Shown here piece by piece: positions 1 through 56,145 of a stretch of 56,145 nucleotides of DNA. This stretch comes from a phage. Location: the sequence record PZ386950.1. The stretch is one strand, 5' to 3'. Numbering within the stretch: position 1 is the first letter of the stretch; each line of letters begins with the position of its first letter. Under the pieces are notes generated by a model, which worked only from the letters and a program-made list of their open reading frames with translations, was not told where the DNA came from and ran no database searches. A program made the translations under genes and the position numbers.

Positions 1-1764
1 ATGAATAAGTTTACTGGAAATATTCATAATTACCCGCGCTGGCGTGATGCCTACGCAAATGACGAACGTATCTGGCGAAAAGGTCAGCCACGCCCGGATT
101 ACAAACAGTGTTACATTGACCGTATTAACCTGTTAAATCGTATGCGCACGGATCGGGCAATTGTCCCGGTACTGAAAAAGTATTACGAAACAAACCCGGT
201 AGCGTTCATTCTTGACTGGGCGTTTACTTATGACCCGCGTAACGTCGGTACTGAATACCCGCCAAATATGCCTTTCTGCCTGTTCGAACGTCAAATCGAC
301 ATGGTTCAGTTTGTTTACGAAGCGCTTGAAGACAAAGAAAAAGGGCTTTGGGAAAAATCGCGAGATTATGGTGCAACCTGGGTAGCTTGTGGTTTGTCCG
401 TGTGGGCGTGGCTGTATCGTCCTGGTTCTTCAGTTGGCTGGGGATCACGTAAAGAGCAGCTTGTCGATAAACTGGGTGACCCGGATAGTATTTTTGAAAA
501 GATTCGCCAGATTATCCGTGCATTACCACCGGAATTACGCCCTGTTGGTCTGCGTGAAAAAGACCATCTGGTTTACATGAAATGTATCAACCCTGAAAAC
601 GGTGCGACAATTACTGGTGAAGCTGGCGATAACATCGGTCGTGGTGGTCGTAAATCTGTCTATTTTTTGGATGAAGCGGCACACGTAGATCGTCCTGAAC
701 TGATTGAAGCGTCGTTGTCAGCTAACACCAACGTTCGTATCGACATCAGTTCAGTTAATGGCGTTGGTAATGTTTTTTATCGTAATCGTAAAGCTGGTCT
801 GGAATGGGAACCGGGCAAGAAATTACCCCGTGGTAAATTGCGTGTAATGGTTCTTGACTGGCGTGATCACCCGGCTAAAGACGATGAATGGTATAAGCGA
901 GAAAAACAATCGTTCGCTGAAAAAGGTTTACAGCATATTTTCGCACAGGAAGTTGACCGCGATTATGCCGCTGCTGTTCAGGGTGTACTGATTAAAGCTG
1001 AATGGGTTCGCGCTGCTTTTGACGCTTTCCGTGACACAGAATGGCGCAAAGCTAATGGACTACTTACACCAACAGGTCAACGTATCGCCGGACAGGATGC
1101 CGCAGACGGTGGTGAAGACGCAAGCGCACTGGTAATTGCTCACGGTGTATTCCTGACACATCTACAACTTGACCACAGAGGCGCTGAACTGGCTGCACCA
1201 GGGATGTTGACGATGGCTAATATGCTGGGTGTTGATGAATATTGGTACGAAGTTAACGGTGTTGGTACAGGCGTTAAAGTAGCGGCAAATGACCGGAAAG
1301 ATACTTTACGCTTCCGTGTGCGCCCGTGGTTACCGAATGGAAAAGTTGTGGATCCGGGTGGTGATATTATCGGTGGTACGAAACCTGGCGATAAAGACCG
1401 TAAATCAAACAAAGATTATTTCTCAAATTATAAAGCACAGGCATCGTGGGCGTTACGCCTGCGTTGTCAGCGAATTTATAAATGGTATGTGGAAGGTCAA
1501 CCACAGGATCCGGACGAAATCATTCTGATTGATCCATCACTGGAAAATGCACAACGGTTAGAAGCTGAGTTAAGTCAGCCAACGTATACCAGTAACGGTG
1601 CCGGGAAGATTGTGATCGACAAGAAACCAAACGGAAGTAAGTCGCCAAACTTTTTCGATGCTGCGGTTATTGCACTATCACCAAAACGCACTGAATTTGT
1701 CGAAGAACCATTTACTGGTGGTGTGAATCCTGTTGGTACGCCTGATTACGGTGACATTTTTTAA
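1..1764 (+). CDS. terL: terminase large subunit
   Basis: 587-aa ORF; Walker-A-like KSRDYGATWV near N-terminus and acidic nuclease-like C-terminal half typical of phage large terminases; followed by two hairpin terminators. Confidence 0.85.
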   Translation: MNKFTGNIHNYPRWRDAYANDERIWRKGQPRPDYKQCYIDRINLLNRMRTDRAIVPVLKKYYETNPVAFILDWAFTYDPRNVGTEYPPNMPFCLFERQIDMVQFVYEALEDKEKGLWEKSRDYGATWVACGLSVWAWLYRPGSSVGWGSRKEQLVDKLGDPDSIFEKIRQIIRALPPELRPVGLREKDHLVYMKCINPENGATITGEAGDNIGRGGRKSVYFLDEAAHVDRPELIEASLSANTNVRIDISSVNGVGNVFYRNRKAGLEWEPGKKLPRGKLRVMVLDWRDHPAKDDEWYKREKQSFAEKGLQHIFAQEVDRDYAAAVQGVLIKAEWVRAAFDAFRDTEWRKANGLLTPTGQRIAGQDAADGGEDASALVIAHGVFLTHLQLDHRGAELAAPGMLTMANMLGVDEYWYEVNGVGTGVKVAANDRKDTLRFRVRPWLPNGKVVDPGGDIIGGTKPGDKDRKSNKDYFSNYKAQASWALRLRCQRIYKWYVEGQPQDPDEIILIDPSLENAQRLEAELSQPTYTSNGAGKIVIDKKPNGSKSPNFFDAAVIALSPKRTEFVEEPFTGGVNPVGTPDYGDIF

Positions 1765-1771
1765 ACAGTGT

Positions 1772-1796
1772 GGCGGGATTATTCCCGCCCGTTTTC
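1772..1796 (+). terminator. rho-independent terminator after terL
   Basis: GC stem ggcggg-attatt-cccgcc followed by cgttttc. Confidence 0.55.
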
Positions 1797-1879
1797 AGAG
1801 GGTTTACCAGTCCGTTCATAGTACCGTTACAGTTTTCCGCGTTCACGTTTAGGCCTTTTGTATTTTACTGATCGACTTC

Positions 1880-1906
1880 GCCCCGGAAAGTTCCGGGGCT
1901 TTTTTC
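1880..1906 (+). terminator. rho-independent terminator
   Basis: stem gccccgg-aaagtt-ccggggc followed by tttttt; overlaps 3' end of convergent minus-strand gene. Confidence 0.7.
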
Positions 1907-2180
1907 AACGTCTGAAAGATGAAAGAACAGCGAGGCTAACAGAACCTAAACCGAATATGACGGCGTATGTTAGCTGATGTTGAAGTTTCACAAAACCGTA
2001 ATAATCGCTTTGTAATTCCACGATGTCAAAAGCAATTGAAAAACTGGTTGCCAACAACATGATTGAAAGAACACGAATCAGAGCAACCGCTAACCCTATA
2101 ACACCTTGTTCTTTTTTCTCAGTTGTAACAACGACAACAATCATTAACAGAAGTGAGAAAGCAATGTACATGTATTCCAT
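1905..2180 (-). CDS. small membrane protein (about 3 predicted TM helices)
   Basis: 91-aa ORF with hydrophobic stretches LLLMIVVVV, IGLAVALIRVLSIMLLA, AVIFGLGSVSLAVL. Confidence 0.5.
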   Translation of the reverse strand: MEYMYIAFSLLLMIVVVVTTEKKEQGVIGLAVALIRVLSIMLLATSFSIAFDIVELQSDYYGFVKLQHQLTYAVIFGLGSVSLAVLSSFRR

Positions 2181-2340
2181 AATTATTAGTCCCGATAAAC
2201 TTCAGCACACCCATAAATTTTACCAGGGTTGTAAGCCTGTTCAGCTTGTAACGCACCCTGACACTGTTCGAACGTCATGATACGTTCTGTCACAGGTTCA
2301 ATAGCCACACCATGAAGAACGAGCACCAGTACGTAACCAA

Positions 2341-2688
2341 TTAACATTTTCTTAGAGTCTCCCGCCAGTTCAGCCCGTGTAGGTTTACAAAGCCGATACT
2401 TAGAACATTAAGTGAATCGCTAATCCAGTAACGGTTGTTACGTTGTGGTTCTTCATCAAAACAAAAAACTTCACCGTCACGATCTGTTGATATGTATTTT
2501 GCAAATAAAGGAACTTGTAATTCAAGTCCAAAATAATTAACTGTCTTATAACAACTTTCAATCAGTGTCATTTTACAATCTGGCGCTTCTTCGTGGATAT
2601 CCCACGATTTACCACAGTGTGAACACTGATATTCATCGTTACAGCGAATAGCGTTTACATGATTCATGATTATTCTCCTGTTATTCAA
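2341..2688 (-). CDS. hypothetical Cys-containing protein
   Basis: 115-aa ORF with CxxC (CSHCGKSW) and further Cys; tightly packed with neighbours in same orientation. Confidence 0.5.
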   Translation of the reverse strand: MNNRRIIMNHVNAIRCNDEYQCSHCGKSWDIHEEAPDCKMTLIESCYKTVNYFGLELQVPLFAKYISTDRDGEVFCFDEEPQRNNRYWISDSLNVLSIGFVNLHGLNWRETLRKC

Positions 2689-2885
2689 TTGACTAAGTAA
2701 TAAATGTTATCACGGGCCAATTCATCAGCGTCTTCCTGACATTCGATTAAGGTGTTATCGTCATGCCATTCTTTAGCACATTCACGCGCTTGCTTACGAC
2801 GTTTTTTCTTACTGTTACGAAGGTCTAAAAATATTTTTAATTCTTTATCATAAGCTCTTACCATACGTTTCATTGTACTTTTCAT
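2685..2885 (-). CDS. hypothetical basic small protein
   Basis: 66-aa ORF, 4-nt overlap with downstream gene, K/R-rich. Confidence 0.45.
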   Translation of the reverse strand: MKSTMKRMVRAYDKELKIFLDLRNSKKKRRKQARECAKEWHDDNTLIECQEDADELARDNIYYLVN

Positions 2886-2887
2886 GA

Positions 2888-3154
2888 TTATTCTCCTATT
2901 GCTTTAGCAACAATAGCTTTCATTTTCATATAAAGTTCATATTCAGAATTACGTTTTGCGATAGCTAATTGTAAAACTTTTAACAGTTCCGGCGCTGCAG
3001 CGATTAATCGTGCGTTTGCTAATTGTTCTGTTTTGTCACCGTTATAAGTTGGTGTATATGCAATCTCAACACCTGAGTCTGAAACAATATCGGGAGTATT
3101 ATCATCATTGATAATAACTTTCCACGAACCTTTTGTACCTTTAAACTGGTTCAT
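2888..3154 (-). CDS. hypothetical protein
   Basis: track ORF 2888..3187 trimmed to internal ATG at 3154 (MNQFKG...) so it no longer overlaps the upstream gene. Confidence 0.45.
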   Translation of the reverse strand: MNQFKGTKGSWKVIINDDNTPDIVSDSGVEIAYTPTYNGDKTEQLANARLIAAAPELLKVLQLAIAKRNSEYELYMKMKAIVAKAIGE

Positions 3155-3159
3155 AATTA

Positions 3160-3582
3160 TTACCCTGCGTCCTGAATATCTTCCCATTTTTCATCGGATA
3201 CATTTTGCCCATAAACACCGCCGTAAAAATAATTTTCACCGGGCCAAACGATACTACCACCATAATAACCGTTCGAACTATTACGATAGTCAATAACCAA
3301 ATCGCCTTTATCAGTGGTTATTTTTGCACCGTAGAACTGAAGACATTCATATTCTTCATTTTCTAGCGGTTCTTTGTTCATATCTAAATCGTCGCAAGCA
3401 ATGACGGTAAACGGAAAACCCAATGCAGGAAGTTCTACTGATTCAATCCATGTATACGAACAGCAATCAGCATCAACGCGAACGATCAGTTGCTGACCAT
3501 CATCAGTGACAAAAAGAAGTGCTTCTTTATCCGAAGCGATTTGCATTTTAACGATTTTCTTATTCAATAATAAGTTATTCAT
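3160..3582 (-). CDS. hypothetical protein
   Basis: 140-aa ORF, ATG preceded by aagg; same orientation as block. Confidence 0.5.
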   Translation of the reverse strand: MNNLLLNKKIVKMQIASDKEALLFVTDDGQQLIVRVDADCCSYTWIESVELPALGFPFTVIACDDLDMNKEPLENEEYECLQFYGAKITTDKGDLVIDYRNSSNGYYGGSIVWPGENYFYGGVYGQNVSDEKWEDIQDAG

Positions 3583-3585
3583 AAT

Positions 3586-3732
3586 TCAAAACCCCTTACT
3601 TTTAGCAATTTGTTGTGCACGTTTTTTAGTGTGACCAGTGACAATCAAGCGTTTAATTTCGGCTTTACGACGTTCAAAGTGATCGGCGCGTGAATTTTCA
3701 ACCAGTGACCGGCTAATATTTCTCGGATTCAT
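3586..3732 (-). CDS. small basic protein (about 48 aa), first gene after promoter
   Basis: ATG at 3732 about 30 nt downstream of predicted -10 at 3764-3769; not in ORF track (below 60 aa); translation MNPRNISRSLVENSRADHFERRKAEIKRLIV... Confidence 0.3.
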   Translation of the reverse strand: MNPRNISRSLVENSRADHFERRKAEIKRLIVTGHTKKRAQQIAKSKGF

Positions 3733-3763
3733 AGTCTCGTACCCCTGTTCATTTGATGACTAA

Positions 3764-3803
3764 AGCATAATCGCACGTTTGCAATCCGTCAAGAATTATT
3801 TTA
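3764..3803 (-). promoter_or_regulatory. sigma70-type promoter with UP element (conserved family, copy 1)
   Basis: minus-strand AAAATAATTCTTGACGGATTGCA, 17-bp spacer, TATGCT; identical core recurs 11 times in window. Confidence 0.6.
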
Positions 3804-3874
3804 ACACCGTGCAAAAAAACCATCACTGATATAACATACGTTAAGAACCGTAAACCGTATGGAGCCTGTAGAAC

Positions 3875-5230
3875 ATGGCTGATCAACAATTCGAACAACT
3901 AGCCGTTGCCGGGTACAGTCGAACAGGCAACCAGGTAAACGACGATTTCCTTCCTAAGCTGAACGGTAAACAAGGCCGTCGTATTCTTCGTCAGATGGCT
4001 GAGAACGACGAAACGATCGGTGGTGTACTGTTTGCCATGAGCAGTGTTTATCGTTCTGTACAGTGGATTTTTGACCCGTCTGACAAAGATGATCCAGAAG
4101 CTATCCGTTATTCAGAATGGTTACAGGACGCTATTGAAAATAAAATGGGTGATCCGCGTGGTGCACTCCCGGATGATACCTGGTCCGCGTTCGTTCAGAC
4201 ATGGACAGACGTTGATGTATTCGGCTGGGGTTGGTATGACATTTGGGTGAAAGACCTTGATGATGGCACGGTGGGTATTGCCCGTCTGGTTCCTGTAGCA
4301 CCTGAAACGCTTGCTGGATGGGATATTGAAGAACCGACAGGTTATGTTCGTGGTATTTATCAACGTTCACCTAACCAGGGTACAACGACGTTAATCACGC
4401 GTGACCGTTCGCTTCATTTGATTTCAAGTCCGAATAAAGGTAACCCGGAAGGTTTATCACTGCTGCGCACAGCTTATCGCCCGTGGTACTACAAAAAAGT
4501 GAATATGGAAATCGAATCCATACTTGCCGAACGTGGTACAGGGTTCCCGGTAATTACTGTTAACGCAGATATTAAAAAAGCGGCTAATGATCCTAATGTT
4601 CCTGAACAACAGCGTCAGGCAGCACAGGCGATGATTGATAACTATGAAAACATCGTCGCTAATATCAAACGCAATGAACAATCAGGACTGGTGATTTATT
4701 CTAAACCGTATATCACGGGTTATGATAACGAAACAGGTGTTACCACGTATGGTGGTGAACAACAGGTGAAACTGGAATTCGTTACACCTAACCAGACCAG
4801 TTCTGTGGATATTGACCGGACGATTAAACGTCTGGATACCAGTATTGCCCGTGCGTTACTGGCAGACTTTTTATTTTTTGGCAGTTCGGGTAATACAAGT
4901 AATGGTGCTAACCTGGGTAATCGTACTGAACTGTGGATCCGCGCAATGCAATCACGTATTGATAGTATTGTAGAATGTGTTAATCGTCAGTTGATACCGC
5001 AGTTATGGTCGTTAAACGCATTTCCTGATGAATACCGCCCGTCGATTCGCGCCGGGTCAATCAGTAAAGACAGTATCGAAACGTTGACTACGGCACTTGC
5101 TCGTTTAGCACAAGCTGGTGCGCCTGTATTCCCGGATCCAGACCTTCAGGAATACGTATATAAAGAGGCGGGTCTACCTATTACGGGGATTGATAAAGCC
5201 GGAGACGGATTACCGTCTATTGACGACTGA
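3875..5230 (+). CDS. portal protein
   Basis: 451-aa ORF directly downstream of terminase region; size, acidic C-terminus and position typical of portal proteins. Confidence 0.8.
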   Translation: MADQQFEQLAVAGYSRTGNQVNDDFLPKLNGKQGRRILRQMAENDETIGGVLFAMSSVYRSVQWIFDPSDKDDPEAIRYSEWLQDAIENKMGDPRGALPDDTWSAFVQTWTDVDVFGWGWYDIWVKDLDDGTVGIARLVPVAPETLAGWDIEEPTGYVRGIYQRSPNQGTTTLITRDRSLHLISSPNKGNPEGLSLLRTAYRPWYYKKVNMEIESILAERGTGFPVITVNADIKKAANDPNVPEQQRQAAQAMIDNYENIVANIKRNEQSGLVIYSKPYITGYDNETGVTTYGGEQQVKLEFVTPNQTSSVDIDRTIKRLDTSIARALLADFLFFGSSGNTSNGANLGNRTELWIRAMQSRIDSIVECVNRQLIPQLWSLNAFPDEYRPSIRAGSISKDSIETLTTALARLAQAGAPVFPDPDLQEYVYKEAGLPITGIDKAGDGLPSIDD

Positions 5231-5233
5231 ATG

Positions 5234-5266
5234 AAAAAGGGACCGTTTCTGGTCCCTTAATTTTTA
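5234..5266. terminator. bidirectional rho-independent terminator
   Basis: stem agggacc-gtttct-ggtccct flanked by aaaaa upstream and taattttt downstream, between convergent genes. Confidence 0.7.
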
Positions 5267-5596
5267 CTTAGTTTCAGGCTGCACGATTGACAGTAATTTA
5301 CTCGCTTCATCAACCGCAGTCTGAATACGAGTCTGTAACGGATAACTGTTGTTGATCGCACGTTCCAGCGTTTTATCAAGCAATTGCAGTTTGACTTCAT
5401 CATCGCCAGTGAACGCGTACATATCAGCAACGACTTCTTTAAACTGTGATGCTTGCTCAACAATAGTCGTGGTTACAATGTATTTCCAGACTTTGTTTAG
5501 CAGTTTAAATTTCACTTCGTTATCAGCAACTGCATCAACCAGAATTTCAGCAGCAGTCTTGTCATATTTAACAAGTTCAAGAATTTCAAAACGCAT
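5264..5596 (-). CDS. hypothetical protein
   Basis: 110-aa ORF in minus-strand block. Confidence 0.5.
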   Translation of the reverse strand: MRFEILELVKYDKTAAEILVDAVADNEVKFKLLNKVWKYIVTTTIVEQASQFKEVVADMYAFTGDDEVKLQLLDKTLERAINNSYPLQTRIQTAVDEASKLLSIVQPETK

Positions 5597-5611
5597 TTAA
5601 GTCTTCTCCTG

Positions 5612-5956
5612 TCAGTTAACATACTTCGCGATTAGTTTATCACAGTCCTCGCGACAGGTAGCATACTTAAACAGGTCACTGGCTGCTTCTGCCCGGTAGT
5701 CAGTATCAATGGTGTAATGTTCATTGACATAGTTATAGGCTGCAAGGTAATTGCTGAACATCCCCGTGGTTACCACTTTCGGTAGTTCCCTTACGACCTT
5801 ACCGTTAAACAGATATGCGATTACCAGAATCAGACCACCGATCACAGGACTTGTGAGAAATGCGATAAAGAACCATGCACCAGGATTACGACCCGTTTGT
5901 TTGGCAACACCCGCGACAACCAGACAGAAAAGAATCCATAAAATAGTGAATAACAT
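5612..5956 (-). CDS. membrane protein
   Basis: 114-aa ORF; strong RBS AAGGAGG 7 nt upstream of ATG; two hydrophobic helices in N-terminal half. Confidence 0.6.
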   Translation of the reverse strand: MLFTILWILFCLVVAGVAKQTGRNPGAWFFIAFLTSPVIGGLILVIAYLFNGKVVRELPKVVTTGMFSNYLAAYNYVNEHYTIDTDYRAEAASDLFKYATCREDCDKLIAKYVN

Positions 5957-5986
5957 GATTGTGTCCTCCTTTGTTTTGATGTTTGT

Positions 5987-6027
5987 AGGTTACACGTCCT
6001 TGTGTAATCCGTCAAGAATTATTTTAA
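5987..6027 (-). promoter_or_regulatory. sigma70-type promoter with UP element (copy 2)
   Basis: minus-strand AAAATAATTCTTGACGGATTACA plus 17-bp spacer and TAACCT. Confidence 0.55.
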
Positions 6028-6267
6028 ATTATCGTATACAGGCGGTAAACCCATTGCTGCCTGAACAGACCGTTTTTCGTATTCCTCCCGAAGTTTCTGA
6101 AGCCGTTCAATACCGATGTCACAACCACGCATAATATCAGCGCACAGATCGTTGTAGGTCGCTTCAGATTGCTTGCTGTGTGGGTAATCAACACAGGATG
6201 GATCTGCCATAATGACTTTCGGCAGATACGCGACAGTATCGCCCATTGCGTTTTTAAATATCGTCAT
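6019..6267 (-). CDS. hypothetical protein
   Basis: 82-aa ORF; 3' end overlaps promoter copy 2. Confidence 0.4.
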   Translation of the reverse strand: MTIFKNAMGDTVAYLPKVIMADPSCVDYPHSKQSEATYNDLCADIMRGCDIGIERLQKLREEYEKRSVQAAMGLPPVYDNLK

Positions 6268-6593
6268 AAATACGACCCCACAATTGCTGCACAGTTGACG
6301 ATCGCTAAACGCGTTGCTTTTTCACGGTCTTCTCCGTGGCTAACTGGTTGCTTATAACTAACGCCAGTGTCAGGGTTATTAACCGTCACTTCGTTGTCAC
6401 GAATATCCAGATCCATGTACATGTTAACCATCAGACTGAAAGCATCCTCATTACGTGTAAGAGGGTTCCACAGGCGACCGTTGCCTATATCAATACCTTC
6501 GTTTATGTAACGTTCGTCGTACGCGACGTAATATTTACCATGGATTTCAGCAGCCCGTGCTGCGTTGACTAATAAATCACGATTGTTCATCAT
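6264..6593 (-). CDS. hypothetical protein
   Basis: 109-aa ORF, 4-nt overlaps with both neighbours. Confidence 0.5.
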   Translation of the reverse strand: MMNNRDLLVNAARAAEIHGKYYVAYDERYINEGIDIGNGRLWNPLTRNEDAFSLMVNMYMDLDIRDNEVTVNNPDTGVSYKQPVSHGEDREKATRLAIVNCAAIVGSYL

Positions 6594-6949
6594 ACCCGTC
6601 CTGTTGTACGTTTATATTCTTGAACACAGTAATCAAAGTATTCACCATATGTTTTAACATAATTAATTAGTTCAATTATTACGTCACCGTGGCATGGTTT
6701 AGGGGAACAGAAACAAACTAAATCTTTACCATCTAATGATAAAATATCAGATTTAGTTATGTTTCCTTTCAAACATTCATTCCATAACCATGTTTTATAA
6801 CGAAATAATGTCGCACCTCGTTCTTCATTTTCCGAAAGTTTAAAAGGGTTTGCGAATTTACTTTGTGTTAACCCTTTACCACCGCGACCGATATAAACAG
6901 CACCTTCTGGGATTTGTTTACCAATACGATAGAAGTTTAACACTCTCAT
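6590..6949 (-). CDS. DUF4326-like protein
   Basis: track ORF trimmed to ATG at 6949 (MRVLNFY...); motifs FANPF and CFCSPKPCHGD recalled as DUF4326 hallmarks. Confidence 0.45.
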   Translation of the reverse strand: MRVLNFYRIGKQIPEGAVYIGRGGKGLTQSKFANPFKLSENEERGATLFRYKTWLWNECLKGNITKSDILSLDGKDLVCFCSPKPCHGDVIIELINYVKTYGEYFDYCVQEYKRTTGRV

Positions 6950-6950
6950 G

Positions 6951-7455
6951 TTACATGTTCCCCGTTGATCCAAACCCGCCATTACGCTGACTATCAACAT
7001 CTGGTAATTCTTCCACTTCAACCAGGTTAACAGGTTCGACACGTTCAACCATGAGCTGACAAACACGTTCACCGTCTGCGATAGTCTGTAATTTCTGCCC
7101 GTGGTTAGTCAGCGTAACGTAGTATTCTTCTTTGTAATCACGATCACCGATACCCACACAGTTGATTAGTGACAAACCGTGTTTAAGACTCATGCCGGAA
7201 CGTGGATAGAATTTAATGCAATATCCGCTATCAACTGACATTTTCAGACCAGTGGGGATCATAGCGCGGTCGCCGGGCCATAATGCGATTGTTCCTGCAA
7301 CAACCGGACGTTCCACTTTAGCGCCTGATTCTGTGAATATAGTTACCGATTCTTCCCACAGACAAGCACGAACGTCTAACCCTGCGCTGTCTGGTGTTGC
7401 CCGTGTCGGAAGTTCAGCGTGGGGTGTTAGTTTTTTTGATATACAGGTTAGTCAT
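6951..7455 (-). pseudogene. dut: dUTP diphosphatase interrupted by frameshift in A7 run
   Basis: all five dUTPase motifs present (AGLDVRA, PRSG, GIGDRDY, RVCQLMV, GGFGSTG); motif 1 lies upstream of the track ORF in a frame with no start codon; ATG at 7455 with RBS GAGGAA is in the +1 frame and joins after the A7 run at 7431-7437. Confidence 0.75.
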
Positions 7456-7489
7456 TGTTTGATTCCTCAGTGTGTTTCGTTCGTGACAA

Positions 7490-7531
7490 ATGTTAGTGTT
7501 ACTGCTTGCAATGTGTCAAGAATTATTTTAA
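7490..7531 (-). promoter_or_regulatory. sigma70-type promoter with UP element (copy 3)
   Basis: minus-strand TAAAATAATTCTTGACACATTGCA then about 17-18 bp and TAACAT-like -10. Confidence 0.55.
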
Positions 7532-7562
7532 ACTTCTGTCAACGTTAACCAATGAGGAACGA

Positions 7563-8222
7563 ATGATGTTTGAACATCCGTGGAACATACCTGCATATGA
7601 TGCTGAAAGTGAAAAACAATCACTTGACTATCGAATGTACGCACCAATTTTAAGAAATCCGTCACAAATTATGGAGAATGCTGATGACTTTGAAATCTTT
7701 GAAAAACGCCCTTGTGGTCCAGCAACACCTGTCAAAACAAAACTGTTAATGACACCGAAAGCCCGTGGTAATACTTACGAAGAATTCATTGCGACCGGGT
7801 GGAATGACGACCAGTTAGTCGAACATGGTTATGCTGTTCGTACTACAGACAAACGTTCCTGGTCACCAATGACCGTCGGAACTGAAACAATTACACCACC
7901 TTCAAACTGTCGGTGCACATTCACCCCTGTTCAACAACCATCAACAGCGTCTGACTTGCTGAAACAGGCTGAACAGCTACTGACAGAACGTGGTAAGCAG
8001 TATGACACGTCTGGTCAGGAACGTTCGTCAGCTAAAATCGTTGCTGCGTTTAACACAATTACCGGGCGCGACTTAACACCGGGTGAAGGGTGGTTGTTCC
8101 TGATGTTGTTAAAAGCGGTTCGTTTCTATTCCAACACTGAAACACCACATCGTGACAGTCTGGAAGACCTGATCAGCTATGCTGCATTACACGCAGAGGA
8201 ATATCTTAACGATGAACGGTGA
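7563..8222 (+). CDS. hypothetical protein with conserved 35-aa module and all-alpha C-terminal domain
   Basis: track ORF trimmed to ATG 7563 (RBS tgaggaa); contains TYEEFIATGWNDDQLVEHGYAV module shared with the SSB-like protein. Confidence 0.5.
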   Translation: MMFEHPWNIPAYDAESEKQSLDYRMYAPILRNPSQIMENADDFEIFEKRPCGPATPVKTKLLMTPKARGNTYEEFIATGWNDDQLVEHGYAVRTTDKRSWSPMTVGTETITPPSNCRCTFTPVQQPSTASDLLKQAEQLLTERGKQYDTSGQERSSAKIVAAFNTITGRDLTPGEGWLFLMLLKAVRFYSNTETPHRDSLEDLISYAALHAEEYLNDER

Positions 8223-8394
8223 ACAAGCATTCGACCTTCTGGTTAAATACGACATTATTGTTATTCACTGTGACCGTGAACAAATCGTTTTCACAGACGA
8301 TCTTCGTTATGAAGAACCTTATGACGGTGATAAACGGTCAGCCACGATTCGGTTAATCGAACGTGTGGCACGTGACAGAGGGGAACTATTATAA
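8212..8394 (+). CDS. hypothetical small protein
   Basis: internal ATG at 8212 overlapping upstream stop. Confidence 0.4.
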   Translation: MNGEQAFDLLVKYDIIVIHCDREQIVFTDDLRYEEPYDGDKRSATIRLIERVARDRGELL

Positions 8395-8588
8395 TGGTTC
8401 AAACTATTTCTGAATTACTACCCACCGTTTATGGCAACGTGACAGAACTTGCCAGGCGGATTGGGTGTAACAAAGCGACAGTTTATAAATACATGGATGA
8501 CACCAACGGTGAATTTCACGCAGTGGTGAATGGTAAGTTGATGGTCAGACCCGGTTTTAAAGGACGTTATACTCGTGACAAAAGATGA
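8394..8588 (+). CDS. small putative DNA-binding protein
   Basis: 64-aa ORF; ELARRIGCNKATVYKYM resembles helix-turn-helix. Confidence 0.45.
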   Translation: MVQTISELLPTVYGNVTELARRIGCNKATVYKYMDDTNGEFHAVVNGKLMVRPGFKGRYTRDKR

Positions 8589-8732
8589 AAAATTATTACG
8601 TGAACTTGAAATAGACTACGAACGAGCGCAAAAAGCGTTACAGTTTCTGGAAGAACAGATCCGCGAAGTTAAGAACCGCATTCAGGGAACTGAAAAACGT
8701 AATCTTCCACGCCCGTAACACGTGATATAATC

Positions 8733-8761
8733 AGCCTCAGTGTGTTAACTGAGGCTTTTTT
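8733..8761 (+). terminator. rho-independent terminator
   Basis: stem agcctcag-tgtgttaa-ctgaggct followed by ttttt immediately before ATG of next gene. Confidence 0.65.
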
Positions 8762-9721
8762 ATGGCTACTAAAGACCCATACCCGGATATTTCAGACAAG
8801 TATGACGCTCGTATTCGCGAAGCACTTGATGTCGTGTGGGAAAACGTGCGTCGTAGTGAGTCGTTAGCTAACCTGGAATACATCATTGAAACTCAGGGTA
8901 TTGCCGGATTACTCCCCATTCTTGAAACACTCCCTGATGAACTTAGTGCACAGTTGCGCCCGGTTATTGAAGATGCGATCGCCGAATCAGGTCGTGTAGT
9001 CGTTCAGGTTTTACCGAAAGCGGCTGTGACAGGTCCGGTTGTGTTCAGTCTGGTCACCCCACAGGTCAGTACATACATCAACAACTATGTCGGGCAACTG
9101 ATCCGTGAAGTCAGTGATGAAACAGTCAAAGCTGTTCAGATTGCAGTTAACCAGGGTGTGGTAACCGGACGAAATCCGCGTCAGATAGCCCGTGATTTTC
9201 GATCATCAATAGGGTTAACAACACGGCAGGAAATGACGGTTCAACGTCTGCGATCAGCACTGGAAAAAGGTGAAGCAGGTTATGTGAACAGTCTGACCAC
9301 TGTTACAGACAGTGCAAAGAACGCTGTAAGTGCCGGGAAACTATCACAGGCGAAGATTGACCAGATAATCGAACAGACACGCTTGCGTTATGTAAAACAG
9401 CGCACAGAGACGATTGCGCGTACTGAATCACTTCGTGCTGTATCAGTTGGTCAGGATAAGGCTATTCGTCAAGGGCAGGTTACCGGGGCTATTAGTAATG
9501 AATTGCTGAAGCGCTGGTTATACAGAAAGGATGGTAGGACACGTGACGCGCATATTTCCACGGGCGAAACGAACGGCTGGATACCAATGGACAGACCGTT
9601 TTCAACACCGTTAGGACCACTTATGTTTCCTCGTGATCCTAACGGTAGTGCTGCGAACACGATCAACTGCAGGTGCCGGGTTCAGTATAGTTTACCTGAA
9701 GATATTGGTTCACTGGGTTAG
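8762..9721 (+). CDS. head morphogenesis protein (Mu gpF / SPP1 gp7-like)
   Basis: 319-aa ORF with C-terminal NTINCRCRV motif typical of F-like head morphogenesis proteins. Confidence 0.7.
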   Translation: MATKDPYPDISDKYDARIREALDVVWENVRRSESLANLEYIIETQGIAGLLPILETLPDELSAQLRPVIEDAIAESGRVVVQVLPKAAVTGPVVFSLVTPQVSTYINNYVGQLIREVSDETVKAVQIAVNQGVVTGRNPRQIARDFRSSIGLTTRQEMTVQRLRSALEKGEAGYVNSLTTVTDSAKNAVSAGKLSQAKIDQIIEQTRLRYVKQRTETIARTESLRAVSVGQDKAIRQGQVTGAISNELLKRWLYRKDGRTRDAHISTGETNGWIPMDRPFSTPLGPLMFPRDPNGSAANTINCRCRVQYSLPEDIGSLG

Positions 9722-10227
9722 ATGTGACACGGCATTACAATCATATATGCATCGTTTGGAAAATGAATATGAACCGGTCGATTAGAACTTTGCATACTAA
9801 TTTTTGCTTTACACACCCCGAAATATTTAGCCGCTTTAGCAGCGTCGTTTAAATATTGCAAATTCAGTCCGATTTCCGAAATTTTACATTCATCATAGCG
9901 AGCAACTCTACGCCAGTCTGGGTAACGCCCGTCAACAATGTCCAATGGTGTTTGTTGAACAGTCTCACCATTAACATCACAAAATGTTGCTGTATTATGT
10001 GTCACATCGATTAATACATGGTCAAATTTAGCTGGTGCTTTACCTTTAACAGATACAATAACAGTTTCATCATCTGTCATTGCTTTACCAACGAACATCC
10101 TGTAACCATCGGTTGACACAATAAAACCATCACTGTCAATACAGACCCCGTTGAAACAACAACGAACGTCGTTTTTTGCAGCGCAAAGAATTGCACACAT
10201 AAATTCAGGTCTACTAACTCTAATCAT
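9718..10227 (-). CDS. single-domain DNA polymerase III beta-clamp-like protein
   Basis: 169 aa from ATG 10227; VRCCFNGVCID...STDGYRMFV and IVDGRYPDWRRV closely match DnaN motifs (RYYLNG...ATDGHRLAV; LVDGRFPDYRRV). Confidence 0.6.
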   Translation of the reverse strand: MIRVSRPEFMCAILCAAKNDVRCCFNGVCIDSDGFIVSTDGYRMFVGKAMTDDETVIVSVKGKAPAKFDHVLIDVTHNTATFCDVNGETVQQTPLDIVDGRYPDWRRVARYDECKISEIGLNLQYLNDAAKAAKYFGVCKAKISMQSSNRPVHIHFPNDAYMIVMPCHI

Positions 10228-10499
10228 TCCTGTTTCTCCCCGCAGAACGGACAATAAGACATTTTGATGTTGGTTTCCAGGCGTGTGAAGTTCTTCGCCA
10301 GTTCACCGTTTTTCTTTTTGGCACGGTATGCAAGACGATATTTCAACATAACGTGAATTTTACCAGACGTCAGACCGAAACACTGATTATCCCAGCCAAC
10401 TTTATCAAACAGGTTAGTGCTGACTTCCGAACCTACTGGTACTTTTACCATCAGACGTTTTTGAAGTTCGTCACCAACTTTTTTCATGCAATCACACAT
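10224..10499 (-). CDS. zinc-ribbon protein
   Basis: 91 aa, N-terminal CDC and C-terminal CPFCG. Confidence 0.5.
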   Translation of the reverse strand: MCDCMKKVGDELQKRLMVKVPVGSEVSTNLFDKVGWDNQCFGLTSGKIHVMLKYRLAYRAKKKNGELAKNFTRLETNIKMSYCPFCGEKQE

Positions 10500-10660
10500 T
10501 ATGTATACCTCGATAGACGTTTTAATTTAACTATTAATCTTGTGACTTTACTCCAGTCAGATTCAGTAAAGTCGTCCACGTCTTTAGCCCATAACTCATT
10601 AACATGTCGTGGGTTATATGGTTCTTTCTTGACAGGCTGTTTCCGTTTCTTTTTACCCAT
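10499..10660 (-). CDS. small basic protein (about 53 aa)
   Basis: ATG at 10660 with GGGGAA RBS; TAATG overlap with downstream gene; not in track. Confidence 0.35.
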   Translation of the reverse strand: MGKKKRKQPVKKEPYNPRHVNELWAKDVDDFTESDWSKVTRLIVKLKRLSRYT

Positions 10661-10663
10661 AGG

Positions 10664-11044
10664 TTATTCCCCAGGGTGACGGATATTCAGATCCGGGAGA
10701 ATTTGCATCGGGTTAAACGTAACACGATAACGATACTGATCTGTTGGTGAAGGGTCTGTTTGTTCAATGAAATAAGTTACCTCCGTGGTTAACCCCATAA
10801 AGTGTTTCTTAACGTCGTTCGGACCAGTTTTACAGGTGATTTCGATCTCTTTGCTAGTGTTCTCACGGGCACAACGACCTTCGATAGACAAAAGATACTC
10901 ACCGTTACGAACATTATAGAAAACGATACGACGATTTACTTCAAAGTTAGCTGCAGCGGTTGCAACGTTACGACTGGCAACATCAGCAGCGTTATCACAG
11001 GCTGTCAGGGTTGTTAACATTGCGCATAGAATCAGTTTCTTCAT
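10664..11044 (-). CDS. lipoprotein
   Basis: MKKLILCAMLTTLTAC: signal peptide with lipobox LTAC. Confidence 0.65.
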   Translation of the reverse strand: MKKLILCAMLTTLTACDNAADVASRNVATAAANFEVNRRIVFYNVRNGEYLLSIEGRCARENTSKEIEITCKTGPNDVKKHFMGLTTEVTYFIEQTDPSPTDQYRYRVTFNPMQILPDLNIRHPGE

Positions 11045-11059
11045 TTTAGTGTCTCGGAG

Positions 11060-11461
11060 TTATTTAATGATTAATGTTGGTTGTAAGTCTTCTTCATACC
11101 AAGTCCAACCAATGCATGTACCATCTTCAGCATCAACATATGGTTTCAACCAGTCGATAAATTGTTCAATCTCACCACCATAATTTTTAATATCGCTACG
11201 ACTAAAAATATATTGAGTATCGGTGAAATCAAATTTAGGACAACTATTTATTACTTCCGGGTGATGATAAAAACTGCTACAACTACCAATAAAATTCCAT
11301 CTGGGGAGACTGAAAAACTTATGTTGTGGTAGTTTCTCTGGTTCTTTTTCACCACAGAACATGTGTGCAATAATAGCTTTCACATCCACAGGTACATCTG
11401 CTTTAATCTGACACTTCAACACTAATTCGGTATACATTCCCATTTTCACATCCTCATTCAC
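11060..11461 (-). CDS. hypothetical protein
   Basis: 133-aa ORF; alternative start at 11443 has better RBS (GAGGA). Confidence 0.5.
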   Translation of the reverse strand: MNEDVKMGMYTELVLKCQIKADVPVDVKAIIAHMFCGEKEPEKLPQHKFFSLPRWNFIGSCSSFYHHPEVINSCPKFDFTDTQYIFSRSDIKNYGGEIEQFIDWLKPYVDAEDGTCIGWTWYEEDLQPTLIIK

Positions 11462-11489
11462 CAGCGACCCATTGTCGCTTCCTGTAATA

Positions 11490-11530
11490 AAGATATCCTA
11501 CCGTCTGTAATCCGTCAAGAATTATTTTAA
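11490..11530 (-). promoter_or_regulatory. sigma70-type promoter with UP element (copy 4)
   Basis: minus-strand TTAAAATAATTCTTGACGGATTACA plus 17 bp and TATCTT. Confidence 0.6.
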
Positions 11531-11619
11531 AGATACAGTTAATACAGAACGTGTACTAACTGTACATGGTTTTACATAGGTTTCATGATTTTGAGTTGCA
11601 GCTAATACTGAATCTGTAT

Positions 11620-11760
11620 TAGTAGATCATAGATTCATAGATCGCGTCATGTTTATTTTTGACCAACCCATCTCTATCTTATTCTTTTTATTATCTTTTT
11701 ATAGAAAACATAGAAAACATAGATAAATAGAAGAGTAGTATAAGTAGTAAAAGTTGCTGC
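11620..11760. repeat. AT-rich element copy A (about 90 percent identical to 50985-51125)
   Basis: cgtcatgtttatttttgaccaacccatctctatcttattctttttattatctttttatagaaaacatagaaaacatagata matches second copy nearly base for base. Confidence 0.8.
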
Positions 11761-11816
11761 AAGTAGGAGAGGTTTAAAAGGTATAGAGAGTCGCATACTT
11801 CCCATGAATCTATACG

Positions 11817-11856
11817 TAAAATAATTCTTGACGAATTACACCGACACAACTACTCT
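11817..11856 (+). promoter_or_regulatory. sigma70-type promoter with UP element (copy 5, plus strand)
   Basis: AAAATAATTCTTGACGAATTACA plus 17 bp and TACTCT. Confidence 0.55.
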
Positions 11857-11886
11857 GTGGTTAAGAAAACAAGAAGGGTTGAATGT

Positions 11887-12255
11887 ATGGATCCGAACAT
11901 CAGAGTTGCCACAGACGAATTCATTCGTCGCGCCTGTAAAATTCATGGTGATCGTTACGACTACTCATTCAGCATTGTTGAAGATAGTTCCAGCACAGTG
12001 GTTATTATTGACCGTGAAACTAATACAGTGTTTTTCCAGGTTGTCGCTGAACATCTGGACGGTGTTGAACCAGTAACGACTGCTGTTGAACCGGTAACGA
12101 CTGCTGTTGAACCGGTAACGACTGTTGTTGAACCGGTCAAGAATCTTTCTGAGACATTCGGTAACGTTGCAAACAGCGTGTATCACCAGTGCAATTATTC
12201 ATCTGAAATGTTAGAATTTAGTCATGTTGAAACAATACGAGGACAGTCCCCGTGA
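11887..12255 (+). CDS. hypothetical protein with VEPVTTA tandem repeats
   Basis: track ORF starts at GTG inside the promoter -10; trimmed to in-frame ATG 11887 with RBS AAGAAGGG. Confidence 0.55.
   Translation: MDPNIRVATDEFIRRACKIHGDRYDYSFSIVEDSSSTVVIIDRETNTVFFQVVAEHLDGVEPVTTAVEPVTTAVEPVTTVVEPVKNLSETFGNVANSVYHQCNYSSEMLEFSHVETIRGQSP
12064..12137 (+). repeat. 21-bp coding tandem repeat (about 3.5 copies)
   Basis: gttgaaccRgtaacgactgct repeated, encoding VEPVTTA. Confidence 0.85.
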
Positions 12256-12662
12256 TAAATGTAAAAGTCAGCAAAACAGACCCCGGTTTACGAATGGTAT
12301 TCGGCTGGGGAACGATTTGTAAGAAAAGAAATTCTGAAAACGGTTTGTTAGAGGAGTACATCGACACTGACAACGAAATATTTCCCGAAGATGTTGTTCT
12401 AAAAGCATGGTTGGAATTCATGTCTGGCGACCAGCGTATTATGGACAATATGCACAATGAACAACCTGTAGGGAAAGTTGTGTTTGCGTTCCCGATGACT
12501 GAAGACATTGCGGAAAGTTTTGGGCTGGTTGATAAACTGGATCAGACAGGCATCATTGTTGGTACGTTGATAACTGATGACGAAGTTTTGAAAAAGTTTC
12601 AGACTGGTGAATATACGGGCTACAGCATCGGTGGTTCAGCTTATTATAAGGATGTGGAATAA
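12252..12662 (+). CDS. putative prohead protease (S78/U35-like catalytic region)
   Basis: MHNEQPVGKV and TGEYTGYSIGG resemble His and Ser motifs of HK97-type prohead proteases as I recall them; position before scaffold and capsid. Confidence 0.45.
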   Translation: MINVKVSKTDPGLRMVFGWGTICKKRNSENGLLEEYIDTDNEIFPEDVVLKAWLEFMSGDQRIMDNMHNEQPVGKVVFAFPMTEDIAESFGLVDKLDQTGIIVGTLITDDEVLKKFQTGEYTGYSIGGSAYYKDVE

Positions 12663-13921
12663 TGCGTACAGATGGTACTAATCATTTACGTCGCGCTAAA
12701 TCGATGAAGATCGGTTTTCTGTCCGGCGTGACAAAACCTGCTCACGAGGGAGCAAATGCTCTTGTTCTTAAATCACATTCAGAACCGCCTGCCGTTGCTC
12801 TTTTAAAGTCAACATTCAGTGCAGCACTGGCTGAAAAAGAACTTGAACAGAAAGTTCGCGATTTCCTCTCTAATTCGTGGATGTTGAACGATGCGCTTTA
12901 TGAAGCAGCAGAGGATATTGCAAAAGATGATTCTGTTACCGATAAACAAGCAGCATTGCGTGACGCGGTAAATGAATATATTATAACGTTGCAACAGGCC
13001 GCTGGTATTTCGATGAATAAAGCGAAAGGTGGTAAAACTGAAGACGGTGAAGTTTTCCCGGCATCTGATTATGCATATGTACCAGATCCAGAAAAACCTT
13101 CAACCTGGAAACTTCGTTTAACAGCTACCCCTGGCGGTGAACCTGATGCGCGTATTGTAGGCGCTGCACTTGCTGCATTAGGTCCGGGTTATCGCGGTAA
13201 CAAAGTTGAAATCCCTGAAGCCGATTTAGCAGGTGTGAAAAACAAAGTCCGATCCGCGTGGAAAAAATTACACCCGGACCAGGAAGTACCTCAAGTTTTA
13301 AAAACGGCAGAGGAAATCGAAATGTCCGAACTGGAAAAATACAAAGCCCTGGCTGAGATGAACGACGTCCATAAGGCGTATCATAATTCTCTGCCTGAAT
13401 CTGATCAGGAAGCATTCCGTAAAATGGATGTGACTGCTCGCGATGCCCTCGTGACGATGGCTAAACAGGCTGATGAATCGTTTACCACGATTGCGGGTCA
13501 GGTTGTTCAGAAATCTGTAGCTGGTCCGATGTATGACGTTCTGAAATCTCAGGACGAACAACTTCGCAAAGCACAGACTGAAGCGGCACTGGCGAAAGCT
13601 AAAGAAACCGTGAACACTGATTTCGCACATATTCCGGGTGAAATGGTACAGAAAACCCAGATGGTCATGACTCTTGAGCGTTTACCGGAAGCGGATCGTA
13701 ACTTCCTGGTTGAAAAGCTCAAACAGGCCGACGAACTCTGGAAAGCACGTAAAGAGCCAGCCGCGCCGAACGGCAGTGGTAAAGGTTCCAGTGCACTGGA
13801 AGACATGATCAACGAATGGCTGAAAGCAAATCCGGGTAAAACACGCACCCAGGCTATGCAGGCCATTTCTGCAACTAAAAAAGGTCAGGAAGCAATCGAA
13901 GCGATGCGAGGTGACGAATAA
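12662..13921 (+). CDS. scaffolding-like protein
   Basis: 419-aa acidic, helix-rich protein between protease-like and capsid genes. Confidence 0.55.
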   Translation: MRTDGTNHLRRAKSMKIGFLSGVTKPAHEGANALVLKSHSEPPAVALLKSTFSAALAEKELEQKVRDFLSNSWMLNDALYEAAEDIAKDDSVTDKQAALRDAVNEYIITLQQAAGISMNKAKGGKTEDGEVFPASDYAYVPDPEKPSTWKLRLTATPGGEPDARIVGAALAALGPGYRGNKVEIPEADLAGVKNKVRSAWKKLHPDQEVPQVLKTAEEIEMSELEKYKALAEMNDVHKAYHNSLPESDQEAFRKMDVTARDALVTMAKQADESFTTIAGQVVQKSVAGPMYDVLKSQDEQLRKAQTEAALAKAKETVNTDFAHIPGEMVQKTQMVMTLERLPEADRNFLVEKLKQADELWKARKEPAAPNGSGKGSSALEDMINEWLKANPGKTRTQAMQAISATKKGQEAIEAMRGDE

Positions 13922-14331
13922 TGGCTAAGAACAGCAAAATCTACTGGAACTATGAGCGCCCGACCCGTGCCGTTGCATCCGTGGCTATTTCGGCAGGTAT
14001 TGGTCTTGTTCTGGATACCAGTTTAGGTGACACTAACCAATGTGTACCTAAATACAAACTCCCAACGGCTGGCGGTCGTATTGACGGTGTAGCTGTTGAT
14101 GATGCCACTGCTGGTGTATTCTTCGACCTGGTAAACGAAAAAGAAAAATTCGTACCAGTAAAAGCATCTGCAGCGTTCGGTACAGGTGTCGAACTTGCTG
14201 TTGGTGCTGACGGACGATTCCAGACCGCTACTACTGATCAACTGGTTGTGGCTATTTCTCAAACTGGTGCCACTGCTGAAAACCAGGTAGTTACCGCATT
14301 ACTTATTGCACCGTATTCTAAAGGAGCATAA
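13921..14331 (+). CDS. capsid-associated protein (possible decoration protein)
   Basis: 136-aa ORF immediately upstream of major capsid gene. Confidence 0.45.
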   Translation: MAKNSKIYWNYERPTRAVASVAISAGIGLVLDTSLGDTNQCVPKYKLPTAGGRIDGVAVDDATAGVFFDLVNEKEKFVPVKASAAFGTGVELAVGADGRFQTATTDQLVVAISQTGATAENQVVTALLIAPYSKGA

Positions 14332-14334
14332 CCG

Positions 14335-15354
14335 ATGAGTTACAAACAGAATTTTCGCGACGTTGGCGCACCAGATACATTCCTGTCTAACTTTTCTGTA
14401 AGTTACTGGCAGGATACATCACTGTTTGTCGGTACTCGTTATTTCCCGGTAGTTCCTGTTAATCAGGCTGCTGGTAAGTTTCTGACTTACCCGAAAGGTT
14501 ATTTCGGTCGTCCGGTTAACTCCAAACGTGCCGAAGATGGTGTTGCTAACACTATTGGTTACAAAACCAAAAACCAGGGTTACACCGTTGATGACGATGC
14601 GATCCGTATCTTCATTTCTGACAAAAAACGTGCAAACGTTCAGAACGGTCAGCAACTGGATATGGAAGCGTCTGCAGTAACCACAGATGCGTTACTGATC
14701 AACAAAGAAGTGGATTTTGCTGAAAAATTCCTGACCGCTGGTAAATGGGGTCTTGATTTCCAGGGCAAAGACGCGTCTCCGTCCACGGGCGAATTCCTGA
14801 AATGGTCTAATGCGAATGCCGATCCGATTGGTGATATCCTGTCACGTCGTGTTGCGTTCTCTCTGGCATCCGGTGGTCGTCGCTGGAATAAAGCACTGAT
14901 GACGCTGGACGTGTATGACGCACTGACCCGTAGTCCGGCTGTTATTGACCGCATTAATGGTGGTTCTACCACTCAGAATCCGGGAATCGTGACTAAACAG
15001 GCACTGGCTGCACTGCTGGAAGTTGACGAACTGGAAATCATGCAGTCCGTGGTCAACATGGCTGCTGATGGCGTTGAAGACGGTGATGGCAATCCGATGT
15101 CAGACTTCCAGTTTGCTAAAACTGGTGTGCTGATGCTCAACTATGTTGAACCGACTGTTGGTAACATGAAACCTGTTGCTGCTGCGGGCTTCGTGTGGAA
15201 CGAGTTCATCGATCTGGGTGTTAACAACGGACCGTCTATCCGCACCTATCCGGGTGTTGAAGGTCGCCGTGGTAATTTCGTTGAAGCGGAATTTGCCATT
15301 GATGTTCAGATGGTTGCACCTGACCTGGGCGTTCTATTCTACGACGCGGTTTAA
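14335..15354 (+). CDS. major capsid protein
   Basis: 339-aa ORF with strong codon usage, followed by a terminator; position after scaffold. Confidence 0.7.
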   Translation: MSYKQNFRDVGAPDTFLSNFSVSYWQDTSLFVGTRYFPVVPVNQAAGKFLTYPKGYFGRPVNSKRAEDGVANTIGYKTKNQGYTVDDDAIRIFISDKKRANVQNGQQLDMEASAVTTDALLINKEVDFAEKFLTAGKWGLDFQGKDASPSTGEFLKWSNANADPIGDILSRRVAFSLASGGRRWNKALMTLDVYDALTRSPAVIDRINGGSTTQNPGIVTKQALAALLEVDELEIMQSVVNMAADGVEDGDGNPMSDFQFAKTGVLMLNYVEPTVGNMKPVAAAGFVWNEFIDLGVNNGPSIRTYPGVEGRRGNFVEAEFAIDVQMVAPDLGVLFYDAV

Positions 15355-15373
15355 TAACAACTGTGGTATCATT

Positions 15374-15402
15374 AAGGGGTGGCTTATGCTGCCCCTTTTT
15401 TC
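15374..15402 (+). terminator. rho-independent terminator after capsid gene
   Basis: GC-rich imperfect stem aagggg...cccctt followed by ttttt. Confidence 0.5.
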
Positions 15403-15416
15403 ATGAGGTTAAAATC

Positions 15417-15770
15417 ATGCGTAATTCATATGACCCGTCACTGAAATATGTTTTCACCCGTCCGATGCTGTGGAACGGTAAACAGATGTCCGCTGGCGAT
15501 AAAGTATCAACATCAAAAGCTACCCCGGCTGTTTTAAATGCCCTTGTGCGTATGCGCCACATTGAACCAGCTACTGCGACCGTTGAAGAACCAGTGACTA
15601 TAGCAAACGAAGAATCGGCATCAACCACATCTGCTGAAATCCGACGTGATGCGCCAAAAACCTATAACGTTTATGTTATGGGTATGCCGATGAATTCAGA
15701 ATCGTTTAGTAGTAAAAGTGCCGCTGCTGAATGGTGTGAATCTCAAGGCTTGACATATAACTATTCTTGA
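15417..15770 (+). CDS. hypothetical protein
   Basis: ATG 15417 with RBS GAGG; 117 aa. Confidence 0.5.
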   Translation: MRNSYDPSLKYVFTRPMLWNGKQMSAGDKVSTSKATPAVLNALVRMRHIEPATATVEEPVTIANEESASTTSAEIRRDAPKTYNVYVMGMPMNSESFSSKSAAAEWCESQGLTYNYS

Positions 15771-15996
15771 CCTATTGTTAAGTCAGTGACAGAACTGCAT
15801 AGCAGACACTATCACTTAATCGGTCGAAAGACGCCGGATAAACGTAACCGGCACACAACAGGTAAGAGCATTGAGTTGTTTAAAGTGGTGCTGCGACGAT
15901 TATCATACATCTCAGTGCTCTTATCGTTGTGGTGAATTGCAGTTCTCAGAAACAACCAGAAGATAAGCGCCTGGCACTGCAACCAAACACTCGCTG

Positions 15997-16010
15997 ATAA
16001 GGAGGTGATC
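15997..16010 (+). promoter_or_regulatory. extended Shine-Dalgarno-like 14-mer complementary to 16S rRNA 3' end
   Basis: TAAGGAGGTGATCC is the exact reverse complement of GGATCACCTCCTTA. Confidence 0.5.
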
Positions 16011-16184
16011 CTTATCTTGCTGGCGGGAAAGCCGCAAATCGTGGGTAAAGCATGTTGTGAAACATCCTGAACTGCGTGTCGTTTTACATAACTGGTTATT
16101 CACGTGTCACGCATAGGGGTATGTTGGGACGTCAGGTGTGGATGACCAGTTATGTAAAACCCTCATTATCACCCAGAGCCATTT

Positions 16185-16210
16185 GCCGTCTGTTTAAGAC
16201 GGCTTTTTTT
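16185..16210 (+). terminator. rho-independent terminator
   Basis: stem gccgtct-gttta-agacggc followed by ttttttt. Confidence 0.7.
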
Positions 16211-16249
16211 CGTGCTAATATAACGAAAACATTTCTCACAGGTGATCAC

Positions 16250-16660
16250 ATGGCTATTACAGTTGAAGGTATTCGTTATTTGATCAGTGTCCCTGATGTT
16301 ACTGATGAACAAATTCAGTGGTACATTGACAACGGTTATACAAATCCTCTCAGTATTTGCGTTGCTCTCTGTGATTATATGGCGTCTATCGCCAGCAACG
16401 ATACTGATATTAAAGTAGGTCCGATCTCACTCAGCAGTAGTCAGTCAGCAGACGCCTGGAATAAACTTAAAAAAGATTTTATTTTACGTATTAATACTGG
16501 CGCTGATTCAGGTGGTGGTTTGTTAGGTAGTTTTATGGGTGTTGGTGGAGCTACATTAACTGGCGCTGGTATGCAACCTGCTATTCAACGTGGTCAGTTC
16601 GACAACCCACCTGTAACACTTGAAAGCGGTGGTCGTGCACTTAACGAGGGTGAACGGTGA
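16250..16660 (+). CDS. structural protein (head-tail region)
   Basis: track ORF trimmed to ATG 16250; glycine-rich C-terminus. Confidence 0.4.
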   Translation: MAITVEGIRYLISVPDVTDEQIQWYIDNGYTNPLSICVALCDYMASIASNDTDIKVGPISLSSSQSADAWNKLKKDFILRINTGADSGGGLLGSFMGVGGATLTGAGMQPAIQRGQFDNPPVTLESGGRALNEGER

Positions 16661-17034
16661 TGGCAGATAAACGTCAAAGTGTCCTGAACGGTGTTACTCG
16701 TGCACTTGCTGAAGTAGGTGAAGATTTAACGGTAAAACGTGTGACAACGGTTCCCAATCCATCAAACCCTACATTACCGGGCACAACCGTTACCGAATCA
16801 CATACCTGTCGTGGTTATATTTACCCATTGGAAAAATGGGATTCGACTACTATGACCCGAATAACCACGACGATGGTAATTATGGATAGTCAGAGTTTTG
16901 AACCACGATTTGTTCCTGATCGGGGTGATATTGTGGTTGATGAACGTGGTAAAGAATATCGCCTTCTTGATCGTCAAAACCCACGATTGTTAGGGGATGA
17001 TATGGCATTTATTCACCCTGTTGGAGCGGCCTGA
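16657..17034 (+). CDS. head-tail joining protein (putative)
   Basis: 125-aa ORF by position between capsid and tail genes. Confidence 0.4.
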   Translation: MMADKRQSVLNGVTRALAEVGEDLTVKRVTTVPNPSNPTLPGTTVTESHTCRGYIYPLEKWDSTTMTRITTTMVIMDSQSFEPRFVPDRGDIVVDERGKEYRLLDRQNPRLLGDDMAFIHPVGAA

Positions 17035-17035
17035 T

Positions 17036-17467
17036 ATGGCTAAGGCTAACGTTAATGACATAAACCGTATAACAGGTGTCTTTAAAGACATTAAAGCTGA
17101 CCTGCGAGATTTTACCGATCGTGAAGTCATCCGGTATGTCCTGACGTTACGTAATATTCTTGTCAGTGAACCACCTGACGGTACACCAATATTGAGTGGC
17201 TGGGCAAGCAACAACTGGTGGTTCGATCAGGGGCAACCCGCTAATAGTCCTGATACACCAACAGGTAATGTTGAAGCCAGTAAAGCACGTATCGAACAGG
17301 ATACGGTCACTATCAGCAGTATTAAAGTTAATGGTCAGGAACTGCATATTACTAACAACGTTCCTTACATTGGGGTTCTCAATGGTGGTAGCAGTACACA
17401 GACACCTTCCGGGTTTGTCGAACGTGCTATATTAAAAGCCGGAATAATGGTGAGGTTTAATCAGTGA
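17036..17467 (+). CDS. tail-associated protein (putative)
   Basis: internal ATG 17036 overlapping upstream stop. Confidence 0.4.
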   Translation: MAKANVNDINRITGVFKDIKADLRDFTDREVIRYVLTLRNILVSEPPDGTPILSGWASNNWWFDQGQPANSPDTPTGNVEASKARIEQDTVTISSIKVNGQELHITNNVPYIGVLNGGSSTQTPSGFVERAILKAGIMVRFNQ

Positions 17468-17889
17468 TGACACTCTCAGATGTTTCAGGAATTGTTTATA
17501 ATCGCGTTCTGGCGAATCTCCCCGTGGAAATTACGCCTGACAGATTTACAATCGCTTCTGGTCAACTCCCTGATGACACTACAGAAAAACCCGGTCTGAT
17601 TCTGACACACAATCCCGGTCCGTGGACAATAACCACGTTGGGTGGGGAAGGTGTTTGTCGTCGTCGTTTAAGAACAGGAAACGTTTTTTTACAGGTACGC
17701 ACACCTGCTCAGTATGGTATGGACACTTTGAGTATTGATATTGCGGATCGGCTTGCAAAATTATTTGAAGGTGTCTGGCAGGATCGCCCGTTAATTTACA
17801 CGAGTGTTGATATTCGTCATCAGGGTCGTGATAACGCGTGGTTTTTAACGAACGTCGTACTTAGTTACGAATACGAAGAAATATATTAA
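17464..17889 (+). CDS. tail-associated protein (putative)
   Basis: 141-aa ORF by position. Confidence 0.4.
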   Translation: MMTLSDVSGIVYNRVLANLPVEITPDRFTIASGQLPDDTTEKPGLILTHNPGPWTITTLGGEGVCRRRLRTGNVFLQVRTPAQYGMDTLSIDIADRLAKLFEGVWQDRPLIYTSVDIRHQGRDNAWFLTNVVLSYEYEEIY

Positions 17890-17925
17890 ACTACGAATGA
17901 TTGCAATCAAACGAGGCTTAGAACA

Positions 17926-19383
17926 ATGGCTGAATCAATTTTTAAATGTTCGCAAACACCTGCGGCTGATGTAAACGCAACACGACTCAGTGTAGCAAAA
18001 GTCTGTGAACCTGTTTCTGGTACACCCTGGACGGTTCAACAACCGAATGAAATCAGTTCTTATAGTGCTGATATTACAAAGACTCAACGCACACCGATCA
18101 GTACGGACCGATCTGCACGTAAAGGCACGGTAACTAACGTTGAAGTTGCACCGGGTTTTCAGACAGACCTGACACTTGATACGTTCCGCTACTGGGGTGA
18201 CGGATTCCTTTATAGTAAATGGGTCGGTGCTGGTGCAATTGATATTGACGTTACCAGTGTTGGCGCTGACGCTTATAACGTTACTACTCTTGATGCTGCG
18301 CTACCACAAGGCGCACTTGTTTATGCAACAGGTTTTACACTGGCTGCAAACAACGGTTTGAAAACAGTAGGTGCTGATAGTACCACTACTGCTATCAACG
18401 TGTCAGGGCTTACTGCTGAAGCGTTACCGCCTCCTGAAGCTCGTTTGTATCTCGTGGGTTATGTAGCAACGTCTGGTGATATCGCTGTTAACAGTAATGG
18501 TCAGTTGACGTCAACCACCCTGGATTTTTCCACACTGGGTTTAGTACCGGGCCAGTATATTTATATTGACGGTCTAACACAGCCCGTGACCAGTAAAATG
18601 GCCCGTGTGACTATGGTTGGTGATCATGTTCTGACTCTCGCTAACAGTGAATTCACCACTGAAGAAGGTACGGGTAAAACTGTACGTTTATTTGTTTCCA
18701 GTTTTGTTCGAAACGTTCCTGTTGACTCTGCAGAGTTCGTTAAAACCGAATACACAATGGAAGCACGTTACAACACGACACCTGTTATTTATGAATATGC
18801 GCGTGCTGTAGCTGCAAACCAGATGACGATCAACGCGCCGTTGACTGAAAAAATGACAATGGATTTGACGTTTGTCGCACAAGACTTGTCAGCACCGTCA
18901 GAAACCGCGTTACCGGGTTCCGGGTATATTGAATTCGTGGCTAACGAAGCGTACAACACCGTAACGAACCTGAACCGTGTACGACTGACCGGTATTGATG
19001 ATAGTGGCCTCAGTACGTTCCTGAAAGACGTTACTGTCACCGTGAATAATAACGTGTCAGGTGAAAACGTGCTGGGCGTGATGGGTGCTGCGTTTACTAA
19101 CATCGGTAACCTGGAAATCACGATGGAAACTGAAACGGTGATGACGGACGGTGCTGTATTGGCTGCGATCCGTAACAACGCAACAGTCAACTTCGAACTT
19201 GCCGGGGTAAACGGTGACGGTGCCATCGTGGTTAACATCCCCGCTATGACACTGGGTGATGGTTCCAAGAACCTTGCGACGGGCGAAAAAGTGAAAGTTA
19301 CTGTGTCCGGTAACGCCCACGAAGAAGAGTCAATTGGTTTTATGATTGGGTTTAGCTTGTTCCCGTACTTGCCTACAGCATGA
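17926..19383 (+). CDS. major tail protein
   Basis: 485-aa ORF upstream of chaperone and tape measure genes; strong terminator after it. Confidence 0.6.
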   Translation: MAESIFKCSQTPAADVNATRLSVAKVCEPVSGTPWTVQQPNEISSYSADITKTQRTPISTDRSARKGTVTNVEVAPGFQTDLTLDTFRYWGDGFLYSKWVGAGAIDIDVTSVGADAYNVTTLDAALPQGALVYATGFTLAANNGLKTVGADSTTTAINVSGLTAEALPPPEARLYLVGYVATSGDIAVNSNGQLTSTTLDFSTLGLVPGQYIYIDGLTQPVTSKMARVTMVGDHVLTLANSEFTTEEGTGKTVRLFVSSFVRNVPVDSAEFVKTEYTMEARYNTTPVIYEYARAVAANQMTINAPLTEKMTMDLTFVAQDLSAPSETALPGSGYIEFVANEAYNTVTNLNRVRLTGIDDSGLSTFLKDVTVTVNNNVSGENVLGVMGAAFTNIGNLEITMETETVMTDGAVLAAIRNNATVNFELAGVNGDGAIVVNIPAMTLGDGSKNLATGEKVKVTVSGNAHEEESIGFMIGFSLFPYLPTA

Positions 19384-19403
19384 CATGGTGGATGGTAGTG
19401 GTT

Positions 19404-19428
19404 GCCCGGTTAACGCCGGGCTTTTTTG
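19404..19428 (+). terminator. rho-independent terminator
   Basis: stem gcccgg-ttaacg-ccgggc followed by tttttt. Confidence 0.7.
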
Positions 19429-19488
19429 TTGCGTAATTTGTACAGAACTATTACTATCTAATCGTCTACTACATAAAAGGTAAAAACC

Positions 19489-19911
19489 ATGTCAAAGTTT
19501 GACCATCTGAAAAAAGCACTTTCTCCACTGGTGCTGAAGTCTTCTGCTGAACTGATTTTAAATGAAAATTTCAGTATCACCGTGTTGAACCTGAACACCG
19601 CTAACCAGGTATATAACGTAACAGTCGCGGACTATGTAAAACAGAACGGTGTGTTGTCTGAAAACTTCTTTGAAAAACTGTGGAGTCAGGAATATACACC
19701 AGAAGGTGTTAAGTTCGTGGCTAACGTTCTTATGCTGGACTGGAAACTGATTGGTGAAGATGACAAACCGGAACCATTCAGTGTCGAAGAAGCTATTGAA
19801 CTGTTAAGTGATGAACGTTTCGGTCAGGTGATCTACAGTCGTGTTATTCAGTTCGCAATTAATTCCGCATTCTTCAAGGACGAATGGGAAAAACAGATTG
19901 AAAAAAACTGA
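19489..19911 (+). CDS. tail assembly chaperone (G-like)
   Basis: 140-aa ORF directly upstream of tape measure gene, ends at slippery A_AAA_AAC. Confidence 0.7.
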   Translation: MSKFDHLKKALSPLVLKSSAELILNENFSITVLNLNTANQVYNVTVADYVKQNGVLSENFFEKLWSQEYTPEGVKFVANVLMLDWKLIGEDDKPEPFSVEEAIELLSDERFGQVIYSRVIQFAINSAFFKDEWEKQIEKN

Positions 19912-20207
19912 TTGACTTCCTCTTGTGGAACGATAAGACAGACGGGGACGACCTGGACTGGGTTACACAAGGGGCGGTTGCACGTGGTATATCTGTTCCG
20001 GTTGTTGTACAGAAACGTCCTAAACTGCGACCTGATGCTGTTTTTTACTGGAATGCTTTTTTGGATTTGATAGGTGCTGATTGGGTTGCTTGTGAGCGTT
20101 ATGCACGGGTGTATAACGTTGATGTACAATTCTTGTGGAAATTATTGATAGCATTGCGGTCTGCACGTGTTGCCGAGATGAAGAAAAATAAACATAAGCC
20201 CGGTTAG
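19489..20207 (+). CDS. tail assembly chaperone frameshift product (GT-like)
   Basis: -1 slip at A_AAA_AAC (19902-19908) continues into the 19923..20207 frame (KKLIDFLLWNDKTDG...). Confidence 0.6.
19902..19908 (+). other. programmed -1 ribosomal frameshift slippery heptamer
   Basis: A_AAA_AAC immediately before the stop codon of the chaperone ORF. Confidence 0.6.
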
Positions 20208-20221
20208 TTCCGGGCTTTTTC
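20197..20221 (+). terminator. rho-independent terminator
   Basis: stem agcccgg-ttagtt-ccgggct followed by ttttt. Confidence 0.6.
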
Positions 20222-20278
20222 ATATCTCGTGGTTAACGTGTTAAACTATATACATGCTTCACGAAAAGGTTAACCAAC

Positions 20279-23194
20279 ATGGCACAATATCCTATTGATA
20301 TTAAGATTGACACCGGTTCGGCTGACCGCAATCTTAATAACCTTAACAGTCAGTTAGATCAGACTGAAAAATCAACCATAGCTGCTGCACAGGCTGCTAA
20401 TCAGTTATCTGAGGCTGAACAGCAGGTTGCAAAAGCAGCACAGCAACTGGCACAGCAACAAGCTAATCAGGCTGCGCGTACTATAGCAACTGCTCGCGCT
20501 ACTCGTGAAGCGGCAACAGCACAACTACAGCTTGAAAAATCACTTTCTGCATCTACTGACAACTTTCATGTTATTGCACGTTTACAGGCGCAAGTTAAAC
20601 AAGCTACTGAAGCTGAAACAAAAGCTACAGAACAATTAAAAAACAGTCTTAAACAACTTGTACCTGAACAGAAAAAAGTCATAGAAAATACTAAGCAGGT
20701 AGAAACCAGCACTAACAAAACAACAGGCGCTCTTGAAACACTTGTCACTGGTGCAAAAGCGTTTGTCGGTTTACAGATTGCAGGATCGCTTTACGACTGG
20801 GGTAAAGCCTTTGTAGATACTGCAACGAAAGTCGAACTGCTACAAAGTCGTATCAATCTGTACACATCAACGTCTGTCGAATCACAACAGATATTTGCGC
20901 AATTAGTACAACAAGCTAACCGTGCTGGTACAGATATTGACGCTGTGGCAAACAGTTTTCAGCGTTTTGCCGCTGCTGGTAAAGATGCCGGGATTAGTAA
21001 TCAGGTTATTTTACAGTTTACCGACAACCTGCAAAAAATGGCCCGTGTATCTGGTGCATCCAGTGCTGAAGCATCTGCGGCTATTTATCAATTATCACAG
21101 GCATTTGCATCTGGTCGTTTGCAGGGTGATGAATTCCGATCTGTGTCAGAACAGTTACCAACTGTTCTTCAGGTGCTGGCTAAACAGATGGGTGTCACCA
21201 CGGGGGAACTTAAACATTTAGGTTCTGATGGTGAAATTACCCGTGATAAACTGTTGTTGTTAAACAACGCGACTGATGAAATCAGCGCACAGTTCGATAA
21301 ACTTCCTCGTTCTGTAGATCAGTCTGCCACTGCGTTACGTAACAACCTGTCTGTGGCTATTGCTGAACTCGATCAGCAGATTGGCGCATCTAAATTCCTG
21401 GCTAAATTCCTGGACCTGTTAGCAGGTGGTGTATCGGGTACAACAGAGTTAATAAAAGCCGCTGCAGGTGCTGACAAACTGGCACAAGCCACTAACAATC
21501 TGAACAGTGTTACCGCAAAACGTGAAGCCAATCTGAAAGAAATTGCAGATCTGGAAGCACAAATTCAGCGTGGGTATACAACACAGTCAATTGGTGGGTA
21601 TACAAAATTTGTTGGTGACACCAGTGCTGCACAGAAGAAATTAAACGAACTTAAAAAACTTGATGTTCAGTTAACAAAACAACAAGCAGAAGCACAACGA
21701 GGGGTTGTTCAGGCTACTCCGTTGGGTAAGGGTGTTGCTGAAAATCTTGCAAATCAGGCAAGCACTTTACAGGCGAGTATTACGGCTGCTCAGGCTGCCG
21801 GACGTCCTGATGCCGAATCTGCAAAACAGATTAAAAATCTGAAAGAACAGATCACCTATACCCAGGCGCTTGCTGACGGTAACTATGAACTGGCAGCAAG
21901 TCAGAAACTGGGTAATAAAGCAACGAAGGAACAGATTGCAGACTACGCCGCGTTGTTGAAACAACAGGCAGAATATAAAGAAAATCAAAAGAACCAGAAG
22001 AAATCAGCCAGTGCTGAAGCATCTGCTGCTAAACGTGCACAGAAAGAACTGGAACGTAATCAGGCTGCTAACCAGAAATACCTGAAAACGCTTCAGGATA
22101 AAATCAATGCTGGTAATTATGATGTTCAGTTAGCACGCGAACAGGTTCAGATTGCTTTAACACAGGGGTCGTCTGTTGAACAACTTACAGCAACGTATCA
22201 GAAAGAATATCAGGTACGTCAACAGTTAACGCTGGCATCACAACAGGCAGAAGCACAATCACGACTGAATAAAGACGCGACTGATGCTGAACGTGCCGCT
22301 GTTGATGCACATGTGGCTGCATTGCAACGACAACAGCAGATAGCACAGTTAAGCGCAGATGTAAAACAAGTTGACATTGATGTGAAAGCACAGTTGAACC
22401 CGTATCAATCACAAATTGATCAGGTTAATCAACAGGAAGCAACACGTCTTAGTATTATTCAAACTGCCCGTGAACAAGATTTAATCAACGAGCAACAATA
22501 CCAGGATATGAAAACGCAGATTCAACAGGCTGGGGAACAAGCCCGTACGAATCTTGCAAACGCTAACTACAGCTTGTTGCTACAATCCAGTGCTGATTTT
22601 TTGGGTCAAATGGCTGCTGGTCTGGCACAATCTAAAGGTGAGCAATCAAACGCGTATAAAGCGATGTTTGCACTGTCTAAAGCCTTTAGTATCGCACAGG
22701 CAAGCATTAACCTGTGGACAGCAGTTAGCCAGGCTATGGCGTTGCCGTTCCCGGCGAATATTCCGTTCATTGCACAGGCTTTGTCATATGGAACAAGCGT
22801 GTTAGGTAATATTCAGTCTGTGGCTGCAACAGGTTTTGCAACGGGTGGTTATGTTAAAGGTCCGGGTACAGGTCAGAGTGACAGTATAAACGCACGTTTG
22901 AGTAATGGTGAGTTTGTCAGTACCAAACAGGCTACCAGTCGTTATCGTAGCACTCTGGAAGCAATGAATCGTGGGACATATACCCCCGGATCTGAAGGTG
23001 GTTCATCACCTAATATTCAGGTTCATAACTACGGTGGTGAACGTGTTCAGGTGAAACAAGGATTAACACGGGATGACGTAGTGCTTATCATAGGTGAAGA
23101 ATTCCCACGACAATCAGCGGCACAATGGAATGACCCGTACAGTCAGACAAATAAAGCGTTCAGGTCTAACTATGATGCGAACAGGAAAATATAA
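20279..23194 (+). CDS. tail tape measure protein
   Basis: 971 aa, long Q/A/K-rich coiled-coil N-terminal two thirds, location after chaperone pair. Confidence 0.85.
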   Translation: MAQYPIDIKIDTGSADRNLNNLNSQLDQTEKSTIAAAQAANQLSEAEQQVAKAAQQLAQQQANQAARTIATARATREAATAQLQLEKSLSASTDNFHVIARLQAQVKQATEAETKATEQLKNSLKQLVPEQKKVIENTKQVETSTNKTTGALETLVTGAKAFVGLQIAGSLYDWGKAFVDTATKVELLQSRINLYTSTSVESQQIFAQLVQQANRAGTDIDAVANSFQRFAAAGKDAGISNQVILQFTDNLQKMARVSGASSAEASAAIYQLSQAFASGRLQGDEFRSVSEQLPTVLQVLAKQMGVTTGELKHLGSDGEITRDKLLLLNNATDEISAQFDKLPRSVDQSATALRNNLSVAIAELDQQIGASKFLAKFLDLLAGGVSGTTELIKAAAGADKLAQATNNLNSVTAKREANLKEIADLEAQIQRGYTTQSIGGYTKFVGDTSAAQKKLNELKKLDVQLTKQQAEAQRGVVQATPLGKGVAENLANQASTLQASITAAQAAGRPDAESAKQIKNLKEQITYTQALADGNYELAASQKLGNKATKEQIADYAALLKQQAEYKENQKNQKKSASAEASAAKRAQKELERNQAANQKYLKTLQDKINAGNYDVQLAREQVQIALTQGSSVEQLTATYQKEYQVRQQLTLASQQAEAQSRLNKDATDAERAAVDAHVAALQRQQQIAQLSADVKQVDIDVKAQLNPYQSQIDQVNQQEATRLSIIQTAREQDLINEQQYQDMKTQIQQAGEQARTNLANANYSLLLQSSADFLGQMAAGLAQSKGEQSNAYKAMFALSKAFSIAQASINLWTAVSQAMALPFPANIPFIAQALSYGTSVLGNIQSVAATGFATGGYVKGPGTGQSDSINARLSNGEFVSTKQATSRYRSTLEAMNRGTYTPGSEGGSSPNIQVHNYGGERVQVKQGLTRDDVVLIIGEEFPRQSAAQWNDPYSQTNKAFRSNYDANRKI

Positions 23195-23697
23195 TGAGCA
23201 ATACAGATGATTTACCACGGCTTGAGTACGGCGCGAAAATGGTGTTACCTGAGCGTGATAATTACAGTTATAACCCGCCGTGGGGTGTAACTAAATCTGA
23301 TATTTCCGGGACGCTATCACGGTTAGGTCGTAGCGCCTTTGGTGGTCCTGCTCAGGTATCGTGTACAATTCAGTTATATAGTCCTGCGATGCTTCAGTGG
23401 TGGGACGATTTTTATAATCTGGAAATCGCTGAAGGTAGTAAGCGGTTTGTGATGCAACTGTTTGTGAACGGTTTGATTCAGGAACACGTTGTTCAGATTG
23501 TCAGTAACCCGTCGTCCTCTGTTGTAGGATGGAAAGGATCTGTCGATCTACAGTTGCAAGCTGTTCCTGTAATCGACCGTTGCGCAATGGCATCACGATT
23601 GTTAATCACTAAATGCCAGGGTGATTACGCTGCTTGTTACCTTAAAGAAATTATTGATACTGGCCTACTCTTAAATAACGCGTGGACACCAGAATGA
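23194..23697 (+). CDS. minor/distal tail protein
   Basis: 167-aa ORF immediately after tape measure gene. Confidence 0.55.
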   Translation: MSNTDDLPRLEYGAKMVLPERDNYSYNPPWGVTKSDISGTLSRLGRSAFGGPAQVSCTIQLYSPAMLQWWDDFYNLEIAEGSKRFVMQLFVNGLIQEHVVQIVSNPSSSVVGWKGSVDLQLQAVPVIDRCAMASRLLITKCQGDYAACYLKEIIDTGLLLNNAWTPE

Positions 23698-24200
23698 AAG
23701 ACGAACTGCGTGAATTATTAACGGTCGCAACAACTGGTAAAGGTGTTGTTGACGGTGTGAAACTGAATCATAGTTCATGGCCTAATCCGCTATACATCAC
23801 CAGTATTTATCCGGGATTTATCGCTGTACATGAAGACGGTAAGGAATATGAGTACGAATACGTTCCGATGTCCGTCAAGAAGGCGAATAAACAAAACGAT
23901 TTATCACAGGATTATTCATTCACCATTCAGGATCTGAATGAAGTTGTCGGTGTATATCTGGACTTAATTCCGCTTGACAGTAATGAAAAACCATCTGTTG
24001 AGTTACGAACATTTGTTTACCGTGAAGATGGTTCCATGTCTGATATTCAGGATGGGCCATATCTTCTGGAATCTGGTGACATTACTACCGAACCACAGGG
24101 TTGTACGTTCACAGCATCACCACCTATTACAAACTTCGCCGGGACAGGTGAATTATATACGTTCGAACGTTTTCCTACATTGCTGGCGTATGCAACATGA
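23694..24200 (+). CDS. minor tail protein
   Basis: ATG 23694 in ATGA overlap. Confidence 0.5.
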   Translation: MKDELRELLTVATTGKGVVDGVKLNHSSWPNPLYITSIYPGFIAVHEDGKEYEYEYVPMSVKKANKQNDLSQDYSFTIQDLNEVVGVYLDLIPLDSNEKPSVELRTFVYREDGSMSDIQDGPYLLESGDITTEPQGCTFTASPPITNFAGTGELYTFERFPTLLAYAT

Positions 24201-24556
24201 TCGGTGATCGCTACGATATTGATAAATGGAATTGTACACACGAGGTCAGTCAGTGGTATCAGGTGCACAATTACCCACACGTATTGAAAACTGTTTCAGG
24301 TGATGAATGGGATATTGCGTTTGTCAGATGGATGCGAAAACGTTTTTCACCAATTACCACACCGGAACAAGGCGCGCTTGTACTGATGAAGAACCGATAT
24401 TCAGGCGGTTTTCATGTCGGCGTGTGGGATTGTGGAATGGTTCATCATTGTTATCAGCCACCTGGTGATTCACCAGGACAGACAATCAGATCACCTTTAA
24501 GTATAATCAAGACAGCACATAAAGAAATCACGTTCTGGAGAATGAAAAGTGTCTAA
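24197..24556 (+). CDS. tail protein with Cys/His peptidase-like motif
   Basis: 119 aa with conserved Cys and His spacing. Confidence 0.45.
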   Translation: MIGDRYDIDKWNCTHEVSQWYQVHNYPHVLKTVSGDEWDIAFVRWMRKRFSPITTPEQGALVLMKNRYSGGFHVGVWDCGMVHHCYQPPGDSPGQTIRSPLSIIKTAHKEITFWRMKSV

Positions 24557-27080
24557 AGTCATTTATCACACTAATCCTGTTGAACACGCGGATAACGTTG
24601 ACTTTGGTGAATGGATGCTGAAACGCTGGCCCGTGGGTACAGTTCGTCCGCGTGGGTTACTGATTTATAAAAACGACGAAAACATTACCCAGAAATGGGT
24701 CACTGACCCCAGCGTATTAACTGATCCTGATGCTGTTTATCACATTTATGAATTACCAAAAGGTGGGGTGGTTAGTGCAATAACGAAAGTTATTAGCACA
24801 ATTTTAAACCCCGTTTTAAAATTGTTCATGCCGAATACCAGTGCGTCGGCTAATCTTAAGAACTCACGTTCAGCGTCGTCTAACAACGCGCTTCAGGGGC
24901 GTACTAATGCTTCACGACCGGGTGAACGTATTTCTGATATCCGCGGTCGTGTACTGGCATATCCTGACCTGTTAATGGACTACCGAATCTTCATTGACCG
25001 AACAGAATATGAAGTTCAGTTTCTGTGTCTGGGTGCTGGTGAATACGAAGTCGAAGATGTTCGTGATGGTATTACACCTGCTGTAAATATCAGCGGTGAA
25101 AAATTAGACTTTTATAAAAAAGGTAATGCACCAGGGTATGGTTCTCCATATATGAATATCGGTGGTGCAATTGATATTAACACTTTTCCGATCATGGTTG
25201 CTAAGTCATCGAACGAAGCAGACGGATCTGAAGTCAAGCCACCAAACTATGCTGATATCAGCAAAGCGAGTTTTAAAATTTACAGCACTGGTGAAATTGA
25301 CACTATGATTTCCAGTGATGATAACACTACGGTTGACTGGTCGGAACGTGCACCAATCGGTAGTAAAATTCGTTTATCACAATTTTACAGTTTTACACCT
25401 AATACTTTACCGTTAAACACGTATGTACGTAATGACCTATCCGGTGAATATGATGTTATTTATGCAGGTGAGAATACGTTAATCATTGATACTACTGGTC
25501 GTGAAGGTTGGGATGCTCTGTCTGAAAGTGGTCAGGCTGCGTATACACAGGCTTACTTGCGAAATGACGGTTACTGGGAATTTGAAACCACTGAAGGAAG
25601 TGGAAGTTTTTTATACAAATTTTCACCATCTCTTGACAGTACTATGCCGTATATTGTCGGACCTTATCTGATCGATAGTGCGGATAAGCTGATGATCAAC
25701 TTGTATGCGCAGAACGGTGTGTATAAAACTGATGGTGATATTTATCCGTTTACCTGTGATTTCCAGGTAGTGTTGTCAGATCCTAATGGTGTGAAAGCGA
25801 ATGTGACACACTCTATGTCTGTTCGTGGTCGTTATACAGAAGCCGTAGGTAATTCATTAATCGTGGACAACCCTTTTGATGGTCCTGTTAACGTGTCTGT
25901 AAGACGACTATCAAATACAGACAAAGATTTCGAAGGATCTGTTGTTGACAACATTAAGTGGCGCGATTTATACGCTATCACGAACGTTTCTCCGCGTTCC
26001 TATGGTGATGTGACATTGATCCATACAGTAACGAAAGCAACAAACGCGGCACTGAAACAAAAAGAACGTAAGCTAAATATGATTGCAACACGTGTGTATA
26101 ACGGTGTTGCAAGTAGTAATTTTGCAGATGTTGCAATGTCAATGCACACAGATTCTTTATTTGGTCGTCGCACATTAGACACTATTGATCGTGATGCTTT
26201 ATATGCTGTTCAGGCACAACTTCTTGAATATTTTGGTGACCAACGAGCAATTGAGGTTGGCTATACATTCGATAACAACAGTACGACGTACGAAGAAGGA
26301 TTAGACATCATCTGTAACACGGTGAATGTTAAACCATATCAGATTGGTAGTGTATTATATTTCTGGCCCGAATTACCACAGGATCAGTCAGCAATGCAAT
26401 TTGGTCACGCGTTTAAAATTCCTGACAGTGATAAACGCACACGTTCTTTTGCACCACCTAAAGAATACACTGGTGTTCAGGTTAAATACTTCGACCACGA
26501 TGAAAAATCATATTTATACGTAACTAAAGGTGAAGAAACAAACCTTAATAAGATAGACCTTGTTGCGTGTCAGTCGAGATATCTGGCTACAATTCGCGCT
26601 AATCGTGAAATGAATAAACTACGTTATCAGCGTATTACGCACGAATGCACCGCGCTTAGTATCGGGTTGCAGGCTACCCCAGGAATGCGAGTGGATATGA
26701 TTGATAATACGAGAATGAAACAACATGAAGGAGTGATCATCGATGTTGATGGTTTAGTACTGACATTAAGTGACCCTGTTGATTTTGTTACAGGTAATAC
26801 ATATTCGATCACGATAACCGGGCGTTTAGGTACGCTTGAAAACATCCCTGTTTCACCGGGCGATGATGAATTTACAGTTATTTTACAATCTGCACCAACG
26901 GAAGAAATTTACACAGGATGGTTACAGGATCGGACAAGTTATATTATCAGAACAGATGATGAACGTAGTAAGCTGGCGATGCTGGTACAGACTATGGAAC
27001 CATCAGGCGCTGATAACAACTATCAGGTGGGTTTAACGTGCATCAATTACGATGCACGTTATTATCAAGATGACGTTTAA
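24549..27080 (+). CDS. tail tip / host-specificity protein
   Basis: 843-aa ORF after minor tail genes; GTG start preceded by GGAGAA. Confidence 0.6.
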   Translation: MSKVIYHTNPVEHADNVDFGEWMLKRWPVGTVRPRGLLIYKNDENITQKWVTDPSVLTDPDAVYHIYELPKGGVVSAITKVISTILNPVLKLFMPNTSASANLKNSRSASSNNALQGRTNASRPGERISDIRGRVLAYPDLLMDYRIFIDRTEYEVQFLCLGAGEYEVEDVRDGITPAVNISGEKLDFYKKGNAPGYGSPYMNIGGAIDINTFPIMVAKSSNEADGSEVKPPNYADISKASFKIYSTGEIDTMISSDDNTTVDWSERAPIGSKIRLSQFYSFTPNTLPLNTYVRNDLSGEYDVIYAGENTLIIDTTGREGWDALSESGQAAYTQAYLRNDGYWEFETTEGSGSFLYKFSPSLDSTMPYIVGPYLIDSADKLMINLYAQNGVYKTDGDIYPFTCDFQVVLSDPNGVKANVTHSMSVRGRYTEAVGNSLIVDNPFDGPVNVSVRRLSNTDKDFEGSVVDNIKWRDLYAITNVSPRSYGDVTLIHTVTKATNAALKQKERKLNMIATRVYNGVASSNFADVAMSMHTDSLFGRRTLDTIDRDALYAVQAQLLEYFGDQRAIEVGYTFDNNSTTYEEGLDIICNTVNVKPYQIGSVLYFWPELPQDQSAMQFGHAFKIPDSDKRTRSFAPPKEYTGVQVKYFDHDEKSYLYVTKGEETNLNKIDLVACQSRYLATIRANREMNKLRYQRITHECTALSIGLQATPGMRVDMIDNTRMKQHEGVIIDVDGLVLTLSDPVDFVTGNTYSITITGRLGTLENIPVSPGDDEFTVILQSAPTEEIYTGWLQDRTSYIIRTDDERSKLAMLVQTMEPSGADNNYQVGLTCINYDARYYQDDV

Positions 27081-27081
27081 T

Positions 27082-27345
27082 CTAAACATCATCTTCAACA
27101 GCGCTGGAAAATTTTTCCAGCGTTTTTAAATAATTATAAGCCTGAATAAAAGGGTTATCCCCCATAATGTCATAAGGGCATTCGTACTGTTCTGAATACA
27201 ACTCTTCTATCTCTTCTTTATTGGCAAAAAATCTAACGCCAAAAGATATAATTTGTTTATCACGAATGATGGCTGGCATGTTAACCCTGGCCACGCCCTG
27301 TGCCACGGTAAGACCACGAAAACTGATAGGTAAAATCAACGCCAT
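27082..27345 (-). CDS. putative tail fiber assembly/chaperone protein
   Basis: ATG 27345 with GGGGG RBS directly downstream of tail fiber gene on same strand. Confidence 0.4.
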   Translation of the reverse strand: MALILPISFRGLTVAQGVARVNMPAIIRDKQIISFGVRFFANKEEIEELYSEQYECPYDIMGDNPFIQAYNYLKTLEKFSSAVEDDV

Positions 27346-27356
27346 AAATCCCCCTA

Positions 27357-29783
27357 TTACCACGCAGCGACGGCAACGCGCCGCCATGTGTTAGTTGCTG
27401 TGCAAATATAAAGATAAGAGCCATCAGAAGCCCATTGCCCCTCCTGGCCTCCAGACGTTGCTGTTGCTGGGACTGGCACCTTCATGGAAAAAATATACCC
27501 ATCTGTAGCAGAAGCAGGCTCTGAACCTGGTTTATATAGAATCCCTACTGAGCTTTTGAAAAGCCAGCCTTGCCCCCACTGAATTCTACGTCTGTCGTAT
27601 GCTGGCTGTGTCGATGACTTTGTTCCAATAGCAAGATCGCTCTCTATTTTATACGGACCGGAATAGCTGCCAATGTTAATTGCGTTTTTAAGGTCGTGCG
27701 GGCCGATACAAATGCGACCAGAAACGTTGGAAGTCGACGTGTTAACGGAATAAGCAAGTCCGGGAAAGTCTTTAAGGTTTAAGACATCAAGATTGTTGAT
27801 GTTCTGAAAATACAGTGTTGTATCCGTCGAGACGGTTGAATAGTTAACGCCATCAATAATCCGCACGTCGTTGCCGACCGTTACCGCCCACGGGCCTGAT
27901 GCCGACCCCGCAATACTAATACACCGCCCCGCGTTTTTATCGTCGGCTTTGCGGACCGTGGGAATGAGGTCCAGATACTGAGGCCCGGTTACCTGTATGA
28001 AATTTGCGTCTACGGTCATTTTCGACCGGATAGGGTTTCGAATAAAAACACCAAAGTCGCAAGTCATTTCGGCAGTAAAATTAACAAGTTCATACAAACG
28101 GCTATCCGCGCCGCCGTGTGAGTTTGATAACGAACCGCCTTTAATACCATCAAGCCAGATCCCCAGACCGCCACGGTCCTTCCCTGTGCTTATCCCGGAG
28201 AAATGCACATTACGGCCCCAGTTGTAATATGGGGTGAAGAGGAAGTCTACATAGAAGCCGTTAATGGATTGTGACCCTGAAGAGATCCCGTAGTCGGTGG
28301 CGACCACGCCATCAACCGTACACTCGATAGGACTCATCATCTTAAATGCGGCGTTGTCCGTTGTGCCGGTAGCGCCAGACGTTACGATATTGTCAATCGT
28401 CATCCTGCGAGCATAAGTGAAGCTCATCGCGCTCGGAGTGGATGCCGTAACGATACAGTCCCCGAAGTTACCTGCGTAAGAGTAATCGTTAATGCTTCGA
28501 TTAAACCGGCAGCCTTTCACCTGCAGCGACGTTATCGCCCTGAGCTGTAAAACGTCAAAATTCGCATTCAGAATATTAAGTTTATTAAGGAACGCGGCGG
28601 GTACGATAAACGGATCGCCAAAGGCGGTAACCAGAGGGTCCTCTAAAACGAGCTGGGAAGCGCTGGCGGATTTAACCCGGGAATGTTCAAAATAGACGGT
28701 CCCGGAGTTAACGGAGTCTGTTCCGGTAATGTTTTCGAAGCGTACAACGTCACCAGCTGAAAATGCGCTGAAATCGCCGGTGATAGTTGTCGTCCCTACC
28801 GCCAGGGTGCCAGAGTATTTTACAAAAGTAGTTTTACTAATCACAAATTTATCAAAGGCAAAACGTAGCCCATCGGCGATAACCAATTGTGAAGAGTCAG
28901 CTGAAACTACAGTTGAGAAATGTATACCAATCTGATTTATACTACCATTGAATGCGGTATCTGCGGCTAGTTCAATTACAATCTTATCACCGGGACTATA
29001 CGCAGAAAAATTACCAGGAAAAGTTGTAGTACCTACAGCATAAGTTGTATAATCATTAACAGTACCAACAGTTACAGAATTAGTACGAGTTTTTAATATA
29101 TCGCCTTTTATGACAACAAAACCGCTGATAACACCAGGACCAGTTAGGTTAAGACCACCTCTGGAAAATACAAGGCCGTCCCAATTGACGTTAATATCTA
29201 CTACTGCTTGCTTATTGTTATCTATGCAGTAATTTAAAAAAGTGGTCGCTAATGCAGCCTCGTTTCCAGAACCTGTAAAGCCAAAAGATGACGCTGTAAC
29301 AGACGATAACCCGCCAACCATCATAGCACCGTTTACTGATGCCAGTTCCTGGCGTAAATTAGCATCACCAACACTCACCATATGAGTAACATCAGTTGCC
29401 CACGATGTACTATTTGTACCCGTGGTTGTGTATGGTGGAGTTGTGGCCGCGTTTAATCGCCAGAATTCATTCTGATAACGAATAATCTGGTTACGAGCTG
29501 CAATTGTGTATGGTCCGTTTTCATAATCTCCCAGGAACTGATACCCAGAATTTAAAAGGAATTGCTGAAAACGTGCTTCTTTATCAGCCTGAGCATCCTG
29601 AAACTGAGTCTCCATACCATCAAGTGTCAAGTTCGTTACTTGCTCACCGCGAATGGTATCAGTTACAGTTAACGCATGTGCACCGTTAGCATCTTTACTT
29701 TTAGCCACATGTTCTATGTGCTGGACTGCTTGTTTACCTGTTTTAAGGTCGTCAGCACTGATATAATCACTGCAGTTAGCCAT
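27357..29783 (-). CDS. tail fiber / tailspike protein
   Basis: 808-aa ORF; G/T/S/N-rich repetitive central region consistent with beta-helix; encoded opposite to the rest of the tail module. Confidence 0.65.
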   Translation of the reverse strand: MANCSDYISADDLKTGKQAVQHIEHVAKSKDANGAHALTVTDTIRGEQVTNLTLDGMETQFQDAQADKEARFQQFLLNSGYQFLGDYENGPYTIAARNQIIRYQNEFWRLNAATTPPYTTTGTNSTSWATDVTHMVSVGDANLRQELASVNGAMMVGGLSSVTASSFGFTGSGNEAALATTFLNYCIDNNKQAVVDINVNWDGLVFSRGGLNLTGPGVISGFVVIKGDILKTRTNSVTVGTVNDYTTYAVGTTTFPGNFSAYSPGDKIVIELAADTAFNGSINQIGIHFSTVVSADSSQLVIADGLRFAFDKFVISKTTFVKYSGTLAVGTTTITGDFSAFSAGDVVRFENITGTDSVNSGTVYFEHSRVKSASASQLVLEDPLVTAFGDPFIVPAAFLNKLNILNANFDVLQLRAITSLQVKGCRFNRSINDYSYAGNFGDCIVTASTPSAMSFTYARRMTIDNIVTSGATGTTDNAAFKMMSPIECTVDGVVATDYGISSGSQSINGFYVDFLFTPYYNWGRNVHFSGISTGKDRGGLGIWLDGIKGGSLSNSHGGADSRLYELVNFTAEMTCDFGVFIRNPIRSKMTVDANFIQVTGPQYLDLIPTVRKADDKNAGRCISIAGSASGPWAVTVGNDVRIIDGVNYSTVSTDTTLYFQNINNLDVLNLKDFPGLAYSVNTSTSNVSGRICIGPHDLKNAINIGSYSGPYKIESDLAIGTKSSTQPAYDRRRIQWGQGWLFKSSVGILYKPGSEPASATDGYIFSMKVPVPATATSGGQEGQWASDGSYLYICTATNTWRRVAVAAW

Positions 29784-29810
29784 CTTTTAACCCTCGTGGG
29801 AGTGTGAACA

Positions 29811-30134
29811 ATGTCCGATAATCCGGTATTGAAATATTGGCCTATTATAACATTTATTGCAACGGGTGCGGTAGGTTTTGGCGTACTCCAGCAACAGGTT
29901 AACGCAACGGCTAAAGATGTAGCTGACGCAAAAGTAAACGCCACCAACGCCTATAACCTCGCAAAACGTATTGAATCTCGTGTTGATGTACACGATGTAA
30001 AGTTAGAGTATCAGGCTGTTCAAAATACTCAAATCCTTTCCAGCGTCAAAGAACTTACCCAGTCTACTAACGATCTAAAAGTCGTTATTGAAGGTCTTAA
30101 AAATCAACGTCGTACAGAAGGTGAAACAAGATGA
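29811..30134 (+). CDS. holin-like protein (single TM helix plus coiled coil)
   Basis: N-terminal hydrophobic helix WPIITFIATGAVGFGVL; ATGA overlap with endolysin gene. Confidence 0.45.
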   Translation: MSDNPVLKYWPIITFIATGAVGFGVLQQQVNATAKDVADAKVNATNAYNLAKRIESRVDVHDVKLEYQAVQNTQILSSVKELTQSTNDLKVVIEGLKNQRRTEGETR

Positions 30135-30691
30135 GCACAGGCAACGTATCTGTTGATAAAATCATTGATACAACTATTGGTCACGAAGGAGGTTATTCAA
30201 ATAATAGCGCCGATCGTGGTGGTGCAACAATGTGGGGCATTACTGAGACTGTAGCACGTGCACACGGATACAAAGGTGATATGCGTTTATTACCACGGGC
30301 AACCGCTGTAAGCATTTACGAGGCTGATTACTGGTTTAGTCCTCGTTTCGATCTGGTACAACAAGTTTCACCGCTAATTGCCGCTGAACTTTTTGATACT
30401 GGTGTTAACATGGGGCCATCAGTTCCGTGCAAGTTTTTTCAACGGTGGCTGAATGTCTTCAATAATCAGCAAAAACTTTACCCTGATTTGATCGCAGACG
30501 GTCAAATCGGACCGCGAACTATTAATGCTCTTAAACAGTATTTAACCACCCGTGGTAAAGATGCTGAAAAAGTCATGGTGCGTGCGTTGAACTGTTCACA
30601 AGGTAATCGTTATCTGGAACTGTCAGAGGCACGGGAAGCGAATGAAACGTTTACTTATGGTTGGTTACTTAATCGCGTGGGGTCACTCTGA
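30131..30691 (+). CDS. endolysin (GH108-like N-terminal domain with peptidoglycan-binding C-terminal domain)
   Basis: GHEGGYSNNSADRGGATMWGIT matches the GH108 motif E-G-G-Y...D-x-G-G-x-T-x-x-G-I as I recall it. Confidence 0.75.
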   Translation: MSTGNVSVDKIIDTTIGHEGGYSNNSADRGGATMWGITETVARAHGYKGDMRLLPRATAVSIYEADYWFSPRFDLVQQVSPLIAAELFDTGVNMGPSVPCKFFQRWLNVFNNQQKLYPDLIADGQIGPRTINALKQYLTTRGKDAEKVMVRALNCSQGNRYLELSEAREANETFTYGWLLNRVGSL

Positions 30692-30933
30692 TGGATATGT
30701 TCAGCATGTTTCGTAACGCAGCGGGTGGTATCTCGTTAAGCCGTGCGCAGGCTGCGCTGGGGTTCCTTGTGGTAACCGGGATCCTGATTTACCAGGCAGT
30801 CGATCAGACATTAGATAACACGGTTCTGTTAACGTACTTCGGTTTTTGTATCGGTCAGTATGTTGGCGCTAAGAAAATTGCCGTTGATAAGGATATCAAA
30901 GAACAGAAAATTGATGCGGGGTTAAACCCATGA
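30691..30933 (+). CDS. holin (two TM helices)
   Basis: 80 aa with two hydrophobic helices and charged C-terminus. Confidence 0.55.
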   Translation: MDMFSMFRNAAGGISLSRAQAALGFLVVTGILIYQAVDQTLDNTVLLTYFGFCIGQYVGAKKIAVDKDIKEQKIDAGLNP

Positions 30934-31328
30934 CTATTCGTAGCATTGCCATTACAGCGGTCGCACTTTTACTGGCTTTAGCGGCAGGTGGTATAACCTG
31001 TTACAAGGCTGGATATAAAGCGCGATTGAATGAAGAAAAACAGGAAAAGTTAAATGATGCACAACAGGAACAGTTGCGTTTAAAAGCACAGCAACAGTTG
31101 GCAGATAACGTTTTACGTGGTCTTGCTGACTGGTCACAAAATACTAAAATCGTGGAAATTCGTCATGAAAAAACTAATACTGTTTTTCGTAATGAGTGTC
31201 TTACTCCTGAATATCAGCGCCTGTACAACGAACGAGTTACCGAAGCAGAAAGCCGTTTATCAGGCCGCATTAGTTCAGAAGTGTCAGACCGAAAACCTTC
31301 CACGGCTGAACGGTCTGACAGGAAGTGA
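30930..31328 (+). CDS. i-spanin (Rz-like)
   Basis: N-terminal TM helix then coiled coil; contains nested o-spanin ORF. Confidence 0.65.
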   Translation: MTIRSIAITAVALLLALAAGGITCYKAGYKARLNEEKQEKLNDAQQEQLRLKAQQQLADNVLRGLADWSQNTKIVEIRHEKTNTVFRNECLTPEYQRLYNERVTEAESRLSGRISSEVSDRKPSTAERSDRK

Positions 31329-31413
31329 TTCAACAGATGTTAATGACAAGTGGTTAGATATTTATTTCAAATGTGCAACTATTCACAACGCATTAGTAGA
31401 CAGTCTTCAGTAA
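31165..31413 (+). CDS. o-spanin (Rz1-like lipoprotein), overlapping i-spanin in +1 frame
   Basis: MKKLILFFVMSVLLLNISAC lipobox; ORF starts inside the i-spanin gene and extends past its stop. Confidence 0.7.
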   Translation: MKKLILFFVMSVLLLNISACTTNELPKQKAVYQAALVQKCQTENLPRLNGLTGSDSTDVNDKWLDIYFKCATIHNALVDSLQ

Positions 31414-31626
31414 ATCTTCAACCGATACTTCAATCCACGATGCGGGAACCGGATATTCAGTCCGGTACATGAACAAGGATGTTCCTATCAACCCGTGTGG
31501 ATCTGTTTTAATCCCTCGCATGTTCAACAACGGAAAAAACTGTTCGCGTGTTTGTGGCAATCGTGCAAAGCGTCCTGTCGGGCGTTTAGCAGGATCCATA
31601 GGGTTGAATTCAACGATTGTGGACAT
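31393..31626 (-). CDS. hypothetical protein
   Basis: 77-aa ORF at end of minus-strand replication operon. Confidence 0.45.
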   Translation of the reverse strand: MSTIVEFNPMDPAKRPTGRFARLPQTREQFFPLLNMRGIKTDPHGLIGTSLFMYRTEYPVPASWIEVSVEDLLKTVY

Positions 31627-32131
31627 AACAATAACTCCTGTACGCTTGTCGTTTTATTTTCTGATAGTCGGAAACTTTTACAGATCTCGTTTTACATTCA
31701 CCGATATGATGTGGGTCGAAAACAAACATCACCTGTGAACGGTCATTTCCGCCTGCAGGTAACCCGGTGTCAGGATCTACAAACGCTATACGACCTTTAA
31801 ATACCCATAGTTCTGAACAATGTGTCAGTGCTTTATGAAACCAGTCTGCAGACGTCATAGCGTTCACAAGTAATAACGAACCAGTTCCCTGATAAACAGT
31901 GGTTATTATTTTATTAACCCAGGGGGACGGATCGCTGTACGGTGGGTTACACCAGACGAACCCACCACCATTACTTTGAACAATCGAATGCCAGTCTTTA
32001 TTCAGACTATCAGTGATAAACAACGAACATTTAGCGTTAGAACCATCGGTACACACATCAAGAACAAGTGGGAATTCACGAGAAACATTATCAATAAAAT
32101 CCCACGGTGTTTCCCAGTTGTCTTTAGCCAT
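31610..32131 (-). CDS. dam: DNA N6-adenine methyltransferase (phage Dam-like)
   Basis: FVWCNPPY catalytic motif, WETPWDF N-terminus; trimmed to ATG 32131 (MAKDNWETPW). Confidence 0.8.
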   Translation of the reverse strand: MAKDNWETPWDFIDNVSREFPLVLDVCTDGSNAKCSLFITDSLNKDWHSIVQSNGGGFVWCNPPYSDPSPWVNKIITTVYQGTGSLLLVNAMTSADWFHKALTHCSELWVFKGRIAFVDPDTGLPAGGNDRSQVMFVFDPHHIGECKTRSVKVSDYQKIKRQAYRSYCYVHNR

Positions 32132-32477
32132 GTTCCGGTACGCTCTCCACGCTGTAATACACAGGAATACCCAGACGTTCAGCTTCTGCAATTTCCGCAA
32201 TAGTCCCGGACGAACGACGATAATCAGGAAGCACCAGAACAGCGTCACACCGACGCATAACTTCTAATGTGCCTGACAGGTAGTATTCGGGTTGTATATT
32301 GCGTAAACCACCGTCAAAGTCCCACAATTCGGTGTTTTTGTGAGGGATGATCGGGAACCACCCCGGACGTTGTAACGCCAGTCGTTTACCTGCCTGTTCA
32401 GCGCGTGACACGTTACGGGAGGTTTTAAGCGCACAATCAGCACGATAAGGCCCGGCAATGTAACAGAGTTTAATCAT
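32124..32477 (-). CDS. DUF4406-like protein (nucleoside 2-deoxyribosyltransferase-like fold)
   Basis: CYIAGPY...CDAVLVLPDY...GTIAEIAEAERLGIPVYY pattern; trimmed to ATG 32477. Confidence 0.55.
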   Translation of the reverse strand: MIKLCYIAGPYRADCALKTSRNVSRAEQAGKRLALQRPGWFPIIPHKNTELWDFDGGLRNIQPEYYLSGTLEVMRRCDAVLVLPDYRRSSGTIAEIAEAERLGIPVYYSVESVPEHG

Positions 32478-32811
32478 GGTTGTTTTCCTGCATCTGTAAG
32501 AACACAATCATTGCGGCACGGAGTGGGTTAGCGTGAATAACACATGAGTCATCCGCATAAATCATTTCTGTCGCATCACCAGTAATTCCATCAATAGCAG
32601 CATTGTCAGGTAAAGCGATCCATGATGAATCTGTTGAAACAATACTAATTTTATTTTCAATAATAATCGGCATTGCATCGTCTGGTTTATTACAATAATC
32701 GACTACTTGATTCACCAGTTTGAGACGATGTTCATGTGATGGTTCACCGTACAATTTACGACTAACCATTGCGTTGATTGAAATATCACTTAAAACACTG
32801 TAATCAGTCAT
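32470..32811 (-). CDS. hypothetical protein
   Basis: 113-aa ORF. Confidence 0.5.
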   Translation of the reverse strand: MTDYSVLSDISINAMVSRKLYGEPSHEHRLKLVNQVVDYCNKPDDAMPIIIENKISIVSTDSSWIALPDNAAIDGITGDATEMIYADDSCVIHANPLRAAMIVFLQMQENNHD

Positions 32812-33340
32812 GACGATTCATTCCCTCTAACATGTCCCAGATAAGCGCAACACGACGCGGATCCGTGCTGATAGTGTGTAAAGTTTCACATCCGTAATGC
32901 CATCCCCAACGAACGGATAATTCAGACAGCAGATAACCACGGGAATTAGCTAGTTCAGCCAGTTCACCAGGTTTGAACGTCGTTGTATTAGGTTCTGTAA
33001 GAACACGAGTACCACAGATAGCGTCACTGATGCGCCACGGTTTCATCAGGTCATCAACCTTGTACCAGTTACTGATACTGATTTCAGACGTTCCCCAGCG
33101 TGCAGCCAGTTTCAGACGTTCCTGACGGGCCGGGAACATTGGCATCTGTGGTAAACGCAGTTGAATCTGTTCTGCAGGTTCGAACATATCGTCGTCTGTT
33201 AAACGGAATTCACCACGGTCATCAATATAAAAACCACGGGAACGACCGTCGCGGGTGAACCCGTCAACACGGTTATAAATTTTACCGGGAGTAAAGACAC
33301 CAATCGGTGAACCAGCTACGAATTTGTGTGAAGTATGCAT
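32804..33340 (-). CDS. hypothetical protein
   Basis: 178-aa ORF downstream of polymerase gene. Confidence 0.5.
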   Translation of the reverse strand: MHTSHKFVAGSPIGVFTPGKIYNRVDGFTRDGRSRGFYIDDRGEFRLTDDDMFEPAEQIQLRLPQMPMFPARQERLKLAARWGTSEISISNWYKVDDLMKPWRISDAICGTRVLTEPNTTTFKPGELAELANSRGYLLSELSVRWGWHYGCETLHTISTDPRRVALIWDMLEGMNRHD

Positions 33341-33379
33341 TGTTATCGCCTCAATAAGTTTTAAATAATTCTATACGGT

Positions 33380-35236
33380 TTACCGAAGTGGTGCAACGAG
33401 TTTTTCAGCTTCTTTGATGTAAAAATCATAATTGAGTGTTGCCCGGTTAAAACGTTTCATGTCGTTACACTCAGTGGTCAACCAACCTTTACACACTGAC
33501 ATGCGGCGTTCAGGCGCATCAGGGTTCAGTTTCAGTGATTTTGCCAGCGGTGGCATGACTTTTGTTAATGGTGCACCATCTGTGCTGACATAATAACGGG
33601 TAATGTTCTGAACCTGTTTGTCACCCCATAGTAATTTGCTATTACGCGGTACTTTCGTCACCAACATAAAATCGTGAATGTCTTCGTGTGATGTTATAAA
33701 ATCACGAATGTCTTTATTGTGTACCAGTGCTGCTTCAGCCGCTTTTGCAACAACCTGCATACTGTGGTTTTGATGCCAACCCAGATCAACACTGTGGCAA
33801 TAAGCACCTTTACGTTTAACCTTCTTACCACCTTCATAAACAGCGATGTAGTTATTTACATCGCGGATAAACATCACGTCATAAATCGCTTCTTCAAGCT
33901 GGAGTCTGGTTAATTTTTCCCACGCGTGACGAACCTGTTCTACTTGTTCGGTAAACACTCGTGGCACGTAAACCGTAAGACCATCTGTGTTAGCCTGGAT
34001 CATGGACAAACCAGGGATTTTCAGAAGTTCTTCAGCCAACATGCACAAAAGTAACTGTCCATTAATCGTAATAGCCATTGTATAAGCAGGATCGTAGAAC
34101 GGGCTGTATACGTTATTACTGTCGCCATACACACCGTTTAACGCCAGTTTTAACATTGCATTTTCTGGTGTACCTTTCGGGTAACTGGAACGCATGTCAT
34201 AAACATTTTTATAAATGGTGCAAAATTGTTTTCCCAAATGTGCAGGGTAAAGTTCATTACTAATCGCAAGGTTTGGATAAAAACTGGCAACGTCCAGATC
34301 GATGATCACATAATTTTCAGTGGACCTGATAGTTTGAGATTCAATAGACCCGTGGATACCACCCGTACCAAAATCAAACGAGAACCCGTTAATGTCTGCG
34401 CTTAAATCAGTAAACACACCTTTTGTTTCAGTGATGACCTGTTGACGTAACCAGTTAAGAACACGATTAAATTCAGGCTGTTCAAAACGAACATAAGGGA
34501 AAATCACACTGTTCAATGCGATTGATGGTCTGTGCGTCTGCCGTGGTTTTCTGCTACCCGGTTCGAAACATTGAATACCTGATTTTTTAAGTTCCATGAT
34601 GAAATAGTCTTTACCGATTTTCGTGTCGTTATGGTTCATGAAATTACGACCGTATTTAGCAGAAAGTTCACGACGAAAATCGATCAGCTTTTTACTGTGT
34701 TTATAAAACATCAAAGTCGCTTTTAAATCGTGTATCAGATATTGACGAAGCGTATCAATTTGAGAATCGGTTAAATAAGTCCCTGGGGTAAACGGAAGGT
34801 CTTCAATGTTTTCCATTCTCATGTTGAACTCAAGTGTTTTCAGACTTGTTCGTTTTGCCTGGTTGTCGAAATGATGAATTTTATACAAATCAAGTTGGGG
34901 AACTATCCAGTCTTTTTCCCACACCATATGAGCAAAACGATTTTCATCACCAGCGTTAATTATCGAATCACCTTTTTTGTAAATGTCTGCGTTGGTGATA
35001 TACATGATGTTGTTCAAAATAGAATGCTGAACAGGATAGTCGTAACCTAGATTGTTATAACCAACTTCTTCAGCACGATGTTCACGCAAATATTCTGTGA
35101 ACAGGTAAAAAGCCTGACGATCGTCGCGACGATGTGAAATCTCAAAAATATAAGGTGTTTCAGTTAATGCGTGAATAGCACCGAACAGGAAAACATTAGG
35201 ATAATTTTCAATATCGTGAATGTAAGCATCTGACAT
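33380..35236 (-). CDS. family B DNA polymerase (compact, with 3'-5' exonuclease motifs)
   Basis: Exo I HDIEN, Exo II YNNLGYDYP, Exo III YLIHD; polymerase motif A DLDVASFYPN, motif B KLALNGVYG, motif C ANTDG. Confidence 0.75.
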   Translation of the reverse strand: MSDAYIHDIENYPNVFLFGAIHALTETPYIFEISHRRDDRQAFYLFTEYLREHRAEEVGYNNLGYDYPVQHSILNNIMYITNADIYKKGDSIINAGDENRFAHMVWEKDWIVPQLDLYKIHHFDNQAKRTSLKTLEFNMRMENIEDLPFTPGTYLTDSQIDTLRQYLIHDLKATLMFYKHSKKLIDFRRELSAKYGRNFMNHNDTKIGKDYFIMELKKSGIQCFEPGSRKPRQTHRPSIALNSVIFPYVRFEQPEFNRVLNWLRQQVITETKGVFTDLSADINGFSFDFGTGGIHGSIESQTIRSTENYVIIDLDVASFYPNLAISNELYPAHLGKQFCTIYKNVYDMRSSYPKGTPENAMLKLALNGVYGDSNNVYSPFYDPAYTMAITINGQLLLCMLAEELLKIPGLSMIQANTDGLTVYVPRVFTEQVEQVRHAWEKLTRLQLEEAIYDVMFIRDVNNYIAVYEGGKKVKRKGAYCHSVDLGWHQNHSMQVVAKAAEAALVHNKDIRDFITSHEDIHDFMLVTKVPRNSKLLWGDKQVQNITRYYVSTDGAPLTKVMPPLAKSLKLNPDAPERRMSVCKGWLTTECNDMKRFNRATLNYDFYIKEAEKLVAPLR

Positions 35237-35316
35237 AATAAAACCCTGATAAATAAATGGGGCACTATGGCCCCATGTCTGTTTAAAGCGGTATGTTGTC
35301 CCAGTTCCAGTAACTA

Positions 35317-36300
35317 TCAGTAACCGTTACCGTTGAGAAAATTCGGGGCCGGGGTGGTCATTACCATATAACCGTTAGCGATCAGTTGTTCATCATTCCA
35401 ACCTTGCGCAATAAACTGTTCGTAAGTAGCACCACCTGCTTTTTCAGTCATTACCTTCACAGGCGTTGCTACAGGTGCTGCCGCTGGTGTAGGCGTTGCT
35501 ACAGGTGCTGCCGCTGCTACAGGCGCTGCTACAGGTGCTGCCGCTGGTGTAGGCGCTGCTACAGGTGCTGCCGCTGGTGTAGGCGCTGCTACAGGTGCTG
35601 CCGCTGGTGTAGGCGCTGCTACAGGTGCTGCCGCTGGTGTAGGCGCTGCTACAGGTGCTGCCGCTGGTGTAGGCGCTGCTACAGGTGCTGCCGCTGGTGT
35701 TACGCCGATCGGACGTGCACCTTCAGGCATTGCAGGAGCAGCACCGAACACAGATGCAGGAGCCGGACCAGAAATAATTTCTTCACCTGCATAAAGCAAT
35801 TGCGCCATTTCCATGTTGATATACACACCGGCCTGGTTACCTGTACGACCGTTTGCAACAGATGATCCGCTGATACGGTAGTAATAACCTTTTTTCGCCA
35901 GATTTTTATCAATAACTGGCTGGTACGCTGCGTTATAAACCGGACACGCGTCAATAGCCACGTTGCGTGAGAAACCAATTACCCAGTGACCAGCATAACC
36001 AGTTTTACTCGCATGTTTCGGATCGTCACCGTTAATAATTTTCCATGCGAAAGTGGGTTGTTGTGGTTCGCCGTTCACATAGTGTGAGTTAGCCGCTCGC
36101 ATGATGGCCTGGAACACCGCACCCAGTTCACCTTGTTCTTCCCACCAGTTCGCCGCTGTTTTAGGAAACGCCAGACCAACCCACCAGTTATGTTTTTCAG
36201 GTGCTAACGGTTTATTTTCGTGGTCATGGGTGTTGATATCGAAAAAAGAACCGCCAACCAGACGACCAACCGGAGTTACAAAAGATTCTTTCTGTGCCAT
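35317..36300 (-). CDS. putative ssDNA-binding protein (DUF2815/gp2.5-like) with P/A-rich repeat linker
   Basis: position between DUF2800 nuclease and polymerase genes; strong RBS AAGAAGG; long PTPAAAPVAA repeats; C-terminal conserved module. Confidence 0.45.
   Translation of the reverse strand: MAQKESFVTPVGRLVGGSFFDINTHDHENKPLAPEKHNWWVGLAFPKTAANWWEEQGELGAVFQAIMRAANSHYVNGEPQQPTFAWKIINGDDPKHASKTGYAGHWVIGFSRNVAIDACPVYNAAYQPVIDKNLAKKGYYYRISGSSVANGRTGNQAGVYINMEMAQLLYAGEEIISGPAPASVFGAAPAMPEGARPIGVTPAAAPVAAPTPAAAPVAAPTPAAAPVAAPTPAAAPVAAPTPAAAPVAAPTPAAAPVAAPVAAAAPVATPTPAAAPVATPVKVMTEKAGGATYEQFIAQGWNDEQLIANGYMVMTTPAPNFLNGNGY
35461..35700 (-). repeat. 30-bp coding tandem repeat (about 8 copies)
   Basis: aggcgYtgctacaggtgctgccgctggtgt repeated nearly perfectly. 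Confidence 0.9.
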
Positions 36301-36315
36301 GTTATTAACCTTCTT

Positions 36316-37461
36316 TTAAAGTGGACGTGCGCCAGTCGGCATCGTCACGGGTTTATTAAAAACAGATTCTGCCAGTGTGCTGTGACCTTTACGCGGGTCA
36401 CTGTCAGGTACTAAAACTGGCTGACCTTCTGGTTTTGTCGTACACATGTCAACAAGTGCCGGAGGCAGTGATTTTTCCAGTGTTGACAATGGTTTTAATT
36501 TACGTTCGTACAATGTTTCAGGGTTTACACCAAACATTGGTGCAGCACCGATCAGTTTTCCTTCGTCCGTAAGCTGACGTCGGGTTTGTTTTGTTGCAAG
36601 TTTAAAACCCGGTAAAGCCTTACCCATGCGAACAAAATGTAACCCCTGAGTATGTAACGCTGTTTTTGCTTCAGAAGAACGCGTATACAGTTCTTCAAGA
36701 AGTGCCAGACGACGCGCTACTTCTTCTGGTGTAAGTGATGGTGGTGCGTCAAGAACAGTAGCCAATTCTAAAACCCTCTCATACATTGCCGGACACATAC
36801 CACGCGCCGGACAGTAATGACAATGACTACCAACATTTAACGGTGCGTCTGGTTTATGTGCTTCGTTAAACCCGTGTTTAAATCGTTCAGCCCATTCCAT
36901 CAATGTTGCCCGGTTAAACTCCCATCGTCTTACAGGTCCGAGTGGGTGATAAGCCCGTGGCTGAACAATTGTGAACACAACGCGCTTAACAGTGTCGATG
37001 CAACGTTGGTCCAGTGCATAATAGACCCCCTGTGAGTTATCAACTGCGTCAACTGCAACATGACCGTATTTATAATCCCATACATAAAGCGTATCAGTAT
37101 TAAAGTCATACCAGCGATAATCACAGGTTCCGTACTGACCGGGTAACAACCAGTCAATGTGAATGCGAACTTCTGAAAACAGCGGATCAAGTTTCGCACC
37201 AACTGAAAGAACATCTGCTATAAAGTCATCCGCGTAAATGTGCATGTCTTCAGTAACCTGAACACCGTTAGGAGCAATACACGGCATTAATGGCGGTTTA
37301 CCTTTAATCTTCTGTTCTAACACCCAGTGCCCGGCTGTACCTTCTTCAGCACTGGGTGATGATGGTTCTACATAATCAATCCGCTGTGACAGTTGAACGC
37401 TACCAGGACAAGCTAACCAACGTTTTGATCCACTGGCACTAAAGGTAGCGTGACTTGTCAT
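36316..37461 (-). CDS. PD-(D/E)xK nuclease, DUF2800 / Cas4-like
   Basis: N-terminal FSASGSKRWLACPG and C-terminal Cys cluster CHYCPARGMCPA. Confidence 0.7.
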   Translation of the reverse strand: MTSHATFSASGSKRWLACPGSVQLSQRIDYVEPSSPSAEEGTAGHWVLEQKIKGKPPLMPCIAPNGVQVTEDMHIYADDFIADVLSVGAKLDPLFSEVRIHIDWLLPGQYGTCDYRWYDFNTDTLYVWDYKYGHVAVDAVDNSQGVYYALDQRCIDTVKRVVFTIVQPRAYHPLGPVRRWEFNRATLMEWAERFKHGFNEAHKPDAPLNVGSHCHYCPARGMCPAMYERVLELATVLDAPPSLTPEEVARRLALLEELYTRSSEAKTALHTQGLHFVRMGKALPGFKLATKQTRRQLTDEGKLIGAAPMFGVNPETLYERKLKPLSTLEKSLPPALVDMCTTKPEGQPVLVPDSDPRKGHSTLAESVFNKPVTMPTGARPL

Positions 37462-38231
37462 CAGAATGTCCCACCCATTTGTTTAACAGATTCAGCCTGA
37501 CCAACAATGTTTTCAGCATCAGCCGGGGCCGCGTTAATGCGTTCAATCAGTTCGATGATAGATTTCAGTTTTACCGGGTCGTCAATCTGCATCACGTTCT
37601 GAGTTTCATACAGCCCCATGATTCGCTGACTTAATGGCGCAGCACGGTCACCCGTAATTTGTCCAAACATCTGCATCAGTGCTGACTGAAGAACCTGTGT
37701 GTTATAAACTTTAGCCGGATCCGTGGTTACAGGTTGCTCGACAGGCGCGACTGGTGCAGCCGGTGCTGCTGGTACAACTGGAGCTACCGGAGCGGCAGGA
37801 ACCGCTGGAGCAGGATCAACAGGTGCTACATAACCCGGTGCAAGTTCTGCAGGTCCGGTATAACGCCCTGCTTCAACTGCTTCAGCGATAAGTTCACGTT
37901 TAACACCGTCAACAAACGCTTCATCCAGTTTTTTCTTCTGACGCCACAGACCGTCACCTTTGTTCAGGGATTTACTGTCAGTGTGGATACGCGGATCATG
38001 ACGCAAACCCCATTTGTCGAACTCTTCAGTGCTGGTTTCGTTATCGTCAACATCTTCAGTTGGTGCAGATACAACAGGCAGTGATTCAGCAACGACAGTT
38101 ACCGTTTCTTTAGTGATACCATCACCCTGAGCAGTCATGAGTGGTGCAGCACCAGTCGCAATAGCATTTGCCAGATTGTTGATCGCAGTTTCCAGACCCG
38201 GAGCAGTTACAAGTAATTTAACTTCGAACAT
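37461..38231 (-). CDS. hypothetical P/A-rich protein, first gene of replication operon
   Basis: 256 aa with PAAPVAPV-type low-complexity linker. Confidence 0.5.
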   Translation of the reverse strand: MFEVKLLVTAPGLETAINNLANAIATGAAPLMTAQGDGITKETVTVVAESLPVVSAPTEDVDDNETSTEEFDKWGLRHDPRIHTDSKSLNKGDGLWRQKKKLDEAFVDGVKRELIAEAVEAGRYTGPAELAPGYVAPVDPAPAVPAAPVAPVVPAAPAAPVAPVEQPVTTDPAKVYNTQVLQSALMQMFGQITGDRAAPLSQRIMGLYETQNVMQIDDPVKLKSIIELIERINAAPADAENIVGQAESVKQMGGTF

Positions 38232-38263
38232 TACGTTTTCCTCTTGTTGTTTGGTTGTCGCTA

Positions 38264-38305
38264 ACTTTAAAAGGTGTTGTGTAATCTGTCAAGAATTATT
38301 TTACA
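38264..38305 (-). promoter_or_regulatory. sigma70-type promoter with UP element (copy 6)
   Basis: minus-strand TAAAATAATTCTTGACAGATTACA plus 17 bp and TAAAGT. Confidence 0.6.
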
Positions 38306-38326
38306 CGCGCCTTTCGTTGATGCAGA

Positions 38327-38367
38327 TGTTAGAGGAATAAGTTGCAATGCGTCAAGAACTATTTTAA
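38327..38367 (-). promoter_or_regulatory. sigma70-type promoter with UP element (copy 7, tandem)
   Basis: minus-strand AAAATAGTTCTTGACGCATTGCA, about 60 bp upstream of copy 6. Confidence 0.5.
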
Positions 38368-38401
38368 ACTTTTTTCACGATTCGATATTACAGGGTAGAA
38401 A

Positions 38402-40063
38402 ATGAAAGCTCGTTATTATCAGACTGAAGCTATCAATAACGTATGTCAGGCATGGTCAAGCGGTGCTGACGACGTGATTCTTGTGCTTCCCACGGGGGCA
38501 GGAAAAACGTTCTGTATGTCTGAACTGGTAAAAACAAGAGACGGTGTAAAAGTCATCCAGGCGCACCGTAAAGAACTGGTTAGTCAAATCGCAATGGCTG
38601 TTGCTCGCCAGGGGTTAGCACACAGATTTATAGCGCAAAAAGATACTGTTAAGTTTGCAACTAATCAGCAGATGAAAACGCTTGGTTACAGTACCTATTC
38701 CCCCGGTGCTGACATCGTTATTACCAGTTCACAAACGTTAAGAACAAAACAGTACGAACGATGGTACAACGACGTGTCTCTTGTATTCAGCGACGAAGCG
38801 CATCACCTGGTGCGTGGCACACAGTGGGGAGACTGCCGGGAAAAATTCCCTAACGCTAAAGGTCTGGGTGTTACAGCTACACCGATCCGTGCTGACGGTA
38901 AAGGCTTGGGTCGTCATGCGTCAGGTTACGCAGATCAGATGATCATCGGTCCATCAATGCGTGAGTTAATCAGCCAACAACACCTGGCTGATTATCGCCT
39001 GATCATGGCTGAAACAGACCTGGAATTAACTGCAGAAATGATTTCCCATACTACGGGTGATTACAAACCCTCTGCGTTAAAAAAAGCGATGGAAGATTCA
39101 AACATCGTTGGTGATACCGTCAGTACGTGGAAAACGTATGCAGATGGTTTACTCACCGTTGTGTTTACGTGTGATGTGGATTCTGCTGAAGCACTTGCAA
39201 AAGAATTTCGCGATGCTGGTATTCCTGCAGAGGCGATCAGTTCACGAAACAGTAATCAGGAACGAGCGGATATTCTGGAACGTTTTGAACGACGTAAAAC
39301 ACTCGTGCTATGTAACAACGATTTATTCGGTGAAGGATACGACTGTCCGGCAATGGAATGTGCTGTAATGGACCGTCCAACAGAATCTTACTCTTTGTTT
39401 GTACAACAAATGGGTCGACCATTGCGTTTCAAACCGGGTAAAAAAGCACTGATTATTGATAAAGTCGGTAATGTTCGTCGATTTCTGGCCCGTGGTTTTC
39501 CACTTCCTGATCAGCATTACAACTGGTCTTTAGATGACCGTGACCGTCGTTCATCTAACAGCAGTGGGAACAGTAATACAACATGTACAAACAAGGGTGA
39601 TCCTGATAACGGTATTCCACCGTGTCTGAAGCCTTATCCGTCTGGTCTTCCGTGCTGCCCGTATTGTGGTCATGTTCCTGAAAAAGCCGAACGTTCAGGC
39701 CCGGATCGTGTAGAAGGTAATTTACGTGAACTGACACCTGAAGAACTGGAAGAATTACGCCGGGCAGTTGTGATAATCGACCGTGACCCTGTTGCGGTAA
39801 AAGAACAAATGTTAAACGCTGGTGCACCCCCTGTTGTAGCTTACAGTGCAATGAAAAACATTCAGGCAATGAACGATGCACAGCGTAAGTTACGCAGCAT
39901 GATCACCACATGGGCAGGTATTCAGCGTGATAAAGGTATACCCGTTGATGACGCTTACAAGATGTTTTACAGGGTGTTTGGTGTTGATGTACTTAGTGCA
40001 CAGGGCTTACGTACTCGTGAAGCTAACGAACTCGCCGCAAGGGTTGCAAGTTCATTAATCTGA
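38402..40063 (+). CDS. superfamily II DNA helicase
   Basis: Walker A LPTGAGKT, DEAH box FSDEAHH, helicase C-terminal region. Confidence 0.8.
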   Translation: MKARYYQTEAINNVCQAWSSGADDVILVLPTGAGKTFCMSELVKTRDGVKVIQAHRKELVSQIAMAVARQGLAHRFIAQKDTVKFATNQQMKTLGYSTYSPGADIVITSSQTLRTKQYERWYNDVSLVFSDEAHHLVRGTQWGDCREKFPNAKGLGVTATPIRADGKGLGRHASGYADQMIIGPSMRELISQQHLADYRLIMAETDLELTAEMISHTTGDYKPSALKKAMEDSNIVGDTVSTWKTYADGLLTVVFTCDVDSAEALAKEFRDAGIPAEAISSRNSNQERADILERFERRKTLVLCNNDLFGEGYDCPAMECAVMDRPTESYSLFVQQMGRPLRFKPGKKALIIDKVGNVRRFLARGFPLPDQHYNWSLDDRDRRSSNSSGNSNTTCTNKGDPDNGIPPCLKPYPSGLPCCPYCGHVPEKAERSGPDRVEGNLRELTPEELEELRRAVVIIDRDPVAVKEQMLNAGAPPVVAYSAMKNIQAMNDAQRKLRSMITTWAGIQRDKGIPVDDAYKMFYRVFGVDVLSAQGLRTREANELAARVASSLI

Positions 40064-40104
40064 TGGTAATCTGCATAGAAATATTTTAAACGTAAGGAAC
40101 TGTA

Positions 40105-40596
40105 ATGACAACGCTTGAACAATGGGCGATTCGTCACGGTATTAGTCAGATGGCGTTGTACGAGTTATACGCGCTTTATCAGCCTGATGGGACACCACAC
40201 GAAGACGGTGTAAGTGAAAGCGCCACCAGTAAAGAGTGTGAACTGATTGCGGCACGTTCCGGGCAACGTATCTGGCGTAATAACTCAGGTGCTCTGAAAA
40301 ACGAAAAAGGAATGATGGTTCGTTATGGTCTTGGTAACACCAGTGCGAAAATCAACGCTGTTATGAAGTCAAGCGACTACATCGGCATTAAAACCAAAAT
40401 CGTTACACCTGATATGATCGGTTCGAAAGTGGGCGTCTTTATTGCTGCCGAAATGAAACGCCCTGACTGGCACATGATCCCCAGTGATAAACGTGCACAA
40501 GCACAGGCCACTTTCGGTGCGATTGTTGAAAACGCAGGTGGTGAATTTCGTTTCATCACTCATCCTTCACAATTTGAAAAATGGATTAAACAATGA
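40105..40596 (+). CDS. VRR-NUC domain nuclease
   Basis: 163 aa with RNNSGAL and conserved acidic/Lys residues. Confidence 0.65.
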   Translation: MTTLEQWAIRHGISQMALYELYALYQPDGTPHEDGVSESATSKECELIAARSGQRIWRNNSGALKNEKGMMVRYGLGNTSAKINAVMKSSDYIGIKTKIVTPDMIGSKVGVFIAAEMKRPDWHMIPSDKRAQAQATFGAIVENAGGEFRFITHPSQFEKWIKQ

Positions 40597-40868
40597 ATAA
40601 AAAATCTTTAATCGCAACAATTGTAAGTCCTGAATACAAACAAAAACGTGAATCAATAACGTCTGAAATTGTTTCTGAATTTGATGACGTTAAAAAAACA
40701 AACCAGCGCGTATCACGTCTACAAAAACTGATTGATAACCACGGTATTGAAGCTGTTGCTAAACGTCTGAACGTTACTGAAATTCATGTTAAACGTAATC
40801 TGCTTACAGGGCGATCTGCTATCAACCTGGTCAAACTGATGGCTGCTGAACGTCAGTTCGGAGCGTAA
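40593..40868 (+). CDS. small putative DNA-binding protein
   Basis: 91-aa ORF, ATGA overlap. Confidence 0.4.
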   Translation: MNKKSLIATIVSPEYKQKRESITSEIVSEFDDVKKTNQRVSRLQKLIDNHGIEAVAKRLNVTEIHVKRNLLTGRSAINLVKLMAAERQFGA

Positions 40869-40871
40869 ATT

Positions 40872-43226
40872 ATGAAAGGGTTACTGAACCGTAAACAGTG
40901 GGTCATGTGGCGGCTTGAGACAGTCGCCGATCGTCCAAAACCAACGAAAGTACCATACAGTCCGGTACACGGTTACAAAGCCAGTACCACTAATCCTAAC
41001 GACTGGTCTGACTATCACACCGCGTTAGGTATGGCGCAAATGTACGGCATGTCTGGTGTTGGTTTTGTATTCACAGAAAACGACCCTTATTTCTTTATTG
41101 ATGTCGATAACTGTCTGGTAGATCAGGCAACAGCTACGTGGTCACCACTGGCGCATGAATTCGTAAACCGTTTTCCAAATGCTTACACTGAAGTCAGTCA
41201 GTCAGGAACAGGTTTGCATATAATCTGTGCTTATACCAGCATACCGGAAGGTTTTAACAGTCTGAACGACCAGAAAACCGGGCTGGAAATGTACTGGCGT
41301 GATCGTTTCGTCGCGATGACGCTCACGGGTAATGGTGATGTTGATATTGATTATACCCAGGGTATTCATGATTCTATTGCCCGGTATGGTCGCATCCGTT
41401 CAGACCGTTCCGCACGCTGGACAACAGCACCCTGTGATGACTGGTCAGGCCCGGCAGACGATGATGAACTGATTAAAATGGCGTTAAATTCGTCCAGTGC
41501 TGCTTCAGTATTTGGTAATAAAGCGTCATTTGCGGATCTGTGGAATGCAAACGTTGAACGCCTGTCTGTGTCATATCCCAGCGACCAGGGAAAAGACTAC
41601 AATGCATCTGCCGCTGATGCTGCCCTGTGCTCACACCTTGCTTTCTGGACCGGGAAAGATTGCGAACGTATTGAACGTCTATTTAACCGTTCCGGGCTGG
41701 TTCGTGGTAAATGGACAGACCGTCAGGATTACCGTGAGAATACGATTCTGGGCGCTGTGGAACGTTGCGATACTGTTTATCGTAGTCAACCGACGCTGAC
41801 ACCAGAACTGATGAAAGCAGTCACACCAGCGCCTACCATCGTTCCTAACGGTGGAACACCTGCGTACATGAGTGTGAAACCCGGTGAAGGTGCATATGGT
41901 TCAAACCACACGGTTAACGCATCCACTTTCGTTAATAACTATTATCCGAACAACACATTGATTTTCGTCCAGCAACAACCATACCGGTTCAACGGTCGCG
42001 TGTGGGAACGTGTCAGTGAAGATGAACTGAAACATCAAATTTCTATGGCAATGCTCGCCAGCGAACCAAAAGCTGACGTGATTAATGGTACGTACAAGGT
42101 TTTGTCGTATTTATTCACACGGGCTGATCGTGAGCTTGGAACATGGCCCGGCGTTGATGTATCACACTATATTGTTTGTCAGAACGGGATACTGGATGTA
42201 CACACGGGTAAATGTGATGCACATAACCCTGATTTCTTTACGACCAGTATTTTACCGTATAGCTACGATCCATTTGCTCGTGCACCAGCGTTTGAACAGT
42301 TTTTAAATACAACTCTGGAAGGTGATCAGGAACGTATTGCATTGTTGCAGGAATGGCTGGGTTACATGCTTGTCAACTCGTATGACTATCAGAAAGCGAT
42401 GCTGTTGATTGGTGCACCACGTTCCGGTAAAGGTACGATTGGTCGCATCATTCAGGCACTGGTAGGTGATGAAGCGTATGCAGGGATCACACTGGAGGGT
42501 TTAGCAAGTGATGCGGTACTTGAAACTGTGCTGGATAAATCTGTGCTATTTATCGGTGATGCTCACAGTGTGTCCGGGCCTGATCGCAACCGAATTCTGG
42601 ACCGTTTCAAATCTATTACAGGTTGTGATGCGATTCCGGTTAATCGTAAATATAAAGGTGCATGGAACGGTCGTTTACCGGGACGTATGACACTGGCTGC
42701 TAACAACATACCTGCATTTGCTGATGATTCCGGTGCAATGGCTAACCGTTTGCTGATCCTACCATTCAACATTTCGTTCCTGGGTCGTGAAGATACCACT
42801 CTGGAAGCACGACTGATGAAAGAACTACCGGGGATCTGTAACTGGGCGATTGAAGGTTTACAACGGTTACGTGCAAACGGACGGTTTACTGAACCAAAAG
42901 CAAGTCTGGAAGAACGTCAGGAAATTATGGATCAACAATCACCACTTAGAAGTTTTATCAGAGATTGTTGCGAATTGGTATCTGATGGTGAGGTGCACAC
43001 TGAAGAACTCTATGGTCGTTATCGTCTCTGGAAAACACAGGAAGGTGGTCCAGCAATGACTAAAACTGCATTTAGTCGGGCGTTTAAATCCACCCTTCGT
43101 GGTAAAGTGAAAAAAGACGTTGTTAATATAAATAACGTTCGACTAAACGGTTTCAGGGGTATTCGTCTTCTCCCTTTTCAGTCAACAGCTAATGTAGTGC
43201 CTTTCCCACCTGCGAGTAACGGTTAG
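40872..43226 (+). CDS. primase-helicase (primase-polymerase N-terminal domain plus P4/D5-type SF3 helicase)
   Basis: N-terminal SQSGTGLHIIC, C-terminal Walker A GAPRSGKGT. Confidence 0.8.
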   Translation: MKGLLNRKQWVMWRLETVADRPKPTKVPYSPVHGYKASTTNPNDWSDYHTALGMAQMYGMSGVGFVFTENDPYFFIDVDNCLVDQATATWSPLAHEFVNRFPNAYTEVSQSGTGLHIICAYTSIPEGFNSLNDQKTGLEMYWRDRFVAMTLTGNGDVDIDYTQGIHDSIARYGRIRSDRSARWTTAPCDDWSGPADDDELIKMALNSSSAASVFGNKASFADLWNANVERLSVSYPSDQGKDYNASAADAALCSHLAFWTGKDCERIERLFNRSGLVRGKWTDRQDYRENTILGAVERCDTVYRSQPTLTPELMKAVTPAPTIVPNGGTPAYMSVKPGEGAYGSNHTVNASTFVNNYYPNNTLIFVQQQPYRFNGRVWERVSEDELKHQISMAMLASEPKADVINGTYKVLSYLFTRADRELGTWPGVDVSHYIVCQNGILDVHTGKCDAHNPDFFTTSILPYSYDPFARAPAFEQFLNTTLEGDQERIALLQEWLGYMLVNSYDYQKAMLLIGAPRSGKGTIGRIIQALVGDEAYAGITLEGLASDAVLETVLDKSVLFIGDAHSVSGPDRNRILDRFKSITGCDAIPVNRKYKGAWNGRLPGRMTLAANNIPAFADDSGAMANRLLILPFNISFLGREDTTLEARLMKELPGICNWAIEGLQRLRANGRFTEPKASLEERQEIMDQQSPLRSFIRDCCELVSDGEVHTEELYGRYRLWKTQEGGPAMTKTAFSRAFKSTLRGKVKKDVVNINNVRLNGFRGIRLLPFQSTANVVPFPPASNG

Positions 43227-43245
43227 TCATTGCACAAGGATGTGT

Positions 43246-43285
43246 AAAATAATTCTTGACGAATTACAGACGTGTGCGCTATAGT
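43246..43285 (+). promoter_or_regulatory. sigma70-type promoter with UP element (copy 8)
   Basis: AAAATAATTCTTGACGAATTACA plus 18 bp and TATAGT. Confidence 0.65.
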
Positions 43286-43316
43286 CTGTACATCAAGTGA
43301 ACAAGGAGTGATTGTT

Positions 43317-43529
43317 ATGAAACCACATTACCGATTAATGAGACTTTCACAGTGTCCTAACGGAACACGGTTTTATTTTTATCGTCTGAAGCAACTATTA
43401 CCTTTCACGTTAATTGCTAACAGCTTCAAGAAACACGAAAGTATTTATCACGAAGGTCACGATTTTAATATAACCGCGCGAAAATACAGAACGTCTACTC
43501 ATAAACTTGTGTGGGCTAAGGTGGGTTAA
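43317..43529 (+). CDS. hypothetical protein
   Basis: ATG 43317 with RBS AAGGAG; 70 aa. Confidence 0.5.
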   Translation: MKPHYRLMRLSQCPNGTRFYFYRLKQLLPFTLIANSFKKHESIYHEGHDFNITARKYRTSTHKLVWAKVG

Positions 43530-43531
43530 TA

Positions 43532-43771
43532 ATGGGTGGTCGTGGATCATGTCGTCGAACTCGTTCATTACGCTGCAGTAAGTGTTATGAACAGAATTTA
43601 CATGGATATCTTTTAGGATACGGTACACGCAACTGGGAAAACGTTGAAGTTACTGGTGAAAATGGAAACACTTACACCTGCCGTTGTGAATCCTGTGGTC
43701 ACACTTATCAAACAACATCAGCGGCTGCACGTCGCGAATGGAAGTGGAAGAAAAACCATGTTGATAACTAG
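43532..43771 (+). CDS. zinc-ribbon protein
   Basis: CSKC ... CRCESCGH. Confidence 0.5.
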   Translation: MGGRGSCRRTRSLRCSKCYEQNLHGYLLGYGTRNWENVEVTGENGNTYTCRCESCGHTYQTTSAAARREWKWKKNHVDN

Positions 43772-44015
43772 TATTTTCATACTTGTATTTTGGATAATCA
43801 TCGTTATACGTATAATTATTTGTGCTGTCATACAAAGAAAAATGATTGATTTTTATTATTCTGATAAAAGTGGTTGGGACACACATCAACAGAGTATGTT
43901 TGATGCTTACCCACAATTAGATACTTTCAAAATGATTTTTAAATTCTGGGTGTGGCCTATGTCAAAATTCTATCCTGAATACAGGAAAGGTAAAAACCAT
44001 GAAAAACATATTTGA
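43758..44015 (+). CDS. small membrane protein
   Basis: MLITSIFILVFWIIIVIRIIICAVI hydrophobic N-terminus. Confidence 0.45.
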   Translation: MLITSIFILVFWIIIVIRIIICAVIQRKMIDFYYSDKSGWDTHQQSMFDAYPQLDTFKMIFKFWVWPMSKFYPEYRKGKNHEKHI

Positions 44016-44196
44016 CCGTTTAATTACTGTTATCGTGTTCCTTGTGTCCGTAACACTAGCGTCTTGTATTGTCGGACTAATGACCCGTGGTAATCATGCG
44101 GAAACTCCGTGGTGGTTTCTGGCGGGTCTTGGATTATTAGCGGCTGCTGCATCAATTGGCGCTTGCATGTGGGGAGTGAAAAACGATCATGACTGA
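43999..44196 (+). CDS. small membrane protein (two TM helices)
   Basis: 65 aa with two hydrophobic helices. Confidence 0.5.
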   Translation: MKNIFDRLITVIVFLVSVTLASCIVGLMTRGNHAETPWWFLAGLGLLAAAASIGACMWGVKNDHD

Positions 44197-44404
44197 GTTC
44201 GGTGCTGTAATCAAAAAAGAAGACCGTTATGCACATATTGACACCAGGATTACCTGGGTTGATATCAGTGAAGCTACTCTGTTCAGTTCAACTTACATGG
44301 CTGGTGTTGCACTTAAAGCACTTCGTGATCAAGGTTTCAATTGTAAAAAAGTAACAATCGCGCCTGTTAAAATCACGCGGATCGTCGAGGAGACAGAAGG
44401 ATGA
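44189..44404 (+). CDS. hypothetical protein
   Basis: 71-aa ORF, ATGA overlap downstream. Confidence 0.45.
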   Translation: MTEFGAVIKKEDRYAHIDTRITWVDISEATLFSSTYMAGVALKALRDQGFNCKKVTIAPVKITRIVEETEG

Positions 44405-45081
44405 AAATTGTCTGGTCATTATTCGACGGTTCCGGGATTATGGGTTTACCGTGGGCTAAGGCTGGCTATCAGGTTTATTGCTTTAATGCTGATTCCGGTA
44501 ATCACGGGGAATATAAAATCAAAATGCAACACCCCAATCTTCATTACATTAATCAATGGATTGATCCACAGTTTGCAATTAAGCGGGAAATACTGGGAAC
44601 ACCTTTACCGTCAATTATTTTTGGTTTTCCGGATTGCACCCTGTTTGCTCAAAGCGGTTCGCAACATGACCGGGATGACGCTGAACTACAGTATGCACTG
44701 GCAAACGCAAAACTGATCCGTGAACTCGGAGAACGTTATAACGTACCCTGGATGGTCGAAAACCCTGTCGGTGCTTTATCGCGTCCTGAAATGATGGGGA
44801 CACCTGACGCTTATTTTCACCCATGGGAATATGGCGGTTATATGACAACAGATGACAAACCTTTTCACCCTAAAATGCCGATGTTTGACGGGTACACGAA
44901 GAAAACGTGTCTGTGGTTCGGTAACGGTTTCAGAATGCCTGAAAAACGTCCCGGACCGATTAACATCGGCTTTTTCTGGGGCTGGAAATATCTGGGTGGT
45001 AAATCTGAAACAACTAAACAGTTACGTTCATTAACCCCGCGTGGTTTTGCTCGCGCTGTATTTGAGGCTAATAAACAATGA
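44401..45081 (+). CDS. short DNA (cytosine-5)-methyltransferase-like protein
   Basis: motif I SLFDGSGIMG, motif IV-like GFPDCTLFAQSG, motif VI-like ENPVGAL; only 226 aa with no recognisable target-recognition domain. Confidence 0.5.
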   Translation: MKIVWSLFDGSGIMGLPWAKAGYQVYCFNADSGNHGEYKIKMQHPNLHYINQWIDPQFAIKREILGTPLPSIIFGFPDCTLFAQSGSQHDRDDAELQYALANAKLIRELGERYNVPWMVENPVGALSRPEMMGTPDAYFHPWEYGGYMTTDDKPFHPKMPMFDGYTKKTCLWFGNGFRMPEKRPGPINIGFFWGWKYLGGKSETTKQLRSLTPRGFARAVFEANKQ

Positions 45082-45473
45082 TAATAGTCGTTACAGGTGG
45101 TCGTGACTTCAACGACAGAACAGCAGTATTTTCCGCGTTAGGACTACTTCACAAACAATTCCCCATTACCGAACTAATTGAAGGTGGTGCGTCAGGTGTT
45201 GATAACCTGTGTAAGCAATGGGCGCAATTACACGGTATTCCTGTACGTAGTTGCCCGGCAGCATGGGACGATCTGACTGTACCAGGTGCGGTTGTAAAAC
45301 AAGGTAAGCACGGGCCTTATAACGCTGTTGCAGGTCATCAACGTAATCAGGCGATGTTAGAGGGTGAGCCACGCCCTACATACGGTGTTGTGTTCCCCGG
45401 TGGTCGTGGTACTGCTGATATGCACCGTCGCATGTTGAAAGCTGGTTTAACTGTGTGGGTGCCGTATGGTTGA
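45078..45473 (+). CDS. SLOG-family protein (DUF2493-like)
   Basis: IIVVTGGRDF ... EGGASGVD Rossmann-like motifs in 131 aa. Confidence 0.55.
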   Translation: MIIVVTGGRDFNDRTAVFSALGLLHKQFPITELIEGGASGVDNLCKQWAQLHGIPVRSCPAAWDDLTVPGAVVKQGKHGPYNAVAGHQRNQAMLEGEPRPTYGVVFPGGRGTADMHRRMLKAGLTVWVPYG

Positions 45474-45828
45474 TGCGTATCATATTACTAAAGTGGAAAA
45501 CCGTGAAAGTATCCTGATGAAAGGTATCGTACCAGGGATAAAACTGATCACCAATAATTTAGATGGTCGTCAGGGATTAGGTGTTCCCATCCGTTCCTGT
45601 AGTTATGATAATTTATACGGTTTCCACCCCGTGTTCATTACCTTTAATCCTGTTGAGGCTATATCAATAATGAGTTATCGTGGTTCTGCTGATGAATGGT
45701 GTGTTGCTGTTATAAACGCTACTAATTTACAACATAAACCCGGTCGTTTTTCGTGGGAGTCAATCACTGATTATGTACCTGCTGATTGTATAAAACGTTT
45801 CGAACCCCTGACCAACTTCTTAAAATAA
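45466..45828 (+). CDS. hypothetical protein
   Basis: 120-aa ORF; stop overlaps promoter copy 9. Confidence 0.45.
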   Translation: MVDAYHITKVENRESILMKGIVPGIKLITNNLDGRQGLGVPIRSCSYDNLYGFHPVFITFNPVEAISIMSYRGSADEWCVAVINATNLQHKPGRFSWESITDYVPADCIKRFEPLTNFLK

Positions 45829-45860
45829 TTCTTGACAGATTACCAAACCTCCCCGATAAT
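45822..45860 (+). promoter_or_regulatory. sigma70-type promoter with UP element (copy 9)
   Basis: AAAATAATTCTTGACAGATTACC plus 17 bp and GATAAT. Confidence 0.65.
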
Positions 45861-45894
45861 TAGCCTCAGTTAACATACATGAGGCTAAACACAA

Positions 45895-46662
45895 ATGGCT
45901 AACATTAACTCCCTTCGCAAGCTGTCTGATACCGATAAAACCAACGTAAAACGTGGTAATGCATATCGTATTGATCCGCGTATCATCAAGATTCGCCCTG
46001 GTCATAATCCACGTGGTGTGTTTACCGACAACTACTGGGAAACTGAAGCAGCACTGGCACACATTGAAAACTTTCGTCAGGCTTATACCAACGGCGATTT
46101 CGTTCCACCGATCGTGGTACAGGTTGTTGATGGTGTTCCTTATGTTCAGGATGGTGAGCATCGTTTACGTGGCGTATTGGCAGCTATTGAGGCCGGGACG
46201 CCGATTCTGACAGTAGACGTTGTTGAATCGTCCGGTGACGAACTACAACAGACCCTGACACTGTTAAAAGGTAATGAAGGTAAACCGTGGTCCCCTGTTG
46301 AACGTGCTGTTATTTACGGTCGTTTCCGTTCATATGGCATGAGTGTTGAGCAGATTGCTACACAAGTCGGTAAAACCGTTCAGCACGTTTACGAACAACT
46401 GAATATTCTTGATATGCCGCTGGAACTTAAACGTCGTATTCAGAACGGTGAAATCAGCGCATCAGCAGCCATACGCCAGTTCAAAGCAGGTGATAAAGAA
46501 CCAGTAATAACGCGTCGTCCGCCTGCTAAACTGGTACGATCTGCAGTGGAAGCAATCCGTGGTGAATGGTCTGTAACCCGCCAGGAAGGTGGTAAAGTCC
46601 TGGTTGAACTTACCGCTGAACAGTTCGAAGCGTTAAAAGCACTGAAGGAGCACCAGTTATGA
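45895..46662 (+). CDS. ParB-like nuclease domain protein
   Basis: VQDGEHRLRG motif and HTH-like middle region. Confidence 0.6.
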   Translation: MANINSLRKLSDTDKTNVKRGNAYRIDPRIIKIRPGHNPRGVFTDNYWETEAALAHIENFRQAYTNGDFVPPIVVQVVDGVPYVQDGEHRLRGVLAAIEAGTPILTVDVVESSGDELQQTLTLLKGNEGKPWSPVERAVIYGRFRSYGMSVEQIATQVGKTVQHVYEQLNILDMPLELKRRIQNGEISASAAIRQFKAGDKEPVITRRPPAKLVRSAVEAIRGEWSVTRQEGGKVLVELTAEQFEALKALKEHQL

Positions 46663-47003
46663 TTATTAACAAACAACAACTGCGTGACGATATTAAAAAG
46701 CGCAAAAATTTACCTGAACCGGGTATTAGTGTTGAAGAAACTTTTCAACGTATACAAATCATCGCTGAAACACAAAAAAGTTTCACACCAGAAATCGTTG
46801 AAGCGCTGTTGGACGAAATTAAATTTAAAGATGTTCGAATCGCTGAACTTACAGATGCTCTTATGCAAATGGTTAATGCATATAAGCGTATTATTCACGA
46901 TGGTTACAATCGTATTGTTGAATATGGGGGGGGTGATTGTGATTCACCGGAAGAAATGATTTCAAGAGAACCGGATATCAACAAAGCGCTAAAAGCATTG
47001 TAA
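46659..47003 (+). CDS. hypothetical protein
   Basis: 114-aa ORF, ATGA overlap. Confidence 0.5.
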   Translation: MIINKQQLRDDIKKRKNLPEPGISVEETFQRIQIIAETQKSFTPEIVEALLDEIKFKDVRIAELTDALMQMVNAYKRIIHDGYNRIVEYGGGDCDSPEEMISREPDINKALKAL

Positions 47004-47017
47004 GAAGGAGACTAGTT

Positions 47018-47221
47018 ATGAAAAACCGCAAGGCAAAGATTCTGTTAGTTCGTAGAAACGGTCCCGGCGTCTGGCAGTGGGTAAGACTCAGCAACCGACG
47101 AATGGGGTTGATGAAATATTACGGGATGATGGATTGTGGTTTTTGCAAAAAGCCCAGCGCGGCGCAAAACCGCTGGAAAAACCACCGGCACCCTAAAGGA
47201 GACAGAATTTATGTCAGATAA
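47018..47221 (+). CDS. hypothetical small protein
   Basis: RBS AAGGAG 8 nt upstream. Confidence 0.5.
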   Translation: MKNRKAKILLVRRNGPGVWQWVRLSNRRMGLMKYYGMMDCGFCKKPSAAQNRWKNHRHPKGDRIYVR

Positions 47222-47372
47222 CTTAACACCAATTTACGGTACGTTGACCTGTCGTTCTAAATTTAAACCGTTGACAAAAGAAGAAGAACGTCAGTGTAAG
47301 TTCAATAACAGTTTTCCCAGCGTTAATGAAAATCGTTGGATTGCTAAACTAACCGGGAGTAAAAAGAAATGA
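47211..47372 (+). CDS. hypothetical small protein
   Basis: ATG 47211 with RBS AAGGAG. Confidence 0.4.
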   Translation: MSDNLTPIYGTLTCRSKFKPLTKEEERQCKFNNSFPSVNENRWIAKLTGSKKK

Positions 47373-47632
47373 CTAAAATCTACGTTACAAAATATGCGTT
47401 AACAACTGGTATTTTCAGTGTAGATGCTAAAATAAAATCAGATGGTACAAGTGCAACTTTCGACGACAAAAGAAACATGCGACAGTTTGTTTATGGTAAA
47501 GATTTTTGGTTGACACCGGAAGAGGCTTTTATTGATTGCGAGCGCCGTCGAATAAACAAATTAAAATCTCTGGAGAAACAGAAACAAAAAGTTGAAAGTT
47601 TAAACTTTCAACTTATTAAGGAACATTTATGA
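47369..47632 (+). CDS. hypothetical protein
   Basis: ATGA overlap chain. Confidence 0.45.
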   Translation: MTKIYVTKYALTTGIFSVDAKIKSDGTSATFDDKRNMRQFVYGKDFWLTPEEAFIDCERRRINKLKSLEKQKQKVESLNFQLIKEHL

Positions 47633-47853
47633 CTATCAGACTGATGAATCCAACCGTTGCCCGTGATATTAAACCGGGTGACAAGATTGAAGTATTTAAC
47701 GAATGGTACTGGGTGCGCTATATCAATTACCACGGGTCACAGATTACGCTTCGTTTACAACCGGAAGATGAACCGCTATCACCATTTTGTGAAAACGACC
47801 GTGTTGTGGTGACAGTACCAGAAGATCTAATGATTGATGTCGAGGTGCGTTAA
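47629..47853 (+). CDS. hypothetical protein
   Basis: ATGA overlap chain. Confidence 0.45.
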   Translation: MTIRLMNPTVARDIKPGDKIEVFNEWYWVRYINYHGSQITLRLQPEDEPLSPFCENDRVVVTVPEDLMIDVEVR

Positions 47854-48105
47854 ATGACTGTGTACGAAATGGAATATTTTCTTCGTGGTAAATGTGTTCC
47901 GGGTGATTTGAAAGTTAACGAAACAAACGCTGAATATCTGGTGCGTAAATTAACACTTGTGGATCAACAACTGGAAGCACTGGATAAACTAGCAGGTCAA
48001 TTTCTACAATTATCAATGGAACGTGGCGGTCGTGTTTCAACCGCGTATGCTGAGTGTGCTGATTTGTTGGCTAGAACTGTTCGCGACATAAGGAAAAACA
48101 CATGA
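47854..48105 (+). CDS. hypothetical protein
   Basis: TAAATG junction. Confidence 0.45.
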   Translation: MTVYEMEYFLRGKCVPGDLKVNETNAEYLVRKLTLVDQQLEALDKLAGQFLQLSMERGGRVSTAYAECADLLARTVRDIRKNT

Positions 48106-48308
48106 ATACTAACGATTATTTATATCTTGTATTAGTTCCAATTGCTGAGGTATTCAGATCACGTTTTCCGAAGGGTTCTGCGCCTTTTAGTGCTATTCGT
48201 AACAATAAAACCTGTCGCGTTAAATTTACAAGCAAACGGCTTGAAAAAGAATGGCAGGAATTTTGTAAAAATAACGAATTGAAAAATGATCCAAAACTGG
48301 AATACTAA
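48102..48308 (+). CDS. hypothetical protein
   Basis: RBS AAGGAAA. Confidence 0.45.
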   Translation: MNTNDYLYLVLVPIAEVFRSRFPKGSAPFSAIRNNKTCRVKFTSKRLEKEWQEFCKNNELKNDPKLEY

Positions 48309-48537
48309 CAGGTTCCCTCGTAACGGTTTGAAGTGGTCCGCACGAGATCTGGTGTTATTAAAAATTAATGCGGGGAAGATCAGTGCGGGCGAAATAGCGT
48401 ATTACCTTCGCCGGGACGTTGAAGCGTCACGTCTCGGTATATCACTGGTAACCAATAAATGTAAACGTGGTCATGCGCGAGTTTACCAAAAAGGTAGATG
48501 GCGCTGTCCTGAGTGTAGAAAATTAAAAGGGTATTAA
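48286..48537 (+). CDS. hypothetical protein with C-terminal zinc ribbon
   Basis: CKRGH ... CPECRK; start uncertain. Confidence 0.4.
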   Translation: MIQNWNTNRFPRNGLKWSARDLVLLKINAGKISAGEIAYYLRRDVEASRLGISLVTNKCKRGHARVYQKGRWRCPECRKLKGY

Positions 48538-48539
48538 AT

Positions 48540-48773
48540 ATGAAAATTAAAAATATGGCTGCAAGTGGTCTGTCAGGCCGTATCTTTTACGGTACGATGG
48601 AAACAAAAGACGGTGGTCAGTCTGGTAAATGGTTAGCAGGAAAGCAAGACGTTACTGATATGGCGATCCGCGCCGTTGCTGAACATTGTCATCTGACAGG
48701 AAACGAATATTCATTTACTATTAACGACGGTCGTGTGATTACACTGACAGTAACAGAGGTACAACCATCATGA
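48540..48773 (+). CDS. hypothetical protein
   Basis: 77-aa ORF. Confidence 0.45.
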   Translation: MKIKNMAASGLSGRIFYGTMETKDGGQSGKWLAGKQDVTDMAIRAVAEHCHLTGNEYSFTINDGRVITLTVTEVQPS

Positions 48774-49339
48774 CACCTGAACAATTTGCAAAAGCAGCAC
48801 ACGGTGATCAACTGCGTAAATATACCAACGACCCATATGTTAACCACTGCCGGAACGTTGCTGAACTGGTTAAACGCTATGGTGGTACGCCGGATATGGT
48901 TACTGCTGCCTGGCTGCATGACGTCGTTGAAGATACGCCCGTGACCGTGGGTGATGTGTGTTCGCAGTTCGGTGAGACTGTGGCACGTTATGTTGATCAG
49001 CTTACTGATGTGAGTCGTCCACACCACGGCAACCGTGTTAAGCGTAAAGCACGGGACATCGACCATTTATCACGGGCTGAACCTGTGGTGAAAACTATAA
49101 AACTGTGTGATCTGCTGGATAACACCTCTTCAATTGTCCGACACGATCCGAAGTTTGCTGTAACTTACCTGGCTGAAAAACAACTCATGCTTGCTCATCT
49201 GTCAGACGCAAGCAACCAGGAGTTATACGCGCTTGTTGAGCGTGAATTGTTTAAAGCCAAATACAAACTAACGAACGTCCAGTTGACCGCGTTTGACAAG
49301 CACTACGACGCACTGGTTAAAGCGATGGGGAATCTGTGA
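48770..49339 (+). CDS. HD-domain phosphohydrolase, SpoT/Mesh1-like (putative (p)ppGpp hydrolase)
   Basis: HGDQLRKYTNDPYVNH ... AAWLHDVVEDT matches the RelA/SpoT hydrolase-domain signature. Confidence 0.65.
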   Translation: MTPEQFAKAAHGDQLRKYTNDPYVNHCRNVAELVKRYGGTPDMVTAAWLHDVVEDTPVTVGDVCSQFGETVARYVDQLTDVSRPHHGNRVKRKARDIDHLSRAEPVVKTIKLCDLLDNTSSIVRHDPKFAVTYLAEKQLMLAHLSDASNQELYALVERELFKAKYKLTNVQLTAFDKHYDALVKAMGNL

Positions 49340-49341
49340 TT

Positions 49342-49512
49342 ATGAAAGAAATAGAACAACTGGTTGAACGTTTACGTGCTGCTGGTCATCAACTTACTGT
49401 TGAAAATAACTGGATAGTGGTTAACCCACCATGTTCTTTATCTGATACGCTTTTAATTCAGAAATTGAATAAAGGTGAAAAACTGGCTAAGTATATTAAG
49501 GAAAATCCGTAA
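49342..49512 (+). CDS. hypothetical small protein (56 aa)
   Basis: ATG 49342, TAATG overlap downstream; not in track. Confidence 0.3.
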   Translation: MKEIEQLVERLRAAGHQLTVENNWIVVNPPCSLSDTLLIQKLNKGEKLAKYIKENP

Positions 49513-49652
49513 TGAAACTAAAAATTCCCGGTTACTGGTTCGCCGTAAGCTGGAACAGTTACAGTAAGTGGGGTTATTTCAAACTGTGGCATGACGGGCC
49601 GTACCGCGCGTTCTGGATCGGTCGTCTTTGTTTCGAATGGTGGTGGCGATGA
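49512..49652 (+). CDS. hypothetical small Trp-rich protein (46 aa)
   Basis: coupled by overlaps on both sides; not in track. Confidence 0.3.
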   Translation: MKLKIPGYWFAVSWNSYSKWGYFKLWHDGPYRAFWIGRLCFEWWWR

Positions 49653-49936
49653 CCATAAGACGTGTTGTGTGTGCGGCAAATAAATATGAGCTTAACGACG
49701 GTTCAACTAAAATTTTCACGGGTATTCGTCACTATTGTCCCGTTATGCGTCAGAATATGGAATTCTGGAAATTATCCATCAAACGTTCTACAGAAATACA
49801 AGGCTTTGTAGATCAGTATGGTGTTTTTATGGACCGTTTTGAAGCACTTCAGGTTGCAAAAGATGCCGGGCAACTGAATATTGCCAGACCAAAAACATCA
49901 CCTGAAGATCGGTTGTTTAGCGAGGACTTATACTAA
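49649..49936 (+). CDS. hypothetical protein
   Basis: trimmed to ATG 49649 in ATGA overlap. Confidence 0.45.
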   Translation: MTIRRVVCAANKYELNDGSTKIFTGIRHYCPVMRQNMEFWKLSIKRSTEIQGFVDQYGVFMDRFEALQVAKDAGQLNIARPKTSPEDRLFSEDLY

Positions 49937-49966
49937 CAAAAAGCGGGGATAATTACCCCGCTATCT

Positions 49967-50764
49967 TTATTGACCCATCATATCTTTATACATCATCAAA
50001 ACAATATCATCCGGCATATTGTCTACATCACAATGTGGGTTGTGTGATAACGCATACAGTCTGATTTTCTCCTTCAAATCGCTGACATCGACTACAGGTG
50101 CTTCCACTCGTGTTACAGGTGCTTCCACTCGTGTTACAGGTGGAAGCACTCGTGTTACAGGTGGTTCCACTCGTGCTACAGGTGCTTCCACTCGTGCTAC
50201 AGGTGCTTCACAAACCATCACATTAAACGGTGTACCGGTGCCTTCGTATTTTTCAAGCAAATCGACCATTACGTTTACACATTCCGGGATCCATCCCCGG
50301 CGCAAACCATTCTGAATCCAACTGTCAGTAATTGTGTGTTCGTTTAAATTCCTGCGTAGCACATATCTTGCACATTCAAAATTACCGCACATCGCCTCAA
50401 ACCGTGTCCACACGTCGTGACCGTGAACAGCTTCCAGGATCTGTGAATCAACGTATCTGACACGTTGCCAGTAGTTATTAGCAAAACGCCTGTGTGGTAA
50501 TTTCTGACGCAGTTCGGTAACCGGTATTGTGTGTTTAAGAACAATGTTTTCGTCAGAATGTTGTACTGACGAAGGTGACAGTGTGAAGTCAGTAATCTCT
50601 TCAAGAATAATACTGATCGTTTCATATTTAGGATGAAACCTACCGCTTAACCATTGGTTGTAACGACCAATGGTTACCTTAACACCTCGACGATTAAGGT
50701 ATTCAACAGCATTTTGTACCCCGCCTTTTAAATCTATCAATTCGTCTAAAAGGTTCTTTTTCAT
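49967..50764 (-). CDS. hypothetical protein with EAPVARV tandem repeats
   Basis: ATG 50764 with perfect RBS AAGGAGG; divergent from terS across the iteron region. Confidence 0.55.
   Translation of the reverse strand: MKKNLLDELIDLKGGVQNAVEYLNRRGVKVTIGRYNQWLSGRFHPKYETISIILEEITDFTLSPSSVQHSDENIVLKHTIPVTELRQKLPHRRFANNYWQRVRYVDSQILEAVHGHDVWTRFEAMCGNFECARYVLRRNLNEHTITDSWIQNGLRRGWIPECVNVMVDLLEKYEGTGTPFNVMVCEAPVARVEAPVARVEPPVTRVLPPVTRVEAPVTRVEAPVVDVSDLKEKIRLYALSHNPHCDVDNMPDDIVLMMYKDMMGQ
50092..50212 (-). repeat. 21-bp coding tandem repeat (about 6 copies)
   Basis: acaggtgcttccactcgtgtt repeated with point variants. Confidence 0.85.
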
Positions 50765-50809
50765 TATCACCCCTCCTTATTTGACCACGGATAAATCATA
50801 ACGCGCGTT

Positions 50810-50980
50810 AGCAGCTAGTGCAAGACGTGCTTTATATGTTAGTGTATTTACACTTAGTGCATGTTGTGCTTTAGCAGTTAGTGCAAGATGCACGTTGTGT
50901 ATTAGCTGTTAGTGCACGTTGTGTATCTATGTTGGTACAGCTAATGCACGTTGTGAATTATATAGTGCATGTTGTGCATT
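50810..50980. repeat. iteron array TTAGTGCAYGTTGTG (about 6 copies)
   Basis: ctagtgcaagacgtgc, ttagtgcatgttgtgc, ttagtgcaagatgcacgttgtg, ttagtgcacgttgtg, ctaatgcacgttgtg, tagtgcatgttgtgc. Confidence 0.8.
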
Positions 50981-50984
50981 AAAG

Positions 50985-51125
50985 TTATACTTAACATAGA
51001 TTTCGTCATGTTTACTTTTTAACCAACCCCTCTCTATCTTATTCTTTTTATTATCTTTTTATAGATAACATAGAAAACATAGATATAAATAAGAAGTAGT
51101 ATAGAAAAATAGAGATAGTGCATAT
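50985..51125. repeat. AT-rich element copy B
   Basis: near-identical to 11620-11760; followed by further iteron copies at 51117-51310. Confidence 0.8.
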
Positions 51126-51374
51126 AGTGTATTAGCTGTAAATAGAGCTAAAATAAAAGTCTGGGAGATACCTATTGTAATCTATGTTTTTATGCAAGTC
51201 TTTGAAATTATTGTGATTATTGGATACGTATTTATGTATGTGATCGAAAATTAGTGCATGTTGTGCACTAACTGTAAACTTAATACTAACGTTGTATTAG
51301 CTGTAAAACAGGGCGTGTGGACAACCCGTGGGTATCTGTGGGAAACTAATTTAAAATTTATGGGAGACAAATTT

Positions 51375-52010
51375 ATGAAAATTTCAGACCGGGCTAAAAG
51401 GGCTGCTCTGGAGTTAACAACCGATCAACTCCGTTTCGCTAACCTGTGGTTAGATCGTGTCAATAACGGCTTCAGCAACGCTCAGTGCGTCTTACACGCT
51501 TATCCGGGACATAAAGACCCTGACGCAGCTAAAGTCACCGCACATCGCCTCCTGTCGAATACGAAGGTGTTGAACTATCTGGACGCGATGGGAAGTCATG
51601 CGCTTGAGTCTGTCGGGGAATCGTTAACGAGTCGTGTCGAGTGGTGGAAACGAGCGGCAAGTACGGCTGAAGAATTACTGGAACCGTATTGTCAACGTGT
51701 CATCGTTCCTGGCGAAGACGACACAGAAGCGAAACACCTGTGGGTGAACAGTACCGGCGATATCCCCAGCCATCTGCAACAGTACGTAGTTTGCTACAAA
51801 CGTTACATGCTGGGTGGATACATTCTGGTGACACGTGAACTGTTCGATCCGAAAACTCGTGCAAAAGCGTCTGAACAACTGGATAAGATCACCGGGAACA
51901 GTATCGACCGTGTGGAATTGTCTGGCGTGGTTGGTAACGTGGTTCAGAGTGTTCCTGAAGGTGCAACTATCGACGACATCGCGCAATTGTATCAGAAGGC
52001 GCTTAAATAA
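51375..52010 (+). CDS. terS: terminase small subunit
   Basis: trimmed to ATG 51375 (RBS GGGAGA); N-terminal HTH-like region FANLWLDRVNNGFSNAQCVLHAY resembles small-terminase DNA-binding domains. Confidence 0.65.
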   Translation: MKISDRAKRAALELTTDQLRFANLWLDRVNNGFSNAQCVLHAYPGHKDPDAAKVTAHRLLSNTKVLNYLDAMGSHALESVGESLTSRVEWWKRAASTAEELLEPYCQRVIVPGEDDTEAKHLWVNSTGDIPSHLQQYVVCYKRYMLGGYILVTRELFDPKTRAKASEQLDKITGNSIDRVELSGVVGNVVQSVPEGATIDDIAQLYQKALK

Positions 52011-52108
52011 CGCCGGAAACCGTTTGCGTTTTCGATAAACAGGATAGAGTAGTGCAAGTGTACTGATAAGGGTATTAAGTTCGTCATAGAGCGTTTTAGA
52101 AAGCCCGG

Positions 52109-52312
52109 TTAATTCCGGGCGATATTCTGGAAGTGAACGTAAATCCCAGGCGTACCATCGACAGCTAATTTTTCAAAATCGAATGGTTGTGGTTTTCCGT
52201 TGTCGTCGAAAACTTTTTCAGACTTTTGGTTTACCAGATAACATTTGCCAACAGTAAATAGTTCGCGGTAACGGTCTGCAATTTTTGTAAAACCTGAACA
52301 CTTAACAATCAT
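52109..52312 (-). CDS. hypothetical small protein
   Basis: ATG 52312 with RBS GAGGG. Confidence 0.4.
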   Translation of the reverse strand: MIVKCSGFTKIADRYRELFTVGKCYLVNQKSEKVFDDNGKPQPFDFEKLAVDGTPGIYVHFQNIARN

Positions 52313-52325
52313 GATTACCCTCGTA

Positions 52326-52350
52326 TTAAAAACCCCGGTTAGTTCCGGGG
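52326..52350 (-). terminator. rho-independent terminator (minus strand)
   Basis: stem ccccgg-aactaa-ccgggg followed by ttttt on minus strand. Confidence 0.55.
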
Positions 52351-52359
52351 TAATGTTCA

Positions 52360-52695
52360 TTATTCGCCCAACGCTTCTTTCAACAACCGATACGTTTCAG
52401 GACATTTACCGGATCCGCGTTCACGTTCATAAGCTGCGCTGATTGTGTCCCAGTTTTCAATCACTCCTTTAAACGCCGGACATTTTTCAGCAATCAATGG
52501 AAAACTGTTTCTGATTTCTGGTACAGCTTCAACCAGGAACCAACAACGGCAAAAATCAGCAACATCCCGTGGTGCACGAAATCCCCAGTCGCCATCCATT
52601 TCATTACCTGTGTGAATGCAGACCATCGTTTTAGAACTTAGTCCAGTTTCACCAGAGCATAACCACTGAATAATACGTTCCTGTTCTGTTTTCAT
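52360..52695 (-). CDS. hypothetical protein
   Basis: 111-aa ORF. Confidence 0.5.
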   Translation of the reverse strand: MKTEQERIIQWLCSGETGLSSKTMVCIHTGNEMDGDWGFRAPRDVADFCRCWFLVEAVPEIRNSFPLIAEKCPAFKGVIENWDTISAAYERERGSGKCPETYRLLKEALGE

Positions 52696-52856
52696 TTCAC
52701 ATCACCTTTTAAATATTTATCATCACCCGAAATCCAAAAACGGCTACCAATATTTGGTGCGTTGTCCCACGGCATCTGTTCAGTTACTTCAATTTCAACT
52801 TCTCCGTGTTCATTACGGTTAACGATTTTCACGGGCACACCGTCATAGGTTTTCAT
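52692..52856 (-). CDS. hypothetical small protein (54 aa)
   Basis: ATGA overlaps at both ends; not in track. Confidence 0.35.
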
Positions 52857-53767
52857 CGTTTAGTCTCCCCACCCAAAGCCGTGATAAGTTGTTTAATCAG
52901 CGCCTGAAGTTCACCTGTCATTAGTACAAAATCAGCGTCGAATCGTGCCAGACTGTCTTCGCAGTCAATATCGTCGTTCTGGTCGAGCAACCCATCACAG
53001 AACTTCACACGGTTTAACGTCATGTTGTAAGTTAGCGTAAACGTTACCCGTTGCTGCCAGTCCATCGCCAGCTTTGTAACGATTTTCCCGGCTTCAATAT
53101 GCGTGGCTATTTCATCACTGGTTAAATCCTGTTTTTTAACGCGTGCAACACCGCCATCAGTCAGGTTTGCTTTCAGTTCAGCAGAATCACCCATTGTGAA
53201 ACCTGTTGGCGCGTTTCCTGAACGTACCCACTCCGTCATCGTCAGTTCAACAGGGTTTTCCATCGTCAGCGGGACGACTGGCAGACTACCCAGGGGTTTA
53301 CGCAACAGTGCTAATGCGTCTTCAGCCCGTTTAGCACTGGACGCATCAACCACGATTAATCCGTTAGTAATATCAATCCACAACTGTGTACGACTGTTTT
53401 TAACAAATGCTCGTGGTAACAGACTATGCAACACTTCATCTTTCAGTGCGTCTTTCTCTGTTTTCTTCAGCTTACGTGCCTGTTCCGCTTCCAGTTTGAC
53501 GATTCGCGCGTTCAGATGCTGTTTAATGACCGGACCCGGAATAATCTTTTCCTGTTTCTGGATGGTCAGCAAATATTGCCCGTTAGCCTGGTGAACCAGC
53601 GTATGATGTTGTTCAGTTGCCGGAACCCACCCAGTACGCGCCATATCCTGTGAACCACATGGGGTAAACTGAAATGCACACAGGCTGTCTTCCAACGTTG
53701 GTAAATGGGCCATTAATTGCATCGGGTTAGTCAGACGATAAATGATTGCGTTTTTAAAGAAGTTCAT
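52853..53767 (-). CDS. rdgC: recombination-associated protein RdgC
   Basis: [16 protein letters not shown] ... [38 protein letters not shown] near-identical in pattern to E. coli RdgC. Confidence 0.8.
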
Positions 53768-53961
53768 AGTTCAATGTCCTGTGGTTTGATAGTAACTTTT
53801 CCGTCAAGAACAACAGTGTTTACACCACTTAGTTTTTGTTCTTCGTATAAATCAAGTTCAACATTAATTCCGACGATTGAGGCTTCGTGTATCGCACAGT
53901 TTAACTGTTTAATGAGGTCTGAAATTCTACGCTGATAATCTTGTGCTTCTGATAGTTTCAT
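53764..53961 (-). CDS. hypothetical small protein
   Basis: 65-aa ORF. Confidence 0.4.
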
Positions 53962-54109
53962 TTCCTGTTCCTTCTTTTCTTCGCCTCGCGTCTGGCTTTT
54001 GCAATACCTGTTTTACGATGTGGTTGTTTACGGTCAGTAATAATTCCGTATGGTGGGATATCCCACAAAGTGTTAGCGGAACCTAATAATTTAATCATGT
54101 AATCTAAGA

Positions 54110-54403
54110 TCATACGTTCACCACTCTTAAATCGGGTGTCAGGCTACGATGGTCATGATGACCGTTCATAGTAAATGAGAAAGTGTAATCGCACTGCTTA
54201 CCGTCGAACGTGAAGGGGATTTGAAACCCTGTATCGTCAACGATGCGAACTTTAACCGGGTATTCAGCTTGCGGATCGACTGCTACAACAGTGCCGAACG
54301 GTTTAGATTTGCGACGTGCGAGAATTTCTAACAGTCGTGGATTGGTGATTTCTACGTATTGACCAGTTTTAAACATGGCGATAACTCCAGTTGTTTTACA
54401 CAA
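54110..54403 (-). CDS. hypothetical protein
   Basis: 97-aa ORF downstream of promoter copy 10. Confidence 0.45.
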   Translation of the reverse strand: MCKTTGVIAMFKTGQYVEITNPRLLEILARRKSKPFGTVVAVDPQAEYPVKVRIVDDTGFQIPFTFDGKQCDYTFSFTMNGHHDHRSLTPDLRVVNV

Positions 54404-54408
54404 ACTGA

Positions 54409-54450
54409 AGTCTATCTGATAATGTGTAAACCGTCAAGAATTATTTTAAA
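54409..54450 (-). promoter_or_regulatory. sigma70-type promoter with UP element (copy 10)
   Basis: minus-strand TTAAAATAATTCTTGACGGTTTACA. Confidence 0.5.
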
Positions 54451-54627
54451 CTGTCCGTCACTGTCTGCAGCGTAACAAATACCGTGACTGTAGATTGTCG
54501 CAGTTCGTGTAATGCGTTGATAGTCTGAGCATTGGTTACGAACACGAAGGTCATACCCGGACTGTATGATCAGCCAGGTTGCAATAATAGCGAGTAATTT
54601 TAAAACGTATCTGAACATGTTCCGCAC
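54412..54627 (-). CDS. hypothetical small protein
   Basis: 71-aa ORF with hydrophobic N-terminus. Confidence 0.35.
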   Translation of the reverse strand: MRNMFRYVLKLLAIIATWLIIQSGYDLRVRNQCSDYQRITRTATIYSHGICYAADSDGQFKIILDGLHIIR

Positions 54628-54689
54628 TCCTGTTTGATAGTTTCAGGGTAGTGCGGAACTGGTAAGAATGGTATGGGTTTTACAATAAT

Positions 54690-55085
54690 TTAACAGGGGT
54701 TTCGGCTGGCGTAAAACTTTGTACCTACTGGCATACGTTCCATGCCGAGTTTTCCACGCAAGTATTTGTATGTTTCACCGGGAGAACGTAGTTCTGCTTC
54801 ACACGGTCTTTCAACAATTTCACCCACGGGATCACCTAACGCGCCTTTCCACCCTTCCCACATTGCACTCATAGTGATAAACCAGACACTACCTAAACTG
54901 GCTTTCTTGTTCTCCCAAAACCAATCGATGAACTCTATCGACATTCCGTGCTGTTTTGCAATTTCGTAACGGTCATCCACTTTTTCAACCCTCCACCCAT
55001 ATTTGGCACGATTCATAGCGGTCCGTTCATCATTCGTGGTGAACAGTACGCGCCCGGATTTATGACAAATGTTCCAAGTCGTCAT
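54690..55085 (-). CDS. hypothetical protein
   Basis: 131-aa ORF. Confidence 0.5.
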   Translation of the reverse strand: MTTWNICHKSGRVLFTTNDERTAMNRAKYGWRVEKVDDRYEIAKQHGMSIEFIDWFWENKKASLGSVWFITMSAMWEGWKGALGDPVGEIVERPCEAELRSPGETYKYLRGKLGMERMPVGTKFYASRNPC

Positions 55086-55299
55086 TTCGCTAATACACCA
55101 ATAATGAAAATTAGCATATAGAATAAAACATTACGGGTCATAATTCATAAACCTTAAAACTACCGCCTGAATAGCGATGTTTATTACACAAATTACAACG
55201 GTGTTCCTGATTTGCGTAGTTACGTTCATCACCGTGTATAGTACGATATAAACACCATTCGTGTTTGCAGAATAATCGTTTGATAAATATCTTCATAGT

Positions 55300-55494
55300 T
55301 CAATAACCCCTCCTCGACTGGTAATCAATTTTCTTCAGTGATTGTTGCACGATCTGCCAGGATGACAACATGAATAATTGCGCGTATTGTCCCAGTGCTA
55401 AATTTCGTGGTTTATCCTGGTAAGCGTAAATGGTCGCAATGTCATCACCATTTAAACGGATCCGCCACGGTGTCAGAGTTGGTTTATCACCCAT
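55300..55494 (-). CDS. hypothetical small protein
   Basis: trimmed to ATG 55494. Confidence 0.4.
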   Translation of the reverse strand: MGDKPTLTPWRIRLNGDDIATIYAYQDKPRNLALGQYAQLFMLSSWQIVQQSLKKIDYQSRRGY

Positions 55495-55816
55495 GTTCGA
55501 CGCGCTCCAGTAGTTCACGAATGTTTTGCAACACCTGTTGTTTTGTCTGAGTAGTGACACATACACCATCAGTACGCCCAAAAGTTTCTAACACAGTTTG
55601 AAGTGCTTGATATATTTCAGGACTATTTAACATTAATGACAGGTTACCCCGGAGTTCCTGGAGTTTTTCTTGTTCTTCGTTTGGTAAATAACAAGGGTCT
55701 TCCATTTTAATAACCACTTGCGCGATTGCCCCGTGGTCTGGTGATGAAATACTCACATGATTTTCAACCCATCCTTCATCTTTAAACCACGGTAATTGTG
55801 AACATTTCATACTCAT
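55487..55816 (-). CDS. hypothetical protein, first gene after promoter copy 11
   Basis: 109-aa ORF. Confidence 0.5.
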   Translation of the reverse strand: MSMKCSQLPWFKDEGWVENHVSISSPDHGAIAQVVIKMEDPCYLPNEEQEKLQELRGNLSLMLNSPEIYQALQTVLETFGRTDGVCVTTQTKQQVLQNIRELLERVEHG

Positions 55817-56040
55817 GACCCTCTTGTTTTTTGTTTAGTGAAAAGATATCTCTTCAACCCGTCGCAACTAATTTCACAATCCCCGCAGGAACCACCATCC
55901 AACCAGATGATGCATAGTGTGTGATTTCGTGGGGTGAGTTACGCTTTATACTCACCGTAGCGCCTGACAATCAGCGGTATCTTCAGCCGGACAATTCCGG
56001 GTTACTACATACTTGGTCAGGTATCTTTTCTATGGCAATA

Positions 56041-56082
56041 ACTATACAGATACATGAGTAATCTGTCAAGAATTATTTTAAA
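56041..56082 (-). promoter_or_regulatory. sigma70-type promoter with UP element (copy 11)
   Basis: minus-strand TTAAAATAATTCTTGACAGATTACT plus 17 bp and TATAGT. Confidence 0.65.
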
Positions 56083-56145
56083 TCTCTGTCACCACCAATC
56101 ACCCGTGGTAAACTGTATAGAACAGTTACAAACGGGCCGATAACC

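Follow-up and report, generated by a model that had tools for sequence, protein, structure and literature searches.

Two unrelated genes of an Escherichia coli phage, encoding a head morphogenesis protein and a ParB-like protein, are preceded by one and the same hairpin stem, which at both places abuts a -10 hexamer on its 5' side and carries the Shine-Dalgarno (SD) sequence of the gene in its 3' arm. Our preferred reading, which we hold at somewhat better than even confidence on computational evidence, is that RNA arriving from further upstream (read-through RNA) would have its ribosome-binding site sequestered by the hairpin, and at the first of the two sites would also be terminated, while RNA started at the local promoter would be translatable.

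The window, by which we mean the whole stretch of DNA analysed (56,145 nt, sequence record PZ386950.1), is, judging from its megablast matches to Sashavirus and 9NA-group phages, essentially the whole genome of an E. coli phage related to Salmonella phage 9NA (Sashavirus/Nonanavirus). Positions 7500-10500 matched the E. coli phages AVIO78A, KarinMuster_Bas82, PJ16 and PDP46 and two Sashavirus genomes with 95-97% identity, and the Salmonella phages 9NA, Sasha, Sergei, Solent and SP069, as well as several Klebsiella phages, with approximately 80%. The accessible literature gave no promoters, hairpins, transcript 5' or 3' ends or expression data for 9NA-like phages. For comparison among relatives we used an alignment of 18 distinct sequences covering both sites (alignment A2), drawn from GenBank phages, IMG/VR contigs and metagenome contigs and representing phages of E. 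coli, Salmonella and Klebsiella plus a metagenome contig. These relatives are close, as the head protein is 89-99% identical in most of them, the exception being a poor metagenome match (L209, 49%).

The original prediction held that a single stem is used both upstream of the head morphogenesis gene (site 1) and upstream of the ParB-like gene (site 2), and this is borne out by the sequence. The stem AGCCTCA(G)/(C)TGAGGCT occurs nowhere else in the window, and the pattern GCCTCA-N4-20-TGAGGC gave two matches against 0.00 expected from 100 shuffles. The 8-mer AGCCTCAG was found four times (0.51 expected), its sole match outside both hairpins being at 20409, in coding sequence. Both RNA folds were more stable than any of their shuffles, with -15.4 kcal/mol for site 1 (z = -5.1) and -10.9 kcal/mol for site 2 (z = -4.1). 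Site 1 passed a terminator scan, with nine pairs, a 6-nt loop and a T-run that directly abuts the start codon, and in this phage it does look like the intrinsic terminator it had been taken for. Site 2 lies, as predicted, between a promoter and the ParB-like start, and has no T-run on either strand.

Table 1 Features of the two sites and of the related promoter family in the window.
Feature	Position	Strand	Remarks
Head morphogenesis gene	8762-9721	+	Phage_Mu_F domain
Extended -10, site 1	8723-8731	+	TGaTATAAT, hexamer 8726-8731; located by motif, conserved in all relatives
Hairpin, site 1	8733-8756	+	5' arm 8733-8741 (AGCCTCAGT), loop 8742-8747 (gtgtta), 3' arm 8748-8756 (ACTGAGGCT)
SD GAGG, head morphogenesis gene	8751-8754	+	in 3' arm, 7 nt before ATG
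T-run, site 1	8756-8761	+	six T's directly 3' of the stem; terminator tail and also SD-to-ATG spacer
ParB-like gene	45895-46662	+	HTH_ParB domain
Promoter, site 2	45820-45860	+	A/T-rich tract, TTGACA 45832-45837, 17-nt spacer, GATAAT 45855-45860
Hairpin, site 2	45862-45886	+	5' arm 45862-45868 (AGCCTCA; plus 45869-45870 via a bulge), loop gttaacataca, 3' arm 45880-45886 (TGAGGCT), then 8 nt to ATG
SD GAGG, ParB-like gene	45881-45884	+	in 3' arm, 10 nt before ATG
Promoter copies	3795(-), 6018(-), 7522(-), 11521(-), 11825(+), 38295(-), 38358(-), 43253(+), 45829(+), 54440(-), 56072(-)		family match
Third case, unrelated sequence	54383-54412	-	5' arm GACTTCAGTT overlaps -10 TAGACT of promoter copy 54440(-)

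The stem pattern is not diagnostic on its own: an exact-pattern scan of IMG/VR returned more than 120 matches, almost all of them unrelated generic hairpins. A look-alike in L028/L122, TTGATATAAT-AGCCTCAGT...TTGAGGCT-tatttATG, was dropped as a parallel, the open reading frame (ORF) downstream having only 16 codons. Rfam 15 gave no match at gathering score anywhere in the window, and near the two sites only chance-level hits (E > 0.1).

Comparison with related phages indicated that the shared element is no coincidence, as E. coli, Salmonella and Klebsiella relatives have conserved both hairpins at these two genes. All 18 sequences show one arrangement, namely the -10 hexamer, a single nucleotide, the 5' arm, the loop, the 3' arm containing the SD and, after a further 7-10 nt, the ATG, and none has an insertion or deletion between the -10 and the 5' arm. 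The loop, by contrast, varies among relatives in both sequence and length (6-11 nt). The gttaac motif that had been noted is indeed present in both window loops, but at opposite sides of the loop, and GTTAAC as a motif is not conserved in the relatives. Furthermore, comparison of the window with L002, L007, L008, L009 and L208 shows that the E. coli clade has the site 1 loop (window 8742-8749) in the orientation opposite to that of every other clade and of site 2, and the site 1 hairpin of the E. coli clade equals the reverse complement of the relatives' site 2 hairpin save for one A. This looks like a flip of the hairpin loop or a conversion from site 2 in the opposite orientation. Because the loop is variable and inverted in one clade, a GTTAAC loop motif or loop-specific recognition appears unlikely.

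In most phages the tail that follows site 1 reads TTTTTT or TTTTCT. In L008 and L208, however, the T-run is absent (GAATCA and GATTCA, respectively) and the hairpin is kept; pairing with AATC in the region of the -10 lengthens the stem there, to folding energies of -21.8 and -21.6 kcal/mol. In L208 the SD becomes AAGG. Site 2 is followed by AAACAC, GAAAAC, AATAAC or GATAAC and never by a T-run. Judging from these tails, termination is not the conserved property, since site 1 of L008 and L208 and every site 2 lack the T-run; what is conserved is the hairpin, tied as it is to both the -10 and the SD.

These observations bear on the simplest alternative, namely that site 1 is a plain intrinsic terminator of the small ninH operon, that site 2 is a functionless duplicated or decayed copy of it, and that the overlaps with the -10 and the SD reflect genome compaction. 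In the window, site 1 has the textbook form of a terminator, a 9-bp GC-rich stem with a 6-nt loop and six U's placed just past a stop codon, and it is annotated as a terminator in phage Sasha; hairpins with the same stem are common in unrelated viral contigs, many of them followed by T-runs. A decayed copy would not explain, however, why site 2 is strictly conserved across three clades while its promoter spacer and leader diverge, nor a plain terminator why the hairpin at site 1 persists, and even lengthens, where the T-run is lost. The stem also holds the SD of the next gene and is abutted by a -10 element, and in each of the 18 variants the two sites retain both the exact -10 register and the location of the SD within the arm. 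Moreover, an efficient stop at site 1 would leave an essential head gene in need of a promoter, for which the 43-nt gap offers only TGaTATAAT. We therefore regard a plain terminator with a relic copy as improbable.

The promoter at site 2 matches 11 of 12 consensus positions and is a member (copy 9) of an 11-copy family in the window, TTTAAAATAATTCTTGACrGATTAC, characterised by an A/T-rich upstream tract, a consensus -35 and a variable -10. In phage AVIO78A an annotated promoter feature underlies the match to this promoter. At site 1 no good -35 is recognisable. Nevertheless, the sequence TGTGATAYAAT, with an optional leading C, is conserved there in all relatives although the upstream genes differ by clade, that of the E. 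coli/Salmonella clade being different from that of the Klebsiella clade, and the DNA similarity of the Klebsiella phages starts right at (C)TGTGATAYAAT. The motif TGNTATAAT is not enriched in the window (three found, 2.5 expected), but all three lie 30-60 nt upstream of gene starts and in the right orientation, a placement which modestly supports a real promoter at site 1. Site 1 thus probably carries an unannotated promoter, with a presumed activity of its -10.

Both sites share the same register, in that exactly 1 nt separates the end of the -10 hexamer from the 5' arm. Sigma-70 RNA polymerase initiates some 7-8 nt past the -10, preferentially at a purine that follows a pyrimidine. Local transcription should therefore begin at C8738/A8739 at site 1 and at C45867/A45868 at site 2, presumed positions which both fall within the 5' arm, and a transcript started there would lack the full hairpin. 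The placement of the site 2 hairpin in a 5' UTR, as originally proposed, is thus not supported, for only 1 nt lies between the -10 of promoter copy 9 and the arm, within which the predicted start falls. As to RNA that could enter from upstream, genes on the same strand reach as far as each module. Site 2 is preceded by promoter copy 43253(+), and no convincing terminator separates the two; for site 1 the sole upstream promoter candidate, a weak one, was found by eye (TTGCAA-17-TAAACT, 7506-7534).

The surroundings of site 2 differ among the phages. In Sasha, Carvaje and BU9 an HNH endonuclease gene is annotated directly upstream of the site 2 promoter, and it is also listed in the 9NA RefSeq record. 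The loci compared there (L138, L140 and L142, against window 45466-45828) differ from the window, which instead has an unrelated 120-aa ORF without a Pfam match, and the swap ends at the A/T-rich tract of the promoter. In SP069 (L139, 1002-1284) an extra 76-aa ORF lies between the promoter-hairpin module and the ParB-like gene, and therefore the module stays with the promoter and not with parB. In Sashavirus 536P12 (L143) the ParB-like gene is apparently truncated (36% covered) and the site 2 hairpin is intact.

GAGG, within the 3' arm CTGAGGCT, is the sole SD-like motif before either ATG, and the GenBank record of Sasha independently annotates this GAGG as the ribosome-binding site of both genes, that of site 1 lying within the feature annotated as a terminator. 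In silico, the probability that the SD is unpaired in read-through RNA was 0.000 at both sites. In a constraint-based calculation, opening the SD of site 1 cost 12.2 kcal/mol in read-through RNA versus 4.8 kcal/mol in the local RNA, and that of site 2 cost 9.8 versus 2.9 kcal/mol. At most one of 200 shuffles of the upstream sequence matched the read-through cost at sites 1 and 2, the gap between read-through and local RNA was present in 18 of 18 variants, and the difference was robust to placing the start anywhere from 6 to 9 nt after the -10. Among 109 candidate gene starts with an SD, sites 1 and 2 ranked first and second for SD sequestration. The predicted local leaders were less structured than their shuffles (z = +1.0 and +1.3), the SD being weakly paired in alternative ways with an unpaired probability of 0.1-0.35.

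Substitutions among the relatives bear on whether the arms pair in RNA or form a DNA site. Alignment columns 20 and 35 pair as C-G in 16 sequences, U.G in 9NA and U-A in L208; columns 15 and 40 as A-U, G.U or G-C; and columns 14 and 41, just outside the core, as C-G, U-A, A-U or U.G. The covariation score of the 11-pair helix was 0.118, against 0.077 in shuffles, none of 500 of which reached it, and slid registers scored at most 0.053. All one-sided changes that preserve a pair are G.U on the plus strand, which would be a mismatch on the other strand or in duplex DNA. This covariation, limited evidence with few independent events among close relatives, points to selection on pairing in the plus-strand RNA. 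Column 14 is the base directly after the -10 and lies upstream of any local start. Because of the position of pair 14-41, the helix that appears to be selected can only exist in RNA started further upstream, and not in the 5' UTR of the local promoter.

An alternative possibility is that the inverted repeat is a double-stranded DNA operator placed over the +1 of both promoters and bound by a dimeric phage regulator, most obviously the ParB-like HTH protein, which would thereby regulate its own gene and co-regulate the head gene. As in the operators of ParB and KorB (parS, OB), the inverted repeat stands beside a parB-like gene and overlaps a promoter; the palindrome occupies an identical position with respect to the -10 in the two promoters, its arms are far better conserved than the loop or the flanks, and the protein has an HTH_ParB domain, the SP069 record labelling it COG1475, 'predicted transcriptional regulators'. 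However, ParB and KorB sites are normally contiguous palindromes, which counts against such an operator, whereas here a variable loop of 6-11 nt separates the arms and their spacing is not fixed. The 8-nt arms are mostly 8 nt apart at site 1, 9 nt in Sasha and SP069 and 10 nt in L208, and 9-10 nt apart at site 2, and yet the ParB-like protein of Sasha is 99% identical to that of the window despite the different arm spacing. The substitutions fit pairing in RNA: one-sided changes allow a G.U pair on the plus strand alone and break the symmetry of the DNA, and the four pair types through which pair 14-41 covaries speak for pairing and not for base-specific recognition. The distant ParB homologues of EcP1, Henu15 and fEV-1 have no promoter-hairpin module, and the presence of the SD in the 3' arm at both sites would be left unexplained. 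An operator is, in our judgement, unlikely.

The suggestion that the shared stem is a protein-binding or RNA-processing site found no positive evidence, and the spacing between the arms varies. As for processing, RNase III needs about 20 bp of double-stranded RNA, and we rejected a processing site for this enzyme as the stems, of 9-11 bp and 13 bp in L208, are too short. Another possible role at the RNA level would be to act on the upstream messages and not on the downstream genes, as stabilisers of 3' ends or barriers to 3' exonucleases. Both hairpins are stable, GC-rich and located just past the last gene of an upstream same-strand cluster, as such a role would have it, but site 2 has no terminator tail with which to make a 3' end, no Rfam family matches, and neither the fixed -10 register nor the SD in the 3' arm would be accounted for. 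We deem this role very unlikely.

The burial of the SD could also suggest translational coupling, in which ribosomes finishing the upstream ORF would melt the hairpin and the downstream gene would be translated only then. In the Klebsiella clade the upstream stop codon TGA does lie within TGTGATA, 8 nt before the stem. The reach of a terminating ribosome is roughly 12 nt, however, and in most phages the stops are beyond it, at 14 nt from the stem in the window, 21 nt in Sasha and 33 nt at site 2, and coupling can therefore be considered extremely unlikely.

We favour, over these alternatives, a promoter-specific control of translation by a module composed of the -10, 1 nt, a 5' arm with the anti-SD CCTC, the loop, a 3' arm with GAGG and, 7-10 nt further, the ATG. 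RNA from an upstream promoter that runs into the module would fold the hairpin and thereby have its ribosome site sequestered, and at site 1 of this phage the hairpin and its U-run should also terminate most of the read-through RNA. RNA from the local promoter would begin about 7-8 nt after the -10, inside the 5' arm, and so without the anti-SD arm; it would form no hairpin, undergo no termination and keep its ribosome-binding site open. The head morphogenesis and ParB-like proteins would then be made essentially only from their own promoters. We infer both that upstream transcription reaches the modules and how large the effect on translation would be.

There is a precedent for such an arrangement in phage T4, where, according to PMC3014915, genes e, soc, 49 and I-TevI carry an inhibitory hairpin where translation begins, and a late promoter lies within this hairpin. 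The ribosome-binding site is sequestered in the early transcripts, and the late promoters are located in the DNA from which the 5' strand of the stem is transcribed. As in these T4 genes, transcripts started upstream of our modules would fold a stem over the SD and/or AUG, here on in silico evidence, and transcripts of the embedded promoter would begin within the stem, lack its 5' strand and be translatable, here as predicted from sequence. Unlike the gp55-dependent TATAAATA late promoters of T4, the promoters in this phage look like host sigma-70 promoters (UP/-35/-10 or extended -10). It also differs from T4 in that one identical stem serves two unrelated genes, and in that the hairpin of site 1 has a terminator tail as well. 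A hairpin that sequesters a ribosome-binding site is likewise ascribed to mobE of phage Aeh1 (Gibb and Edgell 2009, in the references of PMC3014915). There too, read-through transcripts of a phage gene have their ribosome-binding site concealed in an RNA hairpin, but mobE is a homing endonuclease gene, whereas here the genes regulated would be those for head morphogenesis and the ParB-like protein; several relatives have an HNH endonuclease gene next to the site 2 module, on its upstream and not its downstream side.

We also looked at the other genes that follow promoters of this kind. Strong sequestration of the SD by upstream sequence was found in four of the 10 promoter-proximal genes tested, namely at sites 1 and 2 and downstream of copies 54440(-) and 11521(-), and was absent in the remaining six, so it does not hold generally for this phage. 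The hairpin at copy 54440(-) is unrelated in sequence; within its 3' arm AACTGGAGTT lies the SD GGAG of an 88-aa gene starting at 54376. Opening this SD cost 8.7 kcal/mol in read-through and 4.3 kcal/mol in local RNA, 0 of 200 shuffles reaching the former, and the layout of the hairpin is kept in close relatives. At copy 11521(-), the SD GAGG of gene 11443(-) pairs with ATATCTTTATT, which overlaps the -10 (11443-11500, minus strand), and the cost of opening fell from 8.65 kcal/mol in read-through to 0.02 kcal/mol in local RNA. Relatives, however, preserve this pairing poorly, and we therefore count this case as a weak further instance of the layout.

Other features of the window were noted in passing. 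Promoter copies 38358 and 38295 stand in tandem, 63 nt apart. Downstream of copy 56072(-), about 220 nt (55817-56036, minus strand) contain no plausible ORF (an ATG is followed at once by TAG) before the gene at 55816, and may represent a small RNA or a long, structured leader, with no match in Rfam. Two extended -10 motifs, TGATATAAT (29759-29767, plus strand) and TGTTATAAT (29844-29852, minus strand), face away from each other, each lying within the first codons of its divergent neighbour, an 808-aa gene at 29783(-) and a 107-aa gene at 29811(+), the latter with a hydrophobic N-terminal stretch; CACTGATATAAT is invariant in relatives. Tandem repeats are found at 35461-35700 (30 nt, 8.0 copies), 50093-50209 (21 nt, 5.6 copies) and 12063-12137 (21 nt, 3.6 copies), and a 9-nt repeat of 3.7 copies at 11701-11732 lies between the divergent copies 11521(-) and 11825(+), upstream of the latter.

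More speculatively, 9NA-like phages may possess a reusable insulator cassette, consisting of a sigma-70 promoter in the 5' arm of a hairpin that sequesters an SD and sometimes terminates, with three clear instances here, of which two have identical stems kept alike by conversion or loop flipping; or else the stem may also be read by a phage factor, for instance the ParB-like HTH protein, which would co-regulate the head gene and its own gene. We consider this extension fairly unlikely.

The underlying control principle has been known from T4 since the 1980s, and the biology proposed here is accordingly incremental and not surprising. We found no description of a promoter-hairpin module of this kind for 9NA-like phages in the accessible literature. 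If our reading is correct, the two hairpins would be neither a plain terminator nor a 5' UTR element, but promoter-specific translation switches of the kind proven in T4, and T4-type control would extend to an unrelated group of siphoviruses with apparently host-type promoters. The annotation of these phages would have to change, as terminator, ribosome-binding site and promoter would overlap, and the module would constitute a compact natural insulator, combining the three, that could be reused.

Follow-up and report, generated by a model that had tools for sequence, protein, structure and literature searches.

The window analysed here, a stretch of 56,145 nucleotides of phage DNA (PZ386950.1), codes for a 169-aa protein, hereafter the mini-clamp, which is a truncated, stand-alone relative of the bacterial beta sliding clamp DnaN. 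The mini-clamp belongs to a family of short phage proteins that constitutes a structural variant of the sliding clamp, with the peptide-binding pocket kept and the ring lost; the logic of this variant is undescribed in the literature searched. The pattern of retained and missing segments indicates that selection keeps the docking groove, while the parts needed to close a ring around DNA have been discarded. Our preferred reading, which we hold tentatively and at somewhat less than even confidence, is that the mini-clamp is a non-ring module that would bind clamp-binding motifs (CBMs) through its pocket and would compete with the host clamp for them.

The mini-clamp ORF (Table 1) is a real gene. 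A GGAG lies 8 nt upstream of its ATG, which overlaps the stop codon of the upstream zinc-ribbon gene as ATGA, and its own stop overlaps that of the convergent head-morphogenesis gene by 4 nt. The start methionine is common to the mini-clamp and its homologs. Relative to an 81%-identical homolog occupying the same slot in a metagenome contig, dN/dS is 0.16, and a 98%-identical copy is present within the same operon in three further metagenome contigs. The exact 169-aa protein is absent from a collection of 15 billion sequences, and the DNA of the gene has no match among 5,426 complete E. coli genomes. Its GC content of 38% falls in the lowest 6% of the genome. In a low-coverage metagenome contig (positions 1028-1786), the 81%-identical homolog has no stop and extends for 83 extra codons antisense into the head-morphogenesis gene, giving a 252-aa call, which reflects either an assembly error or a true stop loss.

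The original prediction identified this protein as a beta-clamp homolog and quoted the motifs DVRCCFNG, TDGYRM and DGRYPDWRRV, all of which are found in it; profile searches, hhalign and the predicted fold bear the homology out. The signal from the single sequence is weak but consistent. The mini-clamp matches PF02767 (E 0.014; 16.1 bits against a cut-off of 27), PF02768 (12.6 bits against 27) and TIGR00663 (E 5.7e-8; 32.1 bits against a curated cut-off of 137.65), in each case below the cut-off, and a phmmer search of the PDB gives E 0.002 for E. coli beta. There is no match to the N-terminal clamp domain (PF00712) in the mini-clamp. A profile of 79 diverse family members (mean identity 25%) matches E. 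coli beta with E 1.7e-26, and hhalign of this profile against E. coli beta gives a probability of 99.5% and E 5.3e-23. The AF2 model, built with 126 homologs, has a pLDDT of 89 and a pTM of 0.87, and a fold search with the mini-clamp returns sliding clamps only.

Against PHROG 3007 the mini-clamp scores E 4.4e-41, with residues 1-168 on profile positions 2-185 of 190, and it is thus a full-length member of this family. An exhaustive profile search collected 399 clusters (50% identity) at E<1e-10; 138 of the best 150 clusters are 160-210 aa long, and the approximately 400 clusters consist of 165-205-aa phage proteins with a common architecture. BFVD likewise holds dozens of clamp-like phage models of 160-250 aa. 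The nearest homolog in phage records is 44% identical and none exceeds 60%, so that the window gene is a divergent member of a catalogued, uncharacterised family; no functional study of short phage clamp proteins was found in the literature searched. Half of the family is basic, with a median pI of 8.2 versus 5.6 for the same region of DnaN, and the window protein has a pI of 6.5. Family records carry the names DNA polymerase III beta subunit, beta clamp domain-containing protein and RusA-like Holliday junction resolvase. The RusA identity, which is the name given to PHROG 3007, was rejected: neither the window protein nor the 79 members have a RusA Pfam match, and the fold is that of a clamp. 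Its use for the clamp-like protein in many phage genomes is apparently a propagated annotation error. Two longer proteins also came up in these searches. P0037 (1005 aa, 10 matched stretches) was discarded as a possible fusion, being a repetitive Ig-like protein with a spurious match. The BFVD model A0A6J7W9M3_1, a 1394-aa phage protein annotated as 'large polyvalent protein-associated domain', has a clamp-like match (E 4e-6, TM 0.55); if this match is real, the presence of a mini-clamp module in a polyvalent protein, a kind that is injected and acts in counter-defence, would be relevant to function.

It is hardly credible that the mini-clamp is a functionless, decaying fragment of a phage dnaN or a piece of a frameshifted larger gene. 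The label of Bcep781 gp15 ('DNA Pol III b subunit fragment') and several unusual substitutions in the window copy would fit such decay, but the dN/dS value, the constant length and architecture across the clusters, the translationally coupled start and the copies in three independent metagenome contigs all argue against it. A tblastn search of the whole window with E. coli DnaN finds this ORF only (E 7e-5; the next hit has E 0.3). Because the window has no other DnaN-like piece and both flanks are taken by overlapping genes, the larger frameshifted dnaN that the original prediction had named as the alternative is refuted.

The protein had been described as a single domain, which needs correction: it comprises about 1.5 domains, namely domain II and the C-terminal half of domain III. 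Both hhalign and HMMER align it to DnaN 138-250 (domain II) and 313-366 (the last half of domain III). In between, hhalign skips DnaN 251-312, for which the protein has no equivalent, and domain I is missing altogether. The second HMMER stretch pairs 118-175 with DnaN 313-366 at 21 bits, and the AF2 model places the elements H125-136, E142-144, E152-156 and E160-164 in this C-terminal part. The C-terminal MPxR(L) of the family corresponds to MPMRL of DnaN. Within domain II, a short loop, KGKAPAK (10027-10047, minus strand), replaces the second inner-ring helix (DnaN 197-208); the model has no helix between strands 56-60 and 70-74, with a 10-residue loop at this position. Thus, E. coli DnaN (PDB 2POL/1MMI) shares with the mini-clamp the fold of domain II and of the last half of domain III, and shares with the short phage family the residues of the CBM pocket. 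It differs in being a 366-aa protein of three domains with a dimer interface and a ring, neither of which the mini-clamp has, and in having two inner-ring helices per domain, one of which is absent from domain II of the mini-clamp.

Table 1. Coordinates of the mini-clamp gene, its segments and pocket motifs, and the neighbouring genes.
Feature	Position	Strand	Remarks
Mini-clamp CDS, 169 aa	9718..10227	minus	ATG at 10227, stop codon 9718-9720
Equivalent of DnaN domain II (DnaN ~127-250) and II-III linker, residues 1-111	9895..10227	minus	hhalign and HMMER alignments
Last beta-alpha-beta-beta-beta motif of DnaN domain III (313-366), residues 112-169 (alignment from ~115)	9721..9894	minus	hhalign, HMMER, AF2
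DVRCCFNG = DnaN D150-G157	10147..10170	minus	Pocket subsite I residues R152, L155; column table
TDGYRM = DnaN T172-L177	10096..10113	minus	Pocket subsite I, H175 bridging both subsites; column table, pocket definition from PMC11139829
DGRYPDWRRV = DnaN D238-V247	9904..9933	minus	Pocket residues P242, R246, V247; column table
IGLNLQYL = DnaN I317-V324	9850..9873	minus	Pocket subsite II residues N320, Y323; column table
IVMPCHI, C-terminal = DnaN V360-L366	9721..9741	minus	Pocket residues V360, M362, P363, M364, R365; HMMER, column table
Zinc-ribbon-like protein, 91 aa, CxxC...CPFC, phrog_7033	10224..10499	minus	Upstream; stop overlaps mini-clamp ATG
Rest of accessory operon: 53-aa basic protein, 126-aa lipoprotein-like protein (Phage_VG64 / phrog_478), 133-aa phrog_4334 protein	10499..11461	minus	
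Head-morphogenesis gene (Mu F-like), convergent	8762..9721	plus	Fixed edge of variable slot

The retained and missing segments were compared with published residue lists mapped onto verified E. coli DnaN numbering. In these lists, subsite I of the CBM pocket is made up of R152, L155, T172, G174, H175, R176, L177, P242, R246, V247, V360 and M362, subsite II of H175, N320, Y323, V344, M362, P363, M364 and R365, and the dimer interface of I78, F106, R103, I272, L273, E298 and E304 (PMC11139829). All 18 pocket residues fall in segments kept by the mini-clamp, and all of the listed interface residues in segments that are missing, with I78 and F106 in domain I and I272, L273, E298 and E304 in the first half of domain III. 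Compared with E. coli, 11 of the 18 pocket positions of the mini-clamp are identical, 3 are conservatively replaced and 4 are changed (H175Y, V344N, M364C and R365H). Across the 79 family members, the six most conserved columns are G174, M362, R152, P242, P363 and T172; pocket residues account for 10 of the top 15 conserved columns (hypergeometric p 5e-8), and the median column entropy is 0.85 bits for the pocket versus 2.90 bits elsewhere (Mann-Whitney p 7e-7). Part of this conservation is to be expected, because the family was assembled by homology and true DnaN is likewise best conserved in these motifs. The linker and the half of domain II nearest the pocket are the most conserved segments, and the least conserved is the distal half of domain II, which is also the half without its inner-ring helix.

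These data bear directly on the proposal that a one-domain clamp could form a new ring, or cap or poison the host clamp. The parts that close or cap a ring, domain I and the beginning half of domain III, are precisely those that are missing, and the mini-clamp is therefore unlikely to form a native-like ring or to act as a cap or poison subunit. A new kind of ring or cap, self-assembled or formed with host beta (e.g., four copies of 1.5 domains giving 6 domains), would be helped by the tolerance of clamp rings for varied subunit numbers and by the loss of neighbouring domains, which exposes sheet edges that could pair. However, all known ring-closing interface residues and one of the three inner helices are absent, the exposed edges are not each other's native partners, and conservation is concentrated on the pocket and not on the edges, so that we regard this reading as very improbable. 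A comparison can be made with E. coli beta*, reportedly described by Skaliter and Livneh in 1996 as an internal dnaN product of domains II and III that starts at DnaN M135 and is said to act as a functional ring, in the form of a trimer. By this account, beta* is truncated at about the same N-terminal point as the mini-clamp (~127-138) and likewise keeps the pocket, but it has the whole of domain III, whereas the mini-clamp lacks DnaN 251-312 and the interface. In our preferred reading, the mini-clamp would be monomeric.

The window copy has a peculiar pocket rim. Together with its 98%-identical twin, it carries C23, C24, F25, Y42 and C167 where the family has Y153, Y154, L155, H175 and M364; H168 in place of R365 is found in the window protein alone, the twin keeping R. 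The copy thereby departs from the PHROG 3007 family in having C23, C24, Y42 and H168 instead of Y, Y, H and R. The changes cluster on the rim of the pocket, and they are recent, because YY and H are retained in the 81%-identical relative. The groove of the window copy may be either retuned or relaxing, and its pocket is possibly weakened. Owing to these replacements (Y153C, Y154C, L155F, H175Y, M364C and R365H), our confidence that the window protein would bind canonical motifs is lower.

The window belongs to a 9NA-like (Sashavirus) E. coli phage, with ~96% identity over the tested 2.8-kb region to KarinMuster_Bas82, vB_EcoS_AVIO78A and PDP46. Of the early operon with a lipoprotein and a zinc-ribbon protein that had been claimed, the operon itself is supported: it is small, runs on the minus strand and ends with the mini-clamp, which follows the zinc-ribbon and lipoprotein-like genes. 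A promoter/terminator scan around the operon gave nothing above shuffled expectation. The lipoprotein-like gene (10664-11044, minus strand) has the lipobox LTAC and matches Pfam Phage_VG64 and phrog_478. PHROGs names phrog_478 'recombination directionality factor', which is hard to square with a signal peptide and lipobox. On the other side of the accessory operon, the diverging plus-strand block begins with a 132-aa ORF (11857-12255) that contains a 21-bp tandem repeat (12063-12137; 3.6 copies, 96% matches) encoding (A/V)VEPVTT repeats.

The mini-clamp is an accessory gene located outside the replication module. It is absent from Bas82, AVIO78A and PDP46, in which other small genes occupy the slot, and the 91-aa zinc-ribbon gene is also present in relatives without the mini-clamp. 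The slot between the head-morphogenesis and zinc-ribbon genes is hypervariable among ~96%-identical Sashaviruses (versus L001 3519-3920 and L002 2012-3662): Bas82 has two small ORFs there, PDP46 a 307-aa ORF and three small ones, and the window the mini-clamp. Eight other contexts were sampled from annotated phage records and metagenome contigs. In seven of these eight, which include six named genera, the homolog forms an antisense island in or beside structural modules, with no constant neighbour. The head/tail-module contexts are those of EP23 (Dhillonvirus), W5_chr3 (Cornellvirus), Bcep781 (Naesvirus), Proteus 2207-N35 (Gorganvirus), Skate/seszw (Skatevirus), KpV2811 and one of two metagenome contigs; in the other contig the homolog is located among small early-type ORFs. 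PHROG 3007 proteins of the Bcep781 gp15 type thus agree with the window protein in size, architecture and antisense placement within structural modules.

Genomes of CRISPR-reduced Salmonella phage seszw are public (PMC9825161). Reading of the deposited genomes showed that the homolog is cleanly deleted in at least nine viable genome-reduced seszw mutants and retained in others; the homolog is therefore dispensable on the laboratory host. The records MZ375327-MZ375354, in which the clamp-like gene 16 is kept in some and lost in others, represent a ready-made knockout resource, and large-plaque clones such as seszw_290L are among the deposited genomes keeping or lacking gene 16.

Recruitment of the phage polymerase through the pocket, another role that had been suggested, is unsupported because the window polymerase lacks a CBM. 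The polymerase of EP23 lacks one as well. The window polymerase (33380-35236, minus strand; phrog_1252) has no Pfam match at E<=0.001 and weakly resembles archaeal family-B polymerases (E 0.002), which makes it a divergent enzyme. When all ORFs of the window were scanned for CBMs, 2 pentamers and 9 hexamers matched, which is near chance (about 1 pentamer estimated). Directly downstream of the polymerase gene, a 178-aa phrog_19205 protein (32804-33340, minus strand) has QIQLRL and QMPMF within residues 58-69; with the genome-wide motif count at chance, this is no more than a lead for contact with the host clamp. No CBM-bearing partner was found next to the mini-clamp gene. The motif QMHLSL in a ParB-like neighbour (Skate and KpV2811) was set aside as a partner CBM, since it apparently lies within an HTH helix region. 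Among the phages with a family member, EP23 and the window phage have a polymerase of their own, and Skate has none annotated.

In one alternative, the mini-clamp would be a non-ring tether or processivity adaptor, with a logic like that of herpesvirus UL42. Such a protein would bind DNA directly, together with Pol III alpha (via its CBM) or a component of the phage replisome, and would hold the polymerase on phage DNA and aid phage replication without inhibiting the host. The conserved pocket could hold the CBM of Pol III alpha, the family is common in T1-like phages without a polymerase gene (e.g., Skate), and many members are basic. But the homolog can be lost from seszw, the gene is accessory within Sashavirus and located away from the replication genes, one DNA-facing helix is gone, the window and EP23 polymerases are without a CBM, and the window protein itself is not basic. 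The herpesvirus proteins UL42, UL44, BMRF1 and PF-8 differ in that each contains two complete clamp domains, contacts DNA directly and is an essential subunit for replication, and beyond the fold they have no sequence relationship to the mini-clamp. Overall, we consider a tether unlikely.

The genomic behaviour of the gene resembles that of counter-defence genes, which are small, mobile, variably present in near-identical phages, situated in slots of the moron type and not required on a laboratory host. By analogy, the mini-clamp might be an anti-defence or anti-toxin decoy, the free pocket of which would soak up an effector or toxin that docks on the beta-clamp cleft (SocB-type poisons or clamp-recruited nucleases), thereby protecting phage or host replication during infection. 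The conserved ligand-binding site being the only feature kept would agree with this. On the other hand, no defence system acting via the clamp cleft was found in the literature searched, there is no linked partner gene, and the only PADLOC match of the mini-clamp is a weak one, to a Type I specificity-subunit model (PDLC03102; E 0.003, 14.7 bits). We regard this alternative as quite unlikely.

In our preferred reading, that of a competitor for clamp clients, the mini-clamp would be a soluble remnant of the beta clamp unable to encircle DNA. Its hydrophobic cleft would bind CBMs (peptides of the QL[S/D]LF type) present in polymerases, the clamp loader, Hda, MutS/L and further clients of the clamp. 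Binding such peptides off DNA, the protein would be a decoy or titrator in competition with the host beta2 ring for at least one client. Candidate clients include Pol III alpha, delta, Hda, Pol II/IV/V, MutS/L and ligase, as well as transposases or phage factors (e.g., MuC) that make use of the same groove, and host replication or repair would be shifted in the phage's favour during infection. Several points count against this reading, among them the rim substitutions of the window protein, the share of pocket conservation that is to be expected anyway, and the lack of a CBM-bearing partner next to the gene. The family also occurs in Skate-type phages without a polymerase, which presumably depend on Pol III of the host together with its clamp and would be harmed by a strong general competitor. 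In addition, the basic character of half of the family could instead point to DNA binding.

Phages are known to manipulate the interaction network of the beta clamp, as with Gp168 of Twort (PDB 7EVP) and MuC of phage Mu. Overexpression of MuC is reported to perturb clamp-dependent Hda control and to be lethal (PMC12867686). Gp168 and MuC are ligands of the clamp, whereas the mini-clamp reproduces the receptor site itself, which would amount to the inverse strategy. In a broader and more speculative form, which we think rather doubtful, short phage clamps would be widespread, unrecognised 'receptor-mimic' factors of host takeover or counter-defence, with the Sashavirus copy retuned to another ligand through Y153C, Y154C and H175Y. 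The free docking groove would then sequester the delta wrench, Hda, repair or translesion polymerases, or an immune effector or toxin that docks on the clamp.

The hypothesis is directly testable by genetics and peptide binding, because the gene is present or absent in near-identical E. coli phages and its homolog has been deleted in viable mutants. Hundreds of phage genomes label such genes as Pol III beta subunits or RusA resolvases, and our reading would correct these annotations. The peptide groove of the clamp is the hub of bacterial replication and repair and an antibiotic target. A natural protein that folds independently and keeps only this groove would be a simple tool for titrating clamp clients in vivo and for screening groove binders. 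If the receptor-mimic reading is true, the family would be nature's minimal stand-alone CBM-binding domain, and it would represent a phage strategy that inverts the known one, with the receptor copied rather than a ligand made.

Follow-up and report, generated by a model that had tools for sequence, protein, structure and literature searches.

Whether a prohead protease can be divided between two adjacent genes is the question raised by ORF1 and ORF2 of the phage with sequence record PZ386950.1. Prohead proteases have to be held inactive in the cytoplasm, brought into the procapsid in few copies, and switched on only after assembly; the known solutions are covalent, in that the enzyme has a targeting tail, is fused to the scaffold, or is encoded by nested genes. 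In a first-pass annotation of the window (the whole stretch of 56,145 nucleotides that was analyzed), ORF1 was likened to an HK97-type protease and the beginning of ORF2 to the C-terminal strand of the same enzymes, and fusion of the two frames, complementation in trans, and coincidence were all left open. As shown by the profile comparisons below, ORF1 and the N terminus of ORF2 are homologous to one protease domain, and the split between them is deeply conserved. The reading that we favor, with some confidence but well short of certainty, is that the two ORFs form a naturally split, two-chain HK97-type prohead protease-scaffold, in which the N terminus of the scaffold would complete and tether the protease core. 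It is from the sequences that we infer a physical docking of the two chains and a dependence of activity on that docking.

Gene context

The phage is of the 9NA/Sasha type. The large terminase (positions 1 to 1764), portal (3875 to 5230), and MuF-like (8762 to 9721) genes lie upstream of ORF1 (12252 to 12662, plus strand), which is followed on the same strand by ORF2 (12662 to 13921), by ORF3 (13921 to 14331), a homolog of the 9NA gp39 “major virion structural protein,” and by the major capsid protein gene (14335 to 15354), after which stands a strong terminator-like hairpin (15374 to 15397). The order portal, MuF, ORF1, ORF2, ORF3, and major capsid protein recurs in loci L004, L006, and L007. 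The genes themselves are already annotated in databases: 9NA and PDP46 carry the same pair with a 1-nt overlap, and the ORF1 relatives of PDP46 and Carvaje are described as [quoted passage not shown] Other existing labels are “DNA methyltransferase” for ORF1 relatives and “hypothetical” for ORF2 relatives. In the literature that we searched, we found no description of a split of the protease domain or of S78_2 as an incomplete S78 fold that is finished by the next gene.

ORF1 and the protease core

ORF1 begins at a GTG codon preceded by GAGGA (12239 to 12243) and encodes 136 amino acids. It matches the Pfam family PF14550 (Peptidase_S78_2, XkdF) with 36 bits at a cutoff of 24 (E = 8e-9; profile positions 25 to 122 of 126), and the resemblance to HK97-type prohead proteases noticed earlier is borne out by this match and by an hhalign alignment with HK97 gp4. 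In that alignment, H68 (12453 to 12455), within MHNEQPVGKV (residues 67 to 76), is paired with gp4 His65; S125 (12624 to 12626), within GYSIGG (residues 123 to 128), is paired with Ser114 in GMSVGF; and D38 (12363 to 12365), in a “D-T-D-N-E” segment, falls on the gp4 stretch “TDSDGD.” All three residues are invariant in our alignments of 13 sequences (A1), 46 sequences (A2), and 79 diverse relatives (A4). H68 and S125 are the putative catalytic residues, and D38 may be the third residue of the active site. The protein runs from N-terminal strands through the putative catalytic Ser and one more strand to an acidic tail, YYKDVE. By structure comparison, the best match of the core fold among 48,164 chains was T4 gp21 (PDB 5JBL), covering 99 of 165 gp21 residues at 14% identity. 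The PF14550 match and the hhalign alignment support the assignment of ORF1 as an HK97-type (clan S78) protease core with putative activity. ORF1 belongs to the same family as PBSX XkdF; annotation of this family goes no further than a “putative protease” domain, and our literature search found no biochemical reports of proteolytic activity for PF14550.

The PHROGs label “DNA methyltransferase” (phrog_1530) was rejected for ORF1 because the match is confined to the C-terminal positions 235 to 354 of the 379-position profile; the label is an artifact of fusion proteins. No relevant PDB entry was found by sequence with any of three queries, the ORF1 family profile, HK97 gp4, and the concatenated profile, and the matches to “Cake” designed proteins came from the tail columns of two long rows.

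The N terminus of ORF2 and the end of the protease domain

ORF2 starts at ATG and encodes 419 amino acids. Its residues 1 to 37 (MRTDGTNHLRRAKSMKIGFLSGVTKPAHEGANALVLK; 12662 to 12772) consist of a basic head and a motif of the form “hS-V--PA--GA---hK.” The earlier claim that this ORF begins with a protease-like strand holds for the resemblance, which is seen by hhalign and, in relatives, with the Pfam profile PF04586, there only when the two proteins are joined. It does not hold for the literal start, since KIGFLSGVTKPAHEGANAL corresponds to residues 16 to 34 and 15 residues (MRTDGTNHLRRAKSM) stand before it. An internal start at Met15 was rejected, as relatives that keep residues 1 to 14 have Leu, Ile, or Thr at this position.

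When 46 concatenated pairs (A2, with the phage studied here as the first row) were aligned by hhalign with the single HK97 gp4 sequence, the alignment extended over 150 columns with an E value of 0.003 and a low probability (10%). It places ORF2 residues 16 to 37 on gp4 residues 139 to 160, and the N-terminal segment is aligned with gp4 “LREISVCTFPANEQAGIAAMKS.” Residues 1 to 37 as a whole are colinear with gp4 residues ~125 to 160, where the canonical S78 domain has its last conserved segment. In the concatenations, the Ser of the motif follows the catalytic Ser at a median distance of 32 residues (range, 24 to 45), as compared with 29 in gp4. His, Ser, and “E-h-S-h-V--PA” therefore occur in the colinear order and with the canonical spacing of the S78 type. 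What differs is that the whole protease domain is not in one polypeptide here, because a stop codon stands between the post-Ser strand and the last segment and the frame changes there.

PF04586 (Peptidase_S78) is matched by 24 of the 46 concatenated pairs at E values of ≤0.01. In a paired control, all four concatenations matched this profile (E = 4.9e-6 to 4.4e-4; profile positions ~90 to 158 of 165), whereas the same four upstream proteins alone gave no match to it. Protease similarity was thus found by profile searches, with PF14550 for ORF1 and with gp4 for both pieces. Comparison with fused homologs, which the first-pass annotation had suggested, was possible with the single-chain protein P0154: it matches both PF14550 and PF04586 (E = 4.3e-6; 27.4 bits at a cutoff of 21), and the PF04586 stretch starts ahead of the Ser and takes in the motif (profile positions 71 to 158 of 165). 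For the phage studied here, ORF1, ORF2 residues 1 to 63, and the ORF1-ORF2 concatenation gave no PF04586 match at E values of ≤10.

Conservation of the split

An S78_2 gene followed by an adjoining gene that opens with the motif was found in 72 of 84 surveyed loci, representing 57 distinct pairs. In these 57 loci, 0 to 17 amino acids separate the end of the S78_2 domain from the end of its gene product, and the product of the next gene opens with basic residues and the motif. The upstream tail has a net charge of −2 and is negative in 49 of the 57 pairs, and the downstream head has a net charge of +3 and is positive in 48, so that the predicted charges of tail and head are complementary. Among 270 S78_2 proteins, 248 (92%) stop at most 20 amino acids beyond the domain, and the motif is part of the same chain in just 3 (P0154, P0236, and P0287). 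No single reading frame covering at least 80% of the concatenated query was found in 117 cultured-phage records. On the side of ORF2, residues S21, V23, A27, A31, and K37 vary little or not at all in 64 homologs (alignment A5), the motif is N-terminal in about 90 of 120 homologs, and few parts of the protein are as well conserved in homologs down to ~30% identity. The Glu of “E-I-S,” which is otherwise common, gives way to Phe, Tyr, or His in the 9NA group.

Two independent proteins?

The strongest competitor of the two-chain reading, which we nevertheless regard as unlikely, is that ORF1 and ORF2 act independently: the S78_2 domain of ORF1 would be a complete minimal protease, and the motif of ORF2 would be a relic of gene fission that now does something else, for example, as a site of cleavage or recognition or as an element that binds the portal or the capsid. 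The PF14550 model indeed ends ~8 residues past the Ser motif, and the 92% of family members that stop there include many with long N-terminal extensions; that ~90% of S78_2 domains end immediately after the Ser strand could mean that the shorter domain is self-sufficient. The loss of the motif Glu in the 9NA group points in the same direction. However, the motif aligns inside the PF04586 profile (positions ~140 to 158 of 165), in a part that is conserved and integral to the canonical S78 domain. Its conservation, its position, always at the extreme N terminus and directly after the stop codon of the S78_2 gene, and the complementary charges on the two sides of that stop also speak against this reading, and a pure cleavage site would need no homology to a strand of the enzyme itself.

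Structure models bear on both sides of this question. For the single-chain relative P0287, an AF2 model was made with an alignment that is deep for the S78_2 part only; MAFFT misplaces the scaffold N termini once more than about four S78_2 sequences are included. The core has pLDDT values of 84 to 96, and residues 124 to 186 are below 50, so that the hairpin is unplaced and the motif is left undocked, which is in line with two independent proteins. On the other hand, the Ser-bearing segment of the same model also has pLDDT values below 50 despite its alignment coverage and is thus poorly defined in a core-only context. When ORF2 alone was modeled with AF2, residues 1 to 42 came out as coil (pLDDT, 51 to 61). 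Together, the P0287 Ser segment and the coil at the ORF2 N terminus would fit a core that is not complete by itself.

The body of ORF2

The AF2 model of ORF2 (mean pLDDT, 79.9) has its helices within residues 43 to 113 and 216 to 416, in agreement with the long helical, scaffold-like region that had been noticed before, and the gene occupies the scaffold position. Two long helices (residues 43 to 88 and 95 to 113; 12788 to 13000, plus strand) follow the N-terminal segment, and a mostly helical region (residues 216 to 419; 13307 to 13921, plus strand; pLDDT of the helices, ~85 to 93) forms the remainder, its C-terminal helical end being conserved in alignment A5. Between them lies an alpha/beta module (residues 122 to 215; 13025 to 13306, plus strand; pLDDT, 87 to 92), compact and nonhelical at residues 122 to 205, which was overlooked in the first-pass annotation and is atypical of a scaffold. 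Its consensus is KTEDG..FPASDYAYVPDPEKPSTWKLRLT..PGG.PD.RIVGAA.AALG.G.RGNKV.IP, and it shows 60 to 76% identity over 21 to 28% of ORF2 in otherwise unrelated proteins; by these matches, it is an extremely conserved module that is mobile among phage head proteins. A Pfam search assigned no family to it.

Foldseek found no match of the ORF2 model in the PDB at E values of ≤0.001 and only unnamed relatives in BFVD. There was no Pfam scaffold match, and the PHROGs matches (19463 and 24785) lack a functional assignment. We infer a scaffold role for ORF2 from its position between the portal and protease genes and the major capsid protein gene and from the elongated, mainly alpha-helical architecture of the model.

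The gene junction

The junction (12648 to 12664, plus strand) comprises a Shine-Dalgarno-like AAGGA (12648 to 12652), the ORF1 stop codon TAA (12660 to 12662), and the ORF2 ATG (12662 to 12664). It reads GAA TAA TG, and ORF2, shifted by −1 relative to ORF1, overlaps it by 1 nt. An error of sequencing or assembly was rejected, since the split is also present in 9NA, Sasha, PDP46, and Klebsiella and Enterobacter phages, all of them sequenced independently.

A −1 frameshift or other recoding at TAATG could produce a minority ORF1-ORF2 fusion as the real protease-scaffold and leave ORF2 alone as the bulk scaffold, much as in phage genes that are nested or frameshifted. The frame relation and the overlap would suit such an event, single-chain relatives exist in the rare P0154, P0236, and P0287, and single-chain protease-scaffolds, e.g., that of T1, are the known norm. 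The details of the junction nevertheless make recoding very improbable. Because a TAA lies in the ORF2 frame at 12647 to 12649, a shift could take place only within the 12 nt (GGATGTGGAATA) that neither frame closes. The absence of an obvious slippery site reported earlier was confirmed: there is no X_XXY_YYZ heptamer within these 12 nt. The junction varies synonymously in close relatives (GAT/GAC and GTG/GTT/GTA), and the sole hairpin-like element nearby (12617 to 12637) lies on the upstream side, with none downstream. Among the 57 distinct pairs, the downstream gene is in the −1 frame in 31, in the +1 frame in 19, and in the same frame behind the stop codon in 7. The gaps between the genes range from −29 to +34 nt, and at some loci there is a spacer with its own Shine-Dalgarno sequence (at one, a 12-nt spacer carrying AGGAGG). 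No single recoding mechanism fits this mixture of frames, gaps, and separate Shine-Dalgarno sequences; a conserved recoding signal is absent at the split.

Chance resemblance, with neither ORF related to prohead proteases, is refuted by the profile results, by the PF14550 match, and by the same arrangement in 72 of 84 loci, and we give it practically no credence, even if this phage's own sequences lack a direct PF04586 match and no sequence match was found among solved structures. With coincidence excluded and frameshifting very unlikely, complementation in trans is the best supported of the three options first put forward, as judged from the comparisons above.

Proposed mechanism

In the proposed two-chain protease, ORF1 would supply the core, with Asp38, His68, Ser125, the post-Ser strand, and the acidic tail, and ORF2 would be the scaffolding protein whose first ~37 residues (the basic head and “IGFLSGVTKPAHEGANALVLK”) are the missing last strand or strands of the protease fold. 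One late message would yield both proteins by separate translation, which would begin at the GTG of ORF1 and at the ATG of ORF2, the latter with its own AAGGA. The ORF2 N terminus would then dock on the ORF1 core through strand complementation, tethering the substoichiometric protease to the scaffold for coassembly inside the procapsid, and docking would probably also complete the active enzyme, leading to digestion of the scaffold and of the protease itself before DNA packaging.

A wider proposition, which we put forward tentatively and with less confidence than the one for this phage, is that the whole XkdF/S78_2 family, in thousands of phages, is an obligate two-chain protease activated and loaded by scaffold strands. 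Proteolysis would then be licensed only at the assembled scaffold. The same docking may in addition let the S78_2 core bring proteins fused to its N terminus into the capsid in general, the anti-CBASS nuclease Acb1 possibly among them.

Relation to known systems

HK97 gp4 shares with the pair described here the N-terminal strand, D-x-D-G-D, the His, G-x-S-x-G, a spacing of ~30 residues, and “E-I-S-V--PA---A----K,” as well as a gene beside the capsid gene and a head-maturation protease role, which is predicted in our case. However, gp4 is one chain of 225 amino acids that is targeted to the capsid by a C-terminal tail of its own, and a separate scaffold is absent from HK97, whereas here the domain is broken after the post-Ser strand and its last segment heads a 419-amino-acid scaffold-like protein.

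Lambda C/Nu3 and P2 gpO are analogous to the single-chain protease-scaffold fusions, of which phage T1 offers an example. In T1-like phages, an N-terminal protease is fused to a helical scaffold, and the enzyme is built into the procapsid (bioRxiv 10.1101/2023.05.21.541620). T1 ST50 (YP_003895.1, 370 amino acids) has ELS121VGY followed by NHIALVFKGRAGIAK in one chain. In T1, lambda, and P2, the coupling is covalent, through one ORF or nested in-frame ORFs, whereas in the present case the first part ends at a stop codon and translation starts anew for the second, so that any coupling would have to be noncovalent. Such a split would allow independent control of the amounts of the two proteins.

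Proteases that are switched on by a beta-strand from a segment of a partner protein are exemplified by flavivirus NS2B-NS3, hepatitis C virus NS3-NS4A, and the adenovirus protease with pVIc, the adenovirus donor being a capsid precursor inside the particle. The analogy is one of mechanism only, as the folds and lineages are unrelated to the proposed phage system. To our knowledge, no cofactor arrangement of this kind has been described for the prohead proteases of tailed phages. T4 gp21 (PDB 5JBL) is grouped here with the herpesvirus assemblin fold. Unlike the split pair, gp21 is a single chain, and it is activated by self-cleavage of its N terminus (PMC9958956).

That a gene boundary is conserved within the protease fold points to a solution other than the covalent ones: the scaffold would donate the last strands, and this single contact would serve targeting and stoichiometry and possibly activation as well. 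The idea would correct the widespread labels of ORF1 and ORF2 relatives cited above and would provide a rule for finding scaffold genes, i.e., the gene after an S78_2 stop codon that opens with the motif. It is also open to direct test, with two small proteins from Salmonella and E. coli phages that are easy to grow (9NA, Sasha, and PDP46).

Prohead protease activity is itself reported to trigger CBASS (2026 preprint). Both a protease that becomes complete only with its scaffold and the relatives fused to Acb1 would bear on the CBASS arms race. As a separate observation, Acb1 is present in 26 of the 107 S78_2 relatives that bear an N-terminal extension of at least 80 amino acids.

The gene pair and the head-gene cluster

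The phage is a siphophage of the 9NA/Sasha type. Over the 2.6 kb around the gene pair, nucleotide comparison gave 95% identity to Escherichia phage PDP46 and Sashavirus isolates, 84.5% identity to Salmonella phage 9NA across the 81% that aligns, and about 78% identity to a group of Klebsiella phages. ORF1 (12252..12662, plus strand, GTG start, 136 aa) and ORF2 (12662..13921, plus strand, ATG start, 419 aa) overlap by one base within TAATG. The first-pass annotation had described this pair exactly; its observation of a protease-like ORF next to a scaffold-like one is confirmed, and its interpretation is supported by what follows. The counterparts in 9NA, gp37 and gp38, were both annotated “hypothetical” in the original record, and the ORF1 homolog in the PDP46 record is a “putative serine protease XkdF.”

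The head block is ordered large terminase, portal, MuF-like gene, small reverse-strand genes, ORF1, ORF2, a 136-aa “major virion structural protein,” and major capsid protein. Because a strong terminator-like hairpin (15374..15397; 10 pairs, 6 of them G-C, then a T-run) comes directly after the major capsid gene, it is suggested that ORF1, ORF2, ORF3 (13921..14331), and the capsid gene form a single transcription unit. The small reverse-strand ORFs at 9718..11461 (178, 91, 53, 126, and 133 aa) split the cluster between the MuF-like gene and the protease gene; according to the 9NA genome note, small novel genes are unusually numerous amid the assembly genes. Just upstream of ORF1, a 21-bp tandem repeat (12063..12137; 3.6 copies, 96% match) codes for VEPVTTA repeats inside ORF 11857..12255, the homolog of a PDP46 gene labelled “DUF723 family.” In the Salmonella and Klebsiella relatives, matches begin at query position ~490, and the repeat region is absent. 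ORF3 (136 aa) matches PHROGs 673, “head scaffolding protein” (E = 1.3e-23), a label repeated in some records; its homolog gp39 is “major virion structural protein” in the 9NA record by Casjens, and its equivalent at a related locus, L004, shows a weak Phage_cement_2 match. A decoration or cement protein is more likely, and the scaffolding label is doubtful.

ORF1 as a protease core

ORF1 matches Pfam PF14550 (Peptidase_S78_2, XkdF; here, S78_2) with 36 bits against a cutoff of 24, and nearly the full profile is covered. When 1.84 billion representative proteins were searched by profile, 2574 relatives were found at E <= 1e-3, and residues D38, H68, and S125 are invariant in alignments of near and distant relatives. 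The resemblance to HK97-type prohead proteases suspected at first reading is thereby upheld, with the His and Ser residues aligned by hhalign with those of gp4, the HK97 prohead protease (Peptidase_S78, PF04586). Judged by its sequence, ORF1 is an HK97-type protease core and a PF14550 member related to PF04586; for PF04586 itself, the window's own sequence stays below the threshold and the domain is not contained in a single polypeptide. The best PHROGs match is phrog_1530, “DNA methyltransferase” (E = 7e-27, only positions 235-354 of 379), and for this reason the protease core bears that name in RefSeq for 9NA and Sasha, as it does in several further phage records. The name probably goes back to proteins in which a methyltransferase is fused to the protease, as in Rhizobium phages.

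The start of ORF2

Down to about 30% identity, nearly all ORF2 homologs open with a basic stretch followed by the motif “h-x-h-x-E-h-S-x-V-x-x-P/G-A-x-x-G-A” within the first 12 to 30 residues. The survey covered 84 loci with an S78_2 gene: the window, 80 viral contigs, and 3 metagenomic loci. In 72 of them, the motif is carried on a separate ORF no more than ~130 nt from the end of the S78_2 match, yielding 57 distinct pairs. The S78_2 product joined to the next gene's product (here, a concatenation) was aligned for 46 pairs, with the window as first row, and compared with gp4 by hhalign. The match spans 150 columns (E = 0.003); the His residues align, as do the Ser residues, and gp4 139-160 lies opposite the ORF2 segment, in agreement with the earlier impression that ORF2 starts like the C-terminal strand of these proteases. 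The gp4 sequence reads ...FFNH65K...GMS114VGFSVAKDDYTIIPTGRIFKNIQALREISVCTFPANEQAGIAAMKS, and the window reads ...NMH68N...GYS125IGGSAYYKDVE-stop in ORF1, then MRTDGTNHLRRAKSMKIGFLSGVTKPAHEGANALVLKS in ORF2. In concatenations, the catalytic Ser and the motif Ser are a median 32 residues apart (range 24-45), compared with 29 in gp4.

A rare single-chain relative, P0154, matches both PF14550 and, above threshold, the canonical PF04586 (E = 4.3e-6), the latter match extending across the Ser and the motif; this constitutes independent curated evidence for reading the ORF2 start as the end of a protease domain. PF04586 is matched by 24 of the 46 concatenations. In a paired control, four of four concatenations match it (E = 4.9e-6 to 4.4e-4, profile ~90-158 of 165), whereas the same four upstream proteins without their downstream partner do not. 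Sequences of the 9NA group have diverged, and the Glu that usually precedes the motif Ser is missing from them. The window's own concatenation falls below PF04586 detection in the profile search; therefore, the case for the window itself, in which the ORF2 start is the predicted missing end of the ORF1 protease domain, depends on the hhalign alignment and on the family to which the pair belongs. The single-chain “head maturation protease” ST50 of phage T1 (L090:3621-4733, 370 aa) has ...ELS121VGY... and, 50 residues on, ...NHIALVFKGRAGIAK..., which resembles the motif opening ORF2.

ORF2 as a putative scaffold

ORF2 is the only scaffold candidate between the protease and capsid genes, is colinear with single-chain protease-scaffolds known from T1-like phages, and has long helices at residues 43-113 and 216-416 in its AF2 model. 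No described scaffold family or solved structure was matched in Pfam, PHROGs, or Foldseek versus PDB. On gene position and architecture, ORF2 is a putative scaffold. The long helical character read from the sequence at first holds, but a compact module at residues 122-205 was unexpected. This module (13025..13306, residues 122-215; “KTEDG..FPASDYAYVPDPEKPSTWKLRLT..PGG.PD.RIVGAA.AALG.G.RGNKV.IP”) has an AF2 pLDDT of ~90 and matches no Pfam family. Phage head-region proteins with no other relationship share it at 60-76% identity; in three relatives (P0115, P0125, and P0135) it precedes S78_2 on the N-terminal side, and in P0045 it is doubled.

Proposed mechanism

The break falls at the gp4 turn between the post-Ser strand and the following strand. 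Of the 57 pairs, 49 have a negatively charged upstream tail (acidic, net -2) and 48 a positively charged downstream head (basic, net +3). The ORF2 N terminus alone is predicted by AF2 to be unstructured. In the predicted structure of the single-chain relative P0287, the Ser-bearing segment is poorly defined in the core-only context, though the alignment covers it, and the hairpin is left unplaced. In the simplest reading, the scaffold N terminus would pair with the ORF1 tail and complete the protease sheet. Such pairing would probably complete the active site and would tie the protease to some of the scaffold molecules; the enzyme would be carried into the procapsid and would then digest the scaffold. 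We regard a conserved two-gene, probably two-chain, prohead protease-scaffold as the best explanation, and a reasonably probable one; it is easily testable. The main rival, in which the short S78_2 domain needs no partner and the motif serves some other purpose, is a good deal less probable, if still credible.

The two-chain protease-scaffold would share its working principle with the fusions of protease and scaffold known from T1, lambda (C/Nu3), and P2 (gpO); unlike in those, its two parts would be joined non-covalently, and the cut sits within the protease fold. In some viral proteases, a partner supplies the strand that completes the enzyme (NS2B-NS3, NS3-NS4A, and the adenovirus protease with pVIc); these may be the nearest mechanistic analogies, their folds being unrelated to ORF1. 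In the papers searched, XkdF, PF14550, and Peptidase_S78_2 are named in annotations only, and as far as we have checked, this split was previously undescribed.

Junction and conservation of the split

Fusion of ORF1 and ORF2 through a frameshift at the junction, an option in the first-pass annotation, is very unlikely: the 12 nt open in both frames hold no slippery heptamer, as that reading had observed of the TAATG joint; close relatives differ at synonymous sites across the junction; 31 of the 57 pairs have the downstream start in the -1 frame, 19 have it in the +1 frame, and 7 have it in the same frame behind the stop; gaps between paired genes range from -29 to +34 nt; and some loci have explicit ribosome-binding sites, e.g., AGGAGG in the 12-nt spacer of L004. 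In the window, AAGGA lies 9 nt upstream of the ORF2 ATG and GAGGA lies ahead of the ORF1 GTG, a pattern that fits separate, translationally coupled genes; ORF1 would perhaps be made in smaller amounts than ORF2.

The chain ends within 20 residues past the domain end in 248 of the 270 top-scoring S78_2 proteins, and only 3 of the 270 carry the motif within the same chain. No single reading frame spans 80% of a concatenated query in 117 cultured-phage records (hosts Roseobacter, Rhizobium, Pseudomonas, Proteus, Vibrio, Klebsiella, Salmonella, and Escherichia), and a spot check of Enterobacter phage Mulvp2 found the identical TAATG split. The gene split is ancient and the rule rather than an accident, and coincidence is excluded.

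N-terminal extensions and CBASS

CBASS is activated by prohead protease activity according to a 2026 preprint (10.64898/2026.03.04.709575), in which the words “fusion” and “fused” are both absent, and CBASS escape mutations of T1-like phages fall in the head maturation protease (ST50 of T1). Long N-terminal extensions, which the window's ORF1 lacks, are common on S78_2 protease cores (e.g., L007:1449-2504, P0178, P0197, P0209, P0217, P0259, and P0275). Of the 107 relatives whose extension is 80 residues or longer, 26 show a strong match to Pfam Acb1, an anti-CBASS nuclease domain (best E = 3.8e-43); ChaB domains occur in 20.

Follow-up and report, generated by a model that had tools for sequence, protein, structure and literature searches.

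In-frame tandem repeats of variable copy number in a Sashavirus-like phage encode probable spacers between protein domains

Three genes of a Sashavirus-like (9NA-like) siphophage contain in-frame coding minisatellites (VNTRs), and the copy number of these arrays differs among otherwise near-identical genomes. The window, i.e. the whole stretch of 56,145 nt that was analysed (PZ386950.1), is the complete phage genome, with Escherichia phage PDP46 as its closest relative. Within each genome the repeat units are homogenised, but they differ from one genome to the next, the pattern of concerted evolution. Together with a related low-complexity tract in a fourth gene, the arrays probably all encode unstructured spacers that separate folded domains in four phage proteins. 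VNTRs that lie in frame within disordered linkers are a well-known phenomenon that will not surprise the specialist, and the loci are partly annotated in public records. The four genes, here termed g1 to g4, and their parts are the following.

11887..12255, plus strand: g1, 122-aa accessory protein (from the ORF list and its translation)
12063..12137, plus strand: g1 array, 21-nt unit GTTGAACCGGTAACGACTGCT (VEPVTTA), 3.6 copies, 96% matches
35317..36300, minus strand: g2, predicted Gp2.5-like / DUF2815-type ssDNA-binding (annealing) protein (SSB), 327 aa; PHROG 7011, E 2e-99
35716-36300, minus strand: g2 core, aa 1-195, AlphaFold (AF2) pLDDT above 90
35464-35715, minus strand: g2 linker, aa 196-279, AF2 pLDDT 52-62, without secondary structure
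35320-35463, minus strand: small folded C-terminal module and tail of g2, aa 280-327, AF2 pLDDT of the module 91-95
35461..35700, minus strand: g2 array, 30-nt unit ACACCAGCGGCAGCACCTGTAGCAGCGCCT (TPAAAPVAAP), 8.0 copies, 96% matches
37461..38231, minus strand: g3, 256-aa conserved protein of unknown function, PHROG 27827
37707..37844, minus strand: g3 tract, Pro/Ala/Val-rich low complexity from a composition scan, no true DNA tandem repeat
49967..50764, minus strand: g4, 265-aa hypothetical protein, PHROG 25538
50093..50209, minus strand: g4 array, 21-nt unit GAAGCACCTGTAGCACGAGTG (E[A/P]PV[A/T]RV), 5.6 copies, 90% matches

Tandem Repeats Finder (TRF) was run on the window, with 100 dinucleotide-preserving shuffles of the window as a control. 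The highest score across all shuffles was 71, so that the arrays of g1, g2 and g4, scoring 136, 445 and 185, lie far beyond chance. Their units are all multiples of three and lie inside ORFs; the arrays are thus real and in frame. It had originally been predicted that four proteins carry near-perfect DNA repeats, which holds for these three genes, whereas the g3 tract (27 nt x1.9, 76% matches) scores 62, within the shuffle range, and its codons are heterogeneous. We therefore rejected g3 as a tandem repeat and consider it low complexity only. The predicted coordinates and the peptide units VEPVTTA, PTPAAAPVAA and EAPVARV agree with the TRF arrays and translations, while the description as Pro/Ala/Val-rich fits the SSB and g3 but is incomplete for the g1 and g4 units, which also contain Glu, Thr and Arg. 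A phase-variable simple-sequence contingency locus of the on/off type was rejected as well, since all units and observed indels are multiples of three and within ORFs.

Comparison across related genomes, which had been proposed together with the prediction of copy-number variation between isolates, revealed such variation at all three true arrays, with near-identical flanks, in related genomes and metagenomic proteins. In protein alignments of six genomes, indels are confined to the tracts. For g1, AVIO78A has one unit fewer than the window, and the same is indicated for Bas82 and PJ16 by tblastn spans of 345 nt. The SSB arrays comprise ~1.5-9.5 units in the six aligned genomes, and among 9NA-like phages the SSB linker measures 28-100 aa. 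For g4, units were listed for 8 genomes and range from 2.4 to 13.4: 5.4 pure EAPVARV units in PDP46, 4.4 EPPVSRV in AVIO78A, 3.4 EPPVTRV in 536P12, 2.4 in both BDX09P1 and Solent, 9.4 in Sergei and 13.4 EPPVARA in Sasha. Solent, Sergei and Sasha differ in this way with 0 mismatches over flanks of 555+129 nt (684 nt). Metagenomic g4 homologues vary in length in 7-aa steps, from 0.4 to 8 units, with 0.4 unit in P0146, and no array was found in the g4 homologues of 9NA, SP-062 and Carvaje; the array is therefore dispensable. While the g4 array of the window is a mosaic of four unit variants, those of relatives are pure or nearly pure. Such uniformity of units within genomes, combined with differences between genomes, implies recent turnover, and the predicted recent expansion or contraction is thereby borne out. 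The 30-nt and 21-nt units of g2 and g4 also have a 12-mer in common, GCACCTGTAGCA, which occurs nowhere else in the window (p ~0.01 for the identical A-P-V-A codon choice).

The tracts had been described as linkers, and for the SSB and g4 AlphaFold supports this, as both arrays fall into low-confidence segments modelled without structure and flanked by confident domains. The g2 core is modelled as a modified OB-fold like that of T7 gp2.5 and Enc34 ORF6, with Foldseek matches to 4JG2, 4KLK, T7 gp2.5 (1JE5) and Enc34 (5ODJ) at E 7e-9 to 1e-7 and probability 1.00, and a weak Pfam match to Enc34_ssDNA-bd. By predicted fold and PHROG assignment, g2 would thus be a Gp2.5-like / DUF2815 (T7-type) SSB, with predicted ssDNA-binding and annealing activity. 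[quoted passage not shown] No such tail was found in g2, where the linker has a net charge of +1 and the C-terminal 48 aa have one of -2. In its place the AF2 model shows a folded strand-helix-helix-strand module of ~35 aa, followed by a tail ending in ...NGNGY. We propose that the tether joins the ssDNA-binding core to this small conserved module, which probably stands in for the acidic tail with which SSBs of the T7 gp2.5 type bind their partners. At the same site, distant homologues carry Pro/Ala-rich linkers that are either non-repetitive or differently repetitive, including other perfect repeats in P0011 (17 aa x4), P0022 (QQQAPVT x5) and 9NA (PAPVAAPVAT x7).

The g4 model is shallow (12 sequences, mean pLDDT 61) and suggests an HTH-like N-terminal domain (aa 1-60, pLDDT 78-93), a helical middle domain (62-75), the repeat spacer (aa ~177-224, ~30) and a two-helix C-terminal domain (~72). 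Foldseek with this model returned nothing significant, only weak HTH hints. For g1 and g3, alignments and composition suggest that the tracts are likewise linkers. The g1 gene sits just upstream of an XkdF-like prohead protease gene, and the first 55 aa of its product are similar to a module known from phage homing-type endonucleases, with tblastn matches of aa 6-59 to genes annotated 'endonuclease' or GIY-YIG. Full-length g1 homologues were found by tblastn in only 6 phage records; the one in PDP46 is annotated 'DUF723 family', and g1 showed no match near threshold in Pfam. The g3 gene is the first of a leftward block of g3, DUF2800 exonuclease, SSB and DNA polymerase, and its protein, which was aligned with those of 9NA, Carvaje and SP-062, carries a 'WG.RHDPRIH..SK....G.WRQKKK' motif. 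Its tract shows 9-nt indels between relatives. The Solent record labels g3 'putative TonB receptor protein'. Searches of g1, g3 and g4 against Pfam, PHROG and PDB gave no informative family.

We propose that the arrays grow and shrink by replication slippage, or by single-strand-annealing or unequal recombination between units, possibly with the help of the SSB/annealing protein and DUF2800 exonuclease that the phage itself encodes. Since the encoded peptide would be only a flexible, extended tether, length changes would be tolerated and would build up at a much higher rate than point substitutions. Alternatively, selection could maintain a tunable, contingency-like linker length that sets the reach of the SSB module or the domain spacing of g4, or that allows escape from SSB-sensing defences. 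Phage SSBs are known triggers of Retron-Eco8 (PMC13402713). Different lineages have independently acquired repeat expansions at one and the same SSB position, and Pro/Ala composition is kept next to the C-terminal module in 149 representative proteins (upstream A 24%, P 23%), both of which favour adaptive length, but the distribution is broad and continuous, from 0.4 to 13.4 units in g4 and over the whole range of SSB linkers, and 9NA-type homologues of g4 manage without any array. That the g4 unit variants are non-synonymous and fixed array-wide also points towards selection, yet array-wide fixation is expected from concerted evolution alone. We therefore consider maintenance of tunable length by selection unlikely.

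In the lambda O gene, tandem ~20-nt origin iterons occupy the inter-domain region of a protein that binds DNA through its N-terminal domain. The g4 array resembles this arrangement in its ~20-nt tandem repeats, in its inter-domain position and in the predicted HTH-like N-terminus of the encoded protein, so the arrays might act as DNA, either as such iterons or as binding sites of phage proteins, with coding periodicity being secondary. A period of 21 nt corresponds nearly to two helical turns, and the 12-mer shared exclusively by the g2 and g4 units would also fit. However, the defining features of lambda-O-type iterons, namely conservation of the iterons in every phage that has the replication module, co-variation with the N-terminal domain and an AT-rich unwinding element, are all missing from the g4 array. 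The array is missing from 9NA, SP-062 and Carvaje, phages recorded with the same DNA polymerase, SSB, exonuclease and primase genes, it is almost lost in P0146, and its copy number varies 30-fold. BDX09P1 has a divergent g4 N-terminus (75 aa) yet the same 21-nt unit, and AT content near the array reaches at most 0.67 per 60 nt, the genome averaging 0.56. Seven 17-nt motifs form a separate cluster upstream of g4; this cluster does co-vary with the HTH and is a more plausible candidate for a binding site. We thus rejected an origin or iteron function of the g4 array, and a DNA-level role of the arrays in general appears highly improbable. Even less probable is an origin of the tracts, or of their copy numbers, in faulty assembly, although six identical 30-nt units in the g2 array (180 of its 240 nt, the other two units being variants) exceed typical k-mer and read spans, contig SQYZ01000012.1 (55,932 nt) terminates within the SSB array, and truncated 'DUF2815, partial' proteins and 44-aa C-terminal fragments occur on contigs of 56-61 kb. 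Dozens of independent assemblies and isolates contain the same arrays, units and codon positions, the g1 and g4 arrays (75 and 117 nt) are shorter than a read, and variant units provide unique anchors, including an unusual LPPVTRV unit also found in P0133. The existence of the tracts is therefore essentially secure and a pure artefact was rejected for it; the uncertainty concerns the exact SSB copy number alone, since many public contigs end inside the SSB array and render exact copy numbers from short-read assemblies unreliable. A search of complete E. coli genomes and PLSDB plasmids for long-read-grade copies gave no match.

Parts of the system had been annotated before. The record of Sasha (KX987158) lists 'direct tandem repeat region' features at 39904-40074 in gp63 and 52088-52369 in gp81, and that of Sergei (KY002061) lists one at 54960-55160 in gp91, in each case without interpretation. 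These are orthologous genes (SSB and g4) with the same units and positions, and the window carries different copy-number alleles; unlike the window, Sasha lacks g1 and with it the g1 array. The annotations of PDP46 and AVIO78A contain no repeat feature, and the PDP46 paper does not mention the repeats. Amino acid tandem repeats (aaTRs) of Borg extrachromosomal elements are likewise (near-)perfect DNA repeats within ORFs of a mobile element, with unit lengths that are multiples of three; they are fast-evolving, arise locally, are enriched in Pro/Thr/Glu and make intrinsically disordered regions (Schoelmerich et al. 2023, PMC9879509). Borg aaTRs are, however, pervasive, with hundreds of loci and enrichment in extracellular and membrane proteins (PMC9879509), whereas the 56-kb phage has three loci, in cytoplasmic proteins of replication or regulation. 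T7 gp2.5, Enc34 ORF6 (acidic tail) and E. coli SSB (disordered linker and acidic tip) share with g2 the order of OB-fold core and unstructured C-terminal region, but the linker described here is neutral, Pro/Ala-rich and built from a 30-nt VNTR, and ends in a folded module and tail instead of an acidic tail. In composition and inferred role as an extended tether, the linker also resembles the Ala/Pro-rich linkers of 2-oxo-acid dehydrogenase E2 chains, the Pro-rich spacer of TonB and PT linkers of glycoside hydrolases. Against PDB sequences it matches only other Pro/Ala/Thr linkers (E2 succinyltransferase, RAD23B, PT-linker glycosidase), and the matches to linker segments of 7uol_D and 8zvk_A reflect composition, not homology.

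The arrays are fast-evolving markers that separate otherwise identical Sashavirus / 9NA-like isolates, such as Solent, Sergei and Sasha with their identical flanks at g4. They are also sites at which short-read assemblies break or collapse, and long reads are therefore needed before annotated lengths of the SSB and g4 can be relied on. Across this phage group, the SSB accommodates linkers whose length varies 3- to 4-fold and g4 tolerates between 0 and 13 spacer units, which provides a natural 'linker-scanning' series for work on both proteins, albeit of modest practical value.

The ~35-aa module tethered by the SSB linker is widespread, with the consensus MTxKAxGATYEQFxAxGW(T/N)DExLxxxGYM and a predicted strand-helix-helix-strand fold. 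Of 31 instances searched against Pfam, 1-2 gave stray matches at E<=1 and no family was consistent; the copy in the window SSB had no match even at E<=10, and the module profile matched no PDB sequence. It could be suspected that the SSB array serves as a hypervariable tether for a module, apparently undescribed, that was shuffled onto several cores, with linker length, set by copy number, selected to tune its reach to a replisome or DNA partner, but we regard this as doubtful. The module is also present in a second protein of the window, and together with Pro/Ala-rich linkers it was found on several apparently different phage protein cores. These are Gp2.5-like SSBs, cores ending in a canonical D(I/L)PF tip and g3-like proteins, while further module-bearing cores, judged by eye, resemble DUF669 or zinc-finger proteins.

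Near-perfect tandem repeats had been noted in four proteins of this phage, and Tandem Repeats Finder recovered them in three (g1, g2 and g4), with scores above the maximum of 71 reached in 100 dinucleotide-preserving shuffles. The tract in g3 scored only 62 and its codons are heterogeneous, and it is therefore regarded as low-complexity sequence and not as a near-perfect DNA repeat. The genes and their tracts (unit length, copies, matches and score) are:

11887–12255, + strand: g1, a 122-aa accessory protein
12063–12137, + strand: g1 array, 21 nt x 3.6, 96% matches, score 136
35317–36300, − strand: g2 (SSB), predicted Gp2.5-like/DUF2815 ssDNA-binding and annealing protein (PHROG 7011, E 2e-99)
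35461–35700, − strand: SSB array, 30 nt x 8.0, 96% matches, score 445
37461–38231, − strand: g3, conserved protein, PHROG 27827
37707–37844, − strand: g3 tract, Pro/Ala/Val low-complexity stretch, 27 nt x 1.9, 76% matches, score 62
49967–50764, − strand: g4, a 265-aa hypothetical protein, PHROG 25538
50093–50209, − strand: g4 array, 21 nt x 5.6, 90% matches, score 185

The three arrays all lie inside ORFs and encode VEPVTTA (g1), (T)PAAAPVAAP (SSB) and E(A/P)PV(A/T)RV (g4). The dipeptide P-V is present in all four tracts, and the 12-mer GCACCTGTAGCA (A-P-V-A) is common to the SSB (35467–35688) and g4 (50174–50206) arrays and found nowhere else in the window. From the codon usage of the window, the probability of identical codon choice for this 12-mer is ~0.01; common origin, gene conversion and coincidence are all possibilities.

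The window opens with a terminase large-subunit ORF and is collinear in gene order with the Sashavirus/Nonanavirus (9NA-like) siphophages. Escherichia phage PDP46 comes closest, a 25-kb query aligning to it over 86% of its length at ~97% identity; next are Sasha, Sergei, Solent, 536P12, BDX09P1, AVIO78A, Bas82 and PJ16, and identity falls to ~79–81% for 9NA and a number of Klebsiella phages. In protein alignments of the window with PDP46, Sasha, 536P12, BDX09P1 and AVIO78A, all indels are confined to the tracts, and the predicted variation in copy number between related genomes was borne out. The g4 array has 2.4 units in BDX09P1 and Solent, 3.4 in 536P12, 4.4 in AVIO78A, 5.4 in PDP46 and the window, 9.4 in Sergei and 13.4 in Sasha; SSB measures 261–343 aa, its array has ~1.5–9.5 units in the six aligned genomes, the g1 array has 3.6 or 2.6 units, and the g3 tract shows 9-nt indels only. 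Since Solent, Sergei and Sasha have 0 mismatches over the 684 nt of coding sequence flanking the g4 array, the arrays turn over much more rapidly than point substitutions build up. Among g4 homologues from metagenomes and isolate assemblies, lengths differ by steps of 7 aa and the array runs from 0.4 to 8 units. Within one genome the g4 units are homogenised, and from genome to genome they vary (EAPVARV, EPPVARA, EPPVTRV, EPPVSRV), a pattern that reads as the signature of concerted evolution, and the window array is a mosaic of four unit variants. Its fourth unit (50135–50155) carries CTT (Leu) in place of GAA, the change from GTGGAAGCAC to GTGCTTCCAC inverting the middle 4 nt of a quasi-palindrome in the way a template-switch mutation would; the resulting LPPVTRV unit also occurs in a metagenomic protein, P0133, and is therefore no sequencing error.

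We propose that the arrays expand and contract via replication slippage or annealing-type recombination between units, and that length changes would be tolerated because the encoded peptides are flexible tethers; adaptive tuning of linker length is a possible alternative. An assembly artefact is excluded as an explanation for the existence of the tracts, which are real, while the exact SSB copy number is at risk and uncertain, many contigs of 56–61 kb terminating within the SSB array. Such an end is directly visible in SQYZ01000012.1 (55,932 nt), and for P0159, P0162, P0170, P0177, P0185 and P0193 it is inferred from truncated proteins on contigs of 53–61 kb. The array is therefore a point at which short-read assemblies break. 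Near-full-length genomes of 9NA-like phages are present as single contigs in assemblies of Salmonella and E. coli isolates, and such phages are often sequenced along with bacteria; no match was found in complete E. coli genomes or in PLSDB plasmids. The repeat feature is real and its original interpretation mostly correct, but it is ordinary: a 'direct tandem repeat region' is already annotated in the SSB and g4 orthologues of Sasha and Sergei (GenBank), so that the window holds new alleles of arrays known from sister phages and of a well-known class. The amino-acid tandem repeats of Borgs (PMC9879509) and coding VNTRs represent the same general phenomenon. The PDP46 paper makes no mention of the repeats.

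The predicted linker role is well supported for SSB. In an AlphaFold model built from 77 homologues, the core (residues 1 to ~190) has pLDDT >90, residues ~200–280, spanning the repeats, have pLDDT 52–62 and no secondary structure, and residues 281–315 form a small strand-helix-helix-strand domain (pLDDT 91–95). Foldseek matched the core to the DUF2815 structures 4JG2 and 4KLK, T7 gp2.5 (1JE5) and Enc34 ORF6 (5ODJ), and in a PDB sequence search with SSB only linker segments were matched (E2 succinyltransferase, RAD23B, a PT-linker glycosidase). In >100 homologues a Pro/Ala-rich segment of variable length always lies between the core end '...GPxAxxVFG' and the C-terminal module; across 9NA-like phages this linker spans 28–100 aa, with higher-order patterns and partial-unit indels. 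Distinct perfect repeats occupy this position in different lineages (a 17-aa unit x4 in P0011, QQQAPVT x5 in P0022, PAPVAAPVAT x7 in 9NA), which, by sequence comparison, indicates independent expansions at a single permissive site. Unlike T7 gp2.5 and Enc34 ORF6, for which an acidic tail is described (PMC5686142), the window SSB has none, the net charge being +1 for the linker and −2 for the C-terminal 48 aa; its architecture departs from the canonical T7 type.

The ~35-aa folded module beyond the linker occurs twice in the window:

35320–35463, − strand: module copy in SSB, residues 280–327 (GATYEQFIAQGWNDEQLIANGY; AF2 pLDDT 91–95)
7728–7847, + strand: module paralogue inside ORF 7587–8222, the C-terminal half of which is Pfam DUF6378

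Among 1.84 billion proteins searched, the C-terminal 48 aa of SSB matched 224 representative protein clusters at E<=1e-3. The module is present in one to several copies per protein, with up to 13 stretches reported as matches by HMMER in one 2,644-aa protein, and the sequence before it is generally rich in Ala and Pro (24% and 23% of upstream residues). It has no consistent Pfam match and no PDB sequence match. A Gp2.5-like core was matched by phmmer in 46 of 149 module proteins; the other cores, classed by eye, are D(I/L)PF-tipped, DUF669- or zinc-finger-like, or belong to proteins with the g3 motif 'WD.RIH...WKKRRG'. Several apparently different cores of SSB-like or recombination type, as well as g3-like proteins, carry the module.

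g3 is the first gene in a block of g3, DUF2800 exonuclease, SSB and DNA polymerase, and its tract, flanked by conserved blocks, varies more than the rest of the protein. The exonuclease gene spans 36316–37461 and the polymerase gene 33380–35236; a helicase gene lies at 38402–40063 and a primase gene at 40872–43226. Its orthologue is labelled 'putative TonB receptor protein' in Solent (MH586730), probably owing to the Pro-rich tract, and 'helicase' in PDP46 (PQ783785), AVIO78A (MZ726797) and PJ16 (OQ955832); in AVIO78A and PDP46 several neighbouring product names seem displaced by one gene. These labels appear to be misannotations. Full-length g1 homologues were found only in six E. coli-infecting relatives, Sasha lacking g1, and g1 residues 6–59 resemble a module of genes annotated as phage endonucleases.

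In a shallow AlphaFold model, g4 has an HTH-like domain at its N-terminus, a middle domain of helices and a C-terminal domain of two helices, with pLDDT ~30 over the repeat segment; a fold search with this model returned no significant match. The spacer is dispensable, since the middle domain runs straight into the C-terminal one in the homologues from 9NA, SP-062 and Carvaje, and the P0146 homologue has 'EPPV' alone at the repeat site. A 21-nt period together with an HTH-like N-terminus would suit lambda-O-like origin iterons, but this reading fails on four counts and was rejected: the array is missing from these three sister phages, its copy number spans 30-fold, the 21-nt unit is unchanged in BDX09P1 despite a divergent N-terminal domain, and an AT-rich element was not found near the array.

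Better candidate binding sites, on sequence grounds, are the ~17-nt motifs in the intergenic region that separates g4 from a TerS-like ORF (51258–52010):

50856, 50887, 50911, 50943, 50964, 51117 and 51253, same orientation: seven copies of (T)AGTGCAYGTTGTGYATTA, also written TAGTGCAYGTTGTGYA, within 50856–51270 (region 50771–51257)

The cluster is kept in six relatives and replaced by other repeats in BDX09P1, where the HTH-like domain of g4 is divergent, which suggests that g4 may be a regulator that binds DNA at specific sites, or that the motifs have a part in packaging or replication. A dispersed ~80-nt repeat, GTCATGTTTA..CCAACCC.TCTCTATCTTATTCTTTTTATTATCTTTTTATAGA.AACATAGAAAACATAGATA, lies at 11647–11725 and 51007–51085. 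It is found in both of the large divergent intergenic regions, the one upstream of g1 and the other upstream of g4/TerS, includes the ATAGAAAAC 9-mers picked up by Tandem Repeats Finder, and may act as a promoter or regulatory element shared by the two.

Follow-up and report, generated by a model that had tools for sequence, protein, structure and literature searches.

In Stx phages, the lambdoid late leader is the site of tRNAs, stx genes and anti-sRNAs. The species 1 and 2 RNAs of T4, which are stable and whose function is unknown, are co-transcribed with the phage tRNA cluster. SD-like sequences are known as 5' stabilisers from the cryIIIA STAB-SD and from phage SP82, whose polypurine stabiliser is created when RNase III cuts the RNA in Bacillus subtilis; these elements are short, unstructured and Gram-positive and counter 5'-3' exonucleolytic decay. 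The put RNAs of HK022 are cis-acting antiterminator RNAs in a phage leader (PMC9378689). In the Juhala/Hendrix concept, as cited in PMC4104026, a moron is an additional transcription unit that has been inserted in a late operon and brings a promoter and a terminator of its own. The EHEC anti-sRNAs found at the lambdoid moron site (PMC4104026) are RNAs other than the ones described below. The Pas sRNAs of that site are likewise different.

The gap and its predicted transcript

The window is the whole stretch of phage DNA analysed here (56,145 nucleotides, record PZ386950.1). On sequence similarity the phage is Sashavirus/9NA-like, and Sashavirus phages are 98% identical to the window. Two conserved head genes flank a gap of 479 bp at 15771-16249, which begins after the stop codon (15768-15770) of the preceding ORF and ends before the ATG (16250) of the next gene. 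The preliminary description had reported such a gap lacking a credible ORF, and both points were borne out, with no Pfam or PHROGs match. Its location inside the structural region was given correctly but incompletely, as the gap also owns a conserved promoter-like site. The features are collected in Table 1.

Table 1. Features of the gap and its borders, in window coordinates
Feature	Position	Strand	Sequence or structure	Basis or remark
Sigma-70-type promoter	15750-15778	+	TTGACA-17 nt-TATTGT	consensus match, 10/12 positions; overlaps the upstream CDS stop codon
M0, 5' hairpin	15786-15815	+	CUGC-AUA-GCAG	MFE and centroid folds
M1, two small hairpins (M1a, M1b)	15821-15852	+	followed by C/A-rich CACACAAC	
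M2, long hairpin	15854-15931	+	CACAAC-A-GGUAAGAGCAUUG with CAGUGCUCUUAUC-GUUGUG	base stem ~19 bp, variable apex
M3, hairpin	15938-15981	+	stem CCAG/CUGG (15956-15959 with 15971-15974)	conserved 11-nt loop AAGAUAAGCGC (15960-15970)
14-mer	15998-16011	+	TAAGGAGGUGAUCC	exact complement of the 16S rRNA 3' tail
Core motif	16000-16079	+	3' part of SD-like stretch, linker UCUUGCUG (16015-16022), H1, AA, P2/H2	
Core H1	16023-16035	+	GCGG-GAAAG-CCGC	
Core P2	16040-16044 with 16072-16076	+	CGUGG with CUGCG	encloses H2
Core H2	16052-16065	+	AUGUU-GUGA-AACAU	
M5, long hairpin	16082-16159	+	base is an inverted repeat	predicted fold
Intrinsic terminator	16185-16210	+ only	GCCGUCU-GUUUA-AGACGGC then U7	scan of sequence

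The promoter was kept in 8/8 aligned phages of the Sasha/9NA/Carvaje type, which represent three genera, and transcription is predicted to start at ~15785. In the AVIO78A record, a promoter is placed by the depositors at the equivalent position. The terminator of the preliminary description proved exact (GCCGTCT-GTTTA-AGACGGC, then T7). It is conserved alongside the promoter in the three related genera and ends 40 nt before the next late gene. Depositors of the Sasha record mark the equivalent of 16185-16210 as a terminator. Across genera the identity of the terminator (95-98% in 9NA, SP-062 and Carvaje) and of the core motif (92-96%) exceeds that of the flanking CDSs (76-88%); the high identity of the core could come from recent horizontal transfer, not selection.

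The predicted RNA (15786-16212, ~425 nt) is strongly structured, with an MFE of -154 kcal/mol and z = -5.8. The small structured RNA suggested in the preliminary description is thus supported in silico by the bracketing conserved promoter and terminator, by the z-score and by cross-phage covariation in several modules. The gap would be transcribed from the predicted promoter; the island could also be merely read through within the late operon.

Relatives differ in the content of the central part of the gap, which is a mosaic. The preliminary description had pointed to a normal gene in this slot of a related phage as evidence against its proposal; no conserved protein gene was seen there, and the slot holds tRNA-Ser in Carvaje or extra RNA modules in other relatives. 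Short hypothetical CDSs are annotated in the same slot in some records (PJ16, PDP46, Carvaje). Neither a tRNA nor a tmRNA was detected when the window was scanned by ARAGORN. The 9NA unit is minimal, consisting of the promoter, a short 5' part, the core and the terminator, and in 9NA-like phages no gene lies between core and terminator. In silico the gap has the make-up of a moron-type unit: its own promoter 5', its own terminator 3' and content that varies between relatives.

Hairpin modules

M0 is kept in Carvaje as AGAACTGCATAGCAGAC, and the 9NA version is CTGC-GTT-GCAG. The hairpins of M1 are GGUC-GAAA-GAC(G)CC with a GNRA loop (M1a) and GCCGG-N10-CCGGC (M1b), and the module is ~90% identical to unannotated stretches in Shuimuvirus/Swiduovirus and Vi1-like phages. 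As read from the sequences, the M1a stem covaries (UC/GA to CA/UG in CF-SP1) and its loop is GAAA, GAGA or GACA. M3 is 81-87% shared with P1 and P1-like phages, where it follows M2, and to the same extent with the PL leader of epsilon34, just upstream of the N-like gene. Its outer helix, UGCAGU/ACUGCA in the window, varies between lineages with complementarity retained, which is suggestive of pairing.

The inverted repeat of the preliminary description is present and perfect; its coordinates were off by 1 and 4 nt, the arms lying at 16085-16096 and 16145-16156. Without mismatch, the repeat spans 15 nt (16082-16096 with 16145-16159) and forms the base of the longer predicted hairpin M5. In the alignment M5 is a 78-nt indel, present in Sashavirus and missing from 9NA, SP-062 and Carvaje. 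On direct reading, its G-rich loop resembles a stretch just 5' of tRNA-Ser in Shuimuvirus phages.

The M2 arms AACAGGTAAGRGYR and YRCYCTTWYCGTTGTG pair as the base stem in the window. The same hairpin is found in lambda at 44789-44862, immediately 3' of tR', the ban/tRNA operon of P1 holds several copies, and we found it in >120 IMG/VR contigs. On folding, the arms were paired in 75/75 distinct variants. In P1 and prophages M2 adjoins tRNA ends, and the neighbouring tRNAs are co-oriented with it (75/75 on the same strand). Its base stem covaries: GAGCA/UGCUC is replaced by GGGUA/UACCC in P1 and by GAACA/UGUUC in Carvaje, where ACAAC/GUUGU is also replaced by CUAUC/GAUAG. The base stem is conserved and the apex hypervariable, with tRNA T-arm-like remnants in some apices. 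RNase III sites have about two turns of dsRNA, often with an internal loop. The predicted M2 structure agrees with this, having a base stem of 18-19 bp, a bulge, an internal loop and an apical helix; from helix length we infer that M2 may be cleaved by this enzyme. The 3' arm contains a boxA-like UGCUCUUA, the boxA reference being a single-stranded UGCUCUUUA-like sequence. This strand is paired in all predicted folds, and P1 has UACCCUUA there with a compensating 5' arm.

The core motif family

The covariance model R1 was built only from prophage copies in IMG/VR, with the window sequence excluded, and it scored window positions 16000-16079 with 52 bits (E ~5e-13). A covariance search had been suggested in the preliminary description, and the core family shows strong covariation. 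Core copies were found in at least 120 IMG/VR contigs. Species-representative genomes gave 21 matches, 20 in Enterobacterales and one in Pseudomonas that looks like chance. The family motif is ~80-105 nt long and comprises the SD-like strand, a conserved linker, H1 with a GNAAG loop, and P2 enclosing H2, which has a GNRA loop. The SD-like letters within the core element are GGAGGUGAUC.

Among 84 distinct members, 98.4% of cells were paired (18-43% in slid controls), 212 cells were compensatory and 11 of the 15 pairs changed on both sides, as counted on the model-fitted alignment with a seed picked for pairing in a fixed register. A tandem U.G/G.U in P2 is conserved, which fixes the strand, and so are the GNRA loops and the junction nucleotides. 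By its sequence comparison the core is a widespread, unannotated structured RNA motif. A second hit in the window (5749-5829, minus strand; 17 bits) falls within a 114-aa ORF and pairs poorly; we treated it as chance.

The core is mostly located in late operons, distant from promoters. Prophage cores have the lysis cassette on one side and terminase on the other; most are followed by an ATG at +74 to +90 downstream, and the genes that follow are mutually unrelated. In temperate phages the core is found within late mRNA, 12-27 nt upstream of the start codons of diverse accessory genes. In BUCT_49532, an HNH endonuclease gene adjoins the core. The motif was not detected in lambda 44300-48502 or in the surroundings of M2 copies, and a one-directional search with R1 gave no match across HK022 coordinates 21000-33000, the part of the early region expected to contain the put sites.

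Complementarity to 16S rRNA

The 14-mer TAAGGAGGTGATCC is present and is an exact 16S complement, as the preliminary description had stated; the coordinates given there were one base too low. It is the only exact copy within the window, the next-best matches having 3 mismatches, and ~4e-4 exact copies are expected by chance in 2 x 56,145 positions. The perfect 14-mer is limited to the 9NA/Sasha lineage. Complementarity itself extends to the whole core family: the median energy of the duplex with the 16S tail is -18.4 kcal/mol, vs -5.8 kcal/mol for the background, and 97% of 97 distinct cores lie below the 1st percentile of the background. The window and the 9NA lineage reach the family minimum of -22.1 kcal/mol. 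The P2 and H2 stems vary freely across cores whose 16S complementarity holds. From these comparisons, the SD-like stretch is conserved, and the 14-mer is its perfect version, specific to this lineage. Because the complementarity is conserved family-wide, the stretch plausibly has some SD-like activity; the ribosome sequestering put forward in the preliminary description may or may not be part of it.

In the window, the 14-mer folds locally in both MFE and centroid structures into an 8-bp hairpin, GAUAAGGA-GGUGA-UCCUUAUC (15996-16016). Since the SD-like stretch is largely inside this hairpin, 30S binding would be hindered. In the predicted ensembles the stretch is about half paired, with an accessibility of ~0.46. 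A conserved downstream pairing of the SD-like strand was also considered and ruled out, as variants with UCUGGCUG lose the alternative hairpin that the strand forms with the linker UCUUGC.

Coding readings

The gap contains five ORFs of 21-60 aa on both strands, none with a Pfam or PHROGs match at E<=0.1. An N-terminal extension of the downstream gene, annotated in 9NA and PDP46, was ruled out because it crosses the terminator and lacks a conserved frame; in 9NA the frame is broken by a 22-nt indel. Annotation pipelines leave such islands empty or add spurious small ORFs to them, as with an extended gp42 in 9NA, with plp of P1, which lies on the opposite strand, and with several hypothetical proteins.

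The SD-like sequence might drive a short leader peptide of 17 aa, MLAGKPQIVGKACCETS, starting from the UUG at 16017, with MLTGKP in most relatives. A very strong SD does lie 5-6 nt before the UUG, and every member retrieved with the first search pattern has a short ORF. When cores were retrieved by an H1-anchored pattern, with the start-codon position not included, the UUG was found to be UGG or CGG in 10 of the 13, and the SD-like stretch persisted. Moreover, the residue changes (Thr to Ala, Pro to Leu) follow the compensation of H1 pairing, a G-C closing pair leads to loss of the stop codon, and there were no protein-family matches. The tiny peptide is rejected because the start codon and the mini-ORF are not conserved while the 16S complementarity is, and as judged from the aligned cores the leader-peptide reading appears close to refuted, with only a trace of probability left to it. 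The translational enhancer for a tiny peptide, one of the functions proposed in the preliminary description, is not supported, as neither start codon, frame nor peptide is conserved.

Comparison with known RNA families

No match at the gathering threshold was obtained with Rfam 15 over the whole window, and at E<=10 the region 15650-16350 gave chance-level matches only (miRNA models on the M2 hairpin, suhB and STnc560). Neither the majority form of the core nor the lambda late leader had an Rfam match, and the AgvB and AsxR families did not match the island. In the literature on 9NA, Sashavirus, the P1 ban operon and put, and with the literal module sequences as queries, we found no description of the elements.

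Several single resemblances were considered by inspection and dropped. The core recalls the 36-nt ToxI antitoxin repeat, with which it shares only short words and whose Rfam model gave no match. A hammerhead-like CUGA... is not accompanied by the conserved hammerhead core. The GGAUAAACG of M1 resembles a type I-E CRISPR repeat handle and is not conserved in relatives, which have GGACGCG. The CAAGGAUG of the majority core form, which we take to match the CsrA SELEX core, was set aside as a CsrA site, GGA being missing from some core variants.

Discussion

We favour, with a probability of roughly one half, the reading that the gap is a noncoding "RNA moron", resembling a tRNA operon without a tRNA, in which the SD-like element docks the 30S subunit or acts at the RNA level. 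That it is a conserved, structured, noncoding unit built from shared modules appears very probable; the 30S-docking and stabiliser mechanism is proposed tentatively, and we would expect it to fail rather than hold. The modules recur in long stretches of other enterobacterial phages that are not translated: in the lambda/lambdoid late leader 3' of tR', in the P1 ban/tRNA operon and in tRNA-bearing islands of Shuimuvirus and Carvajevirus; they are also found in noncoding islands of Jedunavirus and Swiduovirus, in which no tRNA was seen. The hairpin modules would thus be mobile and would be strung together in RNA. Host rRNA is bracketed by processing stems; M2 may be a double-stranded stem of this kind, processed in the manner of RNase III sites, that releases or punctuates the RNA. 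The core would dock the 30S subunit via the 16S 3' tail with no initiation, and the docked core might then block decay that depends on the 5' end, as a roadblock or stabiliser, or serve as a standby platform for the sequence downstream. A roadblock or standby role fits the short distance between the core and the accessory-gene starts of temperate phages. A purely cis role upstream of a gene is not obvious in 9NA-like phages, because their core and terminator have no gene between them.

Instead, the processed modules could act in trans, as a regulatory or decoy sRNA that binds host RNA or protein, for example as a GcvB-type sponge via the C/A-rich CACACAACAGG, as a CsrA/Hfq sponge, by mimicking an antitoxin or a CRISPR RNA, or by sequestering 30S. 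The layout of promoter, structured body and terminator with a U-tract is sRNA-like, the core is the constant "gene product" of the reduced 9NA unit, and its majority form carries the CsrA-like CAAGGAUG, by our presumed match. Anti-sRNAs of prophages that sponge GcvB (PMC4104026) occupy the moron site of the lambdoid late leader, where M2 is found as well. We nevertheless consider a role in trans rather unlikely, as each of the 75 M2 variants has CACAAC paired in its stem, GGA is not in every core variant, and Rfam families, including AgvB and AsxR, give no match. In temperate phages, moreover, the core forms part of the late mRNA, a short way 5' of genes, and has no separate sRNA gene, and ribosome sequestration would demand very high copy numbers.

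Less probable still is a promoter-proximal leader or attenuator for the head-completion and tail genes, similar to lambda PR'-6S-tR', in which RNA from a constitutive promoter would be short and terminated as long as the phage factor needed for read-through is lacking, and the modules would serve in antitermination or in protecting a long leader that is not translated from Rho. A promoter followed by an intrinsic terminator 40 nt before the next late gene agrees with this, as do the homology of M2 to the element right after lambda tR', the occurrence of M3 in the epsilon34 PL leader 5' of the N-like gene, and the boxA-like strand of M2. This strand is, however, paired and covaries away from boxA in P1, and R1 had no match in the HK022 region where put sites are expected. 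The islands of Shuimuvirus, Swiduovirus and Jedunavirus are oriented opposite to the flanking structural genes and therefore are not their leaders. Finally, the gap might be an inert scar of repeated gain and loss of tRNA/moron cassettes, the conserved blocks being recombination linkers. The highly mosaic content of the slot, the many module combinations among unrelated phages, the tRNA fragments within some M2 copies and the HNH endonuclease gene next to the BUCT_49532 core could be explained in this way. Strand-specific covariation and conserved G.U pairs would not be expected of DNA linkers, and the 75 to 0 co-orientation of M2 and tRNAs, the conserved GNRA loops and junction nucleotides, and the conservation of core and terminator above that of neighbouring protein genes also argue against a remnant, which we regard as the least probable of these three explanations.

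The core could even represent an undescribed class of phage RNA, a portable element in which 11-14 nt pair with the 16S 3' tail on a three-helix scaffold with no start codon; this is more doubtful than the docking mechanism itself. If true, phages would exchange a ribosome-docking module to protect or boost the RNA that carries it, and in lytic phages a free sRNA form could divert host ribosomes. The core is a common motif: at least 120 viral contigs have it, as do prophages from many genera of Enterobacterales, and annotation for it is missing from both Rfam and RefSeq. The unusually strong SD-like sequence that defines it, conserved without a translation start, would, if it holds up, offer a testable use of SD sequences beyond initiation. 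The hairpin adjacent to lambda tR' is widely shared and accompanies phage tRNA genes, and so provides a handle on the expression, processing and exchange of such cassettes.

Compared with described systems, the unit is similar to phage morons in its position between conserved head genes, its own promoter-like site and terminator and its variable content; it differs in that its cargo is RNA only, with no protein gene and no tRNA, of which Carvaje has one. With the lambda/lambdoid late leader (PR'-6S RNA-tR') it shares the M2 hairpin, which tRNAs adjoin in prophages and P1. Unlike that leader, the window unit belongs to the head-gene cluster of a lytic siphovirus and does not lie 3' of a Q-dependent promoter, and the core is absent from lambda 44300-48502. 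As with the T4 species 1 and 2 RNAs, structured noncoding RNAs here share units with phage tRNAs and are presumably co-processed with them, although a relationship in sequence or structure is not expected. HK022 put is likewise a multi-hairpin RNA of ~70-100 nt in phage leaders, acting without a dedicated phage protein; the core, in contrast, is mostly in late operons, distant from promoters, and R1 was blank in HK022 21000-33000. The cryIIIA STAB-SD and SP82 stabilisers differ in that the SD-like stretch of the window lies within a conserved multi-hairpin motif of enterobacterial phages. The likeness to them consists in strong 16S complementarity with no start codon behind it and a candidate double-stranded processing stem upstream.

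The gap and its features

The window comes from a Sashavirus/9NA-like siphovirus, and its segment 15300-16700 shares 98% identity with Escherichia phage KarinMuster_Bas82 and with the Salmonella phages Sasha, Sergei and Solent. The post-capsid gene ends at 15770 and the next ATG is at 16250, so the gap spans 15771-16249, as the preliminary description had it; the terminator also lies exactly where it was placed there. No credible ORF was found, again in agreement, as none of five small gap ORFs matched Pfam or PHROGs. The 14-nt anti-16S sequence, TAAGGAGGTGATCC, is present and exact, but one base downstream of the position first reported. It occurs once in the window, where the runner-up sites carry three mismatches, and the chance expectation for an exact 14-mer is 4e-4. 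The 12-bp inverted repeat was confirmed (16085-16096 with 16145-16156), but is longer than claimed.

A strong intrinsic terminator, a 10-bp stem followed by a T-run, is located directly 3' of the major capsid gene and is also annotated in Sasha and AVIO78A; the small post-capsid gene (~15417-15770) thus lies between two terminators. GGTGATC is present in 18 copies in the window (5.7 expected; none of 100 shuffles attained 18), and one copy, at 16241-16247, serves as ribosome-binding site for the gene whose ATG is at 16250 (AGGTGATCACATG). This suggests that the phage often employs SD sequences displaced toward the GAUCACC part of the 16S tail.

Coordinates of features in the window and in comparison sequences (L-numbers, with coordinates local to each sequence)
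Feature	Position	Remark
Capsid-side terminator	15374-15397	
Predicted sigma-70-type promoter	15750-15778	TTGACA-17-TATTGT; 10/12 consensus positions; constant in 8-phage alignment
Hairpin module M2	15854-15931	
Anti-16S 14-mer	15998-16011	
Core	16000-16079	80 nt, opening with anti-16S sequence; constant in 8-phage alignment
Inverted repeat (module M5), full perfect arms	16082-16096 with 16145-16159	15 nt
Terminator	16185-16210	constant in 8-phage alignment
Lambda M2	44789-44862 (L283 490-563)	
M2 apices with tRNA T-arm-like sequence	L186 ~4304-4388; L190 13703-13786; L232 4523-4606	IMG/VR prophages
Block GATAGTTTTCGT..GGCGACTTTGCGG..TTTTTAGAAACTGACCACAAAGATAAATGCAAACGA	L003 ~1480-1760; L015 ~1025-1290; L174 after 908	PJ16; Carvaje;
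CDSs overlapping modules	L008 1901-2278; L002 2572-3117; L016 959-1271	P1 plp; 9NA gp42; ZCEC13 small CDSs
Madison region without annotated gene	L009 545-3528	
BUCT_49532 HNH gene at core edge	L019 640-1221	
CF-SP1 56-aa ORF 3' of core	L006 1812-1982	

A probable transcription unit with constant ends and a mosaic middle

In an alignment of eight phages from three genera, Sashavirus, Nonanavirus (9NA, SP-062) and Carvajevirus, the gap consists of three constant parts (promoter, core and terminator) and a variable middle. Modules were gained or lost between promoter and core: 9NA is without the long hairpin M2, while PDP46 has 83 bp extra, PJ16 275 bp and Carvaje ~380 bases, an annotated tRNA-Ser among them. 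M5, which contains the inverted repeat, is a 78-nt insertion (16082-16159) seen in Sashavirus only. Across the genera, identity is 92-96% in the core and 95-98% in the terminator, against 76-88% in the flanking protein genes. The predicted RNA (15786-16212) folds with -154 kcal/mol, z = -5.8 relative to dinucleotide shuffles. A search of the whole window for Rfam families and tRNAs found none.

Each gap module has counterparts in unrelated phages: BLAST of the gap matched short, unannotated blocks at 80-97% identity in many other phages, including Shuimuvirus and Swiduovirus siphoviruses, Vi1-like Klebsiella phages, P1 and P1-like phage-plasmids, and the P22-like epsilon34. In Shuimuvirus and Swiduovirus the blocks lie inside a 450-700-nt noncoding island amid the structural genes, on the opposite strand to them and equipped with a strong promoter-like site and a terminator of its own; two of these phages have tRNA-Ser and tRNA-Arg ~250 nt downstream on the island's strand. 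The P1 blocks are in the ban operon leader, adjoining tRNA-Asn and tRNA-Thr, and the plp gene annotated there is on the opposite strand. The CDSs listed in the table lie across RNA modules, being either antisense to them or extended at the N-terminus through a terminator, and are probably annotation artefacts.

A further noncoding block is shared 3' of some M2 copies (see table); it makes up the 275-bp PJ16 insertion, where an opposite-strand 146-aa CDS is annotated. Klebsiella phage Madison (Vi1-like) has ~3 kb without an annotated gene, with copies of M1, another hairpin module of the gap, and of M2 at two places; ARAGORN detected no tRNA in this region, which may be a large noncoding RNA region.

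M2 in late leaders and tRNA units

Pairing of the arms CACAACAGGUAAGAGCAUUG and CAGUGCUCUUAUCGUUGUG gives M2 a base stem of ~19 bp, interrupted by a bulged A and a small internal loop. The arm pattern matched more than 120 IMG/VR contigs, and among the matches listed the arms were paired in the fold of all 75 distinct variants; the apex is hypervariable (58 different inserts) and not unusually stable itself. The arms covary: GAGCA/UGCUC becomes GGGUA/UACCC in P1 and GAACA/UGUUC in Carvaje, and in the second Carvaje copy ACAAC/GUUGU becomes CUAUC/GAUAG. Among the same matches, 32 of 126 instances had tRNAs within 1.5 kb, all 75 of these tRNAs being on the strand of M2; 15 tRNAs terminate 5 nt ahead of the pattern and four start at its 3' end. 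Immediately 5' of many copies is a terminator identified as tR' by comparison with the lambda sequence. In lambda itself M2 lies directly 3' of the 6S RNA terminator, in the untranslated late leader upstream of gene S, where neither Rfam nor RefSeq annotation was found. Tied to tRNA genes and placed after tR', M2 is thus an element conserved in both lambdoid late leaders and phage tRNA units. Given its length and the variable or tRNA-derived inserts between its strands, the helix resembles a double-stranded processing stem.

The lambda 3' arm is CAGUGCUCUUUCCGUUGUG, with a boxA-like UGCUCUUU within. Some apical inserts hold tRNA T-arm-like sequence such as GGTTCGAATCC, and in some IMG/VR prophages the apex holds GGGTTCGAATCCC and an acceptor-like strand, as if the stem had once bracketed a tRNA.

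The core family

The same 80 nt occur in unrelated groups: CF-SP1 (Swiduovirus), Jedunavirus myophages (opposite strand, where baseplate genes leave a gap of 560 nt) and the Proteus P22-like phage Brookers (where a DUF2560 gene follows directly). In IMG/VR more than 120 contigs carry the pattern TCTTGCTGRCGGGNAAGCCGYAA, and the matches listed comprise 94 distinct variants. Species-representative genomes gave 21 matches, from Enterobacter, Yersinia, Serratia, Pantoea, Citrobacter and other Enterobacterales and, in one case that looks like chance, from Pseudomonas. In prophages the core lies between lysis cassette and terminase, mostly with a start codon 74-90 nt past the linker, and the downstream genes are mutually unrelated (small proteins of unknown function, Rha/Ant-type regulators, HNH endonuclease, small terminase subunit, HslV-like peptidase).

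A covariance model, R1, was built from 18 prophage copies; its elements are hairpin H1 (RCGG-GNAAG-CCGY) and a helix, P2, around hairpin H2, whose loop is GNRA. The window core scored 52 bits (E about 5e-13). In 84 distinct members 98.4% of cells were paired, both sides varied in 11 of 15 pairs and 212 cells were compensatory, figures to be read with the caveat that the seed was chosen for pairing in register and that the large alignment is fitted to the model; control structures slid by 1-3 columns were 18-43% paired. The transcribed strand follows from a tandem U.G/G.U conserved in P2. A second candidate in the window (5749-5829, minus strand; 17 bits) lies inside a 114-aa ORF (5612-5956, minus strand), pairs poorly and was judged to be chance.

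In Klebsiella phage BUCT_49532 the 5' edge of the core coincides exactly with the end of an HNH endonuclease gene, which takes the place of the M2 that precedes the core in other Jedunavirus phages; homing endonuclease genes may use such islands as landing sites. In Salmonella phage CF-SP1 a hydrophobic 56-aa ORF that is not annotated (MKIYHALNAATLFLLVMSVLGW...) lies 3' of the core, has an SD and is followed by a terminator; a PHROG search with it gave no match.

Complementarity to 16S rRNA and translation

Identity over all 14 nt is confined to the 9NA/Sasha lineage; the unbroken identity most often seen in the family covers 7 nt (GGUGAUC), and with a mismatch or bulge allowed the forms are AAGGA(U)GGUGAUC, AAGGCGGUGAUC, GUGAGGUGGUC and GGAGGUGAUC. 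For pairing with the 13-nt 16S tail, the median predicted duplex energy is -18.4 kcal/mol, compared with -5.8 for random windows of the same loci, and 97% of 97 distinct cores fall under the background 1st percentile. As the P2 and H2 stems of these sequences vary freely, SD-likeness is itself constrained. In predicted ensembles the SD-like stretch is about half paired, usually in a helix with a C-rich strand 5' of it that ends in a GNRA loop; the hairpin predicted in the window is GAUAAGGA-GGUGA-UCCUUAUC.

A translational enhancer for a tiny peptide had been proposed. With the pattern anchored on H1, the UUG after the SD-like stretch is UGG or CGG in 10 of 13 cores, the H1 covariation CGG/CCG to CAG/CUG turns Pro into Leu, and the G-C form of the closing pair abolishes the stop codon. 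Judged from these replacements, the stretch is not an initiation site, and a leader peptide encoded behind it is essentially excluded.

Interpretation

We consider the gap, with a probability of roughly 85%, to be a noncoding RNA unit that is structured, conserved and assembled from shared modules. Its description as a noncoding moron-like unit (an extra transcription unit with its own promoter and terminator) of mobile RNA modules, in a place where relatives carry tRNAs, is well supported. The Rfam search with the gap, the core and the lambda late leader gave no family match, RefSeq has no annotation at the sites equivalent to the gap modules, and the full-text literature, searched with literal module sequences included, holds no description of them; this covers sources outside subscription journals, so that an older account of the lambda late-leader hairpin is possible.

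The gap RNA might act in trans, as a small RNA or decoy, or the gap might be a promoter-proximal attenuator or leader; it might also consist of inert recombination scars, a reading to be set beside the mosaic middle on the one hand and the conserved core and terminator and covarying stems on the other. In the model we prefer, M2 would be a processing stem and a 30S subunit would dock on the core without initiation, the docked core then acting as a roadblock, stabiliser or standby platform for the RNA in which it is embedded. Three facts agree with this model: an SD-like stretch is kept where no start codon is, the core stands immediately upstream of diverse late-operon genes, and it co-occurs with a candidate processing stem. 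That the core works specifically by 30S docking and stabilisation is a tentative proposal, and less likely than not to be correct in this form. SD-like 5' stabilisers are known in Bacillus, and the docking model proposed for the core resembles them.
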